A DNA stretch of 61,857 nt, from the IMG/VR virus record IMGVR_UViG_3300047462_000177, one strand, 5' to 3'. Positions 1 to 61,857 of the stretch are shown piece by piece. Position numbers and translations under genes: made by a program. Positions within the stretch are counted from its first letter, which is position 1; each line of letters begins with the position of its first letter. This DNA is from a virus. Under the pieces are notes generated by a model. The model saw nothing but the letters and a program-made list of their open reading frames with translations. It did not search any database and had not been told where the DNA came from.

Positions 1-624
1 TGTTGCTGTTGTTGCTGTTGTTGCTGTTGCCGTGCCCCCGCTGGACACGTTACTTAGCGGGGGTTTGGTTGCAGGAGAATTGTTTTCCGACATTGTGGTC
101 CCACCCGAAGTTACCTCGGTAACAGTGGAACTTGTTGCAGCCCCACCAACCATAGGCGTTGGAGCTGGTACAGGTGCCACAGGAGTAGGTGCTGGCGCGA
201 AGGCAGGAGCCACGGACTGGTTGGCGCTTAGAGAGGCCTGGTTCTGCTTGACCGCAGTATCAATTGCTGTCAGCTCTGCTAGGAGATTCGGATCGATGCC
301 CTGATTGGCGAGATTGGCGAGAGCCTGTGAGAGCTGGGTCTGGAGACTATTTATGTAGTTCACCAGAGAGTTGACCTGCCCTGCACTCACGATGAGATCA
401 GTCTTGAGGTCATTCATCTCTGCTTGGAGCAGTTGTGCTGTTGATTGATTTGACTGTGACATCTCTTCTAGCCTTTCCATGATGATCTTCAACATTTGCC
501 ACGTCATCACAGTTTCGTCTTCACCGCGATTACGTCGCATATCTATTGCCCGCTGATAGATCTGATTAAACCTATTCATGCTTGACATATATGGCATATG
601 ACTTGTGAAGGTAAATGCTGCCAT
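1..624 (-). CDS. hypothetical coiled-coil protein, N-terminal 208 codons of a junction-spanning ORF
   Basis: ATG at 624-622 with GGAAGG about 10 nt upstream. The frame stays open to base 1. It is absent from the supplied track because its stop lies past the window edge. It continues in frame at 61828 once the 29-bp terminal overlap is collapsed. Confidence 0.6.
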   Translation of the reverse strand, partial: MAAFTFTSHMPYMSSMNRFNQIYQRAIDMRRNRGEDETVMTWQMLKIIMERLEEMSQSNQSTAQLLQAEMNDLKTDLIVSAGQVNSLVNYINSLQTQLSQALANLANQGIDPNLLAELTAIDTAVKQNQASLSANQSVAPAFAPAPTPVAPVPAPTPMVGGAATSSTVTEVTSGGTTMSENNSPATKPPLSNVSSGGTATATTATTAT

Positions 625-653
625 CGTTATGTCTCGCCTTCCTAACTTATTGA

Positions 654-788
654 TAGGCCCTGTGGGATTCGAACCCACCTCTATCCTCTTGCAGGATTCC
701 CTTAGTCTTCTCGTTGCCGCTAAACAACTACCTAACTAAAGTCCTATAGCCGCGTACTATAGAAAGCTCACCATCAAGCTTAGGGCCC
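654..788 (-). tRNA. tRNA-like element, 135 nt, non-canonical (interrupted or extended)
   Basis: On the minus strand: 7-bp acceptor stem GGGCCCT/AGGGCCT, D-arm GCTT-GATGGT-GAGC with GG in the loop, and a perfect T-arm GTGGG-TTCGAAT-CCCAC (662-678). About 84 nt lie between the D and T arms instead of about 22. No canonical U33 anticodon loop and no encoded CCA. Confidence 0.45.
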
Positions 789-789
789 T

Positions 790-971
790 CTACGTTAGAT
801 ACATGAAGAGGAGCAGCCTGGGGTCAACAGACTACTCCTCTCACGGATCCCGGAAGGGCTAGGACAGCTGCCGAACAGATCAGCTCTCAGCCACCTCCAG
901 GTTCTAGCCTCCAGTAGGCGTCCAAAGAGGAGCTACCCCTACTGGAGACATCTCAAAACCAAGTGTTAGTG
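790..971 (-). ncRNA. structured non-coding segment between gene 972..1505 and the tRNA-like element
   Basis: The minus strand contains a perfect 10-bp stem CTCCAGTAGG/CCTACTGGAG, a 6-bp GGCTAG/CTAGCC stem and an 8-bp GAGAGGAG/CTCCTCTT stem. No ORF is present. Confidence 0.35.
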
Positions 972-1505
972 TTACGCAGTTTCGGCAATGGCTTCGAGCG
1001 CCACCGGAGGAACTTCAGCCGCAGCCGGCGCCGCATCTTCAGCAGGAGCAGGCTTCGGCTTGGGTTTGGTCGCCCCGAAGATGATCTGGTAGGGGATCGG
1101 TGCGCTGCCGGGAGTACGGAGTTCGTTGACCTCCTTAGTGATCGCAGAGCGCGTGGCACCCTCAGCGTACCGCTTCTTGATGTAGTCGACACGTGCCACA
1201 CCGTTCGTCAGCATGACTTTCGCACCTTCCTTCGCAGCCGGAAGATACTCAGGCTTGGGAACTTCTAGCGCCGCAGCTTCGGCTGCAGCCGTGGTCTCGC
1301 TCGCGGTCTCGCTCGCGGTGACAGGAGCAGTTGCGGGAGTGGCTTCAGCGATGGGAGCTTCGACATGGATATGAGTCGGCGCTGCCGGGGTGATGTGCTC
1401 GACATGAGCAGTGACTGGAGCGACATGAGCCGGAGCCTGAGCCGCCGGTGGAGTTTCCTGAGCTACAGTCTCCACGTGAGAGGTATCCTTGGTGTGAGCC
1501 TTCAT
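972..1505 (-). CDS. hypothetical DNA-binding protein, Ala/Pro/Thr-rich, with a C-terminal HTH-like 'YQ' domain
   Basis: The domain RVDYIKKRYAEGATRSAITKEV..IPYQIIF is paralogous to 15473..15667 and to the C-terminus of 10317..10853. Promoter at 1557-1586. Confidence 0.6.
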   Translation of the reverse strand: MKAHTKDTSHVETVAQETPPAAQAPAHVAPVTAHVEHITPAAPTHIHVEAPIAEATPATAPVTASETASETTAAAEAAALEVPKPEYLPAAKEGAKVMLTNGVARVDYIKKRYAEGATRSAITKEVNELRTPGSAPIPYQIIFGATKPKPKPAPAEDAAPAAAEVPPVALEAIAETA

Positions 1506-1556
1506 CTGGTGTATCCTTCAAAAAGAGCGCTAAGCTGTATGCTTGCTAACTCCTAG

Positions 1557-1586
1557 ATTATAGCTTAGACAATATAGGACAATCAA
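1557..1586 (-). promoter_or_regulatory. sigma70-type promoter (TTGATT-N18-TATAAT)
   Basis: -10 complement attata at 1557-1562; -35 complement aatcaa at 1581-1586; GGTGACC box upstream. Confidence 0.6.
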
Positions 1587-1645
1587 GTGAAATCTGATGG
1601 TCACCAAAAATCTCTTTTTCGAGACGCCCGCTCGAACTGTGGCCA

Positions 1646-1672
1646 GGCAGACGCCTGCGATGCACCGCGAGA
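1646..1672. repeat. GC-rich dispersed repeat family 1, copy A
   Basis: ggcagacgcctgcgatgcaccgcgaga is identical over 27 nt to 58492-58518. Confidence 0.85.
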
Positions 1673-1676
1673 ACCA

Positions 1677-1769
1677 TTAGAACGGGTTCTTGTGGGTGAC
1701 GATGATGTAGATGTACAGAGCAGCGGCACCTAAGATTCCTCCGGTACTTATTAGCAGTAAGGCATACAT
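1677..1769 (-). CDS. possible 30-aa hydrophobic peptide
   Basis: Hand translation gives MYALLLISTGGILGAAALYIYIIVTHKNPF. It is below the track threshold and has no clear SD. Confidence 0.25.
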   Translation of the reverse strand: MYALLLISTGGILGAAALYIYIIVTHKNPF

Positions 1770-1812
1770 GGTGTGTAAGCTTTCAGGTGATTAGGTATTA
1801 TGTTAGGTTGAG

Positions 1813-4533
1813 CTATGTCGTATCTGCTTGATCGGGTTTGGGTGTGGGGAGCTCTGTGACGCGGTATGTTTGTTGGCCACTCTGTTCCCCAGCCATTCGG
1901 ACTCCGGCTGTGGACGCTATCAGACTGTAATGTGCCTTGAAATACCTGTCTAGGCGGCGAGCATTAGATAGGATAGGATTACTACGGAACTCACCCATCT
2001 CAACCCAAGCAACTATGTCTAGCATAGTGAAAAGATCCTGAGGACTGCCTTCTCGCCAATTAGTCGTGAACTCGATGATACCCTGAAGCACCCAATCGCT
2101 ATCCGTCGAGGCATTAAGCTGGATCTCCTTCACAGTCTTACGCACGAAGGATTTATCCATACCCACTACTCGAGCTGCAATACCTAAGGCTTGCTCTAGA
2201 TTGGCTAGGCGATGGATAGTATGGAAATTCTCATCCCAGCCACCTTCTTCGACAGGTTTGGCTGCCAACTTGAAGAACCTATGGAGGAATACCAATTGAT
2301 GGGCCATCCACATTTCTCGGCCACCAAACAATTCCATCTTCTTCCGCACCCAATCACTATCGGGGGCCTTGCCTAAGTTGCAAGTCTCGAATATGGTGGA
2401 TCTGGAGAAGAGGTCGGCATTCTGGAAGGGTTGTGTGACAGCTGTGAAACCGAACGTCACATCAACCGGGAATCGAATTAGATCGGCAGTAGTGTAGAGT
2501 TGTCGTACCTCAATCGTGGGATGCGGCTCTGTAGTGAGTCGACAGATCTCGTCTGACATCCTTTGCTTCAGGTCATTCTTGGTGAAGTGGACGTTATCAA
2601 TCACGTGTAGGCCGCCACTATTGGCAAGGGAAGCCTGCCAGTCCTTAATGTCATTAGGCAGATTACGCAGATGAGGACGACCTGTTAGGATATTTAGGCG
2701 CATCTCGTAGAGGCTAGACTTACCACTTCCAGGACCACCTATCATGATCTCCACAGGTAGTTGGATACCTTTCCAACGTTGGAGCCAAGGTGAGATGTAG
2801 TAAAGCAAGGTAGCTAACTCGCGCATACGATGCCCCTGAGGGCTTATCGGGATATCTAGTGAATCTACCTCATCAGGATTCTTATCAGGAAAGGCTGTCT
2901 GGAGGTCCTTCAAATTCCTGCCAATGTTAGTATCCTGGAGGATTTCCCACCACCAGGGTGCTAAAGGCCCTGGCTCCGCATTGATCTGCTCGAAAGCCTC
3001 TAAGACCGTATCTACGTCAAGGGGCTCGACATGATTCTGTTCGAAGAGCAAGCCTAGATCACCATTAGTGCAAAGCTTAATAGGCTCTTCTGTACTTGAT
3101 GAGACAGTGATGAAATTGCTGTCCCCTACTTGGATAGCTATACCATTTGGGTTAGTTGGATCTTCCTTCTCCGTTACTAATGCTCGTACGCGGCGAGGTG
3201 TCACATCCACGATGGGTTCTTCACCTGTAAACTGTGATGCCAACCATGTCAAGACTTTGATGTCACCAGCTCCTAGCCCAAATCTCTGGTACAGTAGGAC
3301 ACCAAAAGGAGTCTCATGCATGAACTGCCCACGACCATTGAGGATAGTAGCAGGCATTAACTTGTATGTCTCCCTGTTGTAGTAGTATGGCTGCCCTGAA
3401 TAAGTATCTCGGAATCGCATCCCATCAGAATCAAGCTCTGCCATGATAACATGGCCAATCTGCTGTGCTAGTTTTCGGTCTTGGAAGTTATTCAGTTGTG
3501 TCCCCAAGAACCCCTTTGAGTTAGGATGTCTAGGGAATTTAGTAGGATCATGGAAGATCTCATGCATCTCCCTGATTATCTGTGACGGCCCATGGATCAT
3601 CAAGTAGTCATCGAGGCCTGTCTTAGTATCCTCATCAGGATGCACTACAGCATCTGCAGGCCTATTGTGGATGTCTGGTAGGATCAACTGTCGGATGCGA
3701 GTTGCGGGCAAACCTAGGTATCGCAATTCATAGCCTAGCATAGTCAATGATCGTTGGATGTCTGCTTTCATTGTCCCGCCAATATCACTATCAAAGATTA
3801 GTACAGGCGTGATATTGAACTGGTTAATGACATCCATCATGTCTTGGAAGCCTTCAGCAAGTGTCATCATTTCAGGCAGTCTGGTATTGCTTCCAGGTAG
3901 CTTGGCTTTGATATCTTGCTTGTTGGAGGTAAGCTCTACTTCCTTTGGCAAGCTTATAGTCCGTGATTTCCAAGAGTCGACACCGCCAAGACCAACAGTA
4001 GGGATTCCCATCTTGGTAGCACAGGCAGCCTTCTTCTCTCCCTCGGTGATCACAAGCATGGCTTGTTGTGGCCACTTTTTCACCCAAGCAATCAGGGTGG
4101 CGTAGAACGCTGGAGGGAAATAGATATGGTTATTGGACTTAGTTGGCTGTCTGTACTTAGAGCCTGACACATTGCTGTTGAAGACCTTAACACGGTAGAA
4201 ATCAATTACAGCTCCTCTTATCGTGTAGTAGGGAATCTTATACCCATCAGCATTTAACGCACCAATAGACCTGCGCATATCAGCATTAAGGAACTGTACA
4301 TCTAGTTCCTCAGGTGTGAGACCACTCTTCGCTAAGTCCGCTATGACTCTTGGATCATATACCTGTTTTGGGTCCTTACCTGATTTTAGGTCAGTAAACA
4401 AGACAACGTTTCCTCCTAGGTCCTCCCCCGAGGGCCCAGAATTAACCGTATTAGGGTCCATTTTAGTTAGCCTCAGACTATAGACTCTTAGTTGCCTAGT
4501 TCCCCACAAAGCTAAGAGTCTGTCAACCCCCAA
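1813..4533 (-). CDS. bifunctional DNA primase / P-loop helicase (Toprim/DUF3854-like N-terminal half plus SF3/D5-like ATPase)
   Basis: ITEGEKKA..GLGGVDSW..IFDSD Toprim-like acidic motifs and a GGPGSGKS Walker A. The likely true start is the ATG at 4461 (MDPNTV) with GAGG upstream. Confidence 0.75.
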   Translation of the reverse strand: MGVDRLLALWGTRQLRVYSLRLTKMDPNTVNSGPSGEDLGGNVVLFTDLKSGKDPKQVYDPRVIADLAKSGLTPEELDVQFLNADMRRSIGALNADGYKIPYYTIRGAVIDFYRVKVFNSNVSGSKYRQPTKSNNHIYFPPAFYATLIAWVKKWPQQAMLVITEGEKKAACATKMGIPTVGLGGVDSWKSRTISLPKEVELTSNKQDIKAKLPGSNTRLPEMMTLAEGFQDMMDVINQFNITPVLIFDSDIGGTMKADIQRSLTMLGYELRYLGLPATRIRQLILPDIHNRPADAVVHPDEDTKTGLDDYLMIHGPSQIIREMHEIFHDPTKFPRHPNSKGFLGTQLNNFQDRKLAQQIGHVIMAELDSDGMRFRDTYSGQPYYYNRETYKLMPATILNGRGQFMHETPFGVLLYQRFGLGAGDIKVLTWLASQFTGEEPIVDVTPRRVRALVTEKEDPTNPNGIAIQVGDSNFITVSSSTEEPIKLCTNGDLGLLFEQNHVEPLDVDTVLEAFEQINAEPGPLAPWWWEILQDTNIGRNLKDLQTAFPDKNPDEVDSLDIPISPQGHRMRELATLLYYISPWLQRWKGIQLPVEIMIGGPGSGKSSLYEMRLNILTGRPHLRNLPNDIKDWQASLANSGGLHVIDNVHFTKNDLKQRMSDEICRLTTEPHPTIEVRQLYTTADLIRFPVDVTFGFTAVTQPFQNADLFSRSTIFETCNLGKAPDSDWVRKKMELFGGREMWMAHQLVFLHRFFKLAAKPVEEGGWDENFHTIHRLANLEQALGIAARVVGMDKSFVRKTVKEIQLNASTDSDWVLQGIIEFTTNWREGSPQDLFTMLDIVAWVEMGEFRSNPILSNARRLDRYFKAHYSLIASTAGVRMAGEQSGQQTYRVTELPTPKPDQADTT

Positions 4534-4573
4534 AGCCTGTCAGAGTAGAGTAATGCAGCTGCGGTTACGGGGC

Positions 4574-4909
4574 TTACCCGTACTGAGGACGCTGCTGGAT
4601 CTTGACCAGCTCATCAGCATTCGGCAGTCGAATGACTGTGTACGCTCTATTCTGACCAATAGGTGATACAGTTGTCCTCACCTCTCGGATGATCTTGCCT
4701 TCGCGGACGAGCTTCTCCAATACAGGACGCCACTCAACAGGCTTCACATGTGGTCCAATACCAGTGTGAAGCATGGTAGGCATCAGGATTGGGTACAGAG
4801 TCAGGACATGGATGATCCTCTTCTCCATTTCATCCATATCTTCGCCTGCCAGACGCTCGAACATCTGGTTTTTCTCGGCAGCCACTTTAACCGGATCCTG
4901 GTAGTTCAT
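4574..4909 (-). CDS. hypothetical protein, possible winged-helix
   Basis: 111-aa ORF. The C-terminal segment LEKLVREGKIIREVRTTVSPIGQNRAYTVIRL looks like a wHTH wing. Confidence 0.45.
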   Translation of the reverse strand: MNYQDPVKVAAEKNQMFERLAGEDMDEMEKRIIHVLTLYPILMPTMLHTGIGPHVKPVEWRPVLEKLVREGKIIREVRTTVSPIGQNRAYTVIRLPNADELVKIQQRPQYG

Positions 4910-4965
4910 TTGAGTATCCTCGTAAGGTAGGGTGTCAGAGTGTCAGAGTATGATGGTATCTGGTA

Positions 4966-4998
4966 GCTATTTGCGGCTATTTGCGGCTATTTACGGCT
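4966..4998. repeat. tandem repeat, 10-mer x3.3 (gctatttgcg)
   Basis: Sits between the stop of 4987..5367 and the start of 4574..4909. A second repeat, tgtcagag x2, lies at 4933-4948. Confidence 0.9.
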
Positions 4999-5367
4999 GA
5001 ACCGCATTTGCTCCATCTCGAGTTCGTATTCGACCTGAGACAGGAGCTCAGCACTGAGAACTTCTCGGCACTTCTCTGGGGAGATCCTCACCTGAGTGAC
5101 TTTCTCCCTTGTCATCTTGTAGACCTCGCCCGTAGCCTCCTTCTTGTCATCTAGACGTGCCTTCAAGGCTGTGCCTAGAAACTTGTCAGCCATTTCGAAG
5201 TGGGCTTTCCACTTTCGTATCCTCGCCACTTCATCGACCAAGGTCTCTGGCGTAGCATTTCCCAGTGAAGGGGGCACATACTTAGCTGGAGCCTCTGGTA
5301 GATCGATATTGGCAATCATGTAGGTAGCCACCTTCGCAGCTGTGGTCGTGCTCATTATGTTCTCCAC
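4987..5367 (-). CDS. hypothetical protein
   Basis: ORF with promoter 5378-5407. The likely start is the ATG at 5355 (MSTTTAAK) after GGAGAA. Confidence 0.6.
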   Translation of the reverse strand: MENIMSTTTAAKVATYMIANIDLPEAPAKYVPPSLGNATPETLVDEVARIRKWKAHFEMADKFLGTALKARLDDKKEATGEVYKMTREKVTQVRISPEKCREVLSAELLSQVEYELEMEQMRFSRK

Positions 5368-5377
5368 ACATTCTATG

Positions 5378-5407
5378 ATTATACTATAGGCATTCTAGGC
5401 TAATCAA
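5378..5407 (-). promoter_or_regulatory. sigma70-type promoter (TTGATT-N18-TATAAT)
   Basis: attata at 5378-5383 and aatcaa at 5402-5407. The upstream box ATAAAATTCCTC is shared with promoter 54955-54984. Confidence 0.6.
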
Positions 5408-5431
5408 GAGGAATTTTATAGTGCCTCTCGA

Positions 5432-5827
<396 letters not shown>

Positions 5828-6242
5828 ATGCGTTGTCCTCTGCTATGAACTTGATTGGGGGTTCTTCGTCCACATCCGCGTTAGGGTAATTGTGATTGTG
5901 ATCGTACTCTTCGCGGTATTTGTCTGCTAGTTCCTGAAGTAGATCTTTTCTCCTGTCTCCCTTCTCTCCTTTCGATGGGCGTAGCATCTCCACCAGCTGT
6001 TGGAGCTCAGTGAAGACATGAGCATATTGCAAGATCCTTTCCTGAATTAGGCTCATAGCTTGTACTAATTCATGATTGACCTCATGCGTGGACCAGCGCT
6101 TGCCGCAACTTGGGCACTCTTTACGCCTTCTTCGTCCGTATTCATCTGGTCTGGTATCCTTTACTATGGCTCCCATCTCCAGACAATATGGGCACATGTC
6201 TCCCTGAGACATTTTCTTGTGCTGCTCCTGTTGTTACTTCTC

Positions 6243-6521
6243 CTAGCGCTTCTTTAGGGCTAACGAGCCACGGGTGGCTTCATCTTGGTTGAAGTTCTGA
6301 TGTCGTTCGAAGTATTCCATTTTTCGCCTGGCAATGGTGAGTTCGTGTTCAGCACGTCGACGCATAGTGAAGTCCGTCTCATTCTTGGCGAAGAACTCCA
6401 GCATGAGCATGAGCATGTTATCATAATGCTTGAGCCAGAGCTGTGTCGCCCTAATCGAATGGTAAGACACTACTCTATTTGACCTTAATGGATTATCCTC
6501 GTACAAGATTAACGTTGCCAT
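6243..6521 (-). CDS. hypothetical protein
   Basis: 92-aa ORF downstream of promoter 6553-6582. Confidence 0.55.
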   Translation of the reverse strand: MATLILYEDNPLRSNRVVSYHSIRATQLWLKHYDNMLMLMLEFFAKNETDFTMRRRAEHELTIARRKMEYFERHQNFNQDEATRGSLALKKR

Positions 6522-6552
6522 AGAGTTGATCCCTTCATTTATCTACAACTAT

Positions 6553-6582
6553 ATTATAGAGATAGACTACAGTTGGTCTCAA
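6553..6582 (-). promoter_or_regulatory. sigma70-type promoter (TTGAGA-N18-TATAAT)
   Basis: attata at 6553-6558 and tctcaa at 6577-6582. The upstream CATTTTGACCA box is shared with 60144-60172. Confidence 0.55.
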
Positions 6583-6636
6583 TGGTCAAAATGAAGACCA
6601 GTCTTAGATTTCTTGTGGTCCAACACGCTGAGGTGA

Positions 6637-6661
6637 GGCAGACGCCTGCGCCGCGACGCGA
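6637..6661. repeat. GC-rich dispersed repeat family 1, copy B
   Basis: ggcagacgcctgcgccgcgacgcga is identical over 25 nt to 6890-6914. Confidence 0.85.
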
Positions 6662-6671
6662 ACATGGGTGG

Positions 6672-7427
6672 TTAGTTATTGTCCTCCTCTTCTGCTTTCA
6701 TGTCTTCTGGTGACATGTATTTGATGTAGGTCTCGCCAAAGGTTCCTTGACCAATGTCCAAGCAACCACCTGCAGCTAAGTCTGCGATCTCATGTGGATG
6801 GATTATGAGCACCTTTGTGGGTGTAGTCTTTTGTTCAGCCTGTCTTTTGGCAAGGATAGTTAAAAAACGGAGCTCTGGGGTGAATGTAGGGCAGACGCCT
6901 GCGCCGCGACGCGACAGGTCGACGCTACGGAGTTGAGTGCGAAGCAATTTAGCTGCATCACTGCCAATACCATCTTTTAGACCTATAGCATAGGCTTGAT
7001 TAACTAGATGCTGCAGCATTAACTGGATATCAAGTTCTGGTAAGGAGCAATTGGCTCCCCTCAGTTGCTGAGCGTAGACAGCTGCATGATCACGGACGTC
7101 GTCGACTTGAGGCGCCTCAGTGATTTTATAGTCCTCACGTTCAGCTACCTCTATGTAGAAGACTGAGTCGTCGTAGACTTGCTCACCATCATCGATCGCC
7201 TCCCAGATGTACTTGGGTTTGGACCCAAAGCCAAATGGCCACATAACCCTTGTTGGGTTCTGGATCTCGTACAGCTTGCAGATGTTATCAATACAATCCG
7301 CGATCTTTTGATGTGACTTGGCAGGCATTATCACAGGTACAGGGAAAGAGACCTCGATCTTGCTGATCTTCCTACGCTCCATTTTCCGTTCGCTGTCGTT
7401 GCTGTTGTCGTTCGAATTCGTGTTCAT
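6672..7427 (-). CDS. hypothetical protein (251 aa from the ATG at 7427)
   Basis: The track ORF extends to 7574, but the upstream gene stops at 7430-7432 and an ATG (MNTNSNDNS) follows 2 nt later. Repeat copy C lies in frame inside this gene. Confidence 0.6.
   Translation of the reverse strand: MNTNSNDNSNDSERKMERRKISKIEVSFPVPVIMPAKSHQKIADCIDNICKLYEIQNPTRVMWPFGFGSKPKYIWEAIDDGEQVYDDSVFYIEVAEREDYKITEAPQVDDVRDHAAVYAQQLRGANCSLPELDIQLMLQHLVNQAYAIGLKDGIGSDAAKLLRTQLRSVDLSRRGAGVCPTFTPELRFLTILAKRQAEQKTTPTKVLIIHPHEIADLAAGGCLDIGQGTFGETYIKYMSPEDMKAEEEDNN
6877..6914. repeat. GC-rich dispersed repeat family 1, copy C (inside coding sequence)
   Basis: 6877-6903 is identical to 58479-58505, and 6890-6914 is identical to 6637-6661. 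Confidence 0.85.
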
Positions 7428-7429
7428 GG

Positions 7430-7660
7430 TTACTTTGCCTTGTCGGTTATGGTGATAGTCACATCCCAGCCTAGACTTGTGCCTATACTGCGTATTCGCT
7501 CGTACCAGCCTGAAGCATTCCCTGTCGAGAGGATCTCTCCAGGGAACTGCTCCTGAGACAGGCACATAGCACACAGCAGATCAAATGCCTGAGCATCTGT
7601 GATCTGCTGCCCCGCCTTTGGCTGTGTTATTTTCTGCCTCTTTGGTTGCCAGAAGGCCAT
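7430..7660 (-). CDS. hypothetical protein
   Basis: 76-aa ORF tightly packed with its neighbours. Confidence 0.5.
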   Translation of the reverse strand: MAFWQPKRQKITQPKAGQQITDAQAFDLLCAMCLSQEQFPGEILSTGNASGWYERIRSIGTSLGWDVTITITDKAK

Positions 7661-7715
7661 GATTGTTATTACCTCTCCTGTTCCCTCTTCTTATCGTAGA
7701 CTTGCTCAATACCCA

Positions 7716-8282
7716 TTACACGTCTCCTTTCTGGTTAGGATGTATGAGGCTCTTGTCCATTTGATTGGTGGTGTTGTCTCCTTTTGAACGTACATGGAAG
7801 ACTTCACTTAGGAGCTTGTCAACAGTCTCATGCAACTCACTCCTAAGTTTGTCTTTTAGTGAACTGCCTATGTTGATGACGTGTTGCTTCATCTCCCCTT
7901 CGAAGTCTGCAGCAACAAGTTTAGTCATGATATATTCAGCTCGAGTTATGCTGCTGGAGTAAGAAGTGCATGGCTTACCTTGCTTATCTACCTTAGTATT
8001 CCAGTAGTCACCAATGAGGATTTCCAATTCCTTTCGGATGGTCGTAGTCTTACCGACTTGCTGACCAAAACTATCGACGCGGCAAAATTCGCGCTCGAAG
8101 CTCTGTTTGATTGCCTCCTCCACTGCTCTCGTGATCTGTGCGTTAGCGACAGTCTGGAATAGTTTGTCGATTCGTTCATCTACGGCATGCTGTATTCTCT
8201 TCCTCATATCAGCACTATGTATCATCTCGTCGGCGACTTTGCAGATGATGCCTTCTTCGATCGCCTCTTGGCTGAGTTCCAT
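7716..8282 (-). CDS. hypothetical protein
   Basis: 188-aa ORF predicted to be helical. Confidence 0.6.
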   Translation of the reverse strand: MELSQEAIEEGIICKVADEMIHSADMRKRIQHAVDERIDKLFQTVANAQITRAVEEAIKQSFEREFCRVDSFGQQVGKTTTIRKELEILIGDYWNTKVDKQGKPCTSYSSSITRAEYIMTKLVAADFEGEMKQHVINIGSSLKDKLRSELHETVDKLLSEVFHVRSKGDNTTNQMDKSLIHPNQKGDV

Positions 8283-8303
8283 GATAGACTCTTTCTGCTG
8301 TTG

Positions 8304-8648
8304 TTACTGTAGGTGTTGGAGGAGAAACTTACCTGGGAGCAGGTTCGCGTCCCAGATATTGAGAGCCTGGTAGATGCTGAATCCTGTGGAGAGGAACATT
8401 ACCAGCAATAGTGCCGATCGAAACGTGATTGGCGGGCGCCGAAAGCAGCGCGAAGCGCTTGGAACCCTTGGAATTGGAACCCTTGCTTTTGGACTTGGAA
8501 TTGCAACTTGCGCGCGTGTTATGCCTGCAAATACCGTAGTAGTGAGACAGGCTGCCTGGATCACTACTTGGCGACCAAGCATGTAGACCGCATGGAGATC
8601 ACCTGAGGACTTTGCCAGCAACGTTAGAGTAAGTTCATCAGGGCTCAT
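8304..8648 (-). CDS. hypothetical membrane protein
   Basis: ATGA start/stop overlap with 8645..9079 at 8645-8648. C-terminal hydrophobic segment ALLLVMFLSTGFSIY. Contains repeat family 2 copy E. Confidence 0.45.
   Translation of the reverse strand: MSPDELTLTLLAKSSGDLHAVYMLGRQVVIQAACLTTTVFAGITRAQVAIPSPKARVPIPRVPSASRCFRRPPITFRSALLLVMFLSTGFSIYQALNIWDANLLPGKFLLQHLQ
8447..8467. repeat. GC-rich dispersed repeat family 2, copy E (partial)
   Basis: agcgcgaagcgcttggaaccc matches the reverse complement of 42837-42857. Confidence 0.8.
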
Positions 8649-9079
8649 TTGAAGAGCCCTCCGTGAAAACTTGCCTGATGGTGTGATGACATCATCAGAG
8701 CCAAGAAGCCCAGAGTCAAGAAAGTACATGCCATGAACACGTAATAGCCTGCACCTTTCTTCCCTGCGCTTTTCTCCGCCTGTTTGATCACCATCCACGT
8801 TACGTCAGCTGCTGGCGTTTTCCACCCGTACTCGTTGGTTGAAAATAACGCCGCCAAGCGTTGTTTCTCCAGCTCTAGTAGTTCTTCCTTGGTATGCTGA
8901 ACATGCGTTCGTCGTACACCGCTAGACTTTGTATGTATCCGGCGTGCATATGTGTTGACGTTCTGTTGGACACTCTGAGCATCGAGCTGTGCCGCGATAG
9001 CCTGCTGCACATGTAAAGGCATCTTAGCTAAGTCAGCTGCTGTTAATGCATTCTTGCCCATGATCAGCTTAGACCCCAT
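8645..9079 (-). CDS. hypothetical protein with a C-terminal TM segment
   Basis: 144-aa ORF with a YYVFMACTFLTLGFLALMM hydrophobic tail. Confidence 0.55.
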   Translation of the reverse strand: MGSKLIMGKNALTAADLAKMPLHVQQAIAAQLDAQSVQQNVNTYARRIHTKSSGVRRTHVQHTKEELLELEKQRLAALFSTNEYGWKTPAADVTWMVIKQAEKSAGKKGAGYYVFMACTFLTLGFLALMMSSHHQASFHGGLFK

Positions 9080-9335
9080 CCTCTTCGATCGTCACTGTGA
9101 TCCTTATTGGCCATGTGCTATCACGCCGAGATAAGGGCATGTGACTCTTCTTGATAGCAAGTATACCTATGACTGCTTCCAGACCGCCTGCCAGCCCACC
9201 TGTCAGCATCATACCATCCCGAACCTCTTCGTACACTACTGAGTCTCTTCGTTCCTGACACAAGATGAACTCAACCTTCAATACATTTGACATCCTGCTA
9301 CTCTTTCTGTAGTTGCTGTGTGAGTTCATGCCCAA
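9069..9335 (-). CDS. hypothetical protein
   Basis: 88-aa ORF; the start is uncertain. Confidence 0.45.
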   Translation of the reverse strand: MGMNSHSNYRKSSRMSNVLKVEFILCQERRDSVVYEEVRDGMMLTGGLAGGLEAVIGILAIKKSHMPLSRRDSTWPIRITVTIEEDGV

Positions 9336-9402
9336 TGCATGTGTAAAGGCTACAAGCTACCATATGCAGCTTGAGCCCTTACAGATGTGTTGGTGGTTAG
9401 TG

Positions 9403-9603
9403 TTAGTCTTTCTTGAACCCTGGTAATCTGTAATACCCACGCAGACCTCGTCTTCGCCTGATACTTGTGCGTATGTAGTGCATGATGACGCTCGTTATGA
9501 ACGCGCTGATGATTATCGCAATCAGCATTGCGCATGCACCCCATAAGAACCAGCTTACTGGTGGATACATAGTGCAGTATGACAAAGATGCTTGTGATTG
9601 CAT
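9403..9603 (-). CDS. small membrane protein
   Basis: A single TM segment (WFLWGACAMLIAIIISAFITSVI) followed by a basic tail. Confidence 0.45.
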   Translation of the reverse strand: MQSQASLSYCTMYPPVSWFLWGACAMLIAIIISAFITSVIMHYIRTSIRRRRGLRGYYRLPGFKKD

Positions 9604-9615
9604 TGCTTTCTCCTT

Positions 9616-9990
9616 CTACCCCTCTAGCATCATCTTGACGAAATTCTGTGCCGTCTCCAGACTCCCAACGTAAATGCAGCCAAGTTGGAATCCGACGTAT
9701 GATGTCTGAATTGGAAATACTTCAGCTGGCCAGAGTATTTTGCCCAGTTTTCTGTGTCCGTAAGGTGCAAGCACTTCTTCACACTGTCTGAAATCCTCTT
9801 TGCCCGAAGGGCCGCGATCATATGAATGCCAGATCGCACCGTCGTTGTAGACTGTAAAGCACTCATCTTCGCATCTATACTGGTCTGACTTGTGATAGAC
9901 CTTCATAGCTGTATCCATAATGACTTTGTGCATTGTTGCCTTCAGATCAAAATCCGCACCGCGAGTGCGAAGGGTTGCTGAGTTCAGCAT
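9616..9990 (-). CDS. hypothetical protein
   Basis: 124-aa ORF. Confidence 0.55.
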   Translation of the reverse strand: MLNSATLRTRGADFDLKATMHKVIMDTAMKVYHKSDQYRCEDECFTVYNDGAIWHSYDRGPSGKEDFRQCEEVLAPYGHRKLGKILWPAEVFPIQTSYVGFQLGCIYVGSLETAQNFVKMMLEG

Positions 9991-9991
9991 G

Positions 9992-10189
9992 TTAGATATC
10001 CTCTTCCCTGTCCTCGTTGTGATCTATCCTGAGCATCTCGATGTGCTTGACGATTTGCTTCAACTTATCGTCTGGTAGCAGCTCCATGAGCTGTGCTGCC
10101 AAATCGTAGGGATCGTTGCCATCGACCAGATATTCTATGATCTTGTCATGTTGCTCATCTGTCAGTGTGTTGAAGTATTTATTCATCAC
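9992..10189 (-). CDS. small highly acidic protein
   Basis: 65 aa and rich in D/E. Promoter at 10222-10251. Confidence 0.5.
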   Translation of the reverse strand: MMNKYFNTLTDEQHDKIIEYLVDGNDPYDLAAQLMELLPDDKLKQIVKHIEMLRIDHNEDREEDI

Positions 10190-10221
10190 GAGCTCCTCTC
10201 CTCTCTGTTTCGTATGGTGTT

Positions 10222-10251
10222 ATTATAGCTGATGACAATCTATAGTCTCAA
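10222..10251 (-). promoter_or_regulatory. sigma70-type promoter (TTGAGA-N18-TATAAT)
   Basis: attata at 10222-10227 and tctcaa at 10246-10251. Confidence 0.55.
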
Positions 10252-10316
10252 TAGGCAAAATAAGGTAAAAAGATGAGCACTTAACTATAGGGGTTAGGTG
10301 CTCATCCCTTAGTTTG

Positions 10317-10853
10317 TTAGCCGTAGATACGCATCTGCGGCTCACACGAGCCTTCGTTGATCGCTATCTCCTCTGGCACCACATTCTGGCTTGTCGCCAT
10401 CTGCTGTACTGGCTGCATCTGCTTCTCTACAGAGTTGCGTGGACGCTTGACCTCCTGCGTGAGCACGTTGCGCACGTGCTGGTAGATGATGCCCAGATGA
10501 TTGGCGATCTGAGCGCGCCGAAAGCCGAGAGAGTTCATGTGACGAATCTTGGCGCTCTTCGTTGGCAGCGTATCGAGATAGGCCTGCAGCTCAGCACTGA
10601 CTGCCGACGCCTTTGGTGCGCTCGTTGTCTTGATTCCCTCGAGATTCGTGACTGCTGCCGCCTGCTGATCGCTTGTCGTGTCGATCTCGCCCCACCCTTC
10701 AGGTATCTTTGCGACGATGTCGCTGACGACGATGCCGTGCTCTTCTGCGTCCGCCATCATCTCGTCGACCAGCGCCTCCTGCTCGACCTCTTTCATGTCG
10801 ACTTTACGCAGATCAACGGTGAGGCCGTTGTCTTTGTGATTGTACTTACCCAC
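10317..10853 (-). CDS. hypothetical protein with a C-terminal HTH-like 'YQHVRNV' domain
   Basis: GTG start with AAGGAGA 7 nt upstream. The C-terminal SAKIRHMNSLGFRRAQIANHLGIIYQHVRNVL is paralogous to 15473..15667. Confidence 0.6.
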   Translation of the reverse strand: MGKYNHKDNGLTVDLRKVDMKEVEQEALVDEMMADAEEHGIVVSDIVAKIPEGWGEIDTTSDQQAAAVTNLEGIKTTSAPKASAVSAELQAYLDTLPTKSAKIRHMNSLGFRRAQIANHLGIIYQHVRNVLTQEVKRPRNSVEKQMQPVQQMATSQNVVPEEIAINEGSCEPQMRIYG

Positions 10854-10931
10854 GGTCTGTCTCCTTGGTTACTGTTAAGCCTATGAGTTATGTGCTCGAG
10901 AGACATCTGTGTTCTTCTCTCTTACATGAGT

Positions 10932-10961
10932 ATAATAGCGGATGACTCTAGAGGGTAGCAA
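10932..10961 (-). promoter_or_regulatory. sigma70-type promoter (TTGCTA-N18-TATTAT)
   Basis: ataata at 10932-10937 and tagcaa at 10956-10961, with a CATCATTTTACC box upstream. Confidence 0.5.
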
Positions 10962-10985
10962 GTGGTAAAATGATGGGCCGCGAAA

Positions 10986-11354
10986 TTAAATTTTGTCGAT
11001 ATTGTGATCTGGTGCGCTCGGGGGATCTTCAAATAGGCCTTTGTGTAATTTGGCTTTGAGCATCCGGAACTGAGTCTCCTTCAAGGACATGATCATATGG
11101 TCGATGTCATTGGTTAGGAGATTCATGATGCAGCCTATGGCATCTAATGCCTTCAGTTGCATATCGGGCGACATATCCTTCAGTTGTTGCTGGGGGTCTG
11201 AGGGAGCTGGTGCGAAGATCACTCTGATCGGCATTCCCAGTGTTCGGGAGTGCTGCTCAATAGCACTCCCGATCTTTTCCAGGAACTGATGTGACTCCTC
11301 ACCTACTCTCATGGCCTGTTGGAGCTCCTCGAACGCGTCACTGTTTGTGGGCAT
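10986..11354 (-). CDS. hypothetical protein
   Basis: The track start at 11381 is a TTG only 5 nt from the -10. The ATG at 11354 (MPTNSDAF) follows AAGGAA. Confidence 0.55.
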   Translation of the reverse strand: MPTNSDAFEELQQAMRVGEESHQFLEKIGSAIEQHSRTLGMPIRVIFAPAPSDPQQQLKDMSPDMQLKALDAIGCIMNLLTNDIDHMIMSLKETQFRMLKAKLHKGLFEDPPSAPDHNIDKI

Positions 11355-11385
11355 CTGTGTTCCTTTGTTTGAGTGCAACAAGATG

Positions 11386-11415
11386 ATTATATAATAGACA
11401 CTAGAAGGTAATCAA
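11386..11415 (-). promoter_or_regulatory. sigma70-type promoter (TTGATT-N18-TATAAT)
   Basis: attata at 11386-11391 and aatcaa at 11410-11415. Confidence 0.55.
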
Positions 11416-11464
11416 GTGTCCAAATGATGTGCGCTCAAGATTCTCTTTTTTGAGATTCGCCCCG

Positions 11465-11498
11465 TTGACGGGGGCACGAGTAAGCGCGAAGCGCTTGG
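11465..11498. repeat. GC-rich dispersed repeat family 2, copy F
   Basis: ttgacgggggcacgagtaagcgcgaagcgcttgg is close to the reverse complement of 42842-42876. Confidence 0.8.
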
Positions 11499-11540
11499 TC
11501 GGTTAAGACCTACCTGTTGTCACTTTGTCTTGGCCCTGCC

Positions 11541-12293
11541 TCAGTCAGCGCGCCCGGGCTTATCCTCTTTTGTTGGGCTTTGTGTGCCCTTTGGGCTTTG
11601 TGTGCCCTTTGGTTTATTTTCTATGCCTAGGATCTGTTCGTCGGTGAGGTCTGGCAAAGGGGCGAATGTGTCTGCGCTTTGCCTTTGCTGCTGGCGATAT
11701 GTGTTGATAAGGAGCAAATGGCTTGGAGACCATTTGCTCTCGTGACCAATGACCGTGCTAGGCTGATATATGGCGTTGTTCACTGTAGTGACTGGGATGT
11801 CTAAATCGTCGGCTATTTGGGAGGCTGGTGTTTTTTGTTTGCGACGACGTAGGATATCGTCAACCGCCTCTTTTTGGCGCTTGATTGGGATGTCCCAGTA
11901 AAGGTTGTCGATATGGCCGTTAGAGGGGTCATTGTCACGGTGCTTACAATACAGTTGGTTGGTTATGGCGTATTGGGTTTCGTCTTTGGGGCCGAACAGC
12001 ATGAGGATTGTACGGTCCCGCTGCATATTGTTTTGTCTGATGCCGTCTTTGTCTATGATGGGTATGACATAGTTCAATTTGCCTAATGGCGTTGTGCCTA
12101 AGAGCTCGTAGCCGCTTGGTAATGGGCGCATGTCCACGAACCAACCACCATCGCAAACAAGGTAGCAGCCCAACAGAGATGGGTCTGGGAGGTCTCTGTA
12201 GTTAAAGCCAAGACGCTTAAATGGCCAAGTGAGATGGGTCATAATCTCGCCGTTGTTGCTGCGGCGCTGTGAGTAGTCCCGTTTCTTTGTCAT
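11541..12293 (-). CDS. HNH-family homing-endonuclease-like protein with a C-terminal HTH
   Basis: CKHRDNDPSNGHIDNLYW is an HNH_3-type block, followed by TPASQIADDLDIPVTTVNNAIY. The C-terminal PKGTQSPKGTQSP is encoded by an 18-mer x2 repeat at 11575-11612. Confidence 0.6.
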   Translation of the reverse strand: MTKKRDYSQRRSNNGEIMTHLTWPFKRLGFNYRDLPDPSLLGCYLVCDGGWFVDMRPLPSGYELLGTTPLGKLNYVIPIIDKDGIRQNNMQRDRTILMLFGPKDETQYAITNQLYCKHRDNDPSNGHIDNLYWDIPIKRQKEAVDDILRRRKQKTPASQIADDLDIPVTTVNNAIYQPSTVIGHESKWSPSHLLLINTYRQQQRQSADTFAPLPDLTDEQILGIENKPKGTQSPKGTQSPTKEDKPGRAD

Positions 12294-12322
12294 GGTGTGT
12301 GGTGTGTGTGTGGTGTGTGTGC
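12291..12322. repeat. GT-rich microsatellite filling the whole 32-nt intergenic gap
   Basis: ggtgtgtggtgtgtgtgtggtgtgtgtgctgg. Confidence 0.85.
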
Positions 12323-12325
12323 TGG

Positions 12326-13504
12326 TCAGAGCATCTGCAGGTTGAAGTAATTGAAGGGTTTGTTAGGGATGTCGTTCCCGTTTTCGTCCCAAGGGATGGA
12401 GATACGTTCGTAGTAGTTGTCGCGAGGGCTTGGGTTGTCAATGTCTTGGAGCCTCTGTTTTTGGAGGAATTCATGGAAGGGCATTGTGCTTGTGTAGGCT
12501 TTGTACGCATTCTGGTAGAGCACTGTATCTGACTCGATCGTGATGTACAGCTCTAAGCGACGTCGGTGTGCTCTTTTCTGGTTTGGGTCTTGTTGTGCTT
12601 GATTGTCGTGCTGAGTTATTGGGAGAGCGCGATACGTGCTCATAAGCTGTTGGATCTTTGGATAGTTTTGCTGTAGATGGTCAAAAATGCGGTAGTAACC
12701 TAAGTGAGGTCTTGGCGAGATGCGGATGATGTCCATCATGATGCCAATGTTTACTTCGGAGTATGACATATTCGGGAATTCGTCGGAGCTTTCCAATTGG
12801 TTTGCACGTTGGTTGGTGTAGGGTTCGATCAATGAGCTCACTTTTGAGGGATCGTCGTAATTACCTTCTTGCCATGCCTCTGCAATGGATTTGTAGGGAG
12901 TCCTGTACTCTTCGCTGCTGTGAGGCTCGGTGTATAGACCACCTGGGATGATGTAGGTTTGGTTAAAGTAGTTGGTTAGATTGCCTGTTGTGGCGATGTA
13001 TATGATTTCCTTGCATATCTTACCAGGAATACCGAAGTGACGTGCGATTTGAGCTAACGGGACGCCATGTGTGGTGTGTGCCGTAGCAATCTCGAAGGCT
13101 GTATCGTGTTGGATACCCTGTAAAGGGTCGTTCCAGCTCAAATTTTCCAGGTTACAGAGTTTGAACCTGTCGCTTACCTTGTAGCTCACATGGCATTTTA
13201 CCATAGGTGGACCACGAAATGTGGTTAGGATGACACGCGCTAAGGGGACTTGTTTTGAGTCTATGGAAACTATCCGGTACCCACCGTGGTTTATTGTAGG
13301 TTTGACGCGTCGTGTCTGGTCGTCTCTGAATAGTTGGCTGTCTCGCAGGACCTCACCATCAGTTGAAGCCCAGTATGGCAAAGTGGTGTCAGGTATCTTG
13401 GCATACAGTAAGGGGTGTTTGGGATCTCGCTGCTTCTCCAGTTCTGCTCTGGTAGGGTAACCCGGTCCAACGGTGGGATCCGTATTGCTGTACATATAGG
13501 GCAT
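12326..13504 (-). CDS. NUMOD4/HNH-like homing-endonuclease-like protein
   Basis: YWASTDGEVLR..HGGYRIVSI (NUMOD4-like), CHVSYKVSDRFKLCNLENLSW (HNH_3-like) and VPLAQIARHFGIPGKICKEIIY (HTH). Confidence 0.55.
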   Translation of the reverse strand: MPYMYSNTDPTVGPGYPTRAELEKQRDPKHPLLYAKIPDTTLPYWASTDGEVLRDSQLFRDDQTRRVKPTINHGGYRIVSIDSKQVPLARVILTTFRGPPMVKCHVSYKVSDRFKLCNLENLSWNDPLQGIQHDTAFEIATAHTTHGVPLAQIARHFGIPGKICKEIIYIATTGNLTNYFNQTYIIPGGLYTEPHSSEEYRTPYKSIAEAWQEGNYDDPSKVSSLIEPYTNQRANQLESSDEFPNMSYSEVNIGIMMDIIRISPRPHLGYYRIFDHLQQNYPKIQQLMSTYRALPITQHDNQAQQDPNQKRAHRRRLELYITIESDTVLYQNAYKAYTSTMPFHEFLQKQRLQDIDNPSPRDNYYERISIPWDENGNDIPNKPFNYFNLQML

Positions 13505-13517
13505 TTGATTTAGGGCT

Positions 13518-13543
13518 CTGTTGCTGTTGCTGTTGCTGTTGCT
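13518..13543. repeat. tandem hexamer (ctgttg)x4 in the 5' leader of 12326..13504
   Basis: Read directly from the sequence. Confidence 0.9.
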
Positions 13544-13551
13544 ACAAGATG

Positions 13552-13580
13552 ATTATATAGGAGACTTTTGGGGCAATCAA
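13552..13580 (-). promoter_or_regulatory. sigma70-type promoter (TTGATT-N17-TATAAT)
   Basis: attata at 13552-13557 and aatcaa at 13575-13580, with a CATTTTGAC box upstream. Confidence 0.55.
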
Positions 13581-13798
13581 TAGTCAAAATGATAGTCGGG
13601 CCTAAAATTTTGTACATGATGAAGAAAAGAAATGTTTGTTTAGAACGGTTTGTGTGTTACTCTGCTTTGCGCTGCTATGCGCTGCTCTGCTCTGCTTTGC
13701 TATGCTTTGCTTTTAGTTTATACAAGTTTATGGATTGTTCTACTTTGTTCTACTTTGTTTGAGTAGAAAAAGGGTTACAAATTATGGTAAAACTGAGA

Positions 13799-14004
13799 CA
13801 ACAAGATGTTAAAATGAATAGCCTTTGCCTAAATTTGGCAATAATCAAAACTGTGATATCGCCCTCATTTTGGATGTAGTTCTTACCTCAATTTGGATGT
13901 AGGTTTTAAGTCCACATCCTCAATTTGGATTTAGTTCCTACCCTCAATTTTTTCGGCCAACAGTGCAGGGTAGGTAGTAGGATATAAATTTTAACATCTT
14001 GTTG
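13799..14004. repeat. perfect 17-bp inverted repeat (13799-13815 / 13988-14004) bracketing 3.5 iterons
   Basis: caacaagatgttaaaat pairs with attttaacatcttgttg. Iterons cctcaWtttggatKtag lie at 13863-13879, 13886-13902 and 13918-13934, with a partial copy at 13942-13950. The context is AT-rich. Confidence 0.85.
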
Positions 14005-14095
14005 AGCATGTTTGCTCAAAATCGATAACCCTTTTTTTTGACTACACATGTAATACAATGTAAAACAATGTGCTCACGGGCCTACACTTTGTATA

Positions 14096-14135
14096 CAAAC
14101 CGTTCCAAACCGTTCCAAACCGTTCCAAACAGTTC
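14096..14135. repeat. tandem 10-mer (caaaccgttc)x4
   Basis: Read directly. The last unit has one mismatch and abuts the first GGACTAGTCC. Confidence 0.9.
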
Positions 14136-14325
14136 GGACTAGTCCCCGACCGGCCCCTGTTCGGACTAGTCCAGACAGGTCCGAGCTGCGTTGGACCGAT
14201 TTAGTTTCACCGCAACCGGCCGCCCGCCAATAACAGTGTGGCAGGGCAGAGACCAGCCGGTTGGACCAGACGGACCAGACGGACCAGTCCAGACAGGGCC
14301 TTGGCCTTGGCCTTGGGACTAGTCC
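14136..14325. promoter_or_regulatory. GGACTAGTCC palindrome cluster I (3 perfect copies)
   Basis: Copies at 14136-14145, 14163-14172 and 14316-14325. Tandem arrays (ggaccagac)x3 at 14263-14289 and (ggcctt)x3 at 14297-14316 lie between them. Confidence 0.7.
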
Positions 14326-14411
14326 TAACATGGCACAGCCTATCAGACTCCTCTCATTGGACCAGTCGATCAGACTCTTTGGCATAATGGACCGGCCTAC
14401 CTCTTGCTCCA

Positions 14412-14474
14412 CAACAAAGGCGACAAAGTCAACAAAGTCAACAAAGGCGACAAAGTCAACAAAGTCAACAAAGT
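14412..14474. repeat. tandem 9-mer array x7 (caacaaagK / cgacaaagt) with 27-nt higher-order periodicity
   Basis: Read directly. An inverted partial copy cgcctttgttg lies at 14491-14501. Confidence 0.9.
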
Positions 14475-14728
14475 CAATTGCTGACCAAGTCGCCTTTGTT
14501 GTGCTCTGCCAGATGCATTGCAGTCTTACTCAACGAATCAGCTGCCCGACAGAGGAAGTATGGTAAATTGACCTCCGATGACACGAAGGTAGCCATTGCA
14601 CTGTAGTACCGTGACAGAACCGGATAGGCCCACACATCTGGCTCATTCGAAGTAACCTGATGTCTGTTCATAACTCCTGACCCCTGACCCCTGACCCCTG
14701 TTAAATGGTGCAGATCTCTCTTCTGCAT
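14474..14728 (-). CDS. questionable 84-aa ORF, possibly leaderless
   Basis: Its ATG at 14728 lies 6 nt after the -10 of promoter 14735-14764. The N-terminus is encoded by (ctgaccc)x3 at 14677-14700. No similarity was recognised. Confidence 0.3.
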   Translation of the reverse strand: MQKRDLHHLTGVRGQGSGVMNRHQVTSNEPDVWAYPVLSRYYSAMATFVSSEVNLPYFLCRAADSLSKTAMHLAEHNKGDLVSN

Positions 14729-14734
14729 ATCTAT

Positions 14735-14764
14735 ATTATATCATAGGACTATAGAGAAAATCAA
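14735..14764 (-). promoter_or_regulatory. sigma70-type promoter (TTGATT-N18-TATAAT) inside the coding-poor island
   Basis: attata at 14735-14740 and aatcaa at 14759-14764. Confidence 0.55.
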
Positions 14765-14807
14765 GATTCTTCTTGAGGTCAAATCATTAATAATTGTTAA
14801 TGTGAAC

Positions 14808-15026
14808 GGACTAGCCCAACGGACCGCTCCTCTCTCGGCTTCGCTCACCTACGACCGACCTCCCGCCAAAGGTGTTCAGGACCGACGGACTAGTCCTGCC
14901 TAGGCCAGACCTACTAGGCCAGACTGACTAGTCCGGACCTAATAGTTAGTACGGTCCGCCCGCAGGGACTAGTCCTGACAGGTCCGCGGCAATTGTCCTG
15001 CCTGGTCCCCGGTCCTGCCTGGTCCC
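14808..15026. promoter_or_regulatory. GGACTAGTCC palindrome cluster II (2 perfect and 2 one-mismatch copies) plus direct repeats
   Basis: Copies at 14808-14817 (1 mismatch), 14887-14896, 14925-14934 (1 mismatch) and 14966-14975. taggccagac x2 at 14901-14910 and 14915-14924. gtcctgcctggtccc x2 at 14995-15009 and 15012-15026. Confidence 0.7.
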
Positions 15027-15040
15027 TTAGGCGCATAAGA

Positions 15041-15062
15041 AAGGGCCCAGAAATGGACCCTT
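15041..15062 (-). terminator. intrinsic terminator candidate ending the HTH / small-TM transcript
   Basis: The minus strand reads AAGGGTCC-ATTTCT-GGGCCCTT (8 bp including one G.U), followed by TCTTAT. Confidence 0.5.
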
Positions 15063-15246
15063 CCTAGATGGACTAATCAATATACCCCGTGGTATAACCT
15101 ATTCTGACCTATTTTGTACCTGTGAGGTATTACCTCCCGACCTTCTACTTTAATGTGAACGTGAATGACCCGCGATAACGCACTGTTGATCATCCGTACG
15201 ACACATTCGTTGTCCTCATAGATGACCGCACCGTAAATAAGCTCAA

Positions 15247-15393
15247 TCACGACATCACCACAACCGCTATTGTTGCAACCAGAGCGATGACAACTGCGAG
15301 CACGACCGCCTGAGGCATCAGACCGACGTAATTGTCAATCGCGCTGACAAACGTATTGACCGGCGTTTCGAGTTGACCGTGTAAGCCATTCAT
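15247..15393 (-). CDS. 48-aa small membrane protein
   Basis: Hand translation gives MNGLHGQLETPVNTFVSAIDNYVGLMPQAVVLAVVIALVATIAVVVMS. GAGAG lies 7 nt upstream. It is below the track threshold. Confidence 0.4.
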   Translation of the reverse strand: MNGLHGQLETPVNTFVSAIDNYVGLMPQAVVLAVVIALVATIAVVVMS

Positions 15394-15420
15394 TGCTTTG
15401 CTCTCTGTCAGAGTTGATCT

Positions 15421-15470
15421 TTAGCTTAGCTTAGCTCAGCTTAGCTTAGCTGAGCTTAGCTTAGCTTAGC
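15421..15470. repeat. pentanucleotide array (ttagc)x10
   Basis: Lies directly after the stop of 15473..15667. Units 4 and 7 are tcagc and tgagc. Confidence 0.9.
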
Positions 15471-15472
15471 TG

Positions 15473-15667
15473 CTACGCCTTTTTCGTCGGCGTAATCTGC
15501 ACATTTCTCACGTGTTGATATCTGATATTCAGCTTCGCTGCGATTTGTGAGCGCGAGAGACCCTTCGATGTAAGCAGACGAATCTTTTCCGAAGTCGACT
15601 TACACGCATCGATCTCAGAATCGATCGTTGAAGCTACCGGCACATCATAGTTGAATTCGTTGATCAT
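15473..15667 (-). CDS. small HTH DNA-binding protein (first gene of the leftward arm)
   Basis: 64 aa. KIRLLTSKGLSRSQIAAKLNIRYQHVRNV is an HTH, with paralogous domains in 10317..10853 and 972..1505. Confidence 0.65.
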   Translation of the reverse strand: MINEFNYDVPVASTIDSEIDACKSTSEKIRLLTSKGLSRSQIAAKLNIRYQHVRNVQITPTKKA

Positions 15668-15689
15668 CTGTCTGACCCTTTTCGTTTCT

Positions 15690-15747
15690 CAAGAGCACTA
15701 TTGCTCTTGTATGAAGATATTATAGTTTGATCTTAAGATCTAAGCTA
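15690..15747 (-). promoter_or_regulatory. leftward promoter with a palindromic operator and a leader hairpin
   Basis: -10 TATAAT (complement at 15719-15724) and a weak -35 TAGCTT (15742-15747). The perfect 12-bp palindrome GATCTTAAGATC at 15729-15740 sits in the spacer. Leader hairpin caagagca-ctat-tgctcttg at 15690-15709. Confidence 0.5.
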
Positions 15748-16037
15748 CTAATCTTTTCGCTTAGCTCTTATTCGCTTTTCGCTTAGCTCTTCTTTTCTCC
15801 TTCTGTTCTCTTCAATAAAAATAATATAATGCGAATCAGAAAATTTCGCAACAGCGAAAAGTGAATAGCTGCTCCGCTATTATCGCTGATGTACGAATGT
15901 GTTAATTTCAACGTCAAATGGGTCCGAAAATGCAGCTCCCGGAAAGGACACCAAAAATTACCTATTCCCTAAAAAAAGCATTAGGCACATCAGCGGCAGC
16001 TTAGGTACACATTAACAAAGATTAATAATTGGACGTC

Positions 16038-16067
16038 TTGATTTTCCAAATATACATAGACTATAAT
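16038..16067 (+). promoter_or_regulatory. rightward sigma70-type promoter (TTGATT-N18-TATAAT)
   Basis: ttgatt at 16038-16043 and tataat at 16062-16067. It is the only family member on the plus strand. Confidence 0.6.
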
Positions 16068-16068
16068 T

Positions 16069-18105
16069 GTGGACAAAGGGACCCTAACAATTACCAATGT
16101 AGCTCCCATCTCTCAGCCCGTAATGCCTACAAGAGCCCAGGTGTTACGCGAAGCTGCCGAGCGCATTCCTAAGAACTCCTTGGGGCTGCCGGAGGGCTAC
16201 TATCGCTCAGATCTCCTTGACCCGCCAATGGTGGTAAAAGGGATCCTAGTCCCAACCGAGCTGTCAGCCCCCATCAACTACACCAGCCAGTCGAGCCAGT
16301 CGAGCCAGTCGAGCCAGTCGAGCCCACAAACAGCAAGCGCTGTCGCCGGCCCTGCTAGCAACAACTCAGGCTCACAAAAAGAGTGCGCGACGCTCGATCT
16401 ACCTGCCACCGAGCCCCCGTCAAATGCAGTGTGCTCAGGCACCACTGGCACCACTGGCACCACCACCACCACCAGCGAGGCATCCTATGTCGAGAGGCAG
16501 TCGGGGAGCCCGAACGCCGAAGGATCTCCGGTCCAGTCCGAGCTCGACGGCATCGGGCGAGGGAACCCAATCCAGATCAGGACGGGGCAGCCGAGCTCTG
16601 AAGGTAGTCAGGGGCAGCAGCAACCATCACACGGGCGGTCTGAAGCATCAGACAACCAGCACTCATGGCCATCACAAGTCGACAGCCGAGCTGGTCAAAC
16701 CGAGAGCCGGACAGGTTCACAAGCCCAAGGCCCCAACCCAGACGTAGGGGACCCTACATCTGCTCAGACACTGATCAGCGAGGATTACAGGCTTCCGGCA
16801 ATCGTATTCAATGAGCGTGTGCTACGCAATGCATATGTACCGTTGAACTACGATGAGGGATACCCTGTCCTACCTGATGGCAAGCCCTACTGGCAACAGT
16901 TGGACTTTGAGCCTCTGGATGCCTTCGTGGCATTCCAGGCTTATGTCGAGATGGGGTCCTACGGCTCCCGACAGCTCTTTCTCCTGCAGGACAAACAGTC
17001 CATGCAGCAGCGCATCCTTGTTGCGCGCAGCAGGATGAACCAGGAAGCCTCAAAGCTAGAGTCCAGAGGCGGCTACTACTACCCGGAGCCCAACGGCCCA
17101 GCAAGTGGCTATCCTAGCTCACACCAGAATAACACCCGTAACCGGCCGCCTGCTCTCTCCCAGGAAGAGCAGGACCGCCGAGATGAGGAAGATCTCCGTG
17201 AAGCAGAACGGGCGAAACAGTCTGCCTTGGATGGCAGTGGCTTCGTCCCTAACGTTACAGGTGGTGATGCACTAGAGCTCTCCGACCAGAAGAGGTCTAA
17301 GCTGTACGGGATGCTCCAAGCGGGAGCTGACCATGACACCTTGATTGAGTGGTACTACCTGTATCACTGGTCAACGCGTGCCTTAGCTCACGATCTCTTC
17401 TACGTGGATAGTATCCGCCGTGGGCGCGAGGCAATGGCCTTGCAGCTGGAGAACGGCCATCTGCAAGACAGCACGCAGATGTATCGCAGGCTCCAGGAAA
17501 TCTTCGACCCTGACAACCCGAAGTACCATGACACCAACGGTGAGAGCCGTTTCTGGCAGAAACTAGCAGGTAGCCCGAAGACAGCTACCGAGTTCTTCAA
17601 GACACTGATCCAGATGCAGCGCCTGAGCGTAGGCCTGTCCCAAGACAGTCCAAGTGTTGCTCTAGGCCGCTTTGCAGACCAGTCCGACGCCGAGCCATCC
17701 AGGGGTAGAGGCCGCCCGAAATCCAACGGCTCGGGCACCCACAGTAACAGTAACAGTAACAGTCTGCCCTCTAGCGCGCGGGGTCAGGCACATGACAACT
17801 TCAGCAGAGGAGCTATCAACCACGGTAACCAGTTGCGCCCTGACGAGCATGGCCGGATCAACCCGGAAGCCCATGCCCAGATAGGCGCCCAGACCAACAC
17901 GGCTAATGCGAATGTGAGTAGGCCACCTATGCGGGGGCTAGGTGGCTTCCAACCTGAGACGGCTACTACTAACACAGCATCGGGGGGTGCTGGGTCTCAG
18001 GTTGGACCGACTGGCGATGAGCGTGCAAGACGAATTGCTCAACTCCTAGATCTTGCACGTGCTCGACAAGCGGGCAGCACCCCACAGAGTCGGGGCTCTA
18101 CATAG
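16069..18105 (+). CDS. large low-complexity protein in the small-terminase position; function unknown
   Basis: It ends 1 nt before TerL. The GTG at 16069 lies 2 nt after the -10, so the ATG at 16123 is the more likely start. In-frame repeats (SQS)x4, (TTG)x3 and (SN)x3. GC-rich. Confidence 0.6.
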   Translation: MDKGTLTITNVAPISQPVMPTRAQVLREAAERIPKNSLGLPEGYYRSDLLDPPMVVKGILVPTELSAPINYTSQSSQSSQSSQSSPQTASAVAGPASNNSGSQKECATLDLPATEPPSNAVCSGTTGTTGTTTTTSEASYVERQSGSPNAEGSPVQSELDGIGRGNPIQIRTGQPSSEGSQGQQQPSHGRSEASDNQHSWPSQVDSRAGQTESRTGSQAQGPNPDVGDPTSAQTLISEDYRLPAIVFNERVLRNAYVPLNYDEGYPVLPDGKPYWQQLDFEPLDAFVAFQAYVEMGSYGSRQLFLLQDKQSMQQRILVARSRMNQEASKLESRGGYYYPEPNGPASGYPSSHQNNTRNRPPALSQEEQDRRDEEDLREAERAKQSALDGSGFVPNVTGGDALELSDQKRSKLYGMLQAGADHDTLIEWYYLYHWSTRALAHDLFYVDSIRRGREAMALQLENGHLQDSTQMYRRLQEIFDPDNPKYHDTNGESRFWQKLAGSPKTATEFFKTLIQMQRLSVGLSQDSPSVALGRFADQSDAEPSRGRGRPKSNGSGTHSNSNSNSLPSSARGQAHDNFSRGAINHGNQLRPDEHGRINPEAHAQIGAQTNTANANVSRPPMRGLGGFQPETATTNTASGGAGSQVGPTGDERARRIAQLLDLARARQAGSTPQSRGST

Positions 18106-20112
18106 TTGCAACTCTTCGGAGGGCCATACGGAACACACACAGACGGCACTAACAGTGAGGTAAGCGTAGAAGAGCTTATCCCGTTCATGACAGAGTCTGA
18201 ACTGGATGAGCTTGAGTATCTCCTGAGTGACATCTTCATCCCACCGTGGATGCCTCTGCCTGGCCCACAGACGATGGCTATTGAGAGCCAGGCCGACGAG
18301 ACCTTCTATGGCGGTGCTGCAGGTGGCGGGAAAACCGATCTCCTGATCGGTACCGCGATGATGAACCACCATGACAGCATTATCTTCCGCCGTGAGTTCG
18401 CCCAGCTCAAAGGGATCCGCAAACGTTGTGCGGAGATCTACAACGGCTTTGCCAAGTACAACGGCAGTGACTATGTCTGGCGCTTTCATCAGCCGCCTTA
18501 CCTAGGCAAATCTGTCGAGCTCGGTGCTTGCCAATTTGATGGGGATGAACAAAAGTACCAAGGTCGCCCACATGACCTTAAAGCCTTTGATGAGGTCACC
18601 CATTTCACCGAAGCACAATTTAGGTTCCTCAAGGGCTGGAACCGCACCACTCGCCGTGATCCCAACACAGGCCTCCCTCAGCGGACTAGGGTAATTGCTG
18701 CTGGCAACCCCCCTGTCAATGCAGAGGGTCAGTGGGTCATCAGGTATTGGGCCCCCTGGCTAGACAGTGAGCACCAGAATCCTGCCGAACCAGGTGAGCT
18801 CCGCTGGTTTGTAACTGATGAAGTAGGCAACGACCGAGAGGTCCCAGACAATACACCTGTCTGGTTGACCCTTGACGGCGTCCCTCAGTGGGTCCAACCT
18901 ACATCCCGTACATTTATCCGTGCTAAGGTTCAGGACAACACGTTCCTGATCCAGAGTGGTTACTTGTCGGTCTTGCAGGCATTGCCGGAACCGCTCCGCT
19001 CAAGGATGCTCGGAGGCAATTTTGGAGTCCTCCAGGAGGATGATGAGTGGCAAGTGATCCCAAGTGGTTGGATCACCGAAGCACAGGCTCGTTGGGCTCC
19101 TAGCTACGAGGAGTACCTGCACAAGCTCCATGCGCGTCATCGTGCTGCTGGTACGCAGATTGCTGACCATGAGAAAGCACTTGACGACACTACAATTGAT
19201 GCCGTCAATCTGTTCAGCATTGAACAATCGCGCGCGAGCCAGGCTTCGCCTGGGCTACGTCGAACCCCCGTTATCGGGAATGCACGTGGTGATAGCGACG
19301 AGCTGCGCTCAGCTAATGAGCGTGATGCATTGCTCAATAATATACCCCAAAAGGTAGGTGTTGACCTGAGTGAGTTCCTGACACAGAGGCAGCAAAAAGT
19401 CAACAGCAATGCTGCCGAAATGGTGGAGGGACGGTCAATTGATCTACCTGGTGCTCGGGATGTGGGTGTCGATGTTGCTCGGGGCGGTCGTGATAAGACT
19501 GTCGTCAGCGAAAGGATCGGATCATGGTTCGCACCCCTCAAAGCCGTCCCCGGAATCCGCACACCTACCGGACAAGCAGTCATCAACATCCTCAAAGAAC
19601 TGGGGTATGAGGAATGGCGTTGTAAGATTGATGTTGTTGGGGCGGGGTCGTCACCGGTAGATGCTGGCCGTCTTGAGGGCATGAACGTCGTTGCCATGAA
19701 CGGTAGCGAGTCCTCACATGCGACTGACCGCTCAGGTACCATAGGTTTTGCCAACAAACGTGCAGAATGGTGGTGGTTATTCCGCGAAGCACTCGATCCT
19801 GACCTCGGTTTGAACATCGCTTTGCCTCCAGATGCTGAGTTGGCGGCTGATTTAGCTGCACCAAGGTGGTCTTTGACTGTTCGAGGCATCATTCTTGAGG
19901 ATAAAAAGCTCATCAAGAAGCGCATTATGCGCTCACCTGACCGTGCTGAGGCCTTGATCAATGCGTTTGCACAGCCAAATATCATCGGTCATGGCTTCAT
20001 TTCGTACTACCGCGAGCAGGTTAAGCTGGCAGCAGAGCAAGGAACACTAAAATTCAGCCAAAATGCCAAGGCAAAATCACAGGTTAGCGCCTTCATGCAG
20101 GCAAATCAGTGA
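18106..20112 (+). CDS. terL: terminase large subunit
   Basis: Walker A GGAAGGGKT, Walker B-like KAFDEVTHF and the nuclease-domain block VGVDVARGGRDKTVV. Start is the TTG at 18106 or the ATG at 18187. Confidence 0.85.
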   Translation: MQLFGGPYGTHTDGTNSEVSVEELIPFMTESELDELEYLLSDIFIPPWMPLPGPQTMAIESQADETFYGGAAGGGKTDLLIGTAMMNHHDSIIFRREFAQLKGIRKRCAEIYNGFAKYNGSDYVWRFHQPPYLGKSVELGACQFDGDEQKYQGRPHDLKAFDEVTHFTEAQFRFLKGWNRTTRRDPNTGLPQRTRVIAAGNPPVNAEGQWVIRYWAPWLDSEHQNPAEPGELRWFVTDEVGNDREVPDNTPVWLTLDGVPQWVQPTSRTFIRAKVQDNTFLIQSGYLSVLQALPEPLRSRMLGGNFGVLQEDDEWQVIPSGWITEAQARWAPSYEEYLHKLHARHRAAGTQIADHEKALDDTTIDAVNLFSIEQSRASQASPGLRRTPVIGNARGDSDELRSANERDALLNNIPQKVGVDLSEFLTQRQQKVNSNAAEMVEGRSIDLPGARDVGVDVARGGRDKTVVSERIGSWFAPLKAVPGIRTPTGQAVINILKELGYEEWRCKIDVVGAGSSPVDAGRLEGMNVVAMNGSESSHATDRSGTIGFANKRAEWWWLFREALDPDLGLNIALPPDAELAADLAAPRWSLTVRGIILEDKKLIKKRIMRSPDRAEALINAFAQPNIIGHGFISYYREQVKLAAEQGTLKFSQNAKAKSQVSAFMQANQ

Positions 20113-20345
20113 TGAGTATCATGCCGGAACACCTCGTGAGCGCTGTTGACCGGGCCATAAAAGGCAATCCACATGCTATCAAGGCATGGAATGTTGTCCG
20201 AAAGGCCGTGATGTATGATAGGGAAGTCACACTTTCTGAGGCTCAGGACTTCTATGAGGCATTGGAATGTGCAGAAGCGCTCCCAAATAGGGCTATGACA
20301 GAGCTAGATGATGACCTTGTCATCGATTTAGCTCAGGTGGATTGA
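20109..20345 (+). CDS. hypothetical acidic protein
   Basis: 78-aa ORF with an ATGA-type overlap with TerL. Confidence 0.5.
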   Translation: MMSIMPEHLVSAVDRAIKGNPHAIKAWNVVRKAVMYDREVTLSEAQDFYEALECAEALPNRAMTELDDDLVIDLAQVD

Positions 20346-22069
20346 TAGAATACATGCCAACACTCCCTACAGGCTTCGGAGGTAAGGTAACTCCCGTGAT
20401 ACCCAACTGGGTAACGCGGACTAGCCAAGCTGTACGTTATGCTATCACAGGCGTAACCAACGCAACTTGGTTCGGGCCTATGCAGCCTTTGGCGCCTTTT
20501 GCGCCTCAGGATATAGAATCAGGAGTAAAAGGGCGCAGATACGACTACCAAGTTGGCAGAAACCTCAACTATACTCCGCGCGGAGACGCAGCTGTCCAGT
20601 TTGCAGATCTCCGAGCGCTAAGCTACAACTGTGAAGTACTTCGCGGTGTAATTGAGGCGCGGTGTGATCAGATAGCTGCCATGGATTGGGTTATCCGTCC
20701 AAGGCTGGCAACGACACAGGACGACGCTGATGCTGATATCGGAGACTCACAGGGAAGCAGTATAGGAGAAGGATTCGATGACCCGCAAGACAGTAGCGGC
20801 CTTAGCAAGGCAAACACAGGAGCTGCAGGCTCGGCGACGGGTAACGGTAAAGGAGGCCCGCATATTGGTGGCAGTAGCCGCGGTAAGCTGGTTACTGGTT
20901 CTTCTGTCAATTCGGGGAATCCATCACCTTCTGTAACACGGAAACAGCTCAACTCCCTTCGCATGACGAAGGATCAAGCAGCTGTTGTATCCAGGCTCAC
21001 GGATTTCTTCACGTATCCGGATAAGGTGCATACCTGGGATCAGTGGACACGGGCAATCAACGAGGATATGTTTGTCTGTGATGCAGCGACTATCTGGAAG
21101 CGGCCTACGCGTGGCGGACAACTCTACTCATTGGAGTTCATCGATGGCGCAACCATCTTCCCACTCATCGACGCTAACGGACGTCGTCCAACGCTTCCAG
21201 GCGATCCGGCATTCCAGCAAATCCTTCATGGAATTCCTGCTGCAGACTATACTGCTTCAGAGCTACTATACCTTCCGCGTAACGTCAAAACCAACAGGCT
21301 ATATGGCGTCAGCCCTGTGGAGCAGGTGGTACTTACGGCCAACACGGCCATTCGCCGCGCGGTGTTTCAGTTAGAATACTACCTGAGTGGTTCCAACCCA
21401 GATGCCTTCGTAGGTCTCCCTGCGAGTTGGAACCTCAGCAACATCAAGGATTTCCAGCAGTGGTTTGATGGTCTGATGGAGGGCAACCTAGCAAACCGTC
21501 GTAAGACACGGTTCATGCCCGGAGAATTCAAATACGTCGAGACCAAAGAACCACCGCTGAAAGATGAATACGACGAATGGCTTGCACGTGTAATATGCTT
21601 TGTATTCGACGTTGACCCAGAACCCTTTATTAGCAAAGGGTCGAAAGCAGCGGGCGGATCAGGACGTGCACGTGCACTGGAAGAGGGTAAGCTCCCACTA
21701 CAGCGTTGGTGGAAATCCACCATCGACCAGATCATCCGATTTGACTTGAAGGAACCTGGCTACGAGTTCGTCTTTCTCGAGGATAGAGAACAAGATCCAA
21801 AAGCCCAGATGGAGATCGATACTGGCTACGTGAAAGCAGGCATCTACGCGATTGATGAGGTACGTGGCGATCGTGGACGTAAACCTCTAGGAGGCGTCGC
21901 AGAGACACCAATGCTTGCTACGACTGCTGGCTATGTACCTCTGGGGGCTTTGACTGGTGCTAATGCTGTAGCTGCTATGGCTTCTGGAGGAAGCCCTGCT
22001 GCTAATGCTATCCACGGTACACCTACCGGAGACTCCGGTGGGGTGAACGTAGCTAACCTCGACAACTAA
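20342..22069 (+). CDS. portal protein
   Basis: Size and position directly after TerL. Contains a D/G/S-rich low-complexity insertion. The likely start is the ATG at 20354. Confidence 0.75.
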   Translation: MIEYMPTLPTGFGGKVTPVIPNWVTRTSQAVRYAITGVTNATWFGPMQPLAPFAPQDIESGVKGRRYDYQVGRNLNYTPRGDAAVQFADLRALSYNCEVLRGVIEARCDQIAAMDWVIRPRLATTQDDADADIGDSQGSSIGEGFDDPQDSSGLSKANTGAAGSATGNGKGGPHIGGSSRGKLVTGSSVNSGNPSPSVTRKQLNSLRMTKDQAAVVSRLTDFFTYPDKVHTWDQWTRAINEDMFVCDAATIWKRPTRGGQLYSLEFIDGATIFPLIDANGRRPTLPGDPAFQQILHGIPAADYTASELLYLPRNVKTNRLYGVSPVEQVVLTANTAIRRAVFQLEYYLSGSNPDAFVGLPASWNLSNIKDFQQWFDGLMEGNLANRRKTRFMPGEFKYVETKEPPLKDEYDEWLARVICFVFDVDPEPFISKGSKAAGGSGRARALEEGKLPLQRWWKSTIDQIIRFDLKEPGYEFVFLEDREQDPKAQMEIDTGYVKAGIYAIDEVRGDRGRKPLGGVAETPMLATTAGYVPLGALTGANAVAAMASGGSPAANAIHGTPTGDSGGVNVANLDN

Positions 22070-22114
22070 CCCACTAACCCACTCACGCTCACTTCCCACC
22101 CATAGGAGAATACC

Positions 22115-22768
22115 ATGGCTATCCAGATGTTGGCTCCCGGACCTTACGTCTCGATCACTACACGTCAGGGCACTACCTACACCGCTGACGGCAACTCCAT
22201 GATCTACGCTACTATCCAGCAGTGGGACATCGCAGATCTCCTGAACGCCGGGTGTGACTTCGCTATGCAGGTCCCTGACTTCCAGTTTGACAGTGAGACT
22301 GCTCACCCTGCTTCGACAGCTTCTGACGTCGTCATGGCTGTCGGTACCTTGCCAGCAAATTTCTTCACCCGAGATGGCGTCGGCGTCGACCTGACGATGA
22401 TCGGTACCTTCGCGAACAACACCAATACCAAGACCGCGAAGATCATCGTCGGTCCTGCAACTGCCGTCATCGGCTCTACTGTGGGTACGGGTGGCACGAC
22501 TCTCGCAACCACCGGCGCCTACAGCACTACAGGCCAAGTCGGCTTCCAGTTGAACGCCCAGATCACCAAGATCGGTATCCTCGGCGCCAACACGCAGGTC
22601 GGCTTCGAGACAGCAGTCATCATCGGTGCCACGCACGGCGGTATGGGCGTCCCTCAGGCTCTAACACTAACGGAGACGTCGCCTATCCTCGTCGCGTTCA
22701 CGTTGAATTCGGCTACCACGGCGAGCGACACCACTCTCGACTACGCCAGCATCCAGCCTCTCGACTAA
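22115..22768 (+). CDS. hypothetical head-module protein
   Basis: 217-aa ORF between the portal and the protease. AGGAGA precedes the ATG. Confidence 0.55.
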   Translation: MAIQMLAPGPYVSITTRQGTTYTADGNSMIYATIQQWDIADLLNAGCDFAMQVPDFQFDSETAHPASTASDVVMAVGTLPANFFTRDGVGVDLTMIGTFANNTNTKTAKIIVGPATAVIGSTVGTGGTTLATTGAYSTTGQVGFQLNAQITKIGILGANTQVGFETAVIIGATHGGMGVPQALTLTETSPILVAFTLNSATTASDTTLDYASIQPLD

Positions 22769-22810
22769 CAGAGCCACGAGATGGTACGGTAACACGGGAG
22801 GAGCGCATCT

Positions 22811-24640
22811 ATGTCTGCTAGGATTTACATCCCCATAACGAAGGTAGATGCTGCTCAGCGCATCGTGTATGGGACCTTCACTGAGGAAGCCGTTGATCGC
22901 AGCAATGAGATCATGGACTACCAGACCTCGAAGCCCAACTTCGAGCACTGGTCCAATGAGGTCTACAAGTCCTCAGGCGGTAAGAGCTACGGCAATGTGC
23001 GCGCGATGCACAAGCCTATCGGAGCTGGAGTGATCACCCAGCCCATCGAGTTCGATGACAACGCCCGAGTCATGAAAGCCATGACCCGTATCATCGACAA
23101 TGATGAGTGGGAGAAGGTGGAGGCAGGCGTCTACACAGGCTTCTCTGTTGGTGGGATCTACTCCAAGCGCTGGCAAGACCCATCTGATCCTACCAAGGTG
23201 CGGTACACAGCTACGCCGACGGAGATCTCTCTGGTCGATCTCCCTTGTGCCAAAGGAGCTACCTTTGAGTATGTCAAGGACAACACCTCAGCAGCACCTC
23301 CGGAGCAGCGGCTCTTCAAGTCCGTCGTCGCCGACGGTATCGCGATCGACTACTCAGTCCTACCTGAACTCACTCCTCCTGTCACGCCTCCAAGTCTCCT
23401 CGATAAGGCGGCATCAACAAGTACCCCAGCTGATACGGGCGCTGGCTCTCAGACGCCTCCAAAGACGGATGCAGAGCTCGTTGATGAGCTCAAGAAGCGG
23501 ATCGCAGCACTAGAGGCAGCCGCTACCACCGGCGCAATTAGCACCCCGAAGCCCGTTACGGAGCCTCTGGTGGTGTACAAGGCAACAGACGGCACTTACT
23601 TCGAGAAGCGGGAGCTGTGTGAAGCACACAATGCTACTCTGGAGATGAATGCAGCTGTCGCGGGCATCACGTCAGGCGCCGATGAAGCTCTGCAGAAGCT
23701 CAACTCTCTGCTCAACAAGGATCTCAATGCCTCTTCTGGAACGGAGCCCGGAGTCCAACAGACCTCGTCGACGGCGGTGCCTTCTAGTCCGACTACTCAG
23801 GTACCTGAGAAGCCTAAGGCACCTGTCTACGGCAAGGCTCACCTAGCAGGTCTGTCTAAGGATGCCTCGAAGGAACAGAAGCAGGATGCCCTCAACAAGG
23901 GCATGTACGACATCAGTCGTATTGCGAGTCTGCTCTGCGAACTGAAGTGGTGCTACGAGTGCATGGCTACGGAGGCTGCCGTCGAGAACGACAACTCAGC
24001 CAATCCAGGAAAAGCGGCAGCCATCATCTCGGCGATGGTCGATCTGCTGAGCAGCGTAGTAGCCGAGGAGACATCAGAGCTTCTGGCAACTGTGCAGGGC
24101 GATGGTGGTGAAGCACAGGGACCCTCTGATACGATCATCATCATGGCAGCTGCCATGCCAGAGACCCTCTTGAAGGGTACACTCAACTGCGGTGTGCCTG
24201 TCGACGAGAAGCTCACGAAAGCCTACAAGGATGCCTTGCAGAACCTCGAGAAGAGCCAGCAGCTGAACAAGACCTTCGGCCTGACTTTCACCGAAGCAGA
24301 CTTGCGTCCGGATAACAGCGACCTGCCTCAGGCTGTACGCCTAGTGCTGGTCAAGAATGCAGGCTTGGAAAACAAAGTCACCCAGTACGGTGATCAGCTT
24401 GCCAAGCTTGCCAAACGTGTCGAGGAGCTTGCAGCTGAGCCTGTACCCTTCAAAGGGGTTCAGTATCAGGCTGTATCCAAAGCTCAGGACACAGCCCAAG
24501 CTACCGGTGGTCAGACGCAGAGAGCGTCTGACAACCCCCAGGAGAACCTTGAGAAGGCTCTTGCAGCCATCCCACCTGAGCACAGGGCAATGGCAATGAT
24601 GAAATATGCCTTAGCTAACCCAACGCTGAACGTCCCGTAA
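22811..24640 (+). CDS. prohead serine protease (HK97/S78-like) fused to a scaffold-like C-terminal region
   Basis: The N-terminus has VRAMHKPIGAGV..DD..GVYTGFSVGG, the His and Ser blocks of the HK97-type protease. About 430 aa of Ala/Glu/Lys-rich helical sequence follow. Confidence 0.65.
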   Translation: MSARIYIPITKVDAAQRIVYGTFTEEAVDRSNEIMDYQTSKPNFEHWSNEVYKSSGGKSYGNVRAMHKPIGAGVITQPIEFDDNARVMKAMTRIIDNDEWEKVEAGVYTGFSVGGIYSKRWQDPSDPTKVRYTATPTEISLVDLPCAKGATFEYVKDNTSAAPPEQRLFKSVVADGIAIDYSVLPELTPPVTPPSLLDKAASTSTPADTGAGSQTPPKTDAELVDELKKRIAALEAAATTGAISTPKPVTEPLVVYKATDGTYFEKRELCEAHNATLEMNAAVAGITSGADEALQKLNSLLNKDLNASSGTEPGVQQTSSTAVPSSPTTQVPEKPKAPVYGKAHLAGLSKDASKEQKQDALNKGMYDISRIASLLCELKWCYECMATEAAVENDNSANPGKAAAIISAMVDLLSSVVAEETSELLATVQGDGGEAQGPSDTIIIMAAAMPETLLKGTLNCGVPVDEKLTKAYKDALQNLEKSQQLNKTFGLTFTEADLRPDNSDLPQAVRLVLVKNAGLENKVTQYGDQLAKLAKRVEELAAEPVPFKGVQYQAVSKAQDTAQATGGQTQRASDNPQENLEKALAAIPPEHRAMAMMKYALANPTLNVP

Positions 24641-24704
24641 GGGCAAACAAGGCCGCGGATCAGTCTACCCTTTCTTCACGACTATCACAACGAGGAATAA
24701 TGTA

Positions 24705-26261
24705 ATGCCTGGATACGACCCGGTCGCTGGCTTGTCTCTTACCCAGCAGACCATGGACATGATGAAGGGATCCCTAGGGGCTCCTACTGACCGCTTCGGG
24801 AATCAGCTCCAGAAGGGGGTGACTCTCTCCACGGGACTTACGTGGTACGACCTTGCTGCTCCGGCGAAGATGCTCTACCCGATCATCACGCCGCTGCGCA
24901 ATGCCATTCCCAGGAACCTGAAGAAGACTCCTGGTAATGCTGCTCACTGGAAGCAGATCATGACCCTCGTGGGGTCGGGCTACGATGCCATGGGCTGGGT
25001 GCCAGAAGGTCAGCGCTCTGGGACGATGAGCTACCAGTCGAATGACATGGCTGCGACCTATATCACACTGGGTGAGGAAGACTACCTGACATTCGAAGCC
25101 GAGGCCGCTGCGACGGGCCTCGAGGATGAGAATGCTATGGTGACATTCCGACTCCTACAGAAGATGATGCGCAAAGAGGAGCTCGGTATCCTCGGCGGCA
25201 ATGCATCCATGTCGCTCTCTCCTCCAAGTGCTCCAACGCTGAGCGTTGCGGGTAGCACGGGGACTCTGCCTTCCGCAACCTACAGCGTCTACTGTGTCGC
25301 ACTGACTCTCGAGGGGTGGAAGAACTCGTCGCTCACCTACGGTGTGGCTACGACCAAGGTCATCACAGGCGCCGACGGCAAGAACTTCACGCTCTACGGT
25401 GGCAGCAGCAATAAGAGTTCCAATACCACCCAAGCTGTCACCCTCGGGCAGATCCTCACGGCTACTGTCCCGCCGATCCAGGGCGCCATGGCATATGCCT
25501 GGTTCGTAGGCACCGTCGGCAATGAGACGCTGCAAGCGATCACCAACATCTCTGCAGCCAACTTCTCACTGCCTCTGACTGCCGGCACACAAGCTGCAAC
25601 TGCTATCACTGGCAACTGCAGCCGCAATCCCGGACTGGCTTTCGACGGGCTACTGACCTGCGCTCTGAACCCAAATGCTCCGTTCTTCGTCAATGCGACA
25701 GCGGCTCAGGCCTATGTCAGCATCTTGCCGAATAATGGCTCGACGGGTACTGGCCTCACTGCAAGCGGCCGCGGCTCGGTCAACGAGATCGACCAGATGC
25801 TGCAGACCATGTGGAACACGTACAACATCGGCCCCGATGTCATCTACGTGAACTCCCAAGAGCAGAAGAACATCACCAACAAGGTGCTCAGCAACACCGC
25901 TGGTCCCTTGCTCCGGTATGACACTCCTGCCTCGGGCGGCCAGGCCTACGGCATCGTCGCTGGCGGTGTGGTGGAGTACTACTACAACCCGTTCACGATG
26001 GGTGGCGGTGTGAAGATCCCCATCTTGCTGCACCCAGATGTCCCACCTGGCACGATCATCGCCTGGTGCTCCAAACTTCCGGCCTGGTACCAATCCAACG
26101 AAGTCCCTAACGTCGCCGAGATGCTTCTCCGCCGCGACTACTATCGGGTGGATTGGCCTCTGCGTACTCGCCAGAAGGAGTATGGTGTGTACTGCGAAGA
26201 GGTACTAGCCGTGTACGCCACTTTTGCCATGGGGGTGATTACGAACATCGCGAATATCTAA
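24705..26261 (+). CDS. major capsid protein (large, 518 aa)
   Basis: Position after the protease-scaffold, strong GAGGAA SD, and a strong hairpin downstream. The fold was not verifiable by eye. Confidence 0.65.
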   Translation: MPGYDPVAGLSLTQQTMDMMKGSLGAPTDRFGNQLQKGVTLSTGLTWYDLAAPAKMLYPIITPLRNAIPRNLKKTPGNAAHWKQIMTLVGSGYDAMGWVPEGQRSGTMSYQSNDMAATYITLGEEDYLTFEAEAAATGLEDENAMVTFRLLQKMMRKEELGILGGNASMSLSPPSAPTLSVAGSTGTLPSATYSVYCVALTLEGWKNSSLTYGVATTKVITGADGKNFTLYGGSSNKSSNTTQAVTLGQILTATVPPIQGAMAYAWFVGTVGNETLQAITNISAANFSLPLTAGTQAATAITGNCSRNPGLAFDGLLTCALNPNAPFFVNATAAQAYVSILPNNGSTGTGLTASGRGSVNEIDQMLQTMWNTYNIGPDVIYVNSQEQKNITNKVLSNTAGPLLRYDTPASGGQAYGIVAGGVVEYYYNPFTMGGGVKIPILLHPDVPPGTIIAWCSKLPAWYQSNEVPNVAEMLLRRDYYRVDWPLRTRQKEYGVYCEEVLAVYATFAMGVITNIANI

Positions 26262-26336
26262 CCTGTAGGTCGGGGGACCTAAATACTGCAGGTTAGAGTA
26301 CTGACCGGAGAGCGGCTCACCGGTCGGGGATGGGGT

Positions 26337-26372
26337 GGCAGTACGGTATTATTGGTGTGGTATCGTACTGCC
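26337..26372 (+). terminator. 9-bp perfect hairpin after the capsid gene (attenuator or stabiliser candidate)
   Basis: ggcagtacg-N18-cgtactgcc with no U tract. Two smaller hairpins lie at 26265-26280 and about 26303-26327. Confidence 0.35.
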
Positions 26373-26418
26373 ATCTCAGACCAGACCATAGACCACAGAG
26401 AGATAGGCTAGTGTAGTC

Positions 26419-27264
26419 ATGACTGTCAGCTACAAGCCTGAGTTGCTTAGCAATCTGACCAATGTCAAGACCTGGTTGTCGCAAACCGGCTCGACAGCAG
26501 GCGATGCTGTGCTCTCCTCTTTGCTGATGCGTATTTCCTCTCAAGTGCTAAGCTACCTGGAACGCTCATCCTTGCTTATGCGTACCTACACTGATACTGT
26601 GGATGGGCAGAACAATCAGAACCAATTCCTTGAGAATTGGCCCGTATTAAGCGTGTCTAGTGTCTCGGTGAACGGCAACAGTATCTCTGCTGCAGCTTAC
26701 TCTACGACTAACAACAACCCTACCTCAGGCTACTTCTACGAAGACTGGACAGGTATCCCTCCCGGCTCTCCTCAACAGGTAGAGCTTGTTGGCTATCAGT
26801 TCTACCGTGGCAAGCAGAATGTCAGCATCACCTATACTGCTGGCTACGGCATCCTGAATGAATCACAGACCGTCTCAAATGCAAGTGCCTTGACCAATCA
26901 ACAGTATGGTATCTGGAATTACGACAACGGGGTAACCTACACCTCTTCAGGCATCCCTCTGACCCAAGTCTCTAGCAACCCAGCTCAAGGTCAGTATGCA
27001 ATAGACCCAACTACCTGCGGCAACTACTTGTTCAATGTGGCTGATGATAACGCTGCAGTCAGTATTTCTTATTCCTATGTGCCTGCTGCACTAGAACAAG
27101 CAATACTAGACATGATCAATGAGACCATGCAGCGCCGTAATCGCCCTGGTCTGAAATCCCACAATCTTGCAACGATGGAGTCCGGCAGCTTCGAGACAGC
27201 CTATGGGATCCCTCCTTGGGCTATGACTATCTTGCAGCCCTACAAGTCGGTGCTCCCACTATGA
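26419..27264 (+). CDS. head-tail connector (gp6-like N-terminus) with a long C-terminal extension
   Basis: LTNVKTWLSQTGSTAGDAVLSSLLMRISSQVLSYLERS resembles the phage gp6-like adaptor motif. Confidence 0.55.
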   Translation: MTVSYKPELLSNLTNVKTWLSQTGSTAGDAVLSSLLMRISSQVLSYLERSSLLMRTYTDTVDGQNNQNQFLENWPVLSVSSVSVNGNSISAAAYSTTNNNPTSGYFYEDWTGIPPGSPQQVELVGYQFYRGKQNVSITYTAGYGILNESQTVSNASALTNQQYGIWNYDNGVTYTSSGIPLTQVSSNPAQGQYAIDPTTCGNYLFNVADDNAAVSISYSYVPAALEQAILDMINETMQRRNRPGLKSHNLATMESGSFETAYGIPPWAMTILQPYKSVLPL

Positions 27265-27776
27265 GCGGTAGCAGCAACAAGGGTATCGAGGTCAAGATTG
27301 TCCTGACAGGGCAAGAGGCTCTGATTGCTCGGTTCAAGAGGGCGCCTGAAGCACTTCTGAGCAACCTGAAGCAGGAACTGCTGAACTTAGCCTTTGACAT
27401 GAGGGATGAAGCTGCTGCAGCCACTAACCCAAAGAGTGGGAAGCTAGGCGACAGTATCTCTGCGAGGATCACTCAGGGAGGTAGTAGTGTTGGTATCTCC
27501 CTGGAGTCGGATAACGTCGACTATGCTAGGATCCAAGAGCAAGGAGGAGAGCTTCCAGGCCGTGTAATCTTGCCTAACAGTGCTAAGACTCTGGCATTCA
27601 TGTGGGCTGGCGGAGGTAATGGCGGCCTAGCGGGAGACATGAGTTTCTTTGCTGCTGTGGCTTGGCCCGGTGCTAGCATCCCAGCTAAGCATTTCATCCT
27701 CAACACTTTGAAGCGGAATCGCTATAACTTCACTGCTGCTGTTCAGCATGCGGTAGACAAGGCTATCAAACCATGA
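27261..27776 (+). CDS. HK97 gp10-like head-tail joining protein
   Basis: ATGA overlap with the upstream stop. SGKLGDSISARI..YARIQEQGG fits the gp10-family pattern. Confidence 0.6.
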   Translation: MSGSSNKGIEVKIVLTGQEALIARFKRAPEALLSNLKQELLNLAFDMRDEAAAATNPKSGKLGDSISARITQGGSSVGISLESDNVDYARIQEQGGELPGRVILPNSAKTLAFMWAGGGNGGLAGDMSFFAAVAWPGASIPAKHFILNTLKRNRYNFTAAVQHAVDKAIKP

Positions 27777-28246
27777 CCTTGTACACACAACCCACTAGGG
27801 AGAATATTTCGACAGCCTTCTTGGCCTTACTGCAGCCTTTACTAAGCACTAACACACCTACGCCGGGTCCCTTCGTGACTATCTCTCGCCGCATGCAACT
27901 GTGGTACAATGTCCCTTCTGAGCTGAAGCCCATACTCTACATGCAAGAGCCAGAAGAGATTGGTCTACCTACGCCACGATTTACTCCCCGTAAAGCAGAG
28001 TGGGTGATCCATCTCATCATGTATGCAGAAGTTCCCTTAGACCAAACGGCAATAGGCTCTGTAGTGATCAACAACCTCCTGGACGCTATAGAAGTCGTTC
28101 TAGGTTTGAATGCTGGTAACGGTACCCCCCTGACCTTCAATAATCAGGTCTACCGTGTGTGGCAGGAAGGTACGATCAGGAAAGACCCAGGTGATATCGG
28201 CGGTCATGCGGTTGCTGTTTACCCTCTACGTATCCGTCCTCCTTAA
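27773..28246 (+). CDS. tail completion / terminator-like protein (assigned by position)
   Basis: 157-aa ORF with a 4-nt overlap with the upstream gene. Confidence 0.4.
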   Translation: MTLYTQPTRENISTAFLALLQPLLSTNTPTPGPFVTISRRMQLWYNVPSELKPILYMQEPEEIGLPTPRFTPRKAEWVIHLIMYAEVPLDQTAIGSVVINNLLDAIEVVLGLNAGNGTPLTFNNQVYRVWQEGTIRKDPGDIGGHAVAVYPLRIRPP

Positions 28247-28289
28247 CACTGCCAATGATAGTATCAATCCAAAAGCAGGAGCCGCAGCT

Positions 28290-28544
28290 ATGTCTGACGT
28301 GACCAACAGCACAACTACAGACACGGTGACCGAGGTAGTCCAAGTGGCTACGGAGGTAGCTGAGGCTGCACCTCTAGTTGCGGAGGTCGTTGCCTCGCCA
28401 CAGACTACGATTGAGTCAATCCTCGGGGACTGGCTCAACAATCACGTGCGTAACTCGCCCATTGCTCAGAACACTGCCGCCTGGAATCATCTGACTTCAA
28501 CCGCCCTCCCTGCTCTGGTGGGCATGCTAGTGAAAGGACTGTAA
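28290..28544 (+). CDS. small hypothetical structural-module protein
   Basis: The ATG at 28290 follows AGGAG. The longer track ORF overlaps the previous gene. Confidence 0.35.
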   Translation: MSDVTNSTTTDTVTEVVQVATEVAEAAPLVAEVVASPQTTIESILGDWLNNHVRNSPIAQNTAAWNHLTSTALPALVGMLVKGL

Positions 28545-28548
28545 GGCT

Positions 28549-29286
28549 ATGGAATTTGCATTTGGTTCGGGTGTTCTCTGGGCCAGCCGCTCGGATATCG
28601 CCAACGCTACGCCTGTCCGCTTCGGAGCGCTGCAGGACGTCACTATTGACTTCGATGGTGAGATGAAGGAGCTCTTCGGGCAGTACAAGTACCCGATCGA
28701 CGTCGCTGCTGGCAAAGCCAAGATCACGGGCAAGGCCAAGGCTGCCCGTATCTCCACGGTACAGTTCAACAGCATCTTCTTCGGCCAGACGACCACTGCA
28801 GGGCAGAAGCTCGTCAGCTACGATGAGACGGGGACTGTAGCTTCCGGCGGTACTATCGCAGTTGCCAACGCAGGTACCAATTTCTTCGCAGACCTCGGCG
28901 CCAGAAACGGCCTGACGGGCGAACCTCTGGTTCTGTCTGGAGGAACCGTAGGGACCACAGGCACCTATGTCGTGAACAACACTGGTACCTACAACTTCGG
29001 TACTGGTGCTGCCGGCAACACGATGATCCTCGACTACATCTACTCTACCGTTGCCACAGGCACCACCATGTTGATGACCAACCAGCCTATGGGCTACGCC
29101 CCGAGGTTCGGTTGCACCTTCACCAACCAGTATGAAGGGAATACCGTCACGCTTCGGTTGTTTGCCTGCCTATGCTCCAAGCTCAACATGGCTGGGAAGA
29201 TCGACGACTACATCATCCCAGAGTTCGACTTCAGTGCCTACGCCAACGCTGCCAACCAAGTCTTTGAGTTCAGCTCGACTACCTAA
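28549..29286 (+). CDS. major tail tube protein
   Basis: 245 aa, immediately upstream of the chaperone/TMP genes, and followed by GC-rich hairpins. Confidence 0.65.
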   Translation: MEFAFGSGVLWASRSDIANATPVRFGALQDVTIDFDGEMKELFGQYKYPIDVAAGKAKITGKAKAARISTVQFNSIFFGQTTTAGQKLVSYDETGTVASGGTIAVANAGTNFFADLGARNGLTGEPLVLSGGTVGTTGTYVVNNTGTYNFGTGAAGNTMILDYIYSTVATGTTMLMTNQPMGYAPRFGCTFTNQYEGNTVTLRLFACLCSKLNMAGKIDDYIIPEFDFSAYANAANQVFEFSSTT

Positions 29287-29364
29287 TGTTGCCGCATAAA
29301 GAGGCACACCTCGCGCGTCAGAACCCACTGAGCTGCGGGAAACGCGCGCGAGCAATCCAACTGC

Positions 29365-29395
29365 GGCGCTTCGCGCTCTTTCGTACCCCCGTCAA
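29365..29395. repeat. GC-rich dispersed repeat family 2, copy H
   Basis: ggcgcttcgcgct..acccccgtcaa, preceded by an 8-bp stem ctcgcgcg (29310-29317) / cgcgcgag (29345-29352). Confidence 0.75.
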
Positions 29396-29452
29396 AGGCG
29401 CGTCTCCAGGCACGGTAGGATGGGGTAGGATAACAGATAAGGTACACACCAA

Positions 29453-29950
29453 ATGTCAACGTCAATGCTACGCGATGAGATGGCCTTCACTGCAGGAGGT
29501 CAGGAATTCAAGATACAGCGTATGAGGTTCAAGCAGCTTAAGGTTGCTTGGCCTGCGATCACTCGGATTGCAGAACTGGGCAAGCTTCAGTTTCCACAGA
29601 GAGCTGACGGCACCTTTGTCGACGTCTCGTCAGATCCTAACTTCATGGTCTGGCATGCTGAGAAGCTGGAACTCATGTTGAAGGTCATTACCTCGGCAAT
29701 GCAGCGTACGCAACCGCAGATGACCCAAGACAAGCTGGAGGATATGCTGGACTTGTACGAAACCAAGATGATCCCCGACAAGTTCAACGAGTTACTTGGA
29801 ATCTCTGGATTTGAGCTGGGAAACGGTCAGGGGGAGATGATGGCGGAGATGAGCCCCCAGAGTTCCACGGAGACTGGGACCTTATCATCGCCGAGCTCGT
29901 CACAAATGGTGTCTGTGGCGGCGACTGGGAACGAATCGAAAGCAGCTTAG
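29453..29950 (+). CDS. tail assembly chaperone (G-like)
   Basis: Position before the TMP; contains the slippery heptamer. Confidence 0.7.
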   Translation: MSTSMLRDEMAFTAGGQEFKIQRMRFKQLKVAWPAITRIAELGKLQFPQRADGTFVDVSSDPNFMVWHAEKLELMLKVITSAMQRTQPQMTQDKLEDMLDLYETKMIPDKFNELLGISGFELGNGQGEMMAEMSPQSSTETGTLSSPSSSQMVSVAATGNESKAA

Positions 29951-30147
29951 GCTTAGCTGAGCTCAACAAACTCAGGAAGGTCTGGGAGACGCATCCACCT
30001 TGGCCTGCTCTGGCTTGCATGGTCTATCTGAAGCCTAAAAAGAAGCACCGAGATAGCAAAGGTGCTGGATTGATGGGCGACGGTAGGATGGAAGCTAAAG
30101 ATATGGTACAGTGGGTTAAGGCTATGGGCGGCAAAGTGAAAGGCTAG
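29453..30147 (+). CDS. tail assembly chaperone GT-like fusion made by a -1 frameshift
   Basis: The -1 frame is open from 29815 to the TAG at 30145-30147. It encodes DWDLIIAELVTNGV..LNKLRKVWETHPPWPALACMVYL. Confidence 0.6.
29818..29824 (+). other. -1 programmed frameshift slippery heptamer G_GGA_AAC
   Basis: It is in the X_XXY_YYZ register relative to the zero frame (codons GGA at 29819 and AAC at 29822). Confidence 0.6.
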
Positions 30148-30154
30148 AGATTCG

Positions 30155-33100
30155 ATGTCTGGCTCGAATATCAATGCCAATATCAATGTTGATGCCGCCC
30201 AATTTCAGGCTGCGATGGCTGCTGCTGCTGCTTCTACACAGCAGTTCGCCCAGCAAGCTCAGGCTGCATTTCAACAAGCCTCTGCTTCTATGGCACAGTC
30301 AAGTGCTGCTATGGCTGCAGCCGCTGCCCAGGCTGCTGCAGCTGCAGCTACCTTGCAGAATCGCATTACGCAGGTAGGTACCTCTGCTGGGTATACTGCT
30401 CGCAAGCTATCTGCTATGCTTGATGAAGCGATTGCAGGCCGCTGGCGTCAGTTTGATGGTACATTAGCCAGCGTCGTGACAACATTTGGCAGACTGAACA
30501 TTGCTATGACAGCAGCTGCAGCTGGTGTAGCAGGTTTGGCAATAGGTGTTGGCTACCTAGCGGTGCAATGGATCAAAGCAGAGAATGCTGCCAAAGAGGC
30601 AGCAGGTGCGATGACCATTGCTGGTCAGAATACCGGTGCTAGTATTGACGGGCTCTCAAAGGAGATCGCCAGCAATGCTGCTCACTGGCATGAGTGGCAA
30701 TCGACATCAGGTGATGTCACCAAGACAATGGCGGGCTTGTCAGGAGATGCAGCTCAGTTTAGACAGCAACTCACGCAGTTAGCTTATAGCCAGGCAGCTC
30801 TGACCCAAGGTGATGTTGCTAAGTATGCTCAGGATCTGTTTGAGGCCTTCAACAAAGGCGGCTCAGGAGCTGTAGGCTTTGCTGATAAGATCCATCTGCT
30901 TGACCCTGCATTGCGTTCGCAGGTTGAAGCTATGGTGGGGGCGAAACAAGAATCCCAGGCTATGGGAGTTATCATTGATCAGCTGAATAAGCGATACGGT
31001 GCTTCAGGCGAAGCTGTCAATAAGCTCAATATCGGCATAGCTGAGAAGATGCGTCTCAGCGTGATGGCTGCTGACGGTGATATGGATGCAGCTGCCAAAC
31101 TCAATGAATGGGATGAGGCTCACAAGAAAGCCTATGAAGAGGCTACCACTAATCAGATTCCTCCTATTGCTCCTCAAGCCAGAGATGACGCTGCAGCGGT
31201 AGCACAGCTAGATATGGCTACGCAGAAGAGGACGCAAGCAACCTTGGAGCTTGCTGCCGCTCAGAGAGCACAGAAGGCAGCACAAGATTCAGGTGATGTG
31301 GCTGCGCAGCAATCAGCTATCAACGCTATCATTGAAGCCCAGAAGAAGATCAGCGAGACACATACGGCGTCTGAAGAGCAGCAGCACCAAGCTACTCTGC
31401 GGTCGCTTGATGAGCAAATTGCAGCAGAGCATGATCATGCTAACCGTGTAGCAGCACTCAAACAACAGGTAGCAGCCGAAGATGCCAAGTATTACGGAGA
31501 TTCTAGCAACCAAGCTAGGACATCTGCTACTCAGGCTACTGCTGCTCAACGCGAAGCAGCTGATGCGCAGCTTAGGTTGAATCTGGCTAAGCTTGATGGG
31601 CAGATCAACCAAGAGAAGAATAGCCTCGGTGCTACGTTGGCTATCTATGACCAGAAGCTTGCCTTGTTGCGGGCTGCCGACAAAGCAGATACCCTGGAAT
31701 ATCAGGAAGTCCTAAATCAGAAAGCCAATGCAGCCAGAGGTGCAGGCAATCAGGATGTCCGTTCTGAGGAAGAGGCTCTTCGTGCCAAGCAGGAATTATA
31801 CGGTAAAGACTATGCAGCCAAGTTGGCCATTGAGGACCAGATCCTCTCGATAGTCAAAGCACATTACGGAGCTCAGAGCACCCAATACCAGACTGAGATG
31901 ATCCGCCGCTCAAGGCTGATGGAAGAAGAAAAGGAGCAGGCAGCCTCTGTTGAGCAACAGAAGATTGCTTCTGCCTCTCGCACCAACCAGATCATGTACA
32001 ATGATCTGAAGAAGAACCTTGACCAGGAAGTAGCGCAATACCAGATTACGAAGAAGGAAGAGCTGGCTCAGCTTGATGCTTTCCAGCAATCGCACGACCA
32101 GAAATTGGTCGCGATGCTAGATGCCGAAATAAAGAGCCTGACACAGGGTACGGTAGCTTGGCAAGAAGCAACTAACAAACGTGAAGAGCTTCTGCAGAGG
32201 ATGAAGGAGCAGCATGATGCTATAGCTGATGAGATTGCTCAAGCTGATCGTAAGGCTGCTGAGAAATCAACACAGGAGTGGGAGCAGGCTTTCGATAAGA
32301 TTAGTGAAGCCTCAGAATCTGCTATCTCTGGTATGATCTCTGGTCAGGATTCATTTCAGAAAGCTGCTCTGAAAGTAGGACAGGCAGTAGTCCAGGATGC
32401 GGTAAAGACAGGTCTACAGATGTTAGGCTCTTGGGTAGCTACTGAGCTAGCTAAGACTGCTTCTACCACCACTCAGAATGCTGTTCGTGAGGCTCAAGAT
32501 AAAAGCGGCCAAACAGGTCTTGTGACATTGTTGTTACGTTCATTAGGAATTCATACAGCTACGGAGACAGAGAAGACTGCGGCAACTACAACGGGTACAG
32601 GTGCTAGAGAAGGAATCCAGACAGCAGCAGATTCTAAAGACAATCTATCATTTATAGCTCGGGCAGCCAAGTGGGTTGCATCTGAGCTAGGTATGACAAG
32701 CGCAACAGCAACCGGAACTACTACGCGTGTAGGAGTTCAAACAGGTGCGGATACAGAAGCTGCTGGCACAGCTGTGACATCCAATGTCACACAAGCACTT
32801 TCTTATGCTGCTGTTGGTGGAGCTGCTGCAGGTGCTAGTACTGCAGCAATCCCTGTTGTAGGTCCTGAAATGGCTCCAGAAGCAGCTGCTACTGTCTACG
32901 GTGATCTAGCTAGCTATGCTGGTATGGCTAGCATGGCTACCGGTACGATGAATGTCCCTAAAGATATGTTGGCTAATATCCATGCTGGTGAGATGGTGGT
33001 TCCAAGAACATTTGCTGACGGTATCCGTAGTCAAATGAGTGGAGGAGGCAGAGGAGGTGATACTACACATATGAACTCTTCCATTAACTACTCACCTAGC

Positions 33101-33214
33101 TTCCACGGAGGCAGTAGCGATATCAAAGCTGTGGCACGCAATAACTTCAAGGAATTCAAGTCCTACATGAATAATGTTACCCGCAACGGTAATCTCATGG
33201 TTCCGGGGAGGTAA
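30155..33214 (+). CDS. tape measure protein
   Basis: 1019 aa, Ala/Gln-rich helical sequence with TM-like segments, directly downstream of the chaperone. Confidence 0.85.
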   Translation: MSGSNINANINVDAAQFQAAMAAAAASTQQFAQQAQAAFQQASASMAQSSAAMAAAAAQAAAAAATLQNRITQVGTSAGYTARKLSAMLDEAIAGRWRQFDGTLASVVTTFGRLNIAMTAAAAGVAGLAIGVGYLAVQWIKAENAAKEAAGAMTIAGQNTGASIDGLSKEIASNAAHWHEWQSTSGDVTKTMAGLSGDAAQFRQQLTQLAYSQAALTQGDVAKYAQDLFEAFNKGGSGAVGFADKIHLLDPALRSQVEAMVGAKQESQAMGVIIDQLNKRYGASGEAVNKLNIGIAEKMRLSVMAADGDMDAAAKLNEWDEAHKKAYEEATTNQIPPIAPQARDDAAAVAQLDMATQKRTQATLELAAAQRAQKAAQDSGDVAAQQSAINAIIEAQKKISETHTASEEQQHQATLRSLDEQIAAEHDHANRVAALKQQVAAEDAKYYGDSSNQARTSATQATAAQREAADAQLRLNLAKLDGQINQEKNSLGATLAIYDQKLALLRAADKADTLEYQEVLNQKANAARGAGNQDVRSEEEALRAKQELYGKDYAAKLAIEDQILSIVKAHYGAQSTQYQTEMIRRSRLMEEEKEQAASVEQQKIASASRTNQIMYNDLKKNLDQEVAQYQITKKEELAQLDAFQQSHDQKLVAMLDAEIKSLTQGTVAWQEATNKREELLQRMKEQHDAIADEIAQADRKAAEKSTQEWEQAFDKISEASESAISGMISGQDSFQKAALKVGQAVVQDAVKTGLQMLGSWVATELAKTASTTTQNAVREAQDKSGQTGLVTLLLRSLGIHTATETEKTAATTTGTGAREGIQTAADSKDNLSFIARAAKWVASELGMTSATATGTTTRVGVQTGADTEAAGTAVTSNVTQALSYAAVGGAAAGASTAAIPVVGPEMAPEAAATVYGDLASYAGMASMATGTMNVPKDMLANIHAGEMVVPRTFADGIRSQMSGGGRGGDTTHMNSSINYSPSFHGGSSDIKAVARNNFKEFKSYMNNVTRNGNLMVPGR

Positions 33215-33222
33215 CAGATACT

Positions 33223-34239
33223 ATGGCTTGGCTTTGGGCAGAGGGCTTCGACAATTTATACCAGCCAGCAGACTTAACTAATAATACTGGCTTTGCGCAG
33301 TGGTCTACTGTCAATTTCTGCACTCTGCCTACTGGTAGAGGTGGAATAGGCAAAGCATTGTCTTTTGGCAACGCTATAGTTTCATTTGGAGTTAATCAGA
33401 CAGAGTGCTATCTGGGATTTGCCATCAAAGCAGCAGCTAATCCTACGTTCAACTTTATAGATGCCACTACTAACACCTATCAGGCTACCCTAACATTGGA
33501 CACTATCTACGGCATTACAAAGCTATATGGAGGTAATAGCTCAGCGTTACTTTATGCTACAGGCAATAATTCAACCAACCTAGGTACTTATGGCTTTCTT
33601 GAGATCCACTTAAAAACCCATGCAACTGCAGGCATCTTTGAGGTACAGTACAACGGGAATACAATAGCATCTATTTCGGGTGTCAAGACCGCATATTCAG
33701 CTAACAATTATTTCAATGCTGTGTTCTTTGGAGCAGGTAATGGAAGTGCTGTTGTTGATGATATGCGTCTTTTTGATACCACTACGGGAGCAGGAACATA
33801 TCCATGCAACTCTTGGGGCGGAGATCTTCGCGTTGCATCGATATATCCCTCTAGCAACAGTTCTGTTACTTGGACACCTAGCGGCAGTAATAACTGGTCG
33901 GATATCAACAATCAGGGTACACAGTCTCTAGGGACAACCTACAACACCACGTCTACTGTAGGCAATGAAGATCTGTTCAATCTCCAGACCTTAAGTAGTG
34001 TCATCTCGGAGATCATAGGAGTACAGATCAAAGGAGCTTATCAGGAGACAGATGCGGCAGCCCATACGTTAGAACAATTGTTGCATATCTCTGGAACTGA
34101 CTATCCAGGTGCAGCTAAGACACTATCTCAAGGCTGGCAATACTTCACAGACATCTACCCAATCAATCCTGCTACAGGTGTGAGCTGGGTCCTAACTGAC
34201 GTAAACTCCTTGATAGCCGGCTATAAGGCTCTGTCGTGA
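33223..34239 (+). CDS. tail-tip associated protein (assigned by position)
   Basis: 338-aa ORF between the TMP and the DUF2460-like gene. Confidence 0.45.
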   Translation: MAWLWAEGFDNLYQPADLTNNTGFAQWSTVNFCTLPTGRGGIGKALSFGNAIVSFGVNQTECYLGFAIKAAANPTFNFIDATTNTYQATLTLDTIYGITKLYGGNSSALLYATGNNSTNLGTYGFLEIHLKTHATAGIFEVQYNGNTIASISGVKTAYSANNYFNAVFFGAGNGSAVVDDMRLFDTTTGAGTYPCNSWGGDLRVASIYPSSNSSVTWTPSGSNNWSDINNQGTQSLGTTYNTTSTVGNEDLFNLQTLSSVISEIIGVQIKGAYQETDAAAHTLEQLLHISGTDYPGAAKTLSQGWQYFTDIYPINPATGVSWVLTDVNSLIAGYKALS

Positions 34240-34242
34240 TAC

Positions 34243-35085
34243 ATGACAGCTCAAGTTAGCCAGTTATCAGTACAATGCTTAGTAAAGATTTCAGGTACAA
34301 CTGCTCAAGCCTCACAGCTGATTGTTCAGGCTCTTGCTAAGAATGGTGGTACTACTGCTCAGGTAACACAGCTAATACTTCAGGCTTTGGTTAAGAATGG
34401 CGGGACTACAGCTCAAGTTGCACAGCTTCTACTCAACATCCTTGTCTGGAATGGTAGTCCGGTGACATATCCTGTTTTTCCTGTTACCTTAGGTTTAGGA
34501 TACAGTGTCATTAAGAGACCTGTATTCTACAATTCTCAGGCCAAGAGTGGTAGCGGTTGGACTACTCGTGTTGCATACAGTGCAACTCCTACATGGGAAT
34601 GGGATCTTACATATGAACGGCAAGAGGACTACAGTTCCTCTAGCGAGCTCAAGACTGTTCTTGGTTTTTACCTTGCTATGCAGGGTAGCTTCAAACCTTT
34701 CCTGTATCAAGATCAAGATGACAATGCCGTAGTAGGCCAAGCCCTAGGCACATCGGACGGCACGACAACCTCTTGGACCTTTGTAAGGACCTATGGCTAC
34801 AGCCAGACTGAGACAGAGAATGTAGGCTACGTTAATACTGGCAGTACTTTGAATGTGTATGTAGGTGGTACTCTACAGAGTCCATCAACCTACAGTGTTG
34901 TCACCACTACACCTATGTCTCAACTATTGACCTTCAACACAGCTCCAGCCACGGGATATGCTATCACAGCAGACTTTTCCTATTACTTTTATGTCCATTT
35001 CAAGGAAGACACCGAAGAGTGGGAGAAGTTCCTATACCAGCTTTGGTCCCTGAAGAAGATCACCATTGAAAGCCTAAAGGGCTAA
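34243..35085 (+). CDS. DUF2460 / GTA g12-like distal tail protein with a repeated N-terminal extension
   Basis: FPVTLGLGYSVIKRPVFYNSQAKSGSG..WEWDLTYE is the core. The N-terminus has four repeats of about 17-18 aa (GGTTAQVxQLxxQALxKN), encoded at 34246-34458. Confidence 0.6.
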   Translation: MTAQVSQLSVQCLVKISGTTAQASQLIVQALAKNGGTTAQVTQLILQALVKNGGTTAQVAQLLLNILVWNGSPVTYPVFPVTLGLGYSVIKRPVFYNSQAKSGSGWTTRVAYSATPTWEWDLTYERQEDYSSSSELKTVLGFYLAMQGSFKPFLYQDQDDNAVVGQALGTSDGTTTSWTFVRTYGYSQTETENVGYVNTGSTLNVYVGGTLQSPSTYSVVTTTPMSQLLTFNTAPATGYAITADFSYYFYVHFKEDTEEWEKFLYQLWSLKKITIESLKG

Positions 35086-35090
35086 ATATC

Positions 35091-35981
35091 ATGCGCCCAG
35101 CGTCAACTGCTCTTGTTTCATTCCTGCTTAGTAAGCAGCCCTGGTGGTCAGCTGACCTATTCACCTTCAGCCTGCCTAATGGTACAACTCTCCGCTACAC
35201 CAGCGCTGATGCGAACATCACCTACAGCGGCCATACTTGGTACTGTGCATCATCTAGCATCGTAGCACTGACTCGTAAGAGCTGGTCTGTCAAGAATACG
35301 ATGGACGTCCCTGAGATGGAGATCGAGCTTAACTCCTCAGGAACGGATTACACAGGAGGGGTCAATATCAAGCTCCTGTTACACAATGGCTTCTTTGATG
35401 GTGCCTGGCTTGAGATGGATAGGGCATTCATGCCCGCTTCTGGTACTTACGGGACTACCTCGCTGGGGACAGTCCCGATCTTTGCTGGGCCTGTAGGTCA
35501 GATCCAGATCACCTCCATAGGGGCTAAGATTACTGTTCGCGGTGCTAATGTCAAGCACCAGCAGTATATGCCTCGCAATCGATTCCTGACTTCCTGCATT
35601 CATGCTCTGTATGATACCGGATGTACTGTCTCAAAGTCAAGCTACACCTTTACAGGTACTGTTAGTACTGCCAATAAGATCCAGCTGAATTGGGTTTCTG
35701 ACCCTACAAGCGGCAACTACAATTACCTGGCTTATGGTGCTGTGACCATGACCTCAGGTGCTGCAACTGGTATCACACGCACCATAAGCCAAGTAGGTGC
35801 CTCTGGAATTGCTTATCCCTACCCTATGTATGAGGTTCCTGCAGCGGGCGACACCTTCAGCGTAGTGTATGGCTGCAACAAGACACTATCTAATGGTCCC
35901 AATGCTAACTGCGGGACCTTCAGCAACTCACAGCACTTCAGAGCCTTTCCTTATGTACCCCCTGCAGAGACGGGGGTATGA
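35091..35981 (+). CDS. DUF2163 + BR0599-like tail protein (GTA g13-like)
   Basis: The N-terminus has ADLFTFSLPNGTTLRYTSAD and the C-terminus has CNKTLSNGPNANCGTFSNSQHFRAFPYVP. Confidence 0.6.
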   Translation: MRPASTALVSFLLSKQPWWSADLFTFSLPNGTTLRYTSADANITYSGHTWYCASSSIVALTRKSWSVKNTMDVPEMEIELNSSGTDYTGGVNIKLLLHNGFFDGAWLEMDRAFMPASGTYGTTSLGTVPIFAGPVGQIQITSIGAKITVRGANVKHQQYMPRNRFLTSCIHALYDTGCTVSKSSYTFTGTVSTANKIQLNWVSDPTSGNYNYLAYGAVTMTSGAATGITRTISQVGASGIAYPYPMYEVPAAGDTFSVVYGCNKTLSNGPNANCGTFSNSQHFRAFPYVPPAETGV

Positions 35982-36586
35982 TGTCCCAAACAGAGACAGA
36001 TGAATCGCCGATCCCAATCACCTTGGTACCTACCCAAAAAGCCTTGGCTCTGATGCAGGGTGAAGCTGAAGCTGAAGCTGAAGCACGTGCGTTGGTCGTA
36101 GCTGAAGCCTTGACTTGGGATCAAACGCCTTATAGGCAGCAGGGATATGAGAAAGGGCCCAACGGTGCTGTTGATTGCTCTATGCTTCTTGTGGCTGCTT
36201 ACGTTGGCAGTGGTCTGGTGGAGGAATTCGATCCGAGACCGTACCCGCCTACTTGGTACCTACATCATTCAGAAGAGCGGTACCTTGCCTGGATGCAAAC
36301 CTTGGCAATCGAGGTTCAAACGGCTCAACCAGGAGACATCGCCCTCTTCAAGTTTGGGCGCTGCTTCTCCCATAGCGGGATCTTCACGCATAAACCAAAT
36401 CAGATTGTCCATGCGGCAGCTATAACAGGAAAGTGTACCTTAGGCGATCTCTCTGATCCTGAACTAAGGTATTTCGATAGGCGAGGCACTCAGTTAAGAC
36501 CTATGAAGATCTTCGACGTGTGGGCACACATCAAACAGATTGCCAACGGCAATAGCAATAGCATCAGCAACCAAGGTAATGTGTAA
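35978..36586 (+). CDS. NlpC/P60 cell-wall peptidase (GTA g14-like)
   Basis: Nucleophile block AVDCSMLLVAAY and His block FSHSGIF. The in-frame (gaagct)x4 repeat gives EAEAEAEA. Confidence 0.65.
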   Translation: MMSQTETDESPIPITLVPTQKALALMQGEAEAEAEARALVVAEALTWDQTPYRQQGYEKGPNGAVDCSMLLVAAYVGSGLVEEFDPRPYPPTWYLHHSEERYLAWMQTLAIEVQTAQPGDIALFKFGRCFSHSGIFTHKPNQIVHAAAITGKCTLGDLSDPELRYFDRRGTQLRPMKIFDVWAHIKQIANGNSNSISNQGNV

Positions 36587-39500
36587 TGGGTCTGTTTGGC
36601 AATGGTGGATCTGCTGCCCAAAAGATCACGCGATACACATCACTGGACATCCAGACATCTGCCTTAGGTGTATGCATCCCCTTGCTATGGGGCCGCAACC
36701 GAATTGGCTGCAACCTGATTTGGACTGGCAACTTCATATCGAAGCCCGTCTCTGGTAAAGGTGGCGGTAAGGGTGGCGGAGGTAAAGGTGGCGGCACATA
36801 TGACTACTGGTGTGCCTTAATTGCTGCCCTATGTGAGGGTACGATCCAGGATGTCCTACAATGCTGGCAAGACCAGCAATCGGAAAGCCTTAGCTACTGG
36901 AATCTAGGTCTAGTAACGGGCACTCAGAGCCAGGCCATACCTAGCTGGTTCACGTCAAACTTCCCCAGCCAGAGCCTGAGCTACGCAGGCACAGCGTATG
37001 TCTGGTCGCAGAAGTACTCACTAGGTGAGAGTGCTACGTTACCCAACCTTACTTTTGAGGTAGATGGCTATCTCTCTGGTACCTGCAGCATAGCAGGCAT
37101 CCCAGATGCTAACCCAGCAGACATTATCAATGACTACCTGACTAATTCTCTCTATGGCCTTGATCCAGGCGCTACTTACATTGACAGCACCTCTCTGAGC
37201 ACTTACAGGACCTACTGCCTAGCTCAAGCTCTCTTGCTGTCACCGTACCTCCGCACACAGGAACAGGCTACCCAAACGTTACAGAGATGGGCGCAGCTCA
37301 CCAATTCTTGGATCTTCTGGAATGGTGTGGAGATGAAATTTGTCCCTTTGGGGGACGCGACAATCACCAGCAACGGGGTGACCTATACTCCTAACCTAAC
37401 GCCCATCTACGCTCTGGATGAGAGTGACTTCATCCCCGATTCCAAAGATGGTCCCCTTGTAACAGTCACGCGTATTGACCCTGCTGATGGCTACAATCGC
37501 GTAGAGATCGACAACCGCAACCGGAACGATCTTTACAATACCGACCCCACATACTGGGAAGACTCTACCTCTGTCTCAACCTTTGGCCAGCTGCAGTCGC
37601 AGACTGTCACAGCAGACGAGGTGTGTGATCCTAATGTAGCTGCTATCATGGCCTCCTTGATAGGGCAGCGAAGCGTCTACATCAGGAACACCTATGAGTT
37701 CACGCTTGACTATTCCTACATCCTTCTTGAGCCAGGTGACATTGTTACCTTAACAGATTCCAATATCGGCATCATTACAACTCCTGTCAGGATTACTGAT
37801 GTTAGCGAGGATGACAAAGGCTATCTGAAATTCGGAGCTGAAGAATGCCCTGGAAGTGTCGGCATATCTAGTGCCCATCCAAAGCAATCAGTTACGAATA
37901 ATATCGTCAATACCCAAGTAGATCCTGGAGTAGTGAACCCTCCACTGATTATTGAGCCTCCTGTAAGCTTAACAGGTGGTGTACCTGAACTGTGGATTGG
38001 TGCTTCAGGAGGAGCTAATTGGGGCGGAGCACAGATCTGGGTATCGGCTGATGGTACCAACTATGCTTCTGTAGGACAGGTCACAAGCCCAATTATTCAA
38101 GGCACGCTATCAGCTTCTCTTGCTTTGCATGTCGACCCTGACAACTCCAACACGATATCCGTCAACCTAACGGAGAGTGATACTACCCTCCCAACCAGCT
38201 TCACCAGCGCTGACGCCAATGCCTATCGCACAGCATCTTTGATCGACAACGAGATCATATCCTTTGGCACCTCTACATCTACAGGTGCATTCACATACAA
38301 CCTTACAGGTTTACGTCGAGGGGTCTACAATACTACGCCTGCATCACATTCTACAGGAGCACAGTTCTACTGGATTAGCTCTGCTGATACGTTTACCTAT
38401 TCTCTGCCTCAGGCTTACGTAGGCACAACTCTCTACTTCAAGTTCCTGAGCTTCAACCAATTCGGCAATGCCCTTGAACAGCTGTCCGGCGTTAGCGCTT
38501 ACACTTATACGCCTACAGGTGTAGGTTATACCATAGCTCCTCCTACGTCGGCCTCTACTGCTGTCACTCGGACGACTCAGGCTGACGGTACTACTCTGCT
38601 GAACATGACTGTATCATGGACAGCCTCAACAGGTCCGAATCTGGCAGGCTACAATGTTAGCTGGTCAACAAATGGAGGCTCTACATATAGCACTCCTATC
38701 CAAGTAGGTTCAGCAGCTACATCTTACACATTGACACCAGCTGTAGCTTCAACCAATTACATCTTCCGTGTACAGGCTTATAGTCAGAACGGCCTTGCAC
38801 TATCTACCTACGCCACCGCCGCATCTGTATCCAGCGGGACTCTAGTTGCAAGTGTACCATCAGCACCAAGTGGCGTTACAGCTACAGCTGTGGGCACCCA
38901 AGCGCAGATTGCCTGGACATCAGGACCTCAGACCAATCTCTTCTACACTATCAGCCGAGCATCAGGTACTGGTGCTTCCTTCTCAAGTGCCTCCATCGTA
39001 GGCTATGGTGCTCAAGGATCCACCACGTTCCTCGACACTTCTACAAGTGCTTCTACTGCTTACACCTACTTTGTTCAAGCTTCCAATGCTGCGGGTACCT
39101 CAAGTGCCTCATCAGGGGTAAACTGCACTACAGGGACTGTAGCCACCTCGATAGTTGTTGAGGTTAACAACACCGTCGATGCTGTAGGCACCATCTCTTT
39201 CAACGCTGGGCTCCTTGGTACAGTGAGCTCGGGGACCTTGGAGCTGTCTGTCCCTACACAGCTAACACTGGAATCTCAAGGGACTACAGAGACCGCAAGC
39301 TTCCTCAACTTCGGGTCAAATCTCACTGCCACCTTGGCTAGTGGTACCCTGACTATTCAAGGTGCTCCACAGACCTACTTCGAGTCATCTGGCACCGTTG
39401 TCTCTGCTAACACACTCAACGTCTCATCGGGGCTCACAGCCTCAGTAGCCTCTGGTACTCTCACTCTGACCTCGGGCGGTGGAGGAGGTGGTGCGGGGAC

Positions 39501-40749
39501 ACTCGAACTATACCAGGGAGGCAGCTACACCCCATTCGGCACGCTCGTGGCGACCAACGGTGTGACGGCTGCCGTGTCGTCGGGGACCGCCACTCTCCAG
39601 GGACTATCCTACGCCAACCAGGGAACTTTGATCGGAGGCAGCACGGTCGCGGGCTCGACGTGGAACCCTTCCTACGTCGGGGGGTCGTCTACGCTCAGCG
39701 GAGGCAACCTGACGTTCAACGGCTCCAACACGGGCTCCTACAACTGGACAATGTGCATCGCCCAGTCCACGAACACTACAGGGGTCACAAAGTTCTATTG
39801 GGAAATCACCACAGGCTCCCAAACCGGCTCCAATACCATGATCGGCCTCGCCACCTACGGCGCGGCGCTGGGCGCCTGGATGGGCAGCAGCGACAGCAGC
39901 GGTATAGGATTCGAGGGCCAGGGGAGTGTGTGGTATGCCGGCAATGGGTCCTACGAGACTGGCATCACCTATGGCGCCAGCACCACCATCGGCATCGCCT
40001 GGGACGTCAATGCAGGCAAACTGTGGTTCAACATCGGGGGCTCCTGGGTCAGCGGCAACCCCGCGACAGGGACTGGGGGCAGTACGATGCCTGTGGTGGG
40101 AACCCCCCACCCTGCTGTGGCTGTCCTCGGGTCTGGGTCGAGTGCGACGGCCAACTTCGGCAGCTCGACCTTCGCCTACAGCGTCCCGACAGGCTTCACG
40201 GCCTACGGAGCAGCCAGCATCGCAGCAGTGAACCTATCGGAGATCAACTTCTCCACCAACCTGAGCGCTGTGCTCAGTGGCAGTACGCTCACCGTCACGG
40301 CTCCCCAGCAGCTGACGCTGGAGTCGGCTGGAACAGTCGTATCGGCTAGCACACTCAATGCGGGCACCGGAATCGCGATGAACTCGGGCGGCACGATCAC
40401 GACCGTTGGTCAACAACCCTTCGACCTTCTCGTGTTCAATCCGGGAACCCTCGCGTCCTCTCAGAAACTCGTGCGCGCCGTCATGGCTCGCCAAGTGGTG
40501 TTCCCCACGAACTTCTCAGGCTCCTACGTCGGCGCGGGCACGGCGGCAACCGCCTCCAACACGTTGACGATCTCGAACGGTGTCACTCAGGTCGGAAGCA
40601 TCGTCATCCCCGCATCTTCCTCGACAGGAACGATCTCCGTCGCGAGCGCCACCACGATCACGGCAGGCGGCACGCTTAACATCGTCAATCAGGCCACTGC
40701 GGACGTGACGCTTGCCGATCTCAGCTTGACCCTCACCGGAGTTCGTTAA
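36586..40749 (+). CDS. host-specificity / central tail fibre protein (J-like, GTA g15-like) with FN3 repeats and a C-terminal SPRY-like domain
   Basis: The N-terminus has SALGVCIPLLWGRNRIGCNLIW. Two FN3-like units are encoded at about 38520-39120. An SPRY-like block (FYWEI..IGIAWDVNAGKLWF..ANFGSSTFAYSVPTGF) is encoded at about 39700-40210. Confidence 0.8.
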   Translation: MGLFGNGGSAAQKITRYTSLDIQTSALGVCIPLLWGRNRIGCNLIWTGNFISKPVSGKGGGKGGGGKGGGTYDYWCALIAALCEGTIQDVLQCWQDQQSESLSYWNLGLVTGTQSQAIPSWFTSNFPSQSLSYAGTAYVWSQKYSLGESATLPNLTFEVDGYLSGTCSIAGIPDANPADIINDYLTNSLYGLDPGATYIDSTSLSTYRTYCLAQALLLSPYLRTQEQATQTLQRWAQLTNSWIFWNGVEMKFVPLGDATITSNGVTYTPNLTPIYALDESDFIPDSKDGPLVTVTRIDPADGYNRVEIDNRNRNDLYNTDPTYWEDSTSVSTFGQLQSQTVTADEVCDPNVAAIMASLIGQRSVYIRNTYEFTLDYSYILLEPGDIVTLTDSNIGIITTPVRITDVSEDDKGYLKFGAEECPGSVGISSAHPKQSVTNNIVNTQVDPGVVNPPLIIEPPVSLTGGVPELWIGASGGANWGGAQIWVSADGTNYASVGQVTSPIIQGTLSASLALHVDPDNSNTISVNLTESDTTLPTSFTSADANAYRTASLIDNEIISFGTSTSTGAFTYNLTGLRRGVYNTTPASHSTGAQFYWISSADTFTYSLPQAYVGTTLYFKFLSFNQFGNALEQLSGVSAYTYTPTGVGYTIAPPTSASTAVTRTTQADGTTLLNMTVSWTASTGPNLAGYNVSWSTNGGSTYSTPIQVGSAATSYTLTPAVASTNYIFRVQAYSQNGLALSTYATAASVSSGTLVASVPSAPSGVTATAVGTQAQIAWTSGPQTNLFYTISRASGTGASFSSASIVGYGAQGSTTFLDTSTSASTAYTYFVQASNAAGTSSASSGVNCTTGTVATSIVVEVNNTVDAVGTISFNAGLLGTVSSGTLELSVPTQLTLESQGTTETASFLNFGSNLTATLASGTLTIQGAPQTYFESSGTVVSANTLNVSSGLTASVASGTLTLTSGGGGGGAGTLELYQGGSYTPFGTLVATNGVTAAVSSGTATLQGLSYANQGTLIGGSTVAGSTWNPSYVGGSSTLSGGNLTFNGSNTGSYNWTMCIAQSTNTTGVTKFYWEITTGSQTGSNTMIGLATYGAALGAWMGSSDSSGIGFEGQGSVWYAGNGSYETGITYGASTTIGIAWDVNAGKLWFNIGGSWVSGNPATGTGGSTMPVVGTPHPAVAVLGSGSSATANFGSSTFAYSVPTGFTAYGAASIAAVNLSEINFSTNLSAVLSGSTLTVTAPQQLTLESAGTVVSASTLNAGTGIAMNSGGTITTVGQQPFDLLVFNPGTLASSQKLVRAVMARQVVFPTNFSGSYVGAGTAATASNTLTISNGVTQVGSIVIPASSSTGTISVASATTITAGGTLNIVNQATADVTLADLSLTLTGVR

Positions 40750-40830
40750 ATGACCGCGACCATTCAGGCCCTTGAGGGCTTCGACAACTGGCGTGCGCCG
40801 GGATAGCGTTCGCCACGGTGGCTAACCAGC
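39470..40830 (+). other. high-GC mosaic segment (C-terminal third of the tail fibre plus downstream remnant)
   Basis: An abrupt rise in G/C at third codon positions begins at the GGGGGG linker. The supplied track shows several long overlapping ORFs in other frames only within this stretch. Confidence 0.6.
40750..40806 (+). pseudogene. 18-codon remnant ORF (MTATIQALEGFDNWRAPG)
   Basis: It starts 1 nt after the fibre stop, is GC-rich, and shares the EGFDN motif with the N-terminus of 33223..34239. Confidence 0.25.
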
Positions 40831-40917
40831 CCGCGTGCTGGCGGCAGCTACAGTTCTATACGTGACACAGTGTGTTAGGACACTGTCAACTCGTCCTGGG
40901 CTATCTAATAAGGTGAG

Positions 40918-41769
40918 ATGAAAATGGAAGATGGTTCAAAGACACAAGGCGCTACATCTGATGAGATACGTGACTGGTTTGCTTCGATGATGGATGGACA
41001 TAACCCATCTTCCTCACTTGATCGACGCCTACAAACACAGCGTGAGGAATTCATTGTCCTGAAGAAGGATCAGGAAGATATTAAGGGGCAACTGAATGAT
41101 CTAGGTGCTGCTGTTCAAGCACTCATCGTGGAGTTCAAGGAGAGTCGCAAGGTCAATTACCCTATGCTAGTGCTCCTCTTCTCTCTGATTCCCTTTGCAG
41201 GAGGCGGTAGCCTATACTTCATCTCAGGGCAGATCGATAAGGCTGTAGCTCCTATCACAAGCAACATCTCACAGCTGCAGACTAACCAGACTGCTCACGA
41301 TAAGCAGATCACAGATATAAACATCAAGGACAATACCCAAGACAGGTTGATCTCCAACCAGGAGACCCAGCTAGCCTCTCTGATCGCAGAGCAGAAGACA
41401 TCAGCTGATACACTACAGCGGCTATCCGAAGCTACGTCACATTCAAGTGCTTCAGAAGCTGCTAGCCAAGCCGACCGTGTACAGATCAACATGCGTATTC
41501 AATCCTTGGAGCAGCAGGAAGCCAAAGTCGTGGCTGATCGAGCCTCAGCGCGAGCTGAAGTATCTGCTAGACTTGTGGAGATCGAACAGCAGTTCCATGC
41601 CATGTCGAATATCTCCAACATCCAGATGGCCAACCAGAATCGTATCAACTCCATGCTCTGGGAGAAGACACATCCTGGTGAGCGCTACCCTGAACGTGAT
41701 TTCTTCCCGAGTACCATCTACCAAACAAGCCCTGCTCCCTTAGGAGCATCAGGCAGGCAAGGGAGCTAG
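40918..41769 (+). CDS. membrane-anchored coiled-coil protein preceding the endolysin
   Basis: One TM segment (YPMLVLLFSLIPFAGGGSLYFISG) followed by a long Gln-rich coiled coil. Confidence 0.55.
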   Translation: MKMEDGSKTQGATSDEIRDWFASMMDGHNPSSSLDRRLQTQREEFIVLKKDQEDIKGQLNDLGAAVQALIVEFKESRKVNYPMLVLLFSLIPFAGGGSLYFISGQIDKAVAPITSNISQLQTNQTAHDKQITDINIKDNTQDRLISNQETQLASLIAEQKTSADTLQRLSEATSHSSASEAASQADRVQINMRIQSLEQQEAKVVADRASARAEVSARLVEIEQQFHAMSNISNIQMANQNRINSMLWEKTHPGERYPERDFFPSTIYQTSPAPLGASGRQGS

Positions 41770-41771
41770 TC

Positions 41772-42524
41772 ATGGCTATTGATATCACCCCAGCTTTGGT
41801 TGCTTCATGCCCACACATGTCCTCATACAACATCAACGTGTGGTCTACTGCCTTCCGTGGCCCCTTAGAGCGGTACAAGATCACCTCTGTGCATCAACTA
41901 GCTGCCTTCATAGGGCAGGTAGTTGTTGAGTCAGGCGGTTTCACCGAGCTAGTGGAGAACATGAACTACAGCGCTCAGGGTCTCCGCAATACCTGGCCTC
42001 AGCGCTTTCCATCATTAGCTTTGGCAATGCAGTATGCTAGGCAGCCTGAGAAGATAGGCAACTTTGTTTATGCCAACAGAATGGGTAACGGTCCTCCAGA
42101 ATCAGGTGACGGCTATCTATTCAGAGGCCGTGGAGCATTACAGACTACTGGTCGAGAAGCCTACACCAAGCTAGCCAACGCCTACGGCCGCACTCCAGCT
42201 GACATGGCCAGCTGGATGGAAACGCCAAGCGGCGCAGCTGAGGCAGGGTGTTGGGATTGGATTAACCTGGATTGTGGTGCCTTAGCAGATGCTTGGGCTC
42301 TGACAAAGCTCTCTATAAGGATCAACGGAGGGACCATAGGCCTTGATGACCGTATTGCAATGTGCAACATTGCCCTAAAGGCATTAGGAGCTTCTGTTCC
42401 CTCTAATGCTGTACCTGAAAAGATTCCAGTTGCAGTTGTAGGCGACCAAACATCTACGTCATCTGATTCACTAAATCAGATGCAACTAAGTCTGCTAGAC
42501 ACCACCCAACCCAACGGAGGCTAA
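41772..42524 (+). CDS. endolysin, glycoside hydrolase family 19 (chitinase-like)
   Basis: AAFIGQVVVESGGF..YLFRGRGALQTTGREAYT is the GH19 phage lysozyme signature. Confidence 0.8.
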   Translation: MAIDITPALVASCPHMSSYNINVWSTAFRGPLERYKITSVHQLAAFIGQVVVESGGFTELVENMNYSAQGLRNTWPQRFPSLALAMQYARQPEKIGNFVYANRMGNGPPESGDGYLFRGRGALQTTGREAYTKLANAYGRTPADMASWMETPSGAAEAGCWDWINLDCGALADAWALTKLSIRINGGTIGLDDRIAMCNIALKALGASVPSNAVPEKIPVAVVGDQTSTSSDSLNQMQLSLLDTTQPNGG

Positions 42525-42525
42525 G

Positions 42526-42816
42526 ATGACTGCTGATGAACTTACTGCCTTGTTGACCACCATCGGGATGCCGGCTAGCTACATTCCGATTACCGTCTTA
42601 CTGTTCGTAGCACTGTGCGGTATATGTGCACAGCTAGCTGCCTGGCTGCCGCAATCTACCCCTACATCCAGCAAGTGGTATTTCTACTTCCGGATGATCC
42701 TCAACTGGCTAGGTGGCAACTATGCCAACGCAAAGAATGAACTCAATGCCGACAAACTCAAAGCGGCAATAACCCTCGCGGAAGCAAAGCCCGTTTCAGG
42801 ACCACAAAAATCGTGA
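42526..42816 (+). CDS. holin-like small membrane protein
   Basis: 96 aa with the TM segment IPITVLLFVALCGICAQLAAWL, adjacent to the endolysin. Confidence 0.5.
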   Translation: MTADELTALLTTIGMPASYIPITVLLFVALCGICAQLAAWLPQSTPTSSKWYFYFRMILNWLGGNYANAKNELNADKLKAAITLAEAKPVSGPQKS

Positions 42817-42836
42817 CGTAGTAGGTCCAAGACCAA

Positions 42837-42876
42837 GGGTTCCAAGCGCTTCGCGCTGTACTCGAGCCCCCGTCAA
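42837..42876. repeat. GC-rich dispersed repeat family 2, copy G
   Basis: gggttccaagcgcttcgcgctgtactcgagcccccgtcaa, plus a 7-bp inverted repeat ctcgagc/gctcgag. Confidence 0.8.
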
Positions 42877-42908
42877 TAGCGTTGCTCGAGGCACACTTGC
42901 CTAAGACT

Positions 42909-42934
42909 AGGAAAGCCCCGTGAGGGGCTTTCCT
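42909..42934. terminator. bidirectional hairpin at the convergence of the two arms
   Basis: aggaaagcccc-gtga-ggggctttcct, an 11-bp perfect stem. Confidence 0.65.
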
Positions 42935-42979
42935 TATCCAGCTTATAGTGCAGCAACAAACAGGCAAAACTAGGTGCTT

Positions 42980-43180
42980 TTAGTAGTCGAAGTCGTACCA
43001 GTAGTCGTGAGGTGCTGGATCATTGTAGTGTTTACAGTGATACCAAGCCACGTCATGCTGGTATTCGTACTCGTGGTCCTCACAGTGTTCAGGGCATATA
43101 GCACCAGAACCATCTGTGGGTGATATGTCACATTCCTTGCCACATACCTTGCACTTGAAATCTATTGGTGTTTCTGTCAT
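42980..43180 (-). CDS. small Cys/His-rich zinc-ribbon-like protein
   Basis: CKVCGKEC..CPEHCEDH. Confidence 0.45.
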   Translation of the reverse strand: MTETPIDFKCKVCGKECDISPTDGSGAICPEHCEDHEYEYQHDVAWYHCKHYNDPAPHDYWYDFDY

Positions 43181-43190
43181 CTAGTCTCCT

Positions 43191-43646
43191 CTAATATCCG
43201 GCTCGTACGGAGAGGCAGAGAATCTCTTGGTGTTCTTCTATCTTGGTGCCGTTGATGTCTTGCCACCTTGACACCCAAGCTTCGGTAAACCTCCATGGCT
43301 GGTAATCGAAGGTGAGCTTCCCAGGTATCACCTCCAACCACACGTCGTCCTTCTCTGTAGTTGCTGGCGCCTGGCTTACGGTTCCGGAATCCCACCTAGC
43401 CTTATTGTACCTTACCTCGTAGTGCTGAGTAGTAGTATTGAACCGTATCCCGTTATCGTTCAGTGGTCGTCCATCTGCGTAGCCACAGCAATGGTCACTA
43501 CTCTTATTGTAGGTATCCTGTATTGCTTGCTTGTCATCCTGTGTGATGATCCAATCAGGACTTCCTTCTGGTGGTGCTGCTGCTATCCCCCTCAATGGCA
43601 ACAGCCCCAGCATCAGTGTAGTTGCTAGCAGATTCCTTTCCATCAT
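43191..43646 (-). CDS. secreted protein of unknown function
   Basis: The N-terminus MMERNLLATTLMLGLLPLRGIAAAP looks like a signal peptide. Confidence 0.5.
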   Translation of the reverse strand: MMERNLLATTLMLGLLPLRGIAAAPPEGSPDWIITQDDKQAIQDTYNKSSDHCCGYADGRPLNDNGIRFNTTTQHYEVRYNKARWDSGTVSQAPATTEKDDVWLEVIPGKLTFDYQPWRFTEAWVSRWQDINGTKIEEHQEILCLSVRAGY

Positions 43647-43686
43647 TCGTAACTCCCCCGAGTTATGTGTGCGAGCCTGTGTTAAT

Positions 43687-43968
43687 CTAGTAGTCAGGTG
43701 GGTCTTGGGACTCCATGCTTAATTCCCACCTACTCCAAGGCATAGAGAACTGTTCCAGAGACATACCTTCACAGCCTATGATGCTGTAGATGATAGTAGG
43801 CGGGTAGTTATGTGCTCGTTCTTCCTCCTCTTCATTGTTGGGAGGAACAAAGCTTCTGATGTTTGTCCATCCCGTGACGACATAGGTGACGCCATTTCCT
43901 TTGTGGCGCCACCTGCTTCCCTTAGCAGGAACAATAGCATTCAAACCTGGTAGGCGGAAATACCTCAT
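43687..43968 (-). CDS. hypothetical protein
   Basis: The track ORF overlaps MazG. The ATG at 43968 (MRYFRLPG) directly follows the MazG stop; an alternative ATG lies at 43986. Confidence 0.4.
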   Translation of the reverse strand: MRYFRLPGLNAIVPAKGSRWRHKGNGVTYVVTGWTNIRSFVPPNNEEEEERAHNYPPTIIYSIIGCEGMSLEQFSMPWSRWELSMESQDPPDY

Positions 43969-43969
43969 C

Positions 43970-44539
43970 TCAAAACTGCTTTCCATGCTTCTGGGCTCGA
44001 GCTTCGAGGGTGTGGTCTTTACGCGATTGATTGTAGGCAAACTTAGCGGCATAAGCTTCACCAAGGCGTAGCTTGGCCGCTCTGGCAGTATCGAATAATC
44101 TGATGAGAACATCTGCGAGCTCCTCCTCCATAGCCGTGAACTCTGGAATCTTGTCGGACATCTGGTTGGTACGATGTCCTTCAAAGGCTTCGCTCAGTTC
44201 AGTGGTAATGAGCATCAGAAGTTCACCCACATTTCGTTCGACAGGCTTATGCTCTCCTGTCTCCTTGAAATGTTCGAGGTCTGACCACCAGCCCATAGCC
44301 ACGTTAGACACATGACACATCGCCATATGCTGGTCGATAGAATAGGCTGCTCCTCTGATGCTCATGTCATAGGCTAGATTGAGCTTGTAAGCCAGAGCAT
44401 CTTCACGTGTATACGCTGGACTAACTGTGTTAGGCATGGCTGATATTCCTTGGTGTACGTTAAACGGGAGGTCCGTGCAAGGGCGAAGCCTAGCGTTCCG
44501 CTGTTTTTTAGTTAGCCTGAATTGGTCGCCAGCGGCCAC
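43970..44539 (-). CDS. mazG: MazG-like nucleoside triphosphate pyrophosphohydrolase
   Basis: ELLMLITTELSEAFEGHR..EELADVLIRLFD contains the EExxE/D motifs. Confidence 0.75.
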   Translation of the reverse strand: MAAGDQFRLTKKQRNARLRPCTDLPFNVHQGISAMPNTVSPAYTREDALAYKLNLAYDMSIRGAAYSIDQHMAMCHVSNVAMGWWSDLEHFKETGEHKPVERNVGELLMLITTELSEAFEGHRTNQMSDKIPEFTAMEEELADVLIRLFDTARAAKLRLGEAYAAKFAYNQSRKDHTLEARAQKHGKQF

Positions 44540-44828
44540 AAGTGAAGCTGGAGTGAACCTTAGGCCAGCCAGAGTGCTCCATCACAGCGGGACCTTGACT
44601 AGGACGTTGAGGAGGTAGTAGGAAGAACGCTACTGTGGGTGAGCTCTCACGACACTCTCGCATGTTGATGTCGGCAGGAAAGCCAGGAAATCCTTTGACT
44701 GCATAGGCATTAGCACACAAGCCACAGGACTTCTGTGGAATGAGTTCAGGTTCATCAGCCAGGTCAGACTGCCTCTTGCTGAAGAAGTCCGGAGGGATGA
44801 TATTGCTAAGGTCATCATTCGAAGCCAT
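44508..44828 (-). CDS. hypothetical protein
   Basis: 106-aa ORF that overlaps the MazG start by 32 nt. Confidence 0.4.
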   Translation of the reverse strand: MASNDDLSNIIPPDFFSKRQSDLADEPELIPQKSCGLCANAYAVKGFPGFPADINMRECRESSPTVAFFLLPPQRPSQGPAVMEHSGWPKVHSSFTCGRWRPIQAN

Positions 44829-44876
44829 GGTGTGTTCCGATCAAGGTTGGTTTAGTTTAGGTGGTATGTTTAGGGG

Positions 44877-47546
44877 TTATTCACTATCCGCATCTGCAAG
44901 CGGTACAAAACCAAACGCAGTGAGGCCGTCGGAGGGATCCCAGTCATTGTCAAGATCCTCCGTATCTCCTTCGTTGCTTGTTCCACCGTCACTGGGGAAG
45001 ATGATGGGTGGTTGTTGCAGCGTAGGCTTAGACGCCAGTAGGCTAGTGTTGCGTCGTAAATCGTTGAGTAGGTCAACAACCCTTTGTGAGGGCCTGAACC
45101 TGGTATCAGGGTCATTAGATTCTGGCTCATAGTTGTATGGCTCCTTGCGATAGATTCCCCAACGCTTACCTACGTCACCCTCAGCCTTGAATGGGACAGC
45201 TTTGAGACCCCATTCAGGAGCTATGGATTCCATGCATTGCTCTATGACCCACTTAGCCCACGCTATTACTTCTGGGATATCCGGACACTCGAACATAGCC
45301 TCATCGTGGACTGCATTCACCGGATAGATACCCCAGAAGTCTAGTATCTCTGCCGCCTTGGCTGCTCCTAGACCGCAGATCTCAGATGCAATGGATTGAT
45401 GAGGGAAATTGGATGCCTCATTCTGCAACGCGCTGAGATTCTCCCTTGTGACGATCATATGCCTTTTCTTGCGGCCAAAAGGTGTGACTAATGTAGTCCC
45501 TGTAATAGGAGCGGCTCGGCACCTATCGATGAATGCCTTTGCCTTAGGTGATCGCTTGAACCACCTGTCAATCCACTTCTGAGCTTCCTGCACTGGGAGC
45601 TTATACTCGTCCGCAAGGCTCTCCGCCGTACGGCCATACACGACGCCGAAGTTAACGGCTTTTGCACGGATAAGCTCCTCACCACCTTGATGGCTTTTCT
45701 TGCCCCCGCGTGCTTTCCAACCGGGATAGAATTCTTCAGCTGTTTCAGAATGCAGTGAGCGGGTGTTTGAACAATATACCTCGAGGAGATAGTCATCAAG
45801 GCTGGTACAAGCGAGAGATCTCAGCTCTGCCTGATTTAAGTCTACCTTGATAAACACATACCCAGGGGAGGCACAATACATTCCACGCAGTGCAGTATCT
45901 CGTGGGATGTTTTGCATATTCGGACCACGGCTACTGAGCCTACCCGTCCTGGTTCCGTGAATGAGATAGGTACTATGAACACGTCCGTCAACGTTGACAT
46001 TCTTCTTGAGAGAGTCGACATATGTGCTCTTTGCTTTCTGTGCTCTTCTGTAATCCTGCAATGCTGTCAGTACAGGGTGTTTGGGAAGGCTAGCCAGAAC
46101 TTCTTTACCAGTGCTGCGACTCCCAGCTCTGGGAGGTACGAACTTGAGGACGTCCCACAGGAGGTGTGCAAGCTGCTTAGGCGATCCTGGGTTAATATCA
46201 GTTCCACCAACTCTTCGAACAATTTCCTGGAGGCGTTTGTTAGCGTCCTCGATTCGTGCTTGTAGGACTCTTGCTTGCCGCTCAACTCTATTGGGACAGA
46301 CTGTGATGCCCCGCTTCTCGATCTTGTACAGGTACTCTGATGCTGTGAGGAGAACACGGGTGTAAAGGGTATCCAGTCGGCTATCAGATCGCACCTGTTC
46401 TCTAAGCGGATTAAATATCTGCCTGGTGTTAGATGTATCAAGGGCGAGGTAGTGGTAAAGAATGTGTCGAGGAATGACTCGATAAGAGGTGCTCCTCCTG
46501 GGTAGATACGGCTTAAGCATGTGCTTGTAATCAGGTGCCCCAATAAGGTCTCCTGATACCTGCTCCAAGTCATGGATACCTCCTACCTCATCTAAGGTAT
46601 AGCTGAGCAGCATCGTGTCTTCATCAACCCTACTGTGAGGGGTAATATGATGGCGCATGAAGCGCATATCAAATTTGCCATTATGCCAAATGAATTGGGG
46701 ACCTTTATTGATGAAGATCTCCGCTGTCGTAGTAGGATATCTACTGGCAACCTCACCAGGTATGATGTACACCTCTTCGGGGTCTGCACATAAACCTATG
46801 GCAAGGACTTCATCTGTCAGGTGATTGAAACCTGCAGTCTCCGTATCAGCTGCAATGTATGGCTTATCTTTGAGCGTGTTGTAGATCTCCCAGAGGTCAT
46901 CTTCTGTGTCTGCAATGTACCAAGTAGGGACTATTGGCTTCTTGGGAGGTGTACCACGTAGGAGATCAAAAGCATAGGTGAGATCATTTCGGAATTGTCT
47001 GTAGTTTCCCGTACCCCTTAAGAGTGCAGCTGGATGGACGATGGGGAGTACCCCAATACTTGCATGTGGCGATTGTACGAGCATACCACGTACCTGGGTG
47101 ATCTTCAGGTTTGAGTTACCTAACACCACACGTGATGCATGGTTCCCCATAGTCACGATCACTTTCCGAGGATGTCGTGTCAACTGAGAGAATAACCTTG
47201 AGCGGCATACATCTGCTCCTGTTGACACTAAGGCTGTGTTCTTCTTGGCATCCTTAGTGGATGGTGGGCGGCACTGCAAAGTGTTTAGCACTAAGATGTC
47301 GTTCTCAGGGGAGATCCCCCAAGACCTTAACTCAGTTGGGAGTGATCGCCAGAACAGGTCACCAGATGGGCCCGTTAAAGCCCACCTACTGTTCAGCTCT
47401 TGGATACCAGGGGCCTCACCTACAAAGACAATCGGAGCCTCAGGATTCCCTCTGCTGCCGCATTTAGGTCCCCCGTACGGACAAGATGGGCATGCTCCTA
47501 GGTTGCTGGGGTGGTTCGGTTTCGGCCCTGCTAACAATCCACCCAT
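44877..47546 (-). CDS. DNA polymerase I family A with 3'-5' exonuclease and an N-terminal family-4 UDG-like domain
   Basis: UDG block: CPSCPYGGPKCGS..FVGEAPG..LNTLQCRPP. Exo I: ADTETAGF. Pol motif A: DLNQAELR. Motif B: RAKAVNFGVVYG. Motif C: VHDEAMFE. Confidence 0.85.
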   Translation of the reverse strand: MGGLLAGPKPNHPSNLGACPSCPYGGPKCGSRGNPEAPIVFVGEAPGIQELNSRWALTGPSGDLFWRSLPTELRSWGISPENDILVLNTLQCRPPSTKDAKKNTALVSTGADVCRSRLFSQLTRHPRKVIVTMGNHASRVVLGNSNLKITQVRGMLVQSPHASIGVLPIVHPAALLRGTGNYRQFRNDLTYAFDLLRGTPPKKPIVPTWYIADTEDDLWEIYNTLKDKPYIAADTETAGFNHLTDEVLAIGLCADPEEVYIIPGEVASRYPTTTAEIFINKGPQFIWHNGKFDMRFMRHHITPHSRVDEDTMLLSYTLDEVGGIHDLEQVSGDLIGAPDYKHMLKPYLPRRSTSYRVIPRHILYHYLALDTSNTRQIFNPLREQVRSDSRLDTLYTRVLLTASEYLYKIEKRGITVCPNRVERQARVLQARIEDANKRLQEIVRRVGGTDINPGSPKQLAHLLWDVLKFVPPRAGSRSTGKEVLASLPKHPVLTALQDYRRAQKAKSTYVDSLKKNVNVDGRVHSTYLIHGTRTGRLSSRGPNMQNIPRDTALRGMYCASPGYVFIKVDLNQAELRSLACTSLDDYLLEVYCSNTRSLHSETAEEFYPGWKARGGKKSHQGGEELIRAKAVNFGVVYGRTAESLADEYKLPVQEAQKWIDRWFKRSPKAKAFIDRCRAAPITGTTLVTPFGRKKRHMIVTRENLSALQNEASNFPHQSIASEICGLGAAKAAEILDFWGIYPVNAVHDEAMFECPDIPEVIAWAKWVIEQCMESIAPEWGLKAVPFKAEGDVGKRWGIYRKEPYNYEPESNDPDTRFRPSQRVVDLLNDLRRNTSLLASKPTLQQPPIIFPSDGGTSNEGDTEDLDNDWDPSDGLTAFGFVPLADADSE

Positions 47547-47571
47547 ATTTCGTCTGCCTCACTTGCCTCAC

Positions 47572-47823
47572 TTACCTATCGAACTTAGCTTGCTTCAGGC
47601 TTTGGATGCTGTTGGAGACCTCACCCATTCGGGCTTCCTGTCGATGTACCTCTTCATGGGATAGGGTTCCCATGGCAATGAACTTGTTGATCATCGCACC
47701 GAGTACCTGCTCCATGGTCTCGAGGATACCTGTCATCTGCAGTATGAGTATTTCCTGTTGAGCTAGGTCTTTCTTGACCTTATTCAGTTCATCCAACGTA
47801 GCGTAGCCGATGACTTCGATCAT
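47572..47823 (-). CDS. hypothetical coiled-coil protein
   Basis: 83-aa ORF between the DpdA-like gene and PolA. Confidence 0.5.
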   Translation of the reverse strand: MIEVIGYATLDELNKVKKDLAQQEILILQMTGILETMEQVLGAMINKFIAMGTLSHEEVHRQEARMGEVSNSIQSLKQAKFDR

Positions 47824-47824
47824 G

Positions 47825-48622
47825 TTAGATCTCCAGGATCCAATTACGGATCAGTGAAAGGTTGGCAATAGTTTCAGACGTGATGACACTTGGGACATCT
47901 TCCCACCAGGTCTTACCCCTCTTGCTGTGCGGCCCTAGAGGGTGCCTGTACATAAGTCTCCTTTCTTGTCCTTCTCTGATAGGTGCGGCACTGTCGATAC
48001 CCATCACACCGAGCTTCTTGGCACAGGTGATATCATCCTGGAAGTTGTCTGAGAACCCCAAGAGGTGAATGAATCTTTCATGTGCCCCGAACTCTTTACG
48101 CATGGTAACGTAAAGCCAGTTCAGGAAATCTTTTCGAGTTCCCAGCATGTCGGTGACGAAGCGACCGACGCCCCAGTACTCCACACCGGGCATGTGTGAG
48201 AGCTCCCAGGCACACTCCCTTAACTCTGCCAAGGTGTTGCCTTGAGGTACAGCCATGAACTTTTGACCCCGAGCTAGATAGGGTTCATAGGTGTTGGCAT
48301 ACTCGCAAGCCAGTTCGATTGTCTTGTCCTTGTTACGTATGACGTCAGGTAGGACAATAATCTGAGCCTCTACAATGTTGAGAGCCTTATGCATGACGTC
48401 AGGCTCGACAGGATACCCAAGTTCAATGATCGAGTTATCCATGATGACCAGAGAGTTAGGTGGAAGCAAACCCCTGTAGCTTGTTGGATTCGCTGCCACA
48501 TCATGTGCCAGAAGCAGATGATATGATCCCGCGATACCTACACCCCAAGACTTGAGGGCGCCTAGAACATGGGGAGGGCATACAGGAGCATACCTCGGAA
48601 AGTTAGGAATCTGTATGGACAT
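47825..48622 (-). CDS. dpdA: DpdA-like DNA-guanine transglycosylase (TGT superfamily)
   Basis: Blocks VIMDNSIIELG, AVPQG, IHLLGF and GIDSAAPI, plus synteny with folE-queE-queD-queC. Confidence 0.65.
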   Translation of the reverse strand: MSIQIPNFPRYAPVCPPHVLGALKSWGVGIAGSYHLLLAHDVAANPTSYRGLLPPNSLVIMDNSIIELGYPVEPDVMHKALNIVEAQIIVLPDVIRNKDKTIELACEYANTYEPYLARGQKFMAVPQGNTLAELRECAWELSHMPGVEYWGVGRFVTDMLGTRKDFLNWLYVTMRKEFGAHERFIHLLGFSDNFQDDITCAKKLGVMGIDSAAPIREGQERRLMYRHPLGPHSKRGKTWWEDVPSVITSETIANLSLIRNWILEI

Positions 48623-48896
48623 GCCCTTGTGCCGCCTTCTCTTCTTTACGCATTTCAGGTTTGGTCATGGTCTGGGTCTGGGTCTCATGCTTGTCGGCTA
48701 TGTCGAGCATCTCCAGATGCTTCTTGTCGACGATGGAGAACCTGGCATTGATGGCGAGGTCGGAATTATCCATTGCAATCTGGTGGTGATGCAATGTGAC
48801 AACGCCTGCCTCTAGAAGGTCGGCTACATGCCTAAGCCAACCTTGGACATTGAAGACAGGCAGTGCTCTGAGAGCACTCCTCTGGTTTGGAGTCAT
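48603..48896 (-). CDS. hypothetical protein embedded in the deazaguanine cluster
   Basis: 97-aa ORF that overlaps the dpdA-like start by 20 nt. Confidence 0.45.
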   Translation of the reverse strand: MTPNQRSALRALPVFNVQGWLRHVADLLEAGVVTLHHHQIAMDNSDLAINARFSIVDKKHLEMLDIADKHETQTQTMTKPEMRKEEKAAQGHVHTDS

Positions 48897-48920
48897 AGAG
48901 TCTTGCCTTTATTGTGTCTT

Positions 48921-49658
48921 CTACTTGATGCCGGCTACGGCAAAGAATTCCGATCGTGCTGATGGCACATCTCGGAAGAGTCCTCGCACGCAAGATGTGG
49001 AGGTCAGGGTGTCAGGAGTATACACACCTCGACAGGCCATACAGGTATGTAGGCTCTTGATCACTGTTATAGTTCCGTTGGCATCTGTGTAGTCATGTAG
49101 TACGTCTGTTATCTCTTCGCAGAAGATTTCCTGCATGCCTGGACGTGATGTACCAACTGCTTGTACAAGGCGGGCAATCTTGGAGAGGCCGACAACTTTG
49201 CCCCTAGGTATATAACCAACGCAAGCGTGACCCACAGCAGGAAGAAGGTGATGTTCACAGATCATCCTAAAAGGTATGTTGCTTTGTACGATGACGCCTC
49301 CGATGTTCTCAGCCTTAGTTCCCTCGAAGAGGTCTCCTAAGACATCCTTCGGAGTGTAAGGCTTGTTGAACTCAGCTAGGTACTTGAGGAACCTCAGAGG
49401 TGTCTTAGCTTGCGCATCATCAGATTCCCAACCATACATGATGTTCAGCACATGAGCCATGGCATCTACAGCTATCTGCTTCACGCCAGGTACAGGCTCG
49501 TAGTCCGGATTGAGCCCGTCGGCTTCGGCTTCGGCTTCGGCTTCGGCTTCGAGTTCAGTTGGAATGGGAGCTACAGGTGTTGGCTTTCCTTTTTTCCTGT
49601 ATCTGTGGTGACTATTGAAAGCCTGTGCAGGTGTTATCTTACTTGAGGATTTACGCAT
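48921..49658 (-). CDS. folE: GTP cyclohydrolase I
   Basis: ICEHHLLPAVGHACVGYIP..VVGLSKIARLV. The N-terminal extension contains (EA)x5, encoded by (cggctt)x5 at 49520-49549. Confidence 0.85.
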   Translation of the reverse strand: MRKSSSKITPAQAFNSHHRYRKKGKPTPVAPIPTELEAEAEAEAEADGLNPDYEPVPGVKQIAVDAMAHVLNIMYGWESDDAQAKTPLRFLKYLAEFNKPYTPKDVLGDLFEGTKAENIGGVIVQSNIPFRMICEHHLLPAVGHACVGYIPRGKVVGLSKIARLVQAVGTSRPGMQEIFCEEITDVLHDYTDANGTITVIKSLHTCMACRGVYTPDTLTSTSCVRGLFRDVPSARSEFFAVAGIK

Positions 49659-49663
49659 ATCTG

Positions 49664-50431
49664 TTAGACTCCCAACTTGTGACCATACAGCATGGCGTGC
49701 ATTTGCGGAAGGATGGAGACATTAGCAAGGCCATACTTCTGAGCCTCTTCGATCAGCCAGCGATACCTGGTAAGGATCTTGCTAGCTAACACATCACTGT
49801 CAGTCTCGCCGTTATTCTGTGTACCTACTGACAGGAAGAAGTTGACCCTAGGATAGTCAGCATGTAGTTGAGTTGCCCACTCAAGATCTTCAAGATCCAT
49901 TATCACCACCTTGAGGCTAATGCGAGGGGGTGCAATGAGAGATGAGTAGGCTGAGAGCATGTCGCGGTCAAGTTTCTCAGCCATGCCACTGCTTGGTGGC
50001 TTGGGAGAGACTGTGACACTATCGCAGTTGATAAGCCACTGCTTGAAGAACTGCCCCTGTGTCTCGATGGCTACCCGAAAGCCCTCATAGTGAAGTCTAT
50101 CGATCAGCGGTGAGAGCTCATACATCACAGGATCACCACCAGAGATAGTTACCCACTTGGCTCCAGTGTGGGGGCTTCCAAGTTGCAAGAGGGCATCCGT
50201 GATCTGAGTAACTGCTAGGCGCTTGGCGTTCTTCTTCACCTCTTCAGGGAGGACTGCGTGGAGGCTGTCACACCAGTCACACCTGTACCCGCATCCTCCC
50301 AGACGTAGGAAATGGGTAACACGGCCTATCATTGCTCCCTCACCCTGAATAACAGGACCAAATATCTCAATGACAGGCAGCCGTTTGTCTTCGGCTATGT
50401 ACTCGTAAGATACTTTAGCATCGGTAGTCAT
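49664..50431 (-). CDS. queE: 7-carboxy-7-deazaguanine synthase (radical SAM)
   Basis: VIQGEGAMIGRVTHFLRLGGCGYRCDWCDS. Confidence 0.85.
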   Translation of the reverse strand: MTTDAKVSYEYIAEDKRLPVIEIFGPVIQGEGAMIGRVTHFLRLGGCGYRCDWCDSLHAVLPEEVKKNAKRLAVTQITDALLQLGSPHTGAKWVTISGGDPVMYELSPLIDRLHYEGFRVAIETQGQFFKQWLINCDSVTVSPKPPSSGMAEKLDRDMLSAYSSLIAPPRISLKVVIMDLEDLEWATQLHADYPRVNFFLSVGTQNNGETDSDVLASKILTRYRWLIEEAQKYGLANVSILPQMHAMLYGHKLGV

Positions 50432-50952
50432 TGTGGGTACCTCGCAGAGCAGTTAGGTGTCTCGAAGACCTCGACCTCACTCAGCTCTGCAAGGCCTTGA
50501 CTCAGCTCATGGACTCTATCTACCATCAGCTTAAACCAGAACTCTGCAAGGCGTTCAGCTGTAGGAATGAAAGGCACAACGAGAACCTTTGTCTGATTTC
50601 TGTCGCGGTTTTCGTTTACTAGGCAGTAGATCATGGGTTCCCGCTTCACTGTGTGGATAACCATGTCACGGTACTGTTTAGCTGGTATCATGACATGCAG
50701 TAGTGGATCATCAACCCATACCACAGTTCCATGATCACATAGGTCATCACAGTACTCCATCATGACATGCTTGAGGAAGCCGAAGTCTAGAACCATATCA
50801 GTCTGGAATCCTTCTCTGTGTAGTTCTGATGACTTGCACGTGGCATTGATCGTGTATCGATGTCCATGCCAGTTCCAGCACTTCGAGCCATGTGTAGGCA
50901 CACGATGACCAACATCGATGCCTATTTGTCTCGTAATCGAAAAGCCTCCCAT
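50428..50952 (-). CDS. queD: 6-carboxy-5,6,7,8-tetrahydropterin synthase
   Basis: GHRVPTHGSKCWNWHGHRY (H..C..HGH). Confidence 0.8.
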   Translation of the reverse strand: MGGFSITRQIGIDVGHRVPTHGSKCWNWHGHRYTINATCKSSELHREGFQTDMVLDFGFLKHVMMEYCDDLCDHGTVVWVDDPLLHVMIPAKQYRDMVIHTVKREPMIYCLVNENRDRNQTKVLVVPFIPTAERLAEFWFKLMVDRVHELSQGLAELSEVEVFETPNCSARYPQ

Positions 50953-50979
50953 CGTATCAACCTTTCTCCTCGAATTTGA

Positions 50980-51837
50980 TTAGAATGGTATGGTATCATT
51001 TCCCATGTCTGTGCCGTGATCTGGTTTGAGCCCTCGCTGGACAAAGGCTTTTGGCTCATCAACCATGTAATCTGGGGCTGGTGTTGTATAAGTACCGTGA
51101 AGTGATCCGTGAGACACTAGGAGACCATCTTCATATGTGGTAGGATCCGGTAGTTGCGCTAGCTGGAAGGCTTCTTTGCGAGCACGGCATGTAGGGCAAG
51201 TGCCGCAGTGTTTCTCTTTCCCGTCATAGCAGCTCCACGTTAGATCGTAAGGCAGTCCCAACTTGGAGCCAATCTCGACGATAGACTTCTTCTCCATATG
51301 GGTGAATGGGGTGATGAGCCTCACGCGACGATAGGTGCCGAGGTGGATAGCAGACGCCATGACACCTATGAACTCGGGGGTACAGTCTGGATAGGCATCT
51401 CGAGCTGCATCATCAGCATGGGCGCCGAACCAGATAGAGGCTTTTGCGTTGATCCCCAGCTTATCTTGTTCCATGATCCAGCCCTGTGCAATGCCTGCGA
51501 TTCGTGACAGAAGCTGTCCATTCCTGAAGGGAACGTACGTAGGCGAGATGCCTTCTGGCAACTCAGCATAAGTCGAACTTGGAAGCTTGATACTTGGATC
51601 TGTGAGCATGCTCTTCGGTGGATATGCCATCGAGACTGTCTCATGGCTGACACCGAAGAAGTCACAGAGTTTCTGTGCGAACTCCGTTTCTTTCTTGTGT
51701 CTTTGTCCGTAGTCGACAGAGATGCTCACGACATCATGCCAGATACCCTCTGAATAAGCTTCAGCTCTCGCCATAGCAAGGGCTGTCGAACTATCAACAC
51801 CCCCACTATGTAAAACGAATGACCGGTGCAAATCCAT
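50980..51837 (-). CDS. queC: 7-cyano-7-deazaguanine synthase with a C-terminal extension of about 55 aa
   Basis: VLHSGGVDSSTAL PP-loop and the zinc site CYDGKEKHCGTCPTCRARKEAF. Confidence 0.85.
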   Translation of the reverse strand: MDLHRSFVLHSGGVDSSTALAMARAEAYSEGIWHDVVSISVDYGQRHKKETEFAQKLCDFFGVSHETVSMAYPPKSMLTDPSIKLPSSTYAELPEGISPTYVPFRNGQLLSRIAGIAQGWIMEQDKLGINAKASIWFGAHADDAARDAYPDCTPEFIGVMASAIHLGTYRRVRLITPFTHMEKKSIVEIGSKLGLPYDLTWSCYDGKEKHCGTCPTCRARKEAFQLAQLPDPTTYEDGLLVSHGSLHGTYTTPAPDYMVDEPKAFVQRGLKPDHGTDMGNDTIPF

Positions 51838-51881
51838 TACCTTCTCCTTTTCCTTCTCTGGGTGTGAAGCCTGAAGTCGAA

Positions 51882-51931
51882 CCTAACCTAACCTAACCTA
51901 ACCTAACCTAACCTAAGCTAACCTAACCTAG
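51882..51931. repeat. pentanucleotide array (cctaa)x10, which reads (TTAGG)n on the coding strand
   Basis: Lies in the 222-nt gap between the DUF669 SSB stop and the queC start. Unit 8 is gctaa and unit 10 is cctag. Confidence 0.9.
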
Positions 51932-52059
51932 ATGTGCAGGGCATTGTGCTATAGCCCACAGTTGGCTTGCTGTCCTTGGTTCCTGCCGCGGGAATTGTGT
52001 CTTTCCTCAGAATGCCTCACTGAGCCGCGATAAACACCTAAGTTCTACTGCTGGGTTGG

Positions 52060-52593
52060 TTAGACGCCTGCGAAGGCGCCACCGCCACCAGCTGCAGCTC
52101 CTGCAGGACCAGGAGGCAGGACATCTTTGACATCGTTGCCTTTCTTGCCCTGGTAGACACGGATATCCAGTCGCACCTTGGCTCGTGCCCCGAGTAGGCG
52201 CCCTTCGTCGGCGACTGTCTGGGGATTGAACTTCTGGTTCAGCAACGCCTGTGGGTAGCCGTCGTCAGTCTGAATCCGAGCAAGAGTACGCTTGACACGA
52301 GGCAGACCGCCTTCATTGAAGACGGTATGGTAGAACAGCTTGCGGCCGTTGAACTCACCTCCATCAACTTCGAATACCCATGTCCACATGGGGTTGTTCG
52401 ACCTCTGACTCTTGCCGAAGTCCAGTTGGACCACGGTGACGTCATACAGGCCACGAGGCATGGCAACAAAGTTACCCTCCTCGTTGACGCCACCGAGGTC
52501 TACGACAATGCCATTGCCGTCTTCAGTCTCGACGTTGGCATCATCAGCTTCGGCAGTACCCGCAGCTTCAGCAAATGCGTTAGACATAGTCAT
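52060..52593 (-). CDS. DUF669-type single-stranded DNA-binding protein
   Basis: MPRGLYDVTVVQLDFGKSQRSNNPMWTWVFEV..GRKLFYH, plus synteny with the AAA_24 and Cas4-like genes. Confidence 0.6.
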   Translation of the reverse strand: MTMSNAFAEAAGTAEADDANVETEDGNGIVVDLGGVNEEGNFVAMPRGLYDVTVVQLDFGKSQRSNNPMWTWVFEVDGGEFNGRKLFYHTVFNEGGLPRVKRTLARIQTDDGYPQALLNQKFNPQTVADEGRLLGARAKVRLDIRVYQGKKGNDVKDVLPPGPAGAAAGGGGAFAGV

Positions 52594-52670
52594 CCTCCTT
52601 ATTGCAGTACCAGTACAGTGTCGTACTTGTTAACGGTCTGCATTAGGTTGCACAACCTTAGAAGGCTACA

Positions 52671-53759
52671 TCAGGTGGCCGGTGCTAATGTAGACTTTGC
52701 CACAGTCACTGGTGTGGCTCCTGACTTAGGCACTTCGCCCAACAACCCGACTTGCTTCAGGATTGACCCCATTGTCGGATTGTCGAAATAGTGGGGCTTG
52801 TACACGCTGAACCTCGACTTGGCTGCGTAGCGTGGCCCTTGTTGGATGTACATCCTCCTGGGAGGCGTTGTCTGATCATCAGCTGCCTGACCAATGATGA
52901 GATAGCCTACCATATCCATGAAGCCTTGAACTTGACTTCCAAGTTTGCCGGTCATCATAGGAGAATAGATCTGCCTCTTCAGCTCGTCCTGAACATACGC
53001 TCTCGCGGCGGTGAAGAGCACATGCATCGGGAGATCTCTAAAGTTGCGGATGAGGCGCTGCACCATCATGTGCTGCTGCCTGTATTGAGCCCACTCGGCG
53101 GCAGAACTCTCCTCGTCAATCTTCGTGGCGTCATTGACGCCGAGAAGCTGATTCATGCAATAGACTTCTACTTCGGTGAGAGAGTCTATGATGACCGTCT
53201 TGTATCTCCGCAGACGCTCTTCAGGTGCGTTAGGCATGATCACGTTCTGTAGGTTGCGAAGCTTCTGTTCTGCCTCTGGCGATGGGTCATCTCTGAACTG
53301 GCAATGGAGTTTCAGGTAGTCATAGACTCGGGCAACTGTAGCATAGTTACTTACGCGCACAGGATCGATGAGATGGAACTGATGATCAGGATCATAGAGT
53401 GTCAGTTCGCCACCTTCCGCGCTGATCATAATGACATCCCGCATCTCAGCGACATCTGCTGATGTACCGAAGAGCCAGGTCTTGCCTGCACCATACTCGC
53501 CATAGACCAAAGCCTTCAAGTAAGGCAGCCTAGGTCGATTGACGGGTACAATGAAGGGTGCCTTCCCTGCAACAGGTGACATAGGCGTAGCAGTGGACCC
53601 AGATGGGCTCCCTGGCTGGATCCCTCCAGCACCAGCACTAGCTGTGTGTGTGGTGCCTGTAGTTACCGACGGCGTCTTAGGTGGCGTGTCGGGGGTAGGA
53701 AGAGTTGTGTTGCTGGTTGTATATAGTCTTGTAGCGGTACTTGTAGGTGTCGTCGCCAT
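52671..53759 (-). CDS. AAA_24 / Sak4-like RecA-fold ATPase with a Thr/Pro-rich N-terminal extension
   Basis: Walker A YGEYGAGKT. The alternative ATG at 53582 would remove the 97-nt overlap with the upstream gene. Confidence 0.7.
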   Translation of the reverse strand: MATTPTSTATRLYTTSNTTLPTPDTPPKTPSVTTGTTHTASAGAGGIQPGSPSGSTATPMSPVAGKAPFIVPVNRPRLPYLKALVYGEYGAGKTWLFGTSADVAEMRDVIMISAEGGELTLYDPDHQFHLIDPVRVSNYATVARVYDYLKLHCQFRDDPSPEAEQKLRNLQNVIMPNAPEERLRRYKTVIIDSLTEVEVYCMNQLLGVNDATKIDEESSAAEWAQYRQQHMMVQRLIRNFRDLPMHVLFTAARAYVQDELKRQIYSPMMTGKLGSQVQGFMDMVGYLIIGQAADDQTTPPRRMYIQQGPRYAAKSRFSVYKPHYFDNPTMGSILKQVGLLGEVPKSGATPVTVAKSTLAPAT

Positions 53760-54931
53760 GATAGATCTTCCTCTCCACGGTCTATGGTACTATTCTCAAG
53801 CTCAAATTCCCAATCCGCACCATCATCCAAGTTGATACATGCGGCTTTCATATCACAGTCCCAGCTGCAATCTCTGGTGGGATTGGGAAACAATGCAAGA
53901 TTGGGGTTCAGCATCTCAGCTGACTCAGCCAAGATCTTCCAGCTCTCGTTGACTATCTGGTATTCATTCCGCTCAATGAAGTCCCTGCGAATGACTTTGT
54001 CAGCACACTTGGTCTCTTCAGAGGCTAAGTTGTTTAGGTATTGAACATTGATCCTAGGTGCTTTCTCAGCTGACCCATACATATTCACCAGAGCTTTCTT
54101 GTACAGAGCATGGGTGGTGTTCAGTGTCTTGGCGACACTAAACATCCCTGTGCTCTTGACAAATTCAGGTTCTCTGGGAACAGATTTCTTATGCTGCTGG
54201 TAGACGAAGCCAGCTACAGGCTGCTCGTAGATCTGTGTAGCTGCCCAGCAATAGGCTGTGATCTGGGGATCGGTATCCAAATGTGCTGTAATGATGTTCT
54301 TAGCTGTCTTATAGTCACAGAGCCATATACGGCCATATTCATCGAGGATGACACGATCAATGGTTCCGGTATAATAGCATTTGTCATAGCCATAGCTACG
54401 TAGTAGATCAGGATCAAGAGGGACTTCGATCTGGAAACGTACCTCAACTTGGGGTACTCCGTTGACAACGAGTGTTGTACCTGGATCTCTTGAGGAGAGC
54501 CACTCCTCGTAATAGTCGCACATCCCTTGACCAAGCTGTGTAAGCTCAGCTAAGTTAGGCGGCAACTCTAGTCCTTGGACTCGCTTAGAGGCATCTACAT
54601 ACCCCTCGAAGGCCATCCGAGCTGTAGGGAATCTCTTGTACCCGTGGTAGTCTTCAAAGGCATAATGAATGCCCGTACCAAACCACAAAGGGGCTTTGGC
54701 AAATCTACTAGTTCGATTTCCACGGTGGATGTATGACCAGCCAAACTTCCTTCGGCAACGCCGAAAGGTTGACCTATCACTCGTGCGAATATAAGCTACA
54801 CGAAGAGGCAGAGTCGATGTGCCCTGATCCTCCTCAATAGGAAGAGATATGAAATCGCCTATAGGTTCGCTATCGAAGCTTGACTCATGACTCTGACTCT
54901 CGGACACTGGCGATCCTATACATACACCCAA
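53663..54931 (-). CDS. PD-(D/E)XK nuclease, Cas4/AddB-like, with an Fe-S cysteine cluster
   Basis: IDRVILDEYGRIWLCDYKT (D..D/ExK), an N-terminal Cys in FRRCRRKFGW and the C-terminal CSWDCDMKAAC. Confidence 0.75.
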   Translation of the reverse strand: MGVCIGSPVSESQSHESSFDSEPIGDFISLPIEEDQGTSTLPLRVAYIRTSDRSTFRRCRRKFGWSYIHRGNRTSRFAKAPLWFGTGIHYAFEDYHGYKRFPTARMAFEGYVDASKRVQGLELPPNLAELTQLGQGMCDYYEEWLSSRDPGTTLVVNGVPQVEVRFQIEVPLDPDLLRSYGYDKCYYTGTIDRVILDEYGRIWLCDYKTAKNIITAHLDTDPQITAYCWAATQIYEQPVAGFVYQQHKKSVPREPEFVKSTGMFSVAKTLNTTHALYKKALVNMYGSAEKAPRINVQYLNNLASEETKCADKVIRRDFIERNEYQIVNESWKILAESAEMLNPNLALFPNPTRDCSWDCDMKAACINLDDGADWEFELENSTIDRGEEDLSWRRHLQVPLQDYIQPATQLFLPPTRHLRRRR

Positions 54932-54954
54932 AGGGTGGCTCTCACTATCTATAG

Positions 54955-54984
54955 ATTATACTATAGGTATTAGAGGTCAATCAA
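54955..54984 (-). promoter_or_regulatory. sigma70-type promoter (TTGATT-N18-TATAAT)
   Basis: attata at 54955-54960 and aatcaa at 54979-54984. A 20-bp AT-rich palindrome acctaaaaatatttttaggt lies at 55001-55020, flanked by GGTCACC direct repeats. Confidence 0.6.
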
Positions 54985-55036
54985 GAGGAATTTTATGGTC
55001 ACCTAAAAATATTTTTAGGTCACCATTACTTCACCG

Positions 55037-56482
55037 TCACCGTTCAGGTTTGACTGTCTTCAGCATCTGCCGTACTTGATCAATATCTCGTAGGATAGCC
55101 ATCACGTTGTTCACCTTAGTGTCCAAGGCATTCAACACCAGCTCGCTGTCAATCCCATCCTTGTAGCGGATGTAGTAGATATTGACTGGGTTGGAGATCT
55201 CACCTCTGTGTAGCCGATCTTCGGCTTGGAGATTGTCCCAAGCGTCCCACTCAAAGCCTAGGAAGACGCCCCACGTTGCAGGTTGCAAGTCGAAGCTCTC
55301 TGCATAGCGGATGGAACATAGAGCTATTCCTCTGACTCGTTTGAAGTAGGCAATTCGCTCTGAGAGCTCTTCGACTGTGAGCCCACCCCGAAGTATAGTG
55401 ATCTTTTCTGAATCAATTCCCGAAGCCAGTAGACGCTCACGAATAAAGGGCAGAGCACTAGCAAAAGGAGTAAATACTGCCATATGCTGGTCATCTGCAT
55501 CCTCCAAGAGTTCACTAAGCCTATCGAGCCCTGCACCCCAACTCGCTTCGGAGCTGAGTAGTTTAGGTGTCACCAATACTTGCCGCAATCTCTGAATCTT
55601 TGCCAGAATACTAGGTATAGTTATGACGCCTCCTGATGGCAGTTCTACAAGTTGCTCCTCAATGATACTATTATACATCTTGCGTTGGTCATCAGACATC
55701 TCCATGACATTGCTATCGAGGTCACGGACTTTAGGTGGCATCTGAGGTCTAACTTCAGCATTGGTACGTCGGATCATTACCTTGCTCAAGGACCTCTTCA
55801 GCTCCTCTTCATTCTGCGTTCCGTGAATCTCCACGCCATACTCGCCACGAGTCACAATGCAATAGCGTTCAAGGAAACGCCAATAGGACGTGTAGAGCTT
55901 TGGCCTGACGATGTTCAACGGGGCCCACATACTTTGTGGACCTCTACGAGCAATGCTACCCGAGGTGAGAGCTATGAAGCTTGCGTGCCGTGTCACAGCC
56001 TTCAGTGACTCGAAATTGCCGGACTTTCGGTTGGAGTCTTTGTGGCACTCATCCACAATCACAGCTTTGAACATATTCGGGTTCACGAAGCCAGATCGAA
56101 TATCCAGCTTCAATGACTCACGTGTTATGGCAACAAAGCCCAACCCATGTTTAGCCCACATCTCCTTGCGGATCTCTCGTGTCTTCCCTCGTATGATGAC
56201 AGGAGCAGGAGAACCCCAATCATCAGCTTGGTTCAACCAAGCTATCTGGGCATTGCGACCAGCAATCAGCAAGCAAGGCAAAGGGTAACCAGCAGCTCTC
56301 CAAGCCAGGTAGACTTCACCAGTCTTGCCTAGACCCATACCATCTGCGATGATCCCTTTGCAATTGGCCTCATTGATGAACCAGTTAACAGCCTCCAACT
56401 GGTAAGGCCTAGGTGTGACCTTAATGGGGAAACGGGTATTGTAGTTTGTGTTCCCGTACAAGAGCTCATGTATGTTTGCCAT
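55037..56482 (-). CDS. SNF2-family helicase
   Basis: Motif I DGMGLGKT and motif II VIVDECH, with C-terminal helicase motifs. Confidence 0.85.
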   Translation of the reverse strand: MANIHELLYGNTNYNTRFPIKVTPRPYQLEAVNWFINEANCKGIIADGMGLGKTGEVYLAWRAAGYPLPCLLIAGRNAQIAWLNQADDWGSPAPVIIRGKTREIRKEMWAKHGLGFVAITRESLKLDIRSGFVNPNMFKAVIVDECHKDSNRKSGNFESLKAVTRHASFIALTSGSIARRGPQSMWAPLNIVRPKLYTSYWRFLERYCIVTRGEYGVEIHGTQNEEELKRSLSKVMIRRTNAEVRPQMPPKVRDLDSNVMEMSDDQRKMYNSIIEEQLVELPSGGVITIPSILAKIQRLRQVLVTPKLLSSEASWGAGLDRLSELLEDADDQHMAVFTPFASALPFIRERLLASGIDSEKITILRGGLTVEELSERIAYFKRVRGIALCSIRYAESFDLQPATWGVFLGFEWDAWDNLQAEDRLHRGEISNPVNIYYIRYKDGIDSELVLNALDTKVNNVMAILRDIDQVRQMLKTVKPER

Positions 56483-56577
56483 TAGAACCTCCAGCCTAAG
56501 CCAATGTGCAAGTAGTGTGGGTGGAAAAGAAATACAGCCAGAAGCAGCAAGATGAGCACGACAAATAGCTTGTCCAT
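56482..56577 (-). CDS. 31-aa hydrophobic peptide
   Basis: Hand translation gives MDKLFVVLILLLLAVFLFHPHYLHIGLGWRF. AAGGAGG lies 9 nt upstream. Its TAATG overlaps the SNF2 start. It is below the track threshold. Confidence 0.45.
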   Translation of the reverse strand: MDKLFVVLILLLLAVFLFHPHYLHIGLGWRF

Positions 56578-56578
56578 A

Positions 56579-57520
56579 TCACATGTCCTCCTTGTGACGC
56601 CAGCCTACGAAGACTGGATGTCTTGCAACCTTATCTGTGCCATGTGGTAGGAACTTATACTTGAGGATCCTCCCCATGTAGTTCTGGGGGTTCATCCAGA
56701 TCTCTCGGCGCTCATCATGATTAAAGCCGCTGCCTACTCTGACTTCCCACCCATACTTAAGATCATTGATGATGACCCTACCCATCATGGCTAAGCCACT
56801 CTTGTTCTCCTTATGCGACGAACGCACCTGATAGCCTCTAGCATCAACCGTCGCTGGGTTGTCGTTATGTAGCATCTCCTCGAAGCCAGTGACAACACCT
56901 TCAGCGTCCTCCCAACGCTTGAGTTTACCCATCCCCCCTTCTTTTTCCGTTGAGCGGCCAAACTTGTAGTTGCTAGTGGGGGATCTAACAATAAGACCCT
57001 CATAGCCTTTCTCAACAGCAGCCTGCTCTAAGCTGATGAGGTCAGGCAGGCATTCGATCCTGAACTGTTCAACAGGCACTAATCTAAAACTTGTATGGTA
57101 CAGTACCTTTGCATCTCGGGCTTTGTCATAGAGGAACTTCTGACGCTCCTCGAATGTCATCTCATTCCTGACGATGTCGAAGGCATGGAACCAAGGGATA
57201 ACCGAGGCATCCGTTGTCATGATGCCTGACACAGTTCTCTTGAAGACATCATTGCCTGTTGGTAGGCCAATGATGAGTTCGCCATCAACCCCCTCTAATT
57301 GTGGGATGGCAAACAGTTCTTGTGCTCGTTGGCTCCTGATGAGCTTGCCCGACCGAGAGATCAGCTGCCCATTCATAACCGTAGCCCGGATACCATCTAG
57401 CTTGTAGCTAGCATAGATCCTCTTATGGAACTGTAGGAGTCTCTCAAAGATCCTGAGATCCCCATCATACGCCAACATAGGCCGAAAAGGTTTAATGTTC
57501 ACGTTCACGTTCTCATGCAT
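56579..57520 (-). CDS. ATP-dependent DNA ligase
   Basis: Adenylation motif SYKLDGIR (KxDG), EGLIVR, and an OB-fold region of appropriate size. Confidence 0.85.
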   Translation of the reverse strand: MHENVNVNIKPFRPMLAYDGDLRIFERLLQFHKRIYASYKLDGIRATVMNGQLISRSGKLIRSQRAQELFAIPQLEGVDGELIIGLPTGNDVFKRTVSGIMTTDASVIPWFHAFDIVRNEMTFEERQKFLYDKARDAKVLYHTSFRLVPVEQFRIECLPDLISLEQAAVEKGYEGLIVRSPTSNYKFGRSTEKEGGMGKLKRWEDAEGVVTGFEEMLHNDNPATVDARGYQVRSSHKENKSGLAMMGRVIINDLKYGWEVRVGSGFNHDERREIWMNPQNYMGRILKYKFLPHGTDKVARHPVFVGWRHKEDM

Positions 57521-58121
57521 CTTTTAGGTCTTTCACCTTTGTGCCGTCATTGTCTTTGTCGTTTTTGTTGAGCATCAGGCTATACCAAGTACCTGCTTTC
57601 ATTAGCCTGGCACGAAGGCTTTGGTACGACATACCTAACTCACGTGCTAGAGTAGCAGCCGGGATCCTCTTGCCTGTCTTGGGGTGCAGTACGTAGTGTG
57701 TGCATCGCTTGTTGCTACCCTGCTCTTCATAGGTTGCCCATCTGACATTACCAGGGACATAATGGCCATTAGGATCAATTCTGTCAAGAGTATGATTCCT
57801 ACTAGGACGTAAGCCGACATCTTTCAGGAACCACTCAAAAGCCTGTAGCTTCGTAGGACCTAGATCACTATGAGGATCATCTGCGTGGGTAGGCTGCCAG
57901 CGATCAAACACATGTATGCCTCGCCCACCATACTCGGCATAGCCCACGTGTTTAGGATTGTTGCACCGCTCAAGCATCATGGAGAAGGAATTGTAAGATA
58001 GCCTACGCAAGAAGCATCCACGATCGGCTTCCTTTTTCTTCCGGTTAGGTCTTTTGTGTATCTTCCTCTTGCGAGGCTTGCCCTTCACCAGATGCTCGTT
58101 GGTGGTCTTGTCGTCATCCAT
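57513..58121 (-). CDS. HNH homing-endonuclease-like protein
   Basis: SFSMMLERCNNPKHVGYAEYGGRGIHVFDRW, then LDRIDPNGHYVPGNVRWATYEEQGSNKR, then a C-terminal HTH IPAATLARELGMSYQSL. Confidence 0.7.
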   Translation of the reverse strand: MDDDKTTNEHLVKGKPRKRKIHKRPNRKKKEADRGCFLRRLSYNSFSMMLERCNNPKHVGYAEYGGRGIHVFDRWQPTHADDPHSDLGPTKLQAFEWFLKDVGLRPSRNHTLDRIDPNGHYVPGNVRWATYEEQGSNKRCTHYVLHPKTGKRIPAATLARELGMSYQSLRARLMKAGTWYSLMLNKNDKDNDGTKVKDLKDA

Positions 58122-58133
58122 GGTCGTGCTACC

Positions 58134-58469
58134 TTAGAGTGGTAGATAGCCCTGAGGGTGGGTGATCAGGGTCTGGGTTTGGGTCTGTTGTTGTTGTCGG
58201 CGCTGTTGCTTGTTCAGACGGTGGTCTTTGCAGCGTGAGATGTCTTTGTGGCCATACATCTCCACCAGGAGCTTCCGTACATACACACCCGGGCGTAAGC
58301 CCTTGTTGTGGGCTTCTTTCCTGAGAATGGCTTCCAGCCAAACAGGGACTCTCAAGGAGATAATGGTCCCTACGACCTGATCTGGCGGAAGCCTCCGCTC
58401 AGGGCGGGGATCTGTTCTAAGTCCACGGGTTCGATTTTTGTTAGTCACAGCCGTAATCTTCATGCTCAT
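58134..58469 (-). CDS. ribbon-helix-helix (CopG/Arc-like) DNA-binding protein
   Basis: IISLRVPVWLEAILRKEAHNKGLRPGVYVRKLLVEMYG. The start is set at the ATG at 58469 because the longer ORF begins inside repeat copy D. Confidence 0.55.
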   Translation of the reverse strand: MSMKITAVTNKNRTRGLRTDPRPERRLPPDQVVGTIISLRVPVWLEAILRKEAHNKGLRPGVYVRKLLVEMYGHKDISRCKDHRLNKQQRRQQQQTQTQTLITHPQGYLPL

Positions 58470-58629
58470 TCCCGCATCGGGGTGAATGTAGGGCAGACGC
58501 CTGCGATGCACCGCGAGACTTGTGGTAGCCATAGTAGGTACCTACTCCAAAGCCCCAGGCAAAGAATATGAGGAAGAGAGTTGTCTGTGCCCAGAACTTA
58601 GGCGTGTTGATGTCAGCGAAGATGCTCAT
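58441..58629 (-). CDS. small membrane protein whose C-terminal tail is encoded by repeat copy D
   Basis: TM segment TTLFLIFFAWGFGVGTYYGY. Confidence 0.4.
   Translation of the reverse strand: MSIFADINTPKFWAQTTLFLIFFAWGFGVGTYYGYHKSRGASQASALHSPRCGNEHEDYGCD
58479..58518. repeat. GC-rich dispersed repeat family 1, copy D
   Basis: 58492-58518 is identical to 1646-1672, and 58479-58505 is identical to 6877-6903. Confidence 0.85.
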
Positions 58630-58635
58630 GTTGTG

Positions 58636-59109
58636 TCATACCTCTTTCAGGAATTGACGGACTTCAAGGTCTCGTTCTTCACGTGGAATATCCGCGTAAA
58701 GGATGTTGGCTACCTGCCGATACGTTCGATAGGCAGCATACTCTAAAGGCTGTGTAGGCCAATTGAGATGTTGTGGAAACTGCCAAGCACAGTGGAAGAT
58801 ACTGCCTGCATGATAGTTCCCGATCCAGCATAGCAAGAAGAGCTGATCGCCATCCACCTTGTGGAGGTGTTCGAAGAACACAGCCCTCTCCAAGGATGGT
58901 TTCTTGTCGTAGTTCAGCCGTGTGTTGTAATTCCCCTCAAGGAATATCACACCGAAGGCAATCTTACGCAGCTCAAGGATGGACTTGTCTATCAGGTAGG
59001 CACCTCGTAGAGTAGGCCATTTGACAGCCTCGCCGCGTATAGCAAAGACAGGAGAGTTTAACAGAGGGATGCGATTCCTCTTTGGACCGGCCTTTCTGTC
59101 ACTCGGCAT
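58636..59109 (-). CDS. hypothetical protein
   Basis: 157-aa ORF. Confidence 0.55.
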   Translation of the reverse strand: MPSDRKAGPKRNRIPLLNSPVFAIRGEAVKWPTLRGAYLIDKSILELRKIAFGVIFLEGNYNTRLNYDKKPSLERAVFFEHLHKVDGDQLFLLCWIGNYHAGSIFHCAWQFPQHLNWPTQPLEYAAYRTYRQVANILYADIPREERDLEVRQFLKEV

Positions 59110-59133
59110 AGGATAGTCTCCACTCCTGGATGC

Positions 59134-59394
59134 TCATGAATTCTGACCCTCTCTTGGAGTCGCTACGCAAAGGAACTTCAAGTCAGCAGCATTTGTCACC
59201 AACACATAGCCTGACTTATGCATTGGTGCACTAGTGAATTCCTTCTTCCCGTCGCCACAATCGACACAAGATCTGTAGCCTAGAGCCCAACGCTTTGGAT
59301 TGACTTCTCCATCACACTTAGGCGATGTCTGCCTCTCACAGGCTGGCCATTTTTCACTTCCACTCCCACTTTCGCCTACATTCATACTCACCAA
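59134..59394 (-). CDS. C4 zinc-finger protein (TraR/DksA-like)
   Basis: CERQTSPKCDG..x17..CVDCGD. Confidence 0.45.
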   Translation of the reverse strand: MVSMNVGESGSGSEKWPACERQTSPKCDGEVNPKRWALGYRSCVDCGDGKKEFTSAPMHKSGYVLVTNAADLKFLCVATPREGQNS

Positions 59395-59738
59395 TCCCTA
59401 TCTAACACACGTGAGCCAACCAGCAGCTTGTACTTGTTAGGCCCTGCTGGATCTTTCACGTAGGTGATGGTGAGAAACATCTTCATGCTGCCTCTGAAGA
59501 GCTTCAGCATGTCTGCTTCTGCCTTGATCTCAGACATGACGCTCTTCTTCTTATTGTAGAGCAAGACAGTCTGGTATGGTAAGCCATTGCTGATCGACAG
59601 CTGAGCCTTGAAAATATCTCTCTTGCCAGCCATCGGCCAATCAGGATCAACACTTGCACCTGCTTTGGCTGTGACTGTGACTGTGATCTTAGGTAACCTT
59701 GCTCTGCATTTGAAATGCTTCTCACGAACCTGACTCAT
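59388..59738 (-). CDS. hypothetical protein
   Basis: 116-aa ORF in tight operon packing. Confidence 0.55.
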   Translation of the reverse strand: MSQVREKHFKCRARLPKITVTVTAKAGASVDPDWPMAGKRDIFKAQLSISNGLPYQTVLLYNKKKSVMSEIKAEADMLKLFRGSMKMFLTITYVKDPAGPNKYKLLVGSRVLDRDW

Positions 59739-60124
59739 TACCTCCTCACTTCCAAATTGTCGCCGAGCTGTCCGCCACGCTTTAATGCGTACAAGTAGTT
59801 TGTCACTTGACAGCGAACACGCTCTTGCTGCTCAGCCGTCGAAGCAACCTGCATCTTATTACGCCACCACCACTCCAGCCGCATCAGTTTCACCTGCGTC
59901 GAGACACCTTTCAGCGAAAGCCGAAATGTCTGCCAGACAGCATCTCGCACGCACCATACTCTGACTTGATCATGATTATATGACCCTAGCTGATACTTCT
60001 GTGCATCCCACTTCATTGGCATTCCACCATTGCGAGATTGCACCCGATCCTCAGCCTTGATCCAACCCTCTCCATTCAAAGCACTGATTGCCTGAGACAT
60101 CTTCTGTACCCCTTTCAGATACAT
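59738..60124 (-). CDS. hypothetical protein
   Basis: 128-aa ORF downstream of promoter 60144-60172. Confidence 0.55.
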   Translation of the reverse strand: MYLKGVQKMSQAISALNGEGWIKAEDRVQSRNGGMPMKWDAQKYQLGSYNHDQVRVWCVRDAVWQTFRLSLKGVSTQVKLMRLEWWWRNKMQVASTAEQQERVRCQVTNYLYALKRGGQLGDNLEVRR

Positions 60125-60143
60125 TATTTCCTCTTAACAACCT

Positions 60144-60172
60144 TATTATATATCAATTCTAAAAGGGTCTCA
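60144..60172 (-). promoter_or_regulatory. sigma70-type promoter (TTGAGA-N17-TATAAT)
   Basis: attata at 60144-60149 and tctcaa at 60167-60172, with a CATTTTGACCA box upstream. Confidence 0.55.
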
Positions 60173-60222
60173 ATGGTCAAAATGATTGTCTGTCCAAATT
60201 ATTTTTAGGTTTAGGCTCAGGC

Positions 60223-60939
60223 TCAGCCATTGTAGCCCCCCACTTGAGGGCTAATTAAGTTGAACATCTCCTGATCAAGTTTACATGGGTCAATGAAGCC
60301 GCGTTGAGCCATTACCTTGAGGATAAGAGCACAACGTGAGGTAGTATCAGTAGCAGGTACAACATAATAGCTGCGGCCGAGGTCTGTAAGAACACCCTGA
60401 AGTAGGAAGTCGAACATGACACGAGGACCAGGCAATGGTGTACGCATCCCGTCATCTGTATCTGGCCATGTACATAAGGGGAAATAGAAAATCATGTCAA
60501 AGCGGCTCATGGCATCGCTAGTCAGATCCAGTAGCCAATTAATCTTACTCTCATCCAGATATGTTGAGCAATACTGTAGAGCATAACAGAATTGATCCAA
60601 TTGTGTGCGGTCACAGATGAGGTTCTTGCCCCTACTCTCAAGTATCTTTCGATTATGGGCAAGTTGGATATTCTTCTGTAATGCCCATCGTTTAGTATCT
60701 GATAGACTATGTTGATCAGCTTCTGAAGAGATACCCATAGCAGCGAACACACTCCTACTGCTGCTGGGTAGGAACCCATAGCCATAGGGCTTCAAGTAAG
60801 TCGTGAGCATCAAAGCTGTAGTAGTCTTGCCTACACCTCCAGCCCCGCAGAAGCCAATGACTTTTGGATTGCTTTTTCCGGGTTCATCCGGGTAATCATA
60901 GTTATGGTTGTGGTTGTTATGGTTACGATTATCCGACAT
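60223..60939 (-). CDS. P-loop NTPase (AAA_28 / nucleotide-kinase-like)
   Basis: Walker A GFCGAGGVGKTT. The N-terminus is His/Asn-rich. Confidence 0.55.
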   Translation of the reverse strand: MSDNRNHNNHNHNYDYPDEPGKSNPKVIGFCGAGGVGKTTTALMLTTYLKPYGYGFLPSSSRSVFAAMGISSEADQHSLSDTKRWALQKNIQLAHNRKILESRGKNLICDRTQLDQFCYALQYCSTYLDESKINWLLDLTSDAMSRFDMIFYFPLCTWPDTDDGMRTPLPGPRVMFDFLLQGVLTDLGRSYYVVPATDTTSRCALILKVMAQRGFIDPCKLDQEMFNLISPQVGGYNG

Positions 60940-61489
60940 GGCGACCTCCTCCTCTCAAGGTTTTGTTTGGGACAGCTATCTTGACTATGTTCTCACTCGT
61001 CCGAGTCTTGGGTGGGAACAGAATGTAGTATGCTGCATGTCTGACAGCATCACGTGCATGACGCTGTCCTGTTGCATACATGCCCCACTCTCTGAGCTTG
61101 TCATCAGTACAGAAATACTTTGCAGTACCTGCAGGCTGTTTATGGAATGGGATCTTACGCTGCATGCATAAGGTCTCAATCATCCCTATCAGTCGGGGAG
61201 TCTGCAAGGATGATCCAGCATGCTGCTCAACTCGATTGGCGTATACACGGTAGTCTTCAAGGACTACCTCTGTAGGACGCTGCTGATCGAAGAACAGTGT
61301 GAGTTGCTCTAAGGCAACATCAGGCATGCTTGTGTTGAGTTGTGCAGCCATATGTAGGCTGAGCCTACGAAAGACAGCCACACCTGTGGTGGCTCCTGGA
61401 TCAAGACTGACTAATCTTTCCGGTGGTGGCCTAATCTTTAAGGCATTCAAGGCATTATTATAGATATGCTCAAAGCTTGGCATAACCAA
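60929..61489 (-). CDS. RuvC-like Holliday junction resolvase
   Basis: VSLDPGATTGVAVF, LEDYRVY and RHARDAVRHAAYY are RuvC-fold catalytic blocks. Confidence 0.7.
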   Translation of the reverse strand: MVMPSFEHIYNNALNALKIRPPPERLVSLDPGATTGVAVFRRLSLHMAAQLNTSMPDVALEQLTLFFDQQRPTEVVLEDYRVYANRVEQHAGSSLQTPRLIGMIETLCMQRKIPFHKQPAGTAKYFCTDDKLREWGMYATGQRHARDAVRHAAYYILFPPKTRTSENIVKIAVPNKTLRGGGRHVG

Positions 61490-61540
61490 CCTCCACCTTA
61501 GCTACAGTCTAGTGTAGTCTGCTAGCCCTATCTAGTCTAG

Positions 61541-61566
61541 TTCCTATTACCCCCGTAATAGGAACC
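61541..61566. other. perfect 11-bp hairpin (gttcctattac-cccc-gtaataggaac) in a 285-nt non-coding gap
   Basis: Read directly. A tatcaggt x2.7 tandem repeat lies at 61689-61710 in the same gap. Confidence 0.5.
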
Positions 61567-61774
61567 GTTCGCACACGTAGTCGCTATCGGAGTCAACGCT
61601 ACATGACTTAAGTCTACAAACACCACGGCCCTACAGTGCTGTCCCTTGGTACCCACGACTCCGTGCAGATATCCAAGGTAATGCAGACTATCAGGTTATC
61701 AGGTTATCACCTCGCGGAGTAACACACCTGTCAGTATGCCCTCAGCTGCGCCAGTAACCCGATTCGTGAAACTG

Positions 61775-61828
61775 CTAGGTAGCTGTTGAGGCTCCGCCCG
61801 ATGTTGTCGGAGCTGCAACTGTTGCTAC
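61775..61828 (-). CDS. C-terminal 17 codons plus TAG stop of the junction-spanning ORF
   Basis: Hand translation from 61828 downward gives VATVAAPTTSGGASTAT then TAG (complement of cta at 61775-61777), in frame with 1..624. Confidence 0.5.
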   Translation of the reverse strand, partial: VATVAAPTTSGGASTAT

Positions 61829-61857
61829 TGTTGCTGTTGTTGCTGTTGTTGCTGTTG
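61829..61857. repeat. 29-nt terminal overlap identical to bases 1-29 (circular closure or assembly redundancy)
   Basis: tgttgctgttgttgctgttgttgctgttg is present at both ends. It is itself a 9-mer x3 tandem repeat. Confidence 0.8.

Follow-up and report, generated by a model that had tools for sequence, protein, structure and literature searches.

Tandem repeat arrays in a compact phage genome

The window, by which we mean the whole stretch of DNA analysed (61,857 nt, ~62 kb), is the compact, lytic-type genome of an uncultured phage, in which a gene-poor control region lies between divergent gene blocks and short tandem arrays occur in gaps, in 5′ leaders and inside genes (Table 1). Its first 29 nt equal its last 29 nt, and a minus-strand open reading frame (ORF) reads through this circular junction, where an in-frame array encodes its Thr/Ala-rich C-terminal tail; contigs L104 and L105 likewise end at the junction array. 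No tRNAs were found in the window. Arrays were called with Tandem Repeats Finder (TRF), overlapping calls were merged, and score cut-offs of at least 30, at least 50 (‘strong’) and at least 80 were applied. Seventeen of the 18 arrays listed in a sequence-only reading were recovered, with coordinates within 1–3 nt and including all eight that it had described as in-frame linkers; the exception was the degenerate repeat at 44848–44876.

The control region holds 14 TRF arrays (5.5 per kb), together with AT-rich blocks (13500–14100 and 15600–16100), three small minus-strand genes (15077–15667), 23-bp direct repeats and palindromes of a type found nowhere else in the genome. Several arrays lie close to neighbouring features: the CTGTTG array, in the 5′ leader of gene 12326–13504, begins 6 nt downstream of the −10 box; the TTAGC array runs from immediately behind the stop codon of a 64-aa HTH-like gene to 27 nt before the next start codon; the last unit of the CCTGACC array provides AGGAG ahead of a possible 65-aa ORF; and, outside the control region, the period-11 array at 12293–12326, which is unstructured as RNA and lacks a Shine–Dalgarno sequence, fills the entire 32-nt gap between two minus-strand genes.

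Table 1 Tandem arrays and associated elements in the window, ordered from the circular junction
Position	Strand	Feature	Source and remarks
61689–61709		Intergenic TATCAGGT ×2.6	TRF
61814–61857	-	TGTTGCTGT ×4.2, one half of circular-junction array	TRF; copy number as assembled only
1–29	-	TGTTGCTGT ×3.2, other half of junction array	TRF
1293–1319	-	In-frame 12-mer ×2.2, (SETA)n	TRF
4932–4949		Intergenic GTGTCAGA ×2.2; start of gene 4574–4909 22 nt downstream	TRF
4966–4998		GCTATTTGCG ×3.3, overlaps stop codon of gene 4987–5367	TRF
5449–5488	-	In-frame hexamer ×6.7, (EP)n; stop codon 17 nt away	TRF; contig L104 ends within
11573–11612	-	In-frame 18-mer ×2.2, (PKGTQS)n near C-terminus	TRF
12293–12326		GT-rich (CA-rich in sense) period-11 array	TRF
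13505–16068		Gene-poor control region between divergent gene blocks, ~2.5 kb	
13518–13543	-	CTGTTG ×4.3 (CAACAG in sense)	TRF; polymorphic
13552–13580	-	Conserved promoter TTGATT-N17-TATAAT, one of seven	
13660–13713		CTCTGCTTTG ×5.2, within AT-rich block	TRF
13735–13759		TTGTTCTACT ×2.5	TRF
14043–14071		TACAATGTAA ×2.8	TRF
14096–14135		CAAACCGTTC ×4.0, adjoins first GGACTAGTCC palindrome	TRF
14136–14975		Eight GGACTAGTCC palindromes (≤1 mismatch), two GC-rich clusters	
14263–14316		GGACCAGAC ×2.8 and GGCCTT ×3.3, inside palindrome cluster 1	TRF
14412–14477		Iteron-like CAACAAAGT ×7.3, 9-mer, 27-nt higher-order unit	TRF; polymorphic
14478–14503		Inverted partial copy of the 9-mer array	
14676–14700	-	CCTGACC ×3.6 (GGGGTCA in sense), downstream of promoter 14735–14764	TRF
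14735–14807	-	Conserved promoter and upstream element CACATTAACAA-NN-ATTAAT	Inverted copy of 16005–16067
14900–14945		14-mer ×3.3, inside palindrome cluster 2	TRF
14995–15025		GTCCTGCCTG ×3.4	TRF
15421–15471		TTAGC ×10.2 (GCTAA in sense)	TRF
15753–15813		Two short arrays, 15-mer ×2 and 11-mer ×2, AT-rich divergent region	TRF
16005–16067	+	Conserved promoter and upstream element, drives structural module	
16285–16324	+	In-frame AGCCAGTCG ×4.4, (SQS)n, variable linker of gene upstream of TerL	TRF; contigs L009, L015 end within
16438–16474	+	In-frame GGCACCACT/CAC array, (GTT)n and T5, same linker	TRF
17741–17763	+	In-frame ACAGTA ×3.8, (SN)n	TRF
22065–22083	+	ACTAACCC ×2.4, straddles portal stop codon	TRF
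34294–34417	+	In-frame 54-mer ×2.3, N-terminus of DUF2460 tail protein	TRF
36061–36084	+	In-frame TGAAGC ×4, (EA)n, NlpC-like protein	TRF
36754–36794	+	In-frame 15-mer ×3, (KGGG)n, 1387-aa tail protein	TRF
44848–44876		Degenerate GTTTAG ×2 and one separated copy	Below TRF threshold
47555–47577		TGCCTCACT ×2.6, between 83-aa gene and PolA start	TRF; contig L018 ends within
49519–49551	-	In-frame TCGGCT ×5.5, (EA)n, N-terminal linker of GTP cyclohydrolase I	TRF; contigs L017, L107 end within
51880–51930	-	AACCT ×10.2 (AGGTT in sense), 5′ leader of queC-queD-queE-folE operon	TRF; contigs L107, L108 end within

Array excess and copy-number variation

The window contained 59 merged arrays at a score of at least 30, 22 at 50 and 7 at 80, compared with 9.8 ± 3.0, 0.2 and 0, respectively, in 100 block-wise dinucleotide shuffles. 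Real-DNA controls (together ~1.5 Mb) comprised 259 kb of phage DNA, over which the window was enriched 1.7-fold at a score of at least 30, 5-fold at 50 and 13-fold in perfect arrays of at least three copies (12 in the window), and 66 TerL-related prophage-region loci (1.24 Mb), none of which matched the window at a score of at least 50 or in perfect arrays (strong arrays per 10 kb: 3.56 in the window; median 0.68 and maximum 2.8 among the loci). The impression that such a density is unusual for a phage was thus borne out. Arrays cover 2.9% of the genome, and their units are unrelated from one array to the next. Exact two-copy repeats occurred at baseline (16.8 versus 16.1 per 10 kb) and exact arrays of at least three copies were ~15-fold over-represented (18 observed, ~1.2 expected; 16-fold at 3–3.9 copies, 14.5-fold at four or more), so the excess lies in the expansion of repeats rather than in their birth.

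Arrays were base-for-base the same in 12 independent contigs from at least four samples. Across the ~52 kb compared between samples (>99.9% identical), there were four substitutions and two indels, both indels being whole-unit changes inside arrays: 12 bp (two units) gained at 13518–13543 in ERR9963788, and 9 bp (one 9-nt unit) lost at 14412–14477 in ERZ12294693. Because these two arrays differ by exact unit multiples, they represent real, fast-mutating slippage loci, a possibility raised by the sequence-only reading; mutation rates are poorly constrained, since the remaining shared arrays were identical. Thirteen of the 23 contig ends fell inside arrays, and many of these breaks reflect loops in the k = 31 graph, not heterogeneity. 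The two ends of the window lie within a single array, and arrays interrupt many short-read contigs, as would be expected of assembly artefacts or chance, but this explanation, to which we assign a negligible probability, is effectively refuted by the identity of the arrays in independent assemblies of several samples, by the frame constraint described below and by the very large excess over both shuffles and real DNA.

Placement and reading frame

Non-coding or boundary arrays made up 23 of the 59 (6.1 expected, P = 7 × 10−9) and, outside 13.5–16.07 kb, 9 of 45 (3.2 expected, P = 0.004), giving densities of 3.6 per kb in non-coding and 0.65 per kb in coding DNA (5.5-fold). The proposed association with gene boundaries largely comes down to a location in the scant non-coding DNA of a compact genome, and coding arrays leaned only weakly towards gene ends (10 of 33 no more than 60 nt away, 5.3 expected, P = 0.03). 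That arrays recur across the genome was overstated: 18 of the 22 strong ones lie in one 27% arc (from 61.8 kb across the junction to 16.5 kb), and 20–60 kb is near baseline in array density, perfect arrays excepted. The period was divisible by three in 31 of the 36 coding but only 8 of the 23 non-coding arrays (Fisher P = 7 × 10−5); no strong coding array in the window was out of frame. A frame filter thus acts on the arrays inside genes. Coding arrays encode flexible linkers such as (EP)n, (SQS)n, (EA)n and (KGGG)n.

Leader and gap arrays might be the phage equivalent of bacterial contingency loci: expression tuners that are under selection, heritable and quick to reverse, with copy number putatively setting leader length or spacing and thereby the expression of early genes and the 7-deazaguanine operon. 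In favour, the stretch from the −10 box of a conserved promoter to the start codon is exactly where the polymorphic CAACAG array is found, long pentamer arrays occupy the queC leader and the gap behind the HTH gene, array purity is high, and selection for length could have produced the excess at three or more copies. However, the −35/−10 spacers of the seven conserved promoters are all free of arrays, which, with the lack of strong out-of-frame coding arrays, argues against a classic ON/OFF switch. Most arrays are coding, their units are unrelated and the RNA structure of leader arrays is unremarkable, and we consider this explanation unlikely. The suggestion that arrays serve as spacers or insulators found no support, as leader arrays fold neither better nor worse than their shuffles.

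Binding sites and the control region

Alternatively, arrays could be platforms for protein or RNA binding (iterons, operators, a packaging site or a ring-protein site such as (UAGGU)10). The control region offers the best case: seven copies of the iteron-like 9-mer and their inverted copy form a hairpin or cruciform (z = −5.7 and −4.8), the eight palindromes are clustered, there are 23-bp direct repeats and an adjacent AT-rich block, and relatives carry arrays in their equivalent gene-poor region; elsewhere, (AGGUU)10 presents ten UAG triplets at 2-nt spacing. A binding role throughout the genome is nonetheless implausible, because units differ from array to array and 36 of the 59 arrays are coding; most are coding or distant from the control region, copy number varies even in the candidate iteron array, the primase-like gene lies at a distance of ~10 kb, the small ORFs tested contained no TRAP-like or other RNA-binding family, and there was no Rfam match. 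As a general explanation we regard binding as highly improbable, and the corresponding proposal of the sequence-only reading is plausible at 13.5–15.1 kb (9-mer array, inverted copy and palindromes) but not genome-wide. Within the control region, some arrays probably do act as binding sites.

Relatives and a proposed origin

Array richness follows the phage clade: five of six relatives (TerL 52–65% identical) are array-rich, and the linker in the gene upstream of TerL is a hotspot common to relatives, with different arrays at the same linker in four genomes. One relative, L010, lacks the trait. A host-specific process that generates or tolerates repeats, for example defects of the replisome or of repair like those of repeat-rich bacteria, could account for a trait found in several related phages that come from different samples and perhaps have a host group in common, and for its absence from L010 if hosts differ. 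We find such a process doubtful: TerL relatives occur across many phyla, the phage genome has no tRNAs to suggest a host, the single 7-bp array is unlike the heptamers of cyanobacterial STRR sequences, and host replication may be dispensable, because the phage carries genes for a polymerase, a ligase, a helicase and recombination proteins of its own.

The explanation that we favour, with a probability of roughly 0.7, is that the arrays are genuine, fast-mutating slippage loci of the VNTR or minisatellite type, filtered by selection. Replication slippage or unequal strand annealing would generate them in a phage lineage with an unusual tendency to expand short direct repeats that have reached two copies. 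Selection would then decide which survive: any period may be tolerated in gaps, 5′ leaders and the gene-poor control region, whereas only periods divisible by three would persist inside genes, mainly in disordered linkers and termini. The molecular cause may lie in the proteins with which the phage replicates and recombines its DNA, candidates being a family-A polymerase, a Sak4-like AAA_24 ATPase, a PD-(D/E)XK nuclease and a DUF669 protein. Most dispersed arrays would be neutral or nearly so, and a subset at 13.5–15.1 kb, including the 9-mer array and inverted copy beside an AT-rich block and flanked by palindromes, may be functional repeats to which proteins bind, as part of an origin or operator.

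Some observations weigh against the slippage explanation. With the excess in a single arc, a genome-wide mutational bias needs strongly region-dependent tolerance; L010 lacks the trait; selection for longer arrays would yield the same excess at three or more copies; and the factors that might promote slippage are candidates only.

Comparison with known systems

The closest likeness is to bacterial VNTR or minisatellite loci (used in MLVA typing), which share head-to-tail units of 5–54 nt, intergenic or in-frame low-complexity placement, whole-unit differences between strains and an origin in slippage or unequal recombination; what differs here is the setting, a compact lytic-type phage in which arrays of at least three copies are ~15 times as dense as usual and the trait is clade-level. 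In contingency loci, simple-sequence repeats cause phase variation in Haemophilus, Neisseria and Moraxella (for example, 7-bp repeats upstream of hmw1A and hmw2A, and AGAT repeats in the uspA2 leader). Their short 5′-leader arrays, whose copy number shifts by slippage, resemble the one polymorphic promoter-to-start array here, but this genome has array-free promoter spacers, no strong out-of-frame coding array and no evident ON/OFF logic. Iterons are known from phage and plasmid origins (lambda ori, P4 ori/crr octamers and plasmid iterons), and the non-coding tandem 9-mers, with their inverted copy, adjacent AT-rich block and arrays at the same genomic position in relatives, are similar; the likeness is limited to one or a few arrays, with no adjacent initiator gene, polymorphic copy number and putative binding. 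Cyanobacterial STRR sequences are also short tandem intergenic repeats dispersed over the genome, but they form families with conserved heptamer units, whereas here units are unrelated and one array only has period 7. As in the phage genomes surveyed for microsatellites, hexamers and trimers are favoured in coding DNA (for example, in mycobacteriophages; PMC6426759). In that survey ~78% of SSRs were coding and pentanucleotide repeats were rarest, with 17 motifs in the whole set (PMC6426759), whereas this one genome carries two ten-copy pentamer arrays and a 5.5-fold enrichment of arrays in non-coding DNA.

Results

The excess of short tandem repeat arrays noticed in the sequence-only reading was confirmed and is statistically strong, although it is regional rather than genome-wide. 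Tandem Repeats Finder (TRF) returned 75 rows in the window, which merged into 59 arrays, and 17 of the 18 coordinates listed earlier were confirmed (the exception, at 44848-44876, is merely a degenerate GTTTAG motif). Array numbers were well above those in block-wise dinucleotide shuffles at TRF scores of at least 30 (59 observed versus 9.8±3.0), at least 50 (22 versus 0.2) and at least 80 (7 versus 0). Because shuffles are a weak null, we built two baselines from real DNA. One (259 kb) was drawn from four cultured phages together with seven IMG/VR contigs; the other (1.24 Mb) was made up of 66 loci surrounding related TerL genes in GTDB genomes. Against the first, array density in the window was 1.7x (score of at least 30) and 5x (at least 50), and perfect arrays of at least three copies were 13x denser; against the second, no locus equalled the window at scores of at least 50 (3.56 per 10 kb versus a median of 0.68 and a maximum of 2.8) or in perfect arrays (1.94 versus a maximum of 0.94 per 10 kb), bearing out the suggestion that this density is unusual for phage DNA. 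The arrays consist of short head-to-tail units and are commoner than chance, as VNTRs are.

Exact tandem runs (period 5-20) were also counted against a 1.50-Mb baseline. Two-copy runs occurred at the baseline rate (16.8 versus 16.1 per 10 kb), whereas runs of 3-3.9 copies and of at least four copies were over-represented 16x and 14.5x, respectively (18 exact multi-copy runs observed versus about 1.2 expected); what sets the window apart is therefore that multi-copy arrays expand or are retained, rather than that duplications arise more often. Apart from CTGTTG with TGTTGCTGT, and TTAGC with a variant AACCT-array unit, the units bear no relation to one another, which argues against a single binding motif or a mobile element; with just these two related pairs, a shared unit family or mobile element was ruled out.

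Coding sequence makes up 0.90 of the window, from which 6.1 arrays would be expected in non-coding DNA or at boundaries; 23 of the 59 were so placed (P = 7 × 10−9), at densities of 3.6 per kb of non-coding and 0.65 per kb of coding sequence. The 2.56-kb control region holds 14 arrays, and without it the non-coding enrichment was modest but still present (9 of 45 versus 3.2 expected, P = 0.004). Strong arrays (score of at least 50) were concentrated in an arc from 61.8 kb through the circular junction to 16.5 kb (18 of 22 in 27% of the genome), and density between 20 and 60 kb was near baseline, perfect arrays excepted. The earlier description of arrays at gene boundaries across the genome thus holds as to the excess and the non-coding enrichment, but "across the genome" is overstated because the strong-array excess is regional, and boundary placement is mostly a consequence of where a compact genome keeps its non-coding DNA; among coding arrays, the bias towards the 60 nt nearest gene ends was weak (10 of 33 versus 5.3 expected, P = 0.03). 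Periods divisible by three characterized 31 of 36 coding but 8 of 23 non-coding arrays (Fisher P = 7 × 10−5). All 11 coding arrays scoring at least 45 were in frame, as in VNTRs, and the five out-of-frame coding matches were all two-copy, their scores (31-44) being those expected by chance or close to them. The peptides encoded by in-frame arrays are flexible and of low complexity: (EP)n, (SQS)n, (GTT)n, (SN)n, (EA)n, (TQ)n and (KGGG)n.

Independent assemblies (Logan ERR9963787 and ERR9963788; ENA/JGI/NCBI ERZ12294693; JGI 3300056962) supplied twelve contigs that together span ~52 kb of the window with an identity of at least 99.8%, and every array that they spanned recurred in them, which speaks against assembly artefacts. 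Over this ~52 kb, inter-sample comparisons revealed four substitutions and two indels only, both inside arrays and both of whole units: the ERZ12294693 contig had one TTGACTTTG unit fewer (−9 bp) in the 9-mer array, with zero substitutions over 2,069 bp, and the ERR9963788 contig had an extra GTAGCAACAGCA (+12 bp, two hexamer units) in the CAACAG array. The remaining arrays were identical among these few near-clonal samples. Copy-number polymorphism, which the sequence-only reading had proposed looking for, was therefore found at two arrays, and these whole-unit changes, together with the excess in multi-copy runs, support slippage-prone arrays. We put at roughly 70% the probability that slippage-type, expansion-prone VNTR loci filtered by selection best explain the data; slippage would generate and expand arrays, and selection would filter which survive. 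Two pairs of relatives' contigs (L012/L013 and L010/L011) were identical or differed by one substitution, with zero indels, and were uninformative for polymorphism; 90%-identity clusters of array-bearing proteins were all singletons, with no length variants, and an exact 24-mer scan of JGI metagenome contigs gave zero matches. Arrays make up 2.9% of the genome, and 13 of 23 contig ends lay inside them. Many such breaks are expected from repeated k-mers at the Logan assembly k, which we take to be 31; the TCGGCT (33 bp) and TGCCTCACT (23 bp) arrays are too short for this, a hint of within-sample heterogeneity there.

A megablast of 10.6 kb against INPHARED gave zero matches, and thus no annotated close relative; the best TerL identity in that database was 47%. 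Relatives from other samples (GC 51-57%), obtained through TerL proteins 52-65% identical, were compared over TerL±10 kb. Array richness is a clade-level property: at scores of at least 30/40/50, the window had 13.2/8.2/5.9 arrays per 10 kb, and the relatives 11.3/8.1/6.3 (L001), 9.6/5.7/5.1 (L111), 8.3/7.0/5.1 (L110), 8.2/4.5/3.2 (L012), 7.7/3.2/1.4 (L109) and 3.7/1.4/0 (L010). Relatives bear pentamer and hexamer arrays of their own (for example, CTTAT x6.6, TAGCC x5.4, CTCCTA x9.8 and GGGTTC x14.3), and in every one of them arrays also occur in the gene-poor stretch that precedes the structural module. In the gene directly upstream of TerL, a conserved N-terminal block is followed at once by a variable linker (55-170 aa), with different in-frame arrays at the same position (AGCCAGTCG in the window, AGGCAGACG in L001, GAGGAACCA in L012 and GGGTTC in L110); judged from these sequences, the linker is a hotspot where expansion has recurred in a segment that tolerates it. 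Contigs end inside arrays in relatives too (L109 begins, at 1-30, in a CCTTCTCTG x3.3 array), and the contig end of L001 (15182-15583) is occupied by a long repeat block, rich in GGC and coding for Gly. TerL relatives in GTDB genomes (45-56% identity) were scattered across phyla, QueC had no relatives in IMG/VR, and tRNAs, sought for host inference, were absent from the window. No host could be inferred, and a host-derived process is a possible source of the arrays.

The polymorphic CAACAG array begins 6 nt past the −10 box and stops 13 nt short of the start codon, so its copy number alters leader length. No array lies between −35 and −10 in the seven conserved promoters and no strong coding array in the window is out of frame; classic phase-variation logic is therefore absent. 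It seems to us unlikely that this clade of ~60-kb phages evolved, or tolerates, an expansion-prone genome in which 5′-leader arrays serve as rapidly mutable expression rheostats; candidates may include the CAACAG array, which lies between a conserved promoter and an HNH-like gene, the (AGGTT)10 array that precedes the 7-deazaguanine operon and the (GCTAA)10 array that follows the HTH gene. If true, these would be the phage-encoded counterpart of contingency loci in bacteria, and would provide standing variation in early-gene and DNA-modification levels in phage populations. The other roles proposed for the arrays fared unevenly: leader arrays lacked unusual RNA folding (z-scores of −1.5, −0.2, −0.2 and +0.6), and an RNA-structure, spacer or insulator role found no support; protein binding is plausible in the control region, given its iteron-like architecture, but not genome-wide, given the dissimilarity of the units. 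Helical phasing (period of ~10 bp) was dropped, as period 10 was not specifically enriched relative to controls. The (AGGUU)10/(UAGGU)10 array in the queC leader presents ten UAG triplets with 2-nt spacers, the geometry of a TRAP-type site (9-11 (G/U)AG triplets spaced by 2-3 nt, bound by a TRAP-like ring protein); the 10 small ORFs examined gave zero TrpBP-like Pfam matches. At 12294-12325, the entire 32-nt gap between co-oriented genes is a CA-rich tract (sense) with no Shine-Dalgarno and zero predicted structure; queC, 22115 and others have AGGAG-type sites.

The control region differs in kind from the dispersed arrays, and some of its arrays are probably functional. Within its AT-rich block (GC 0.29-0.41) are several 10-bp arrays as well as a 23-bp direct repeat that occurs three times (CCTCAATTTGGATGTAG..., spacings of 23 and 32 bp). 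Eight GGACTAGTCC palindromes (at most one mismatch) fall, four each, into two GC-rich clusters; the rest of the 62 kb and the relatives' loci contain none. A dimeric DNA-binding protein, possibly the 64-aa HTH-like protein encoded next to them, probably uses these palindromes as operators. Between the clusters sits the 9-mer array (x7.3, polymorphic), which has an inverted partial copy and is predicted to form a hairpin with it (z = −5.7 and −4.8). As non-coding direct repeats beside an AT-rich block, the 9-mers are candidate iterons; no replication initiator was identified in the window. The minus-strand mini-operon comprises, in order, the HTH-like protein, (GCTAA)10, a 48-aa protein and a 57-aa protein. 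The promoter family TTGATT-N16-19-TATAAT has seven exact matches (0.02 expected), all intergenic and oriented with the downstream genes. At the promoters at 5378 and 11386, just 5-11 nt separate the end of the −10 box from the annotated start codon, suggesting mRNAs with a very short leader or none. An inverted pair of ~70-bp elements (promoter plus upstream box CACATTAACAA-NN-ATTAAT) flanks the HTH/small-gene block, one facing the structural module and the other the palindrome/iteron region. Overall, this architecture would fit an origin plus operator region. ORFs 14074-14412 and 14474-14728 contain period-10 and period-7 arrays and were ruled out as genes; a shorter 65-aa ORF (14474-14671) is a possible gene.

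The window represents the whole, or nearly the whole, genome of an uncultured tailed phage. The first and last 29 bases (1-29 and 61829-61857) are identical and lie within one TGTTGCTGT array, and circular closure is supported by a minus-strand ORF that reads through the junction. The overlap is merely 29 bp within a tandem array, and the assembly does not fix the junction copy number; two independent contigs (L104 and L105) terminate at the identical base there. The tail-tip module is similar to that of RcGTA/phiJL001-type siphoviruses, and its DUF2460 protein has an in-frame 54-nt x2.3 repeat at the N-terminus. The recombination-type gene set, which adjoins the SNF2 helicase and ATP-dependent ligase, might contribute to repeat expansion via strand annealing. 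Because the preQ0-type operon is complete, the virion DNA probably carries 7-deazaguanine modification; the adjoining 265-aa ORF (47825-48622) matched no DpdA/TGT-like family, and neither a preQ1 riboswitch nor another Rfam family was found in the queC leader, the control region or the rest of the window.

Features of the phage genome, with coordinates
Feature	Position (strand)	Content
Leftward genes	~13.5 kb to 1	
DUF3854 primase-like gene	1813-4533	
Conserved promoters	1557-1586(-), 5378-5407(-), 11386-11415(-), 13552-13580(-), 14735-14764(-), 16038-16067(+), 54955-54984(-)	
Gene-poor control region	13505-16068	
AT-rich block	13500-14100	
CAACAG (CTGTTG) array	13518-13543	
23-bp direct repeats	13863-13940	
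GGACTAGTCC palindromes	14136-14975	
9-mer array	14412-14477	
Inverted ~70-bp elements	14735-14807(-), 16005-16067(+)	
HTH-like protein	15473-15667	
Rightward structural module	16069-42816	includes RcGTA-like tail module
TerL	18106-20112	
Portal	20342-22069	
Tail-tip module	34243-40749	DUF2460, Phage_BR0599, NlpC-like hydrolase, Phage-tail_3 with fn3
Leftward replication and nucleotide module	42970-61489	PolA (UDG-like and 3'-5' exonuclease domains), SNF2 helicase, PD-(D/E)XK nuclease, AAA_24 ATPase, DUF669 protein, ATP-dependent ligase, queC-queD-queE-folE operon
Family-A DNA polymerase	44877-47546 (-)	N-terminal UDG-superfamily domain fused to 3'-5' exonuclease and polymerase domains
preQ0-type 7-deazaguanine operon	48921-51837 (-)	queC, queD (PTPS), queE (radical SAM), folE (GTP cyclohydrolase I)
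(AGGTT)10 array	51880-51930	
Recombination-type set	52671-54931, 52060-52593	AAA_24 (Sak4-like) ATPase, PD-(D/E)XK nuclease, DUF669 protein

Discussion

These findings are relevant to the assembly and typing of these phages and of some interest for repeat-expansion biology. Short-read assemblies break at the arrays, "complete circular" calls can depend on a 29-bp overlap within a repeat, with unreliable junction copy numbers, and the arrays would be good strain-typing markers in metagenomes. If the phage's own replication and recombination proteins cause the trait, the clade would offer a natural setting in which to study what determines the rate of tandem-repeat expansion, and would also show the pace of linker remodelling in virion and packaging proteins; if the arrays are merely tolerated products of neutral slippage, they are a well-documented oddity with no new mechanism.

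In a mycobacteriophage survey, no SSR class was rarer than pentanucleotide repeats (17 motifs overall), and ~78% of SSRs were coding (PMC6426759), which makes the two 10-copy pentamer arrays and the non-coding bias found here unusual among phages. Among known repeat systems, CRISPR arrays have repeats with unique spacers of similar length, whereas all arrays here are head-to-tail without spacers, and cyanobacterial STRRs form conserved heptamer families, whereas the window has one period-7 array (CCTGACC) and unrelated units. Phase-variable contingency loci differ in that the window has neither a promoter-spacer array nor a strong out-of-frame coding array. The 9-mer array resembles origin iterons in its direct repeats and AT-rich neighbour and is, by sequence, a candidate for that class. 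The arrays match VNTR-type repeats in their head-to-tail units, their retention of frame and, at two arrays, their integral copy changes.

Follow-up and report, generated by a model that had tools for sequence, protein, structure and literature searches.

A predicted tRNA-like element of a phage operon with a three-hairpin module in place of the anticodon arm

What is an RNA that has the acceptor, D and T arms of a tRNA, lacks the arm that reads codons and lies between two protein genes? The question is raised by a 135-nt element in a 61,857-nt circular contig of an uncultured, presumably soil-derived phage, the whole of which was analysed and is referred to here as the window (positions 61829-61857 repeat 1-29). 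The element is the sole tRNA-type gene in its genome. The original prediction named as candidates a tRNA interrupted by an intron or insertion, a tRNA-derived decoy, and a tRNA-like punctuation signal at which the flanking messages would be separated.

According to unconstrained MFE folding, the element forms exactly a six-way junction (-52.1 kcal/mol, z = -3.95), which persists in the fold of the whole 347-nt intergenic region; 1 of 200 shuffles folded as well as the element. Every helix of the original prediction was present where it had been placed, and the MFE fold reproduced the architecture (Table 1). The shell has the canonical 7-bp acceptor stem, 5-bp T stem with G53-C61, UUCRA T loop and D-loop GG. 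The residues U8, A14, A21 and Y48 of canonical tRNAs are not retained. As had been predicted, CCA is not encoded, the discriminator A654 being followed by UCA.

The three internal hairpins, H1, H2 and H3, are free of mismatches over 8-9, 14 and 5 bp, respectively. H1 starts 1 nt past the D stem and so takes the place of the anticodon arm, but is longer and has A33 instead of U33. In H2, a UAGC tetraloop caps 6 bp, which a symmetric, purine-rich 5x5 internal loop (AGGUA/GAGAA) separates from a further 8 bp. This internal loop may resemble half of a bacterial loop E motif. The loop of H1 holds the palindrome CGCG. A standard arm with a 5-bp stem and a 7-nt U33 loop is absent from the element, the loops on offer being UACGCGG on 8-9 bp in H1 and 5 nt in H3. 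Having no anticodon arm, the element cannot read a codon.

Table 1. Coordinates, within the window, of the element, its parts and its flanks.
Feature	Position	Strand	Details
Promoter-like site TTGATT-18-TATAAT	1557..1586	-	Upstream of the 177-aa gene
Upstream gene, 177 aa	972..1505	-	C-terminal domain conserved among related phages
Three long hairpins (907-949, 846-904, 802-845)	802..949	-	Between the stop codon of the 177-aa gene and the tRNA-like element
Complete tRNA-like element, 135 nt	654..788	-	G788 is +1, A654 the discriminator; MFE fold, motif scan
Acceptor stem, 5' strand GGGCCCU	782..788	-	Pairs with AGGGCCU at 655-661; 7 bp, G1.U72
D arm (A)GCUU-GAUGGU-GAGC(U)	765..780	-	Stem of 4-5 bp, 6-nt loop with GG
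Hairpin H1, UUCUAUAG-UACGCGG-CUAUAGGA	742..764	-	8-9 bp, loop UACGCGG or ACGCG
Hairpin H2, CUUUAGUU-AGGUA-GUUGUU-UAGC-GGCAAC-GAGAA-GACUAAGG	700..741	-	
Hairpin H3, AUCCU-GCAAG-AGGAU	683..697	-	5-nt loop; preceded by GA
Variable-loop-like linker AGAG, 4 nt	679..682	-	
T arm GUGGG-UUCGAAU-CCCAC	662..678	-	G53-C61
T arm, acceptor 3' strand AGGGCCU (655-661) and A654	654..678	-	25/25 identical to a Gemmatimonadales tRNA(CAU)
Ribosome-binding site AGGAAGG (637-643) and first 208 codons of the 225-aa gene (ATG 624)	1..643	-	
Last codons and stop of the 225-aa gene, across the circular junction	61775..61828	-	

A motif scan of the window gave a single occurrence of the composite, a T arm with a 7/7 acceptor stem next to it and a D arm that contains GG. 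A scan of 200 dinucleotide shuffles of the window, which used the looser T loop TTCRANN, recovered the composite 7 times, or ~0.035 per genome. Related phage DNA without tRNAs, 577 kb in all, contained only 3 T arms with G53-C61.

Standard detectors returned no tRNA. ARAGORN found 0 tRNA and 0 tmRNA genes in the whole window, none with intron models at default thresholds, and none in tmRNA mode even at 80% thresholds; Rfam gave no match at the gathering score. The Rfam tRNA model, RF00005, reached at best 21.9 bits against a cut-off of 29, and only in an alternative register, 654-745, in which AGGACUU (within H1/H2) acts as the 5' acceptor strand. Families of introns, ribozymes, riboswitches and sRNAs yielded nothing meaningful in Rfam at E<=10. 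A tmRNA and a known ribozyme, riboswitch or sRNA were rejected on the basis of these searches. The original prediction had proposed these ARAGORN and Rfam runs as checks; neither program produced a call, which agrees with its statement that no register gives a standard anticodon arm, and the tRNA model stayed below threshold.

The same searches bear on whether the element is a functional decoding tRNA with an intron or an oversized variable region. Deleting internal segments in silico does give tRNAs that ARAGORN accepts and that start at G788. However, the solutions are mutually inconsistent (Leu-CAA, Ala-CGC, Thr-AGU, Cys and others) and none has U33. Moreover, no two flanking half-stems would pair into an anticodon stem of 5 bp that closes a loop with U33, no intron family was matched, and a segment of 84 nt is below the size of a group I or II intron. 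A decoding tRNA is thus extremely unlikely, and the intron-interrupted tRNA of the original prediction is not supported; an insertion or replacement within a tRNA, which had been suggested in the same breath, fits.

The origin of the shell was traced with a 21-nt T-arm/acceptor string, GGGTTCGAATCCCACAGGGCC, in a GTDB scan of one genome per species. This string occurred at 33 sites in 32 bacterial or archaeal loci. ARAGORN called a tRNA(CAT) at 13 sites (mainly Gemmatimonadales, Opitutae/Verrucomicrobia and Solimonas) and a tRNA-Lys at 13, mostly in Dehalococcoidia/Chloroflexota; 1 site received an odd call and 6 received none. Nearly all of the matching tRNA genes start with GGGCCCTTAGCTCAG (GGGCC(C/T)TTAGCT) and conform to the pattern GGGCC(C/T)TTAGCTCAG...GGTTAGAGCA. 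L130 likewise contains a phage tRNA(CAU) whose acceptor is of this type.

One of the bacterial genes, a tRNA(CAU) at 4008-4083 of the Gemmatimonadales MAG locus L124 (GGGCCCTTAGCTCAGCGGTTAGAGCACGGGACTCATAATCCTTTGGTCGTGGGTTCGAATCCCACAGGGCCTA), illustrates the relationship. Its last 25 nt are identical to those of the element, including G1.U72 and A73, as are the first seven 5' nt, and neither gene encodes CCA. The D arms share the framework AGCU..GGU..AGC, that of the element (AAGCUUGAUGGUGAGCU) having drifted from that of L124 (UAGCUCAGCGGUUAGAGCA; stretch GGGCCCTTAGCTCAGCGGTTAGAGCA compared by eye), with a shorter loop and a stem still paired via U.G. The element differs from this gene in scoring below the tRNA threshold and in its changed U8, A14 and A21. 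The 25/25 match and the shared acceptor indicate that the shell derives from the bacterial tRNA(CAU)/tRNA-Lys(UUU) family with a GGGCCCU acceptor, of which L124 is a member of the elongator Met or Ile2 type. We take the putative parent to resemble E. coli ileX. The tRNA derivation that the original prediction had read from the arms is now supported by homology. From these comparisons, the element is a tRNA-derived shell of the CAU/Lys family in which positions 27-48 are replaced, the ~22 nt of the anticodon arm and variable loop having been swapped for an 84-nt module of three hairpins.

The surrounding genome is that of a phage with its functions divided between the strands. According to a Pfam/PHROGs scan, the plus strand encodes portal, head-tail connector and baseplate proteins. 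The minus strand carries a replication and nucleotide-metabolism module comprising a PolA fused to a UDG domain, an SNF2 helicase, a DUF3854 primase/helicase, a DNA ligase, a PD-(D/E)XK nuclease, an AAA_24 protein, a RuvC-like resolvase and a FolE-QueE-QueD-QueC set for 7-deazaguanine synthesis. A link between the element and the 7-deazaguanine genes was considered and rejected, as no UGU-type loop was seen by eye. Using the region and 20 kb as blastn queries against 50,697 annotated phage records, we found neither a close match at the DNA level nor a homologue of the element. The only isolates with a related primase were two Brevundimonas phages (35.6% identity). The relatives of this phage are metagenome-derived, and several of their sample identifiers presumably denote soil or rhizosphere sets.

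This context also bears on the possibility that the locus acts as DNA, as an attP-type integration site carrying the 3' part of a host tRNA gene. The block of identity with bacterial tRNAs runs exactly from the T arm to the 3' end, and 25 nt at this position is the typical size and place of att cores in tRNA genes. In addition, 4 of the 6 sites without an ARAGORN call are lone 3' halves of this tRNA family (L107, L110, L114 and L123), of the kind found at integration sites and left by integrated elements. Against this, no integrase or recombinase was found among the ORFs scanned with Pfam and PHROGs, which were those of at least ~130 aa apart from a few of up to ~200 aa. The neighbours are instead a DNA-binding-like 177-aa gene, an orphan gene and the RuvC-like resolvase. 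No protein of the window matches the 32 bacterial loci, and no related prophage lies there. Finally, an attP site needs neither a complementary 5' acceptor strand nor a spaced D arm, features that would occur together by chance at ~0.035 per genome. We therefore consider an integration site very unlikely.

The element has the same orientation as both of its flanking genes, and neither a terminator-like nor a promoter-like site was found between the 177-aa and 225-aa genes. It is therefore most likely cotranscribed with both, as judged from the arrangement of the sequence. The promoter-like site upstream of the 177-aa gene (1586-1557) is 1 of 3 copies of a 63-nt repeat. The tRNA-like fold thus lies between coding regions within an apparent polycistronic unit, the position of tRNA punctuation signals and t-elements, and the punctuation signal of the original prediction is plausible in this context. 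The intergenic region as a whole, 625-971 on the minus strand, is highly structured (-147.3 kcal/mol, z -5.6).

Comparison of gene order indicates that this stretch is an insertion. In a 64-kb relative, L004, and in the Brevundimonas phage StAshley, the primase is followed by a small gene whose product shares the C-terminal domain of the 177-aa protein (57% identity over 60 aa) and, after ~94 nt, by a RuvC/RNase-H-like gene (59% identity). The window has ~1.3 kb extra between the two latter genes, consisting of the 347-nt structured region with the three long hairpins and the element, the 225-aa gene, and a 287-nt non-coding stretch that is also structured (z -3.15). In database searches, the 225-aa protein, the product of a lineage-specific gene, returned only itself and the 177-aa protein one partial match. 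With both flanking proteins nearly orphan, closer relatives could not be recruited through them.

To search for homologues, we built a covariance model, R1, from the element. In 637 kb of related phage loci, R1 found no homologue, scoring 168 bits at the element only. With filters off, ordinary tRNAs scored ~6-21 bits and an orphan tRNA-like element in L095 scored 23 bits. Scans of IMG/VR with four patterns (T arm and acceptor; D loop and T loop separated by a long gap; H2 loop motif followed by a T loop; acceptor with a short D arm) returned nothing or only chance matches to ordinary tRNAs, and a single-protein IMG/VR scan with the primase gave no match. The element occurred in 0 of 79 related loci gathered by a metagenome scan and primase alignment, according to motif scan, ARAGORN and R1, and a second copy of its core was not found in the 0.93 Mb searched. 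With no homologue found, no helix is backed by covariation. Three independent assemblies carry the element in identical form (L001 and L002 are copies from other samples) and, being identical, hold no information on selection.

The closest relative that covers this spot is L097, whose primase is 76% identical. A homologue of the 225-aa gene begins at the end of its contig (9/18 identities, pairwise E 4e-6). Its intergenic region of 204 nt forms three hairpin structures and has neither a T arm nor a tRNA-like element. The comparison with L097 indicates that the element is lineage-specific and dispensable in this phage group.

The L097 region is also pertinent to a purely cis-acting role, in which the element would be a 5'-UTR structure of the 225-aa gene, a stabiliser or modulator of translation, and its likeness to a tRNA would be inherited and irrelevant. 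The 3' end of the element lies 29 nt upstream of the ATG and 11 nt upstream of the ribosome-binding site, and L097 has a different branched hairpin there, right before its ribosome-binding site. Such a role leaves unexplained why the T-loop consensus, G53-C61, the D-loop GG and a 7-bp acceptor stem have been retained, and we regard it as improbable, with only a small chance of being correct.

A distant relative, L069 (primase 35% identity), is informative about the slot itself. There, the orthologue of the 177-aa gene is followed by two hairpins, an 85-nt tRNA-like element (8050-8133), a genuine tRNA-Thr(GGU) scoring 39.1 bits, and a hairpin with a U-run that we read as a probable terminator. 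The 85-nt element scores 24.7 bits to tRNA-Sec, which is sub-threshold. Like the element of the window, it occupies this slot, has an acceptor stem and a T arm, falls below Rfam thresholds and bears an anticodon-like loop (CGUGCAA) without U33. By contrast, it is shorter, has a tRNA-Sec-like layout, is followed by a real tRNA and then the hairpin with its U-run, and shares no sequence with the element. The co-occurrence of a tRNA-Thr and an odd element in L069 indicates that tRNA-type genes recur at this slot.

The serious rival to a functional element is a tRNA gene decaying at this tRNA-prone slot. The locus would then be a tRNA(CAU)-type gene whose anticodon region was destroyed by a rearrangement or insertion, leaving a recent, functionless relic that may still suffer accidental cutting by RNase P. 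Several observations are consistent with such a history: the element is missing from L097 and known from a single lineage without covariation, and U8, A14, A21 and Y48 are gone. The second, weaker register (654-745, 21.9 bits) points to a tRNA 5' half that was scrambled or duplicated, and a possible vestige of the L124 anticodon stem, GGGA|AUCCU, was seen by eye, although this likeness is weak. However, the pairing of the shell would be expected to decay as fast as the core, yet the T arm and the two strands of the acceptor stem are flawless. Moreover, the 84-nt replacement consists of three hairpins, in a fold with z -3.95, whose freedom from mismatches is unlike the product of random decay. 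On balance, we consider a decaying gene rather unlikely.

The reading that we favour, with a probability of roughly 0.45, is that the element is a tRNA-derived chimera that host RNase P and RNase Z would excise, yielding a stable RNA and splitting the operon mRNA. RNase P, RNase Z and the CCA-adding enzyme read the acceptor/T stack and elements of the T loop and D loop. The element keeps a 12-bp acceptor/T stack, G53-C61, the UUCGAAU loop and the D-loop GG. The loss of U8, A14, A21 and Y48 could weaken recognition by the processing enzymes. In the proposed pathway, transcription from the promoter-like site would produce an mRNA comprising, in order, the 177-aa gene, the three long hairpins, the element, a 29-nt leader and the 225-aa gene. 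Host RNase P would recognise the acceptor/T-arm minihelix, with the elbow formed by the GG and the T loop, as its substrate and cleave immediately 5' of G788. The 3' end would be made after A654 by RNase Z or exonucleases, and CCA might be added next. The product would be a nuclease-resistant RNA of ~135 nt displaying three hairpins on a tRNA chassis. Excision would at the same time split the polycistronic mRNA: the upstream message would finish in the three long hairpins, which could plausibly act as a 3' barrier, and a leader of 29 nt would remain in front of the downstream ORF.

A processed RNA could also act as a sponge or decoy. Possibly CCA-tailed, it would titrate a host or defence factor that reads the acceptor end, T arm or elbow, such as a toxin that modifies or cuts tRNA 3' ends or a tRNA-binding enzyme. 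An intact shell without an anticodon suits this role, as do a variable accessory slot beside a lineage-specific gene and the richness of phage tRNA clusters in unrecognised tRNA-like elements. Counting against it, the element is not conserved, no candidate partner was found, and such a role is purely conjectural. The version named in the original prediction, a decoy for anticodon nucleases, is unlikely since the anticodon loop, without which such a decoy could not work, is the missing part. Overall, we hold a sponge or decoy to be quite improbable.

Among natural RNAs, the nearest analogue of the element, by architecture only, is RNAC of phage T4 (species 1 RNA, rnaC), a stable RNA of 139 nt from the T4 tRNA region, compared with the 135 nt of the element. 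Both are phage RNAs of ~120-140 nt with a T arm, a closing stem and a non-tRNA body. RNAC has a perfect T arm (CCGGG-UUCGAAU-CCCGG) directly followed by an acceptor-like 3' strand, and its strongly structured body (z -4.6) consists of two non-tRNA hairpins. By contrast with the element, RNAC has an imperfect acceptor stem with two U.U, lacks a D arm and sits in a tRNA cluster rather than between protein genes. Sequence homology between the two does not extend past the T loop, and R1 scores RNAC at 11.7 bits, in the range of ordinary tRNAs. The role of RNAC is still not known (PMC3014915, PMC9697503).

The best model for how the element might work is artificial. In engineered tRNA scaffolds of the Ponchon-Dardel design, the acceptor stem, T arm and D arm are retained and a structured insert takes the place of the anticodon stem-loop; cellular factors of E. 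coli recognise these RNAs (PMC3753655). The success of RNA production based on natural stable RNAs, on which the scaffolds build, has been credited to their precise processing, their modification and their escape from degradative 3' polyadenylation (PMC3753655). The element fits this layout, keeping the three arms and replacing the anticodon stem-loop. It differs in that three hairpins radiate from a central junction, whereas in the engineered design the anticodon stem closes the insert into one hairpin and the variable loop is retained. A more far-reaching proposal is that the element is a natural tRNA scaffold, whose tRNA(CAU)-type chassis would draw in RNase P, RNase Z and the CCA-adding enzyme of the host, so that an 84-nt effector RNA of three hairpins would be cut out, stabilised and able to act in trans, for instance as a protein sponge or an anti-defence RNA. 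It would then be part of a wider, uncatalogued class of expanded phage RNAs that would include T4 RNAC and the many orphan T arms of phage tRNA clusters. We consider this proposal doubtful and, as a whole, unlikely. For the splitting of the mRNA, the corresponding precedents are the t-elements of plant mitochondria, the tRNA punctuation model and mascRNA. These are non-decoding tRNA-like folds near coding regions, at which cuts by RNase P and RNase Z make mRNA ends (PMC1920247). These systems are organellar or eukaryotic and their processing has been demonstrated experimentally, whereas that of the element is predicted.

Outside ARAGORN-called tRNAs, the few phage tRNA clusters examined frequently contained perfect T arms. 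We counted 10 in L095, 7 in L013, 3 in L130, 2 in L011 and 1 in T4; the 577 kb of tRNA-free phage DNA mentioned above contained 3. In several of these orphan T arms, an acceptor stem of 6-7 bp closes the structure at 93-128 nt. As tRNA finders and Rfam miss such elements and orphan T arms are frequent, the class may be under-counted, and expanded tRNA-like genes may represent a wider, uncatalogued phenomenon.

The element joins the tRNA-like RNAs of phages and the tRNA-like processing signals, and its specific architecture is previously undescribed. If it is only a broken tRNA gene, its importance is minor. Should the proposed processing take place, the element would be nature's equivalent of the engineered tRNA scaffold and a second independent example next to T4 RNAC, and the virus would be borrowing the tRNA maturation machinery both to make and protect an unrelated RNA and to cut its own operon mRNA.

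A distantly related phage contig, L069, carries a tRNA-like element in the same slot as the 135-nt element of the window, that is, after the orthologue of the window's 177-aa gene. The tRNA-Thr(GGU) gene of L069 is followed by a hairpin and a U-run, which we read as a putative terminator. In the few phage tRNA clusters compared, perfect 'orphan' T arms lying outside every tRNA called by ARAGORN are common, and for several of them an acceptor stem of 6-7 bp closes the structure at 93-128 nt. The element in one such phage locus, L013, was not recognized by Rfam; its D-loop has the string GAUGGUGAGC in common with that of the window element.

Coordinates of RNA elements, repeats and genes in the window and in fetched phage loci
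Feature	Locus	Coordinates	Strand	Remarks
tRNA-like element, 85 nt	L069	8050-8133		loop CGUGCAA, lacking U33; 24.7 bits to tRNA-Sec
tRNA-Thr(GGU), genuine	L069	8197-8266		adjoins the 85-nt tRNA-like element
Orphan T-arm element	L013	7429-7549	-
Orphan T-arm elements (2)	L095	5006-5126, 5194-5290	-
Orphan T-arm element	L011	2395-2522	+
Orphan T-arm element	L130	4782-4875	+
Orphan T-arm element	L131 (T4)	2909-3047	-	T4 rnaC
H2 internal loop AGGUA/GAGAA	window	729-733 / 708-712	-	symmetric; flanking pairs G-C and U.G
63-nt repeat (3)	window	1556-1618, 5377-5439, 54954-55016		carries sigma-70-like TTGATT-18-TATAAT on - strand
GC-rich motif GGCAGACGCCTGCG..CGCGA (4)	window	1637-1670, 6628-6661, 6881-6914, 58483-58516		intergenic
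Tandem array, CAACAAAGK (9 nt) x ~8	window	14412-14483
Tandem array, AACCT (5 nt) x ~11	window	51880-51934
FolE, QueE-like radical SAM, QueD (PTPS), QueC	window	48921-51837	-	in a row; adjoin PolA-UDG

In four bacterial GTDB loci that share a 21-nt T-arm/acceptor string with the window element (L107, L110, L114 and L123), the tRNA(CAU)/tRNA-Lys gene is reduced to its 3' half, from the anticodon loop onwards, and is preceded by unrelated sequence. These halves look like att-site duplicates from integrated elements. Within the window element, we take the internal loop of hairpin H2 (700-741, minus strand) to resemble half of the loop E motif known from bacterial 5S rRNA.

The contig is circular, since its ends, 1-29 and 61829-61857, are identical over 29 nt. 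The gene starting at ATG 624 (-) therefore runs across the junction to a stop codon at 61775-61777. The overlap itself sits within a 9-nt repeat, ACAGCAACA, that codes for a Thr/Ala-rich tail. The 287-nt non-coding stretch 3' of this orphan gene (61490-61776, minus strand) is strongly structured (-103 kcal/mol, z -3.15) and had no match in Rfam.

Several repeats were also found in the window, and the three copies of the 63-nt repeat are probably early or middle promoters of the phage. Five homologues of the DUF3854 primase (P0030, P0060, P0068, P0069 and P0076) are 250-400 aa longer and bear PF14528; we take PF14528 to be a LAGLIDADG-type domain, which would suggest intein insertions.

The 265-aa ORF at 47825-48622, which adjoins the row from FolE to QueC, had no family match. 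The row itself is the 7-deazaguanine (preQ0) pathway, and the presence of these genes suggests that the DNA of the phage is modified.

Follow-up and report, generated by a model that had tools for sequence, protein, structure and literature searches.

A GC-rich mini-repeat with mosaic arms in the replication-gene arm of a novel phage

In mosaic phages, as described by the modular theory, short boundary or 'linker' homologies are found at module junctions. Repeats of comparably small size are also known as mobile elements, among them the small dispersed repeats of cyanobacteria, the GC clusters of mitochondria and the Rickettsia palindromic elements (RPE), the last of which insert in frame into genes. 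REPINs are another type of very small mobile repeat (PMC3116915). Stoperators, in turn, are dispersed repressor-binding sites of Cluster A mycobacteriophages, which lie mostly in one orientation and often at gene ends (PMC6550527, PMC9283540).

The repeat described here, family 1, is a GC-rich sequence of about 35–40 bases that occurs in four copies in the replication-gene arm of an otherwise novel phage. The whole stretch of DNA analyzed (61,857 nt) is referred to below as the window; the phage genome is circular and about 61.8 kb long. Family 1 resembles stoperators in being a short dispersed phage motif that is conserved as DNA in any coding context.

Structure and placement of the repeat copies

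The copies (A to D), a core-like site and the genes next to them are as follows, with coordinates in the window.

1637..1672, minus strand: copy A, 34–36 nt form; sense reading TCTCGCGGTGCATCGCAGGCGTCTGCCTGGCCACAG; untranslated
6628..6661, minus strand: copy B, 34 nt form; untranslated
6875..6914, minus strand: copy C, 40 nt form with an extra CTACAT; in frame in gene 6672–7427, where it encodes SRRGAGVCPTFTP
58479..58518, minus strand: copy D, 40 nt form; where ORFs 58441–58629 and 58134–58532 overlap
52059..52072, minus strand: core-like site, GTTAGACGCCTGCG (2 mismatches); at the stop codon of the SSB-like gene 52060–52593
6672..7427, minus strand: conserved gene hosting copy C and followed by copy B; homologues in the relatives L009 (46% identity) and L010 (25%)
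58134..58463, minus strand: orphan RHH-like ORF; strand-helix-helix pattern resembling ribbon-helix-helix DNA-binding proteins
57513..58121, minus strand: HNH endonuclease gene that follows closely downstream of the RHH-like ORF; confirmed with PHROGs
58441..58629, minus strand: small membrane ORF; first 30 residues conserved in the relative L017 (62% identity)

The 14-nt core of family 1, GGCAGACGCCTGCG, was found exactly at positions 1646, 6637, 6890 and 58492, in each case on the plus strand. Three longer identities, which had been reported in a sequence-only reading of this DNA, were confirmed: 27 nt between 1646–1672 and 58492–58518, 25 nt between 6637–6661 and 6890–6914, and 27 nt between 6877–6903 and 58479–58505. 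Exact repeated 25–27-mers have a chance expectation of about 1e-6, and the family 1 identities are the longest dispersed repeats of the window, the overlap of the circular assembly excepted. A scan for the core with up to 2 mismatches gave five matches against 0.47 expected, a number reached in none of 100 shuffles, and nhmmer returned exactly four family 1 copies. The core-like site lies in the family orientation (nhmmer E = 0.65); it is probably due to chance, or possibly a fifth copy that has degenerated. Copies B, C and D were present at 100% identity in independent Logan assemblies of other runs (L001, L024), and therefore the repeat is not an assembly artefact. Other assemblies of the phage were 100% identical to the window.

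The unit is compact (34–40 nt), and comparison of the four copies revealed no homology in the flanks beyond it. Its sense-strand sequence is TCGCG-NN-GC-NN-CGCAGGCGTCTGCC with a C-rich tail behind it. It contains two short dyads, GCG-N6-CGC and the near-palindrome GCAGGCGTCTGC, each 12 nt long and spaced 10 bp from centre to centre. All four copies are placed the same way round, co-oriented with leftward transcription, within a 10.3-kb arc of the genome that makes up 16.6% of the circle (p of about 0.018 for co-orientation and clustering of this degree).

Copy A begins 7 nt past the stop codon of the 29-codon ORF 1680–1769 and lies about 50–60 nt upstream of the -35 element of promoter 1586–1557. 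Copy B begins 10 nt past the stop codon of gene 6672–7427, about 46 nt upstream of the -35 element of promoter 6582–6553. As had been described earlier, both are thus intergenic and untranslated, while copy C is translated inside 6672..7427 (in a stretch containing SRRGAGVCPTFTPE) and copy D overlaps two ORFs, 58441–58629 and 58134–58532. In the former of these ORFs copy D occupies the tail, which is not conserved, and its distance from the start of the RHH-like ORF is 10–16 nt upstream. The three reading frames counted in the sequence-only reading are reduced to two credible translated ones: Shine-Dalgarno spacing indicates that ORF 58134–58532 likely starts at the ATG at 58463, and the peptide RRRLPYIHP would therefore be a mere N-terminal over-extension. 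Because the repeat is untranslated in two copies (A, B) and differently framed in the other two (C, D), its likeness is kept at the level of DNA or RNA and not of protein, in agreement with the proposal that selection acts on the nucleotide sequence.

The copies had also been called chimeric, and the alignment bore this out. One version of the left arm is found in A and D (alike at 11/11 positions) and the other in B and C (11/11), the right arm is common to C and D, and A and B carry a short right arm. All four possible pairings of left and right arm are present, and hence recombination between copies has taken place within the core. Copy D is an exact chimera, in which the left arm and core of A are joined to the core and right arm of C. 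In the sole pair that shares no arm, A and B, the core shows 0/14 differences as against 7/20 in the arms, i.e. an arm divergence of about 35% around an invariant core (Fisher p = 0.014; with four copies and two versions per arm such statistics are modest, p of about 0.01–0.02, and partly post hoc). Between the two versions of the left arm, the only differences fall on two pairs of positions that mirror each other in the dyad.

Another repeat family, family 2 (core AGCGCTTCGCGCT), is likewise missing from relatives and consists of four copies in which a palindromic GC core stays invariant between mosaic flanks. All but one of these copies sit at gene ends, the exception being within a called gene, and they run in the direction of transcription; the family occurs in both transcription arms, late genes included, and its strand flips with the arm. 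Family 2 has the same architecture as family 1 but an unrelated sequence and a stronger, 5-bp hairpin. The common design points to a general process in this phage.

Relatives and sequence collections

The relatives compared have 47–80% protein identity to the window phage (71–80% for the closest), and the core was missing from L009, L010/L011, L014/L015, L016, L017 and L019. At the position of copy B, L009 and L010 have an ExoX-like_C gene instead. In L017, the membrane ORF runs directly into the HNH gene, with neither copy D nor the RHH ORF, and at site A in L016, L009 and L010 nothing lies between the small ORF and a conserved promoter box. Copies A, B and D are situated in hypervariable gene junctions, and copy C in a variable linker of a conserved gene. 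The repeat thus occurs both between genes (A, B) and in frame in a conserved protein (C); copy C is lacking in the L009 and L010 orthologues, and the protein of gene 6672–7427 is 7 residues longer at this place than these homologues (extra VCPTFTP).

Family 1 is neither host-derived nor a common sequence. The 25-mer had 0 matches in IMG/VR, and the metagenome and genome collections contained isolated single chance matches only, in genomes of 61–71% GC and for example inside secA. A scan of 185,579 species genomes gave just three single matches, all in high-GC genomes. When a CRISPR repeat was considered, no locus with multiple matches was found in the genome, metagenome or viral collections, the matches being single and in coding or GC-rich DNA; a solitary CRISPR repeat unit or mini-array was rejected. 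According to the sequence-only reading, its proposal would stand or fall with rarity of the unit in unrelated genomes and conservation in close relatives. The unit was indeed not common in other genomes, but it was not conserved in the closest relatives compared. By this standard the outcome is mixed, and long-term selection on family 1 is therefore unproven.

Origin of the repeat and alternative explanations

We tentatively suggest that family 1 is a young, lineage-specific copy-and-paste mini-repeat and that its invariant near-palindromic core is a putative protein recognition site; 'young' here means only younger than the divergence of the closest relatives, at 71–80% protein identity. The unit of 34–40 bp would have been inserted at four sites of the 10-kb replication-gene arm that tolerate indels. 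Three of these sites are hypervariable gene junctions and the fourth is a variable linker in a conserved gene, where copy C could survive because it lengthens the gene by a net 21 nt and keeps the frame. Later, short-patch recombination, either gene conversion or template switching, may have crossed over in the shared core and exchanged the arms, which would have yielded every left/right arm combination. As the core is invariant while the arms differ by about 35%, it may be recognized sequence-specifically by a protein, either a factor that promotes copying or a regulator.

Among the roles listed in the sequence-only reading, a small mobile element or recombination fits best, in view of the arm combinations, the absence from relatives and the +7-codon copy C. 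Several points count against copying and pasting. The copies have neither target-site duplications nor terminal inverted repeats nor a conserved target sequence, a core of 14 nt is short for homologous recombination, and no transposase, recombinase or integrase was detected among about 50 ORFs scanned. Family 1 is best described as a small lineage-specific repeat, recently copied and of unproven function, and not as a new kind of system.

The main rival is an operator or roadblock resembling a stoperator, a possible but rather unlikely role. The two dyads would bind a dimer of dimers of a small phage protein, and binding at the ends of gene units would reduce read-through or control the promoters that follow closely on A and B. 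Such a role would account for the invariant near-palindromic core with a second dyad one helical turn away, for the co-orientation of all four copies with transcription, for the position of three of the four at gene ends and for the strong promoters 46–60 nt downstream of A and B. Stoperators, too, are short, dispersed and mostly in one orientation relative to transcription (PMC6550527, PMC9283540). The orphan protein 58134–58463, whose ORF adjoins copy D, is a weak candidate for the binder: its best fold matches were Arc, VapB, NikA and AvtR, but the RHH assignment is itself weak (pLDDT of the predicted structure 60, all Foldseek E values at least 1.2, no Pfam or PHROG match and no homologues found). 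Moreover, there are only four sites, all of them clear of promoters, and the scan gave no promoter at C or D. Copy C lies inside a gene, exact identity extending 11–13 nt into the arms is unexpected of binding sites, and no sign of lysogeny genes was seen in the phage.

Alternatively, the copies might be neutral scars of break repair or template switching, i.e. filler templated from a nearby copy at indel junctions, with neither recognition nor function; the invariance of the core would then reflect microhomology for switching, plus chance. All four copies lie exactly at spots of indels or gene turnover in the relatives, from which they are missing; they are clustered within 10 kb, and copy D is a perfect two-template chimera. 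Nevertheless this origin is unlikely, since two separate families share one architecture and a transcription-tied orientation, the arms of A and B have diverged by about 35% around an intact core, suggesting some age together with constraint, and the changes in the left dyad are mirrored.

The co-orientation with transcription, and the strand of family 2 that flips with the transcription arm, would also be consistent with a sense-strand RNA element, in which small hairpins or a linear motif in early mRNAs serve processing, stability or the binding of a small RNA or protein. RNAalifold predicted two mini-hairpins with one G.U to U.G swap, and the imperfect positions are wobble pairs on the sense strand only. 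However, the covariation was matched by 79 of 500 shuffles, the stems have only 3–4 bp, and no complementary partner was found elsewhere in the genome. Folding energies were no better than those of shuffles on both strands in windows of 35–60 nt (sense z from -1 to +0.9), and Rfam 15 gave 0 matches in the whole window, which makes an RNA element distinctly unlikely. The RNA motif of the sequence-only reading was accordingly not supported, with folding z values near 0 on both strands and an alignment that supports a single wobble swap; the GCAG/CTGC hairpin given there exists on paper, but is thermodynamically unremarkable.

Other identities were not supported. A pac site, or the terminase recognition site proposed earlier, does not agree with copies that lie in the early arm, more than 9 kb from the head-gene block, which begins near 16 kb (portal gene 20342–22069). 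A consensus scan showed no intrinsic terminator at any copy, and a T-run after the element is absent. Programmed translational bypass at copy D, of the type found in T4 gene 60 and in mitochondrial byp elements, would lack a stop after any take-off codon as well as a stable hairpin, and the downstream ORF is provided with a start of its own; deletion of 40 nt would join both ORF frames, which has a one-in-three chance anyway.

Homing-like cleavage by an HNH endonuclease, with breaks in the core repaired from other copies and the arms co-converted, is very unlikely. Co-conversion around a break agrees with mosaic arms whose exchange points lie in the core, and copy D has an HNH gene at a distance of about 360 nt; a second HNH-type gene (12326–13504) was confirmed with PHROGs, and the 7-deazaguanine pathway genes carried by the phage could protect its own DNA. 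However, the HNH gene next to D is resident, being kept at the same position in L010, L014, L017 and L019, which have no repeat, and homing would leave insertion into new sites unexplained.

If the copies marked the ends of mobile cassettes, as att, lox or attC-like sites for a site-specific recombinase, hybrid arm combinations from crossovers in a common core would be expected, but this reading is highly improbable and appears largely refuted by conserved synteny: the ORFs scanned yielded no recombinase or integrase, the stretches separating the copies are occupied in relatives by syntenic core replication genes and not by cassettes, and the DNA from C to B makes up the essential 3' end of a conserved gene.

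Comparison with known systems

Stoperators measure 13–14 bp, have no shared flanks, are numerous genome-wide and act with a known immunity repressor of temperate phages, whereas family 1 consists of four copies in a 10.3-kb arc, with 25–27-nt identities and mosaic arms, and its only candidate binder is an ORF with a weakly predicted RHH-like fold. The boundary homologies of mosaic phages are similar to family 1 in lying at junctions of variable segments and in recombination within short shared sequences. They are, however, common to different phages at corresponding junctions, while family 1 is found at different junctions of one genome and not in relatives.

With the very small mobile repeats family 1 shares a length of tens of nucleotides, GC-richness, a partly palindromic sequence, dispersal and presence or absence between relatives; both are tolerated in frame in proteins, and in both the copies recombine together. 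These repeats differ in having tens to hundreds of copies and clear hairpins, and REP elements have the RAYT transposase, whereas family 1 has four copies in a phage setting, no significant hairpin and no transposase found. Membership in the REP/REPIN group was rejected: the MFE was not better than that of shuffles with stems of 3–5 bp, no RAYT or IS200-type transposase domain was found in the ORFs scanned, and only the three single matches occurred among the 185,579 genomes.

The class of in-frame mini-insertions (RPE- or GC-cluster-like) agrees with family 1 in its intergenic together with in-frame occurrence and its absence from orthologues. There is a small chance that the phage carries actively spreading mini-insertion elements of about 35–40 nt, in at least two families, which are copied by its own recombination or nuclease machinery into junctions and in frame into genes. 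If so, they would be a phage counterpart of the mitochondrial GC clusters and the Rickettsia palindromic elements, and the mobilizing enzyme would recognize them by the invariant palindromic core.

Exchange of arms between copies of a recent repeat

Family 1 is a compact, real and recently copied DNA repeat whose arms have been exchanged between copies. Both the coordinates and the identities assigned to it in the sequence-only reading proved exact on re-check against the sequence. All four copies lie in leftward genes, and the unit was therefore read on the minus (sense) strand, as follows:

1637-1672, minus strand, copy A: TCTCGCGGTGCAT-CGCAGGCGTCTGCC-TGGCCACAG
6628-6661, minus strand, copy B: TCGCGTCGCGG-CGCAGGCGTCTGCC-TCACCTCAG
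6875-6914, minus strand, copy C: TCGCGTCGCGG-CGCAGGCGTCTGCC-CTACAT-TCACCCCAG
58479-58518, minus strand, copy D: TCTCGCGGTGCAT-CGCAGGCGTCTGCC-CTACAT-TCACCCCGA

The left arm occurs in two versions (A=D and B=C) that differ at 4 of 11 positions, and these four positions form two mirrored pairs in a 12-nt dyad, GCG[G/T][T/C]GC[A/G][T/G]CGC, centred 10 bp from the centre of the core dyad. The core, an exact 14-nt segment common to all copies, includes GCAGGCGTCTGC, a palindrome but for a single mismatch at its centre (perfect-palindrome form, GCAGACGTCTGC). The right arm has a short form, in A and B, and a form with six additional bases, in C and D. All combinations of left and right arms are present, which requires that recombination or conversion ending in the core took place at least once. 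The copies had been described as chimeric, and D does join, without a mismatch, A (left arm and core, 27/27) to C (core and right arm, 27/27). Between A and B, the sole pair without a common arm, 7 of 20 arm positions differ, as opposed to 0 of 14 in the core (Fisher p = 0.014). Similarity is kept at the nucleotide level, as had been proposed.

The exact core was found four times in the window, every time on the plus strand. When up to two mismatches were allowed, five matches were detected against 0.47 expected, a number attained by no shuffle, and the chance expectation for exact repeats of 25-27 nt is ~1e-6. An nhmmer profile built from the four copies retrieved those four alone, the next-best match being at 52061 (E = 0.65). 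A core-like sequence with two mismatches, GTTAGACGCCTGCG, lies at 52059-52072 in the same orientation as family 1, overlapping the stop codon of the SSB-like gene, and is either a chance match or a decayed fifth copy. Outside the unit no homology was detected, the flanks of A to D being unrelated. Additional degenerate copies, a complementary partner and half-site enrichment were likewise absent from the window, with GCAGAC and GCCTGC at their expected frequency.

The copies are confined to 16.6% of the circle (p ~0.018) and are all co-oriented with transcription. On the circle, the start-to-start distance from D (58483) to A (1637) is 4982 bp, and from A to B (6628) 4991 bp. This near-equal spacing was taken as coincidence, since the intervals have no paralogous genes in common; the D-A interval also holds a collapsible tandem repeat of uncertain length.

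In public collections, the 25-mer of family 1 had no match in IMG/VR. With variable positions as N, single matches were obtained in three viral contigs, four metagenome contigs and three representative genomes. These are regarded as chance matches, because they are single and lie in DNA of 61-71% GC, several of them inside secA. The pattern did not occur as a repeat or array in these collections, within the limits of which a host REP element or CRISPR repeat was ruled out as the source.

The phage genome and its second repeat family

The window is a tailed-phage genome with a GC content of ~50%. The 29 bases at its start recur at its end, indicating a circularly closed contig of ~61.8 kb. Transcription runs leftward at 1-15 kb and 43-62 kb, and rightward at 16-43 kb. 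The genes identified encode a portal, a head protease, a connector, a PolA fused to a UDG-like domain, an SNF2 helicase, a PD-(D/E)XK nuclease, a DUF3854 primase-helicase-like protein of 906 aa, an SSB-like DUF669 protein, an AAA_24 protein, an ATP-dependent ligase, a RuvC-like resolvase, a thymidylate-kinase-like protein, two HNH-type proteins and the 7-deazaguanine enzymes FolE/QueE/QueD/QueC. Neither tRNA genes nor Rfam families were found in the window.

20342-22069: portal
12326-13504: HNH-type gene
57513-58121: HNH-type gene
44877-47546, minus strand: family A DNA polymerase, 889 aa, with N-terminal uracil-DNA-glycosylase-superfamily and 3'-5' exonuclease domains in one protein
48921-49658, minus strand: FolE
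49664-50431, minus strand: radical-SAM QueE-like gene
50428-50952, minus strand: QueD
50980-51837, minus strand: QueC

The last four genes form a 7-deazaguanine (preQ0/queuosine-type) cluster (48921-51837), which suggests that the phage DNA carries modified guanine; a gene of DpdA/TGT type was not identified. Megablast searches with both window ends revealed no close GenBank phages, and the closest GenBank phage match of the DNA polymerase was to Brevundimonas phages (37% identity).

The leftward genes are under strong promoters of sigma-70 type, which form a family. These early promoters (-35 at 1586, 5407, 6582, 10251, 11415, 13580, 14764, 54984 and 60173, minus strand) read TTGATT or TTGAGA, N17-18, TATAAT, and are preceded by a conserved box, CTCAAAAAAGAGAAT ... 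GGTGACC or GACCA. The box was also present in relatives with merely 50-76% protein identity (L009, ~8600-8660; L010, ~12770-12840; L016, ~2140-2205).

Contigs assembled from two other sequencing runs matched the window at 100% identity and covered copies B, C and D; they showed no strain variation. Many short tandem repeats were observed (1-38, 5442-5488, 13513-13541, 14096-14135 and 61811-61857, and further at 14412-14483, 15421-15470, 16285-16320 and 51880-51934), with units of 6-12 nt: TGTTGC, GGTTCT, CAAACCGTTC, CAACAAAGT, TTAGC, AGCCAGTCG and AACCT. Three of these repeats (5460, 13545 and 51891) coincide with the exact ends of same-phage contigs from the other runs, and repeat lengths may therefore be variable or collapsed in assembly.

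A second GC-rich repeat, family 2, is unrelated to family 1 and has the following copies:

8429-8494, minus strand: family 2 copy
11458-11498, minus strand: family 2 copy
29365-29402, plus strand: family 2 copy
42826-42876, plus strand: family 2 copy
16410-16423, plus strand: partial copy

The invariant, palindromic, GC-rich core of family 2, AGCGCTTCGCGCT (at 8447 and 11483, minus; 29365 and 42845, plus), forms a 5-bp stem, with a d(GCGAAGC) mini-hairpin motif in its complement, and the flanks are mosaic. Its orientation flips between the minus and plus arms, indicating that it tracks transcription direction. One copy lies in the called gene 8304-8648, one directly upstream of promoter 11415 and another after the last late gene. 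Family 2 was absent from the relatives. The presence of two unrelated families of like construction suggests a general process in this phage and not an isolated accident.

Sites of the copies in the window and in relatives

Homologues of the DUF3854 protein and of the 157-aa protein at 58636-59109 were numerous in soil/rhizosphere metagenomes and Logan assemblies. Gene order is kept between the window and the loci fetched for comparison.

Table. Fetched loci and their identity to the window protein
L016: 76%
L009 and L017 (same sample): 71% and 80%
L010 / L011: 51%
L014 / L015: 47%
L018 - L020: ~80%, part of the protein only

The sequence-only reading had named conservation in relatives as a check on its proposal. 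It was not observed, as neither the core nor a profile match was present in any fetched locus, indicating that the copies are younger than ~20-30% protein divergence among these phages.

A hydrophobic ORF of 29 codons, situated downstream of the DUF3854 gene, precedes copy A, and the -35 of promoter 1586 comes 50-60 nt downstream of the copy. At this site in L016, L009 and L010, a small variable ORF is followed immediately by the conserved promoter box (CTCAAAAAAGAGAAT...TTGAT...TATAAT), and no element intervenes.

Copies B and C are associated with one gene (6672-7427). Copy C lies in frame within it, 253 nt upstream of copy B, and the gene's orthologues in L009 (46% identity) and L010 (25%), aligned over the full protein length, lack seven residues (VCPTFTP) at this point, in a poorly conserved linker. 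Family 1 is thus tolerated in frame inside a protein. A target-site duplication at copy C (a CTCCGT pair around 54 nt) was rejected, because its removal would delete the entire linker kept in the orthologues. Copy B begins 10 nt past the stop of the gene, ~46 nt upstream of promoter 6582, and is followed by ancestral promoter-proximal sequence, GACCACAAGAAA; in L009 and L010 an ExoX-like_C gene follows the orthologue.

Copy D lies inside the tail of a small membrane ORF (58441-58629). It ends 10-16 nt before an orphan ORF (58134-58463, minus strand) begins, and an HNH gene follows that ORF. The membrane ORF of L017 matches residues 2-30 only and leads directly to the HNH gene; the window has a new tail with copy D and the orphan ORF instead. 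In L014, L010 and L019 the slot holds other genes, and it is hypervariable among the relatives. Translational bypass at copy D was rejected, as there is no stop after any take-off codon and no stable hairpin, and the downstream ORF has its own start.

The copies thus occupy spots of insertion, deletion or gene turnover in the lineage. At the same junctions, the relatives had promoter repeats only and no repeat family analogous to family 1.

Possible origin and role of family 1

The observations of the sequence-only reading stood, and its interpretation was borne out in part. The explanation ranked first, which is put forward tentatively as possible, is that family 1 is a copy-and-paste mini-repeat with a recognised core. 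The invariant near-palindromic core would be a protein recognition site, and copying may have occurred via short-patch recombination or template switching.

A stoperator-like operator or roadblock role, with the product of the orphan ORF as binder, is less likely. This ORF shows a strand-helix-helix pattern. An AlphaFold model from the single sequence was poor overall (pLDDT 60), with its two helices at 80-87, and the best PDB matches were nearly all ribbon-helix-helix proteins (VapB, Arc, NikA and AvtR), at E >= 1.2, below significance. No Pfam or PHROG match was obtained, nor any homologue in IMG/VR, GenBank phages or 1.8 billion representative proteins. The ORF is a candidate partner of family 1, as a lead and not a finding. 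A scan of ~50 ORFs revealed no transposase, integrase or recombinase.

Two further explanations are both improbable, and to the same degree. According to one, the copies are self-copying mini-elements. According to the other, they are neutral repair scars at sites of turnover, to be weighed against the invariance of the core. A sense-RNA element is more doubtful still. The orientation of the copies follows transcription, and an RNA motif or hairpin had been suggested, but the elements fold no better than shuffles on either strand, with or without context. There was no Rfam match, RNAalifold gave just two hairpins, of 3-4 bp, and one G.U/U.G swap, and the covariation level of the alignment was attained by 79 of 500 shuffles.

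An HNH target with co-conversion is very unlikely: an HNH gene does adjoin the orphan ORF, but it holds the same position in relatives without the repeat, which argues against a freshly invading homing cassette. Least probable are att-like cassette sites; a tRNA-derived or att-in-tRNA origin was rejected, as the window has no tRNA genes. A terminase or pac site was rejected, since the copies lie in the early arm, >9 kb from the head-gene block.

Family 1 is a well-verified yet small feature limited to its lineage, and its significance is modest unless the self-copying explanation is true. In that case, the repeats would show that insertions of very small size are able to reshape phage genes in frame and to mark sites of gene turnover. 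Should the core prove to be a genuine recognition site, it would open a way into the regulation or recombination of a large clade of soil/rhizosphere phages, uncultured and little characterised, that is marked by the DUF3854 primase-helicase, the PolA-UDG fusion and 7-deazaguanine genes.

Among known systems, stoperators (PMC6550527, PMC9283540) share with family 1 the orientation rule and the placement at gene ends; they differ in copy number, in having a known repressor and in lacking the shared flanks. REP/REPIN sequences (PMC3116915) and in-frame mini-elements resemble family 1 in small size and insertional behaviour, whereas their hairpin, copy number and transposase are not matched. Family 1 is a new, lineage-specific case within a known class, the short dispersed repeats of phage genomes.
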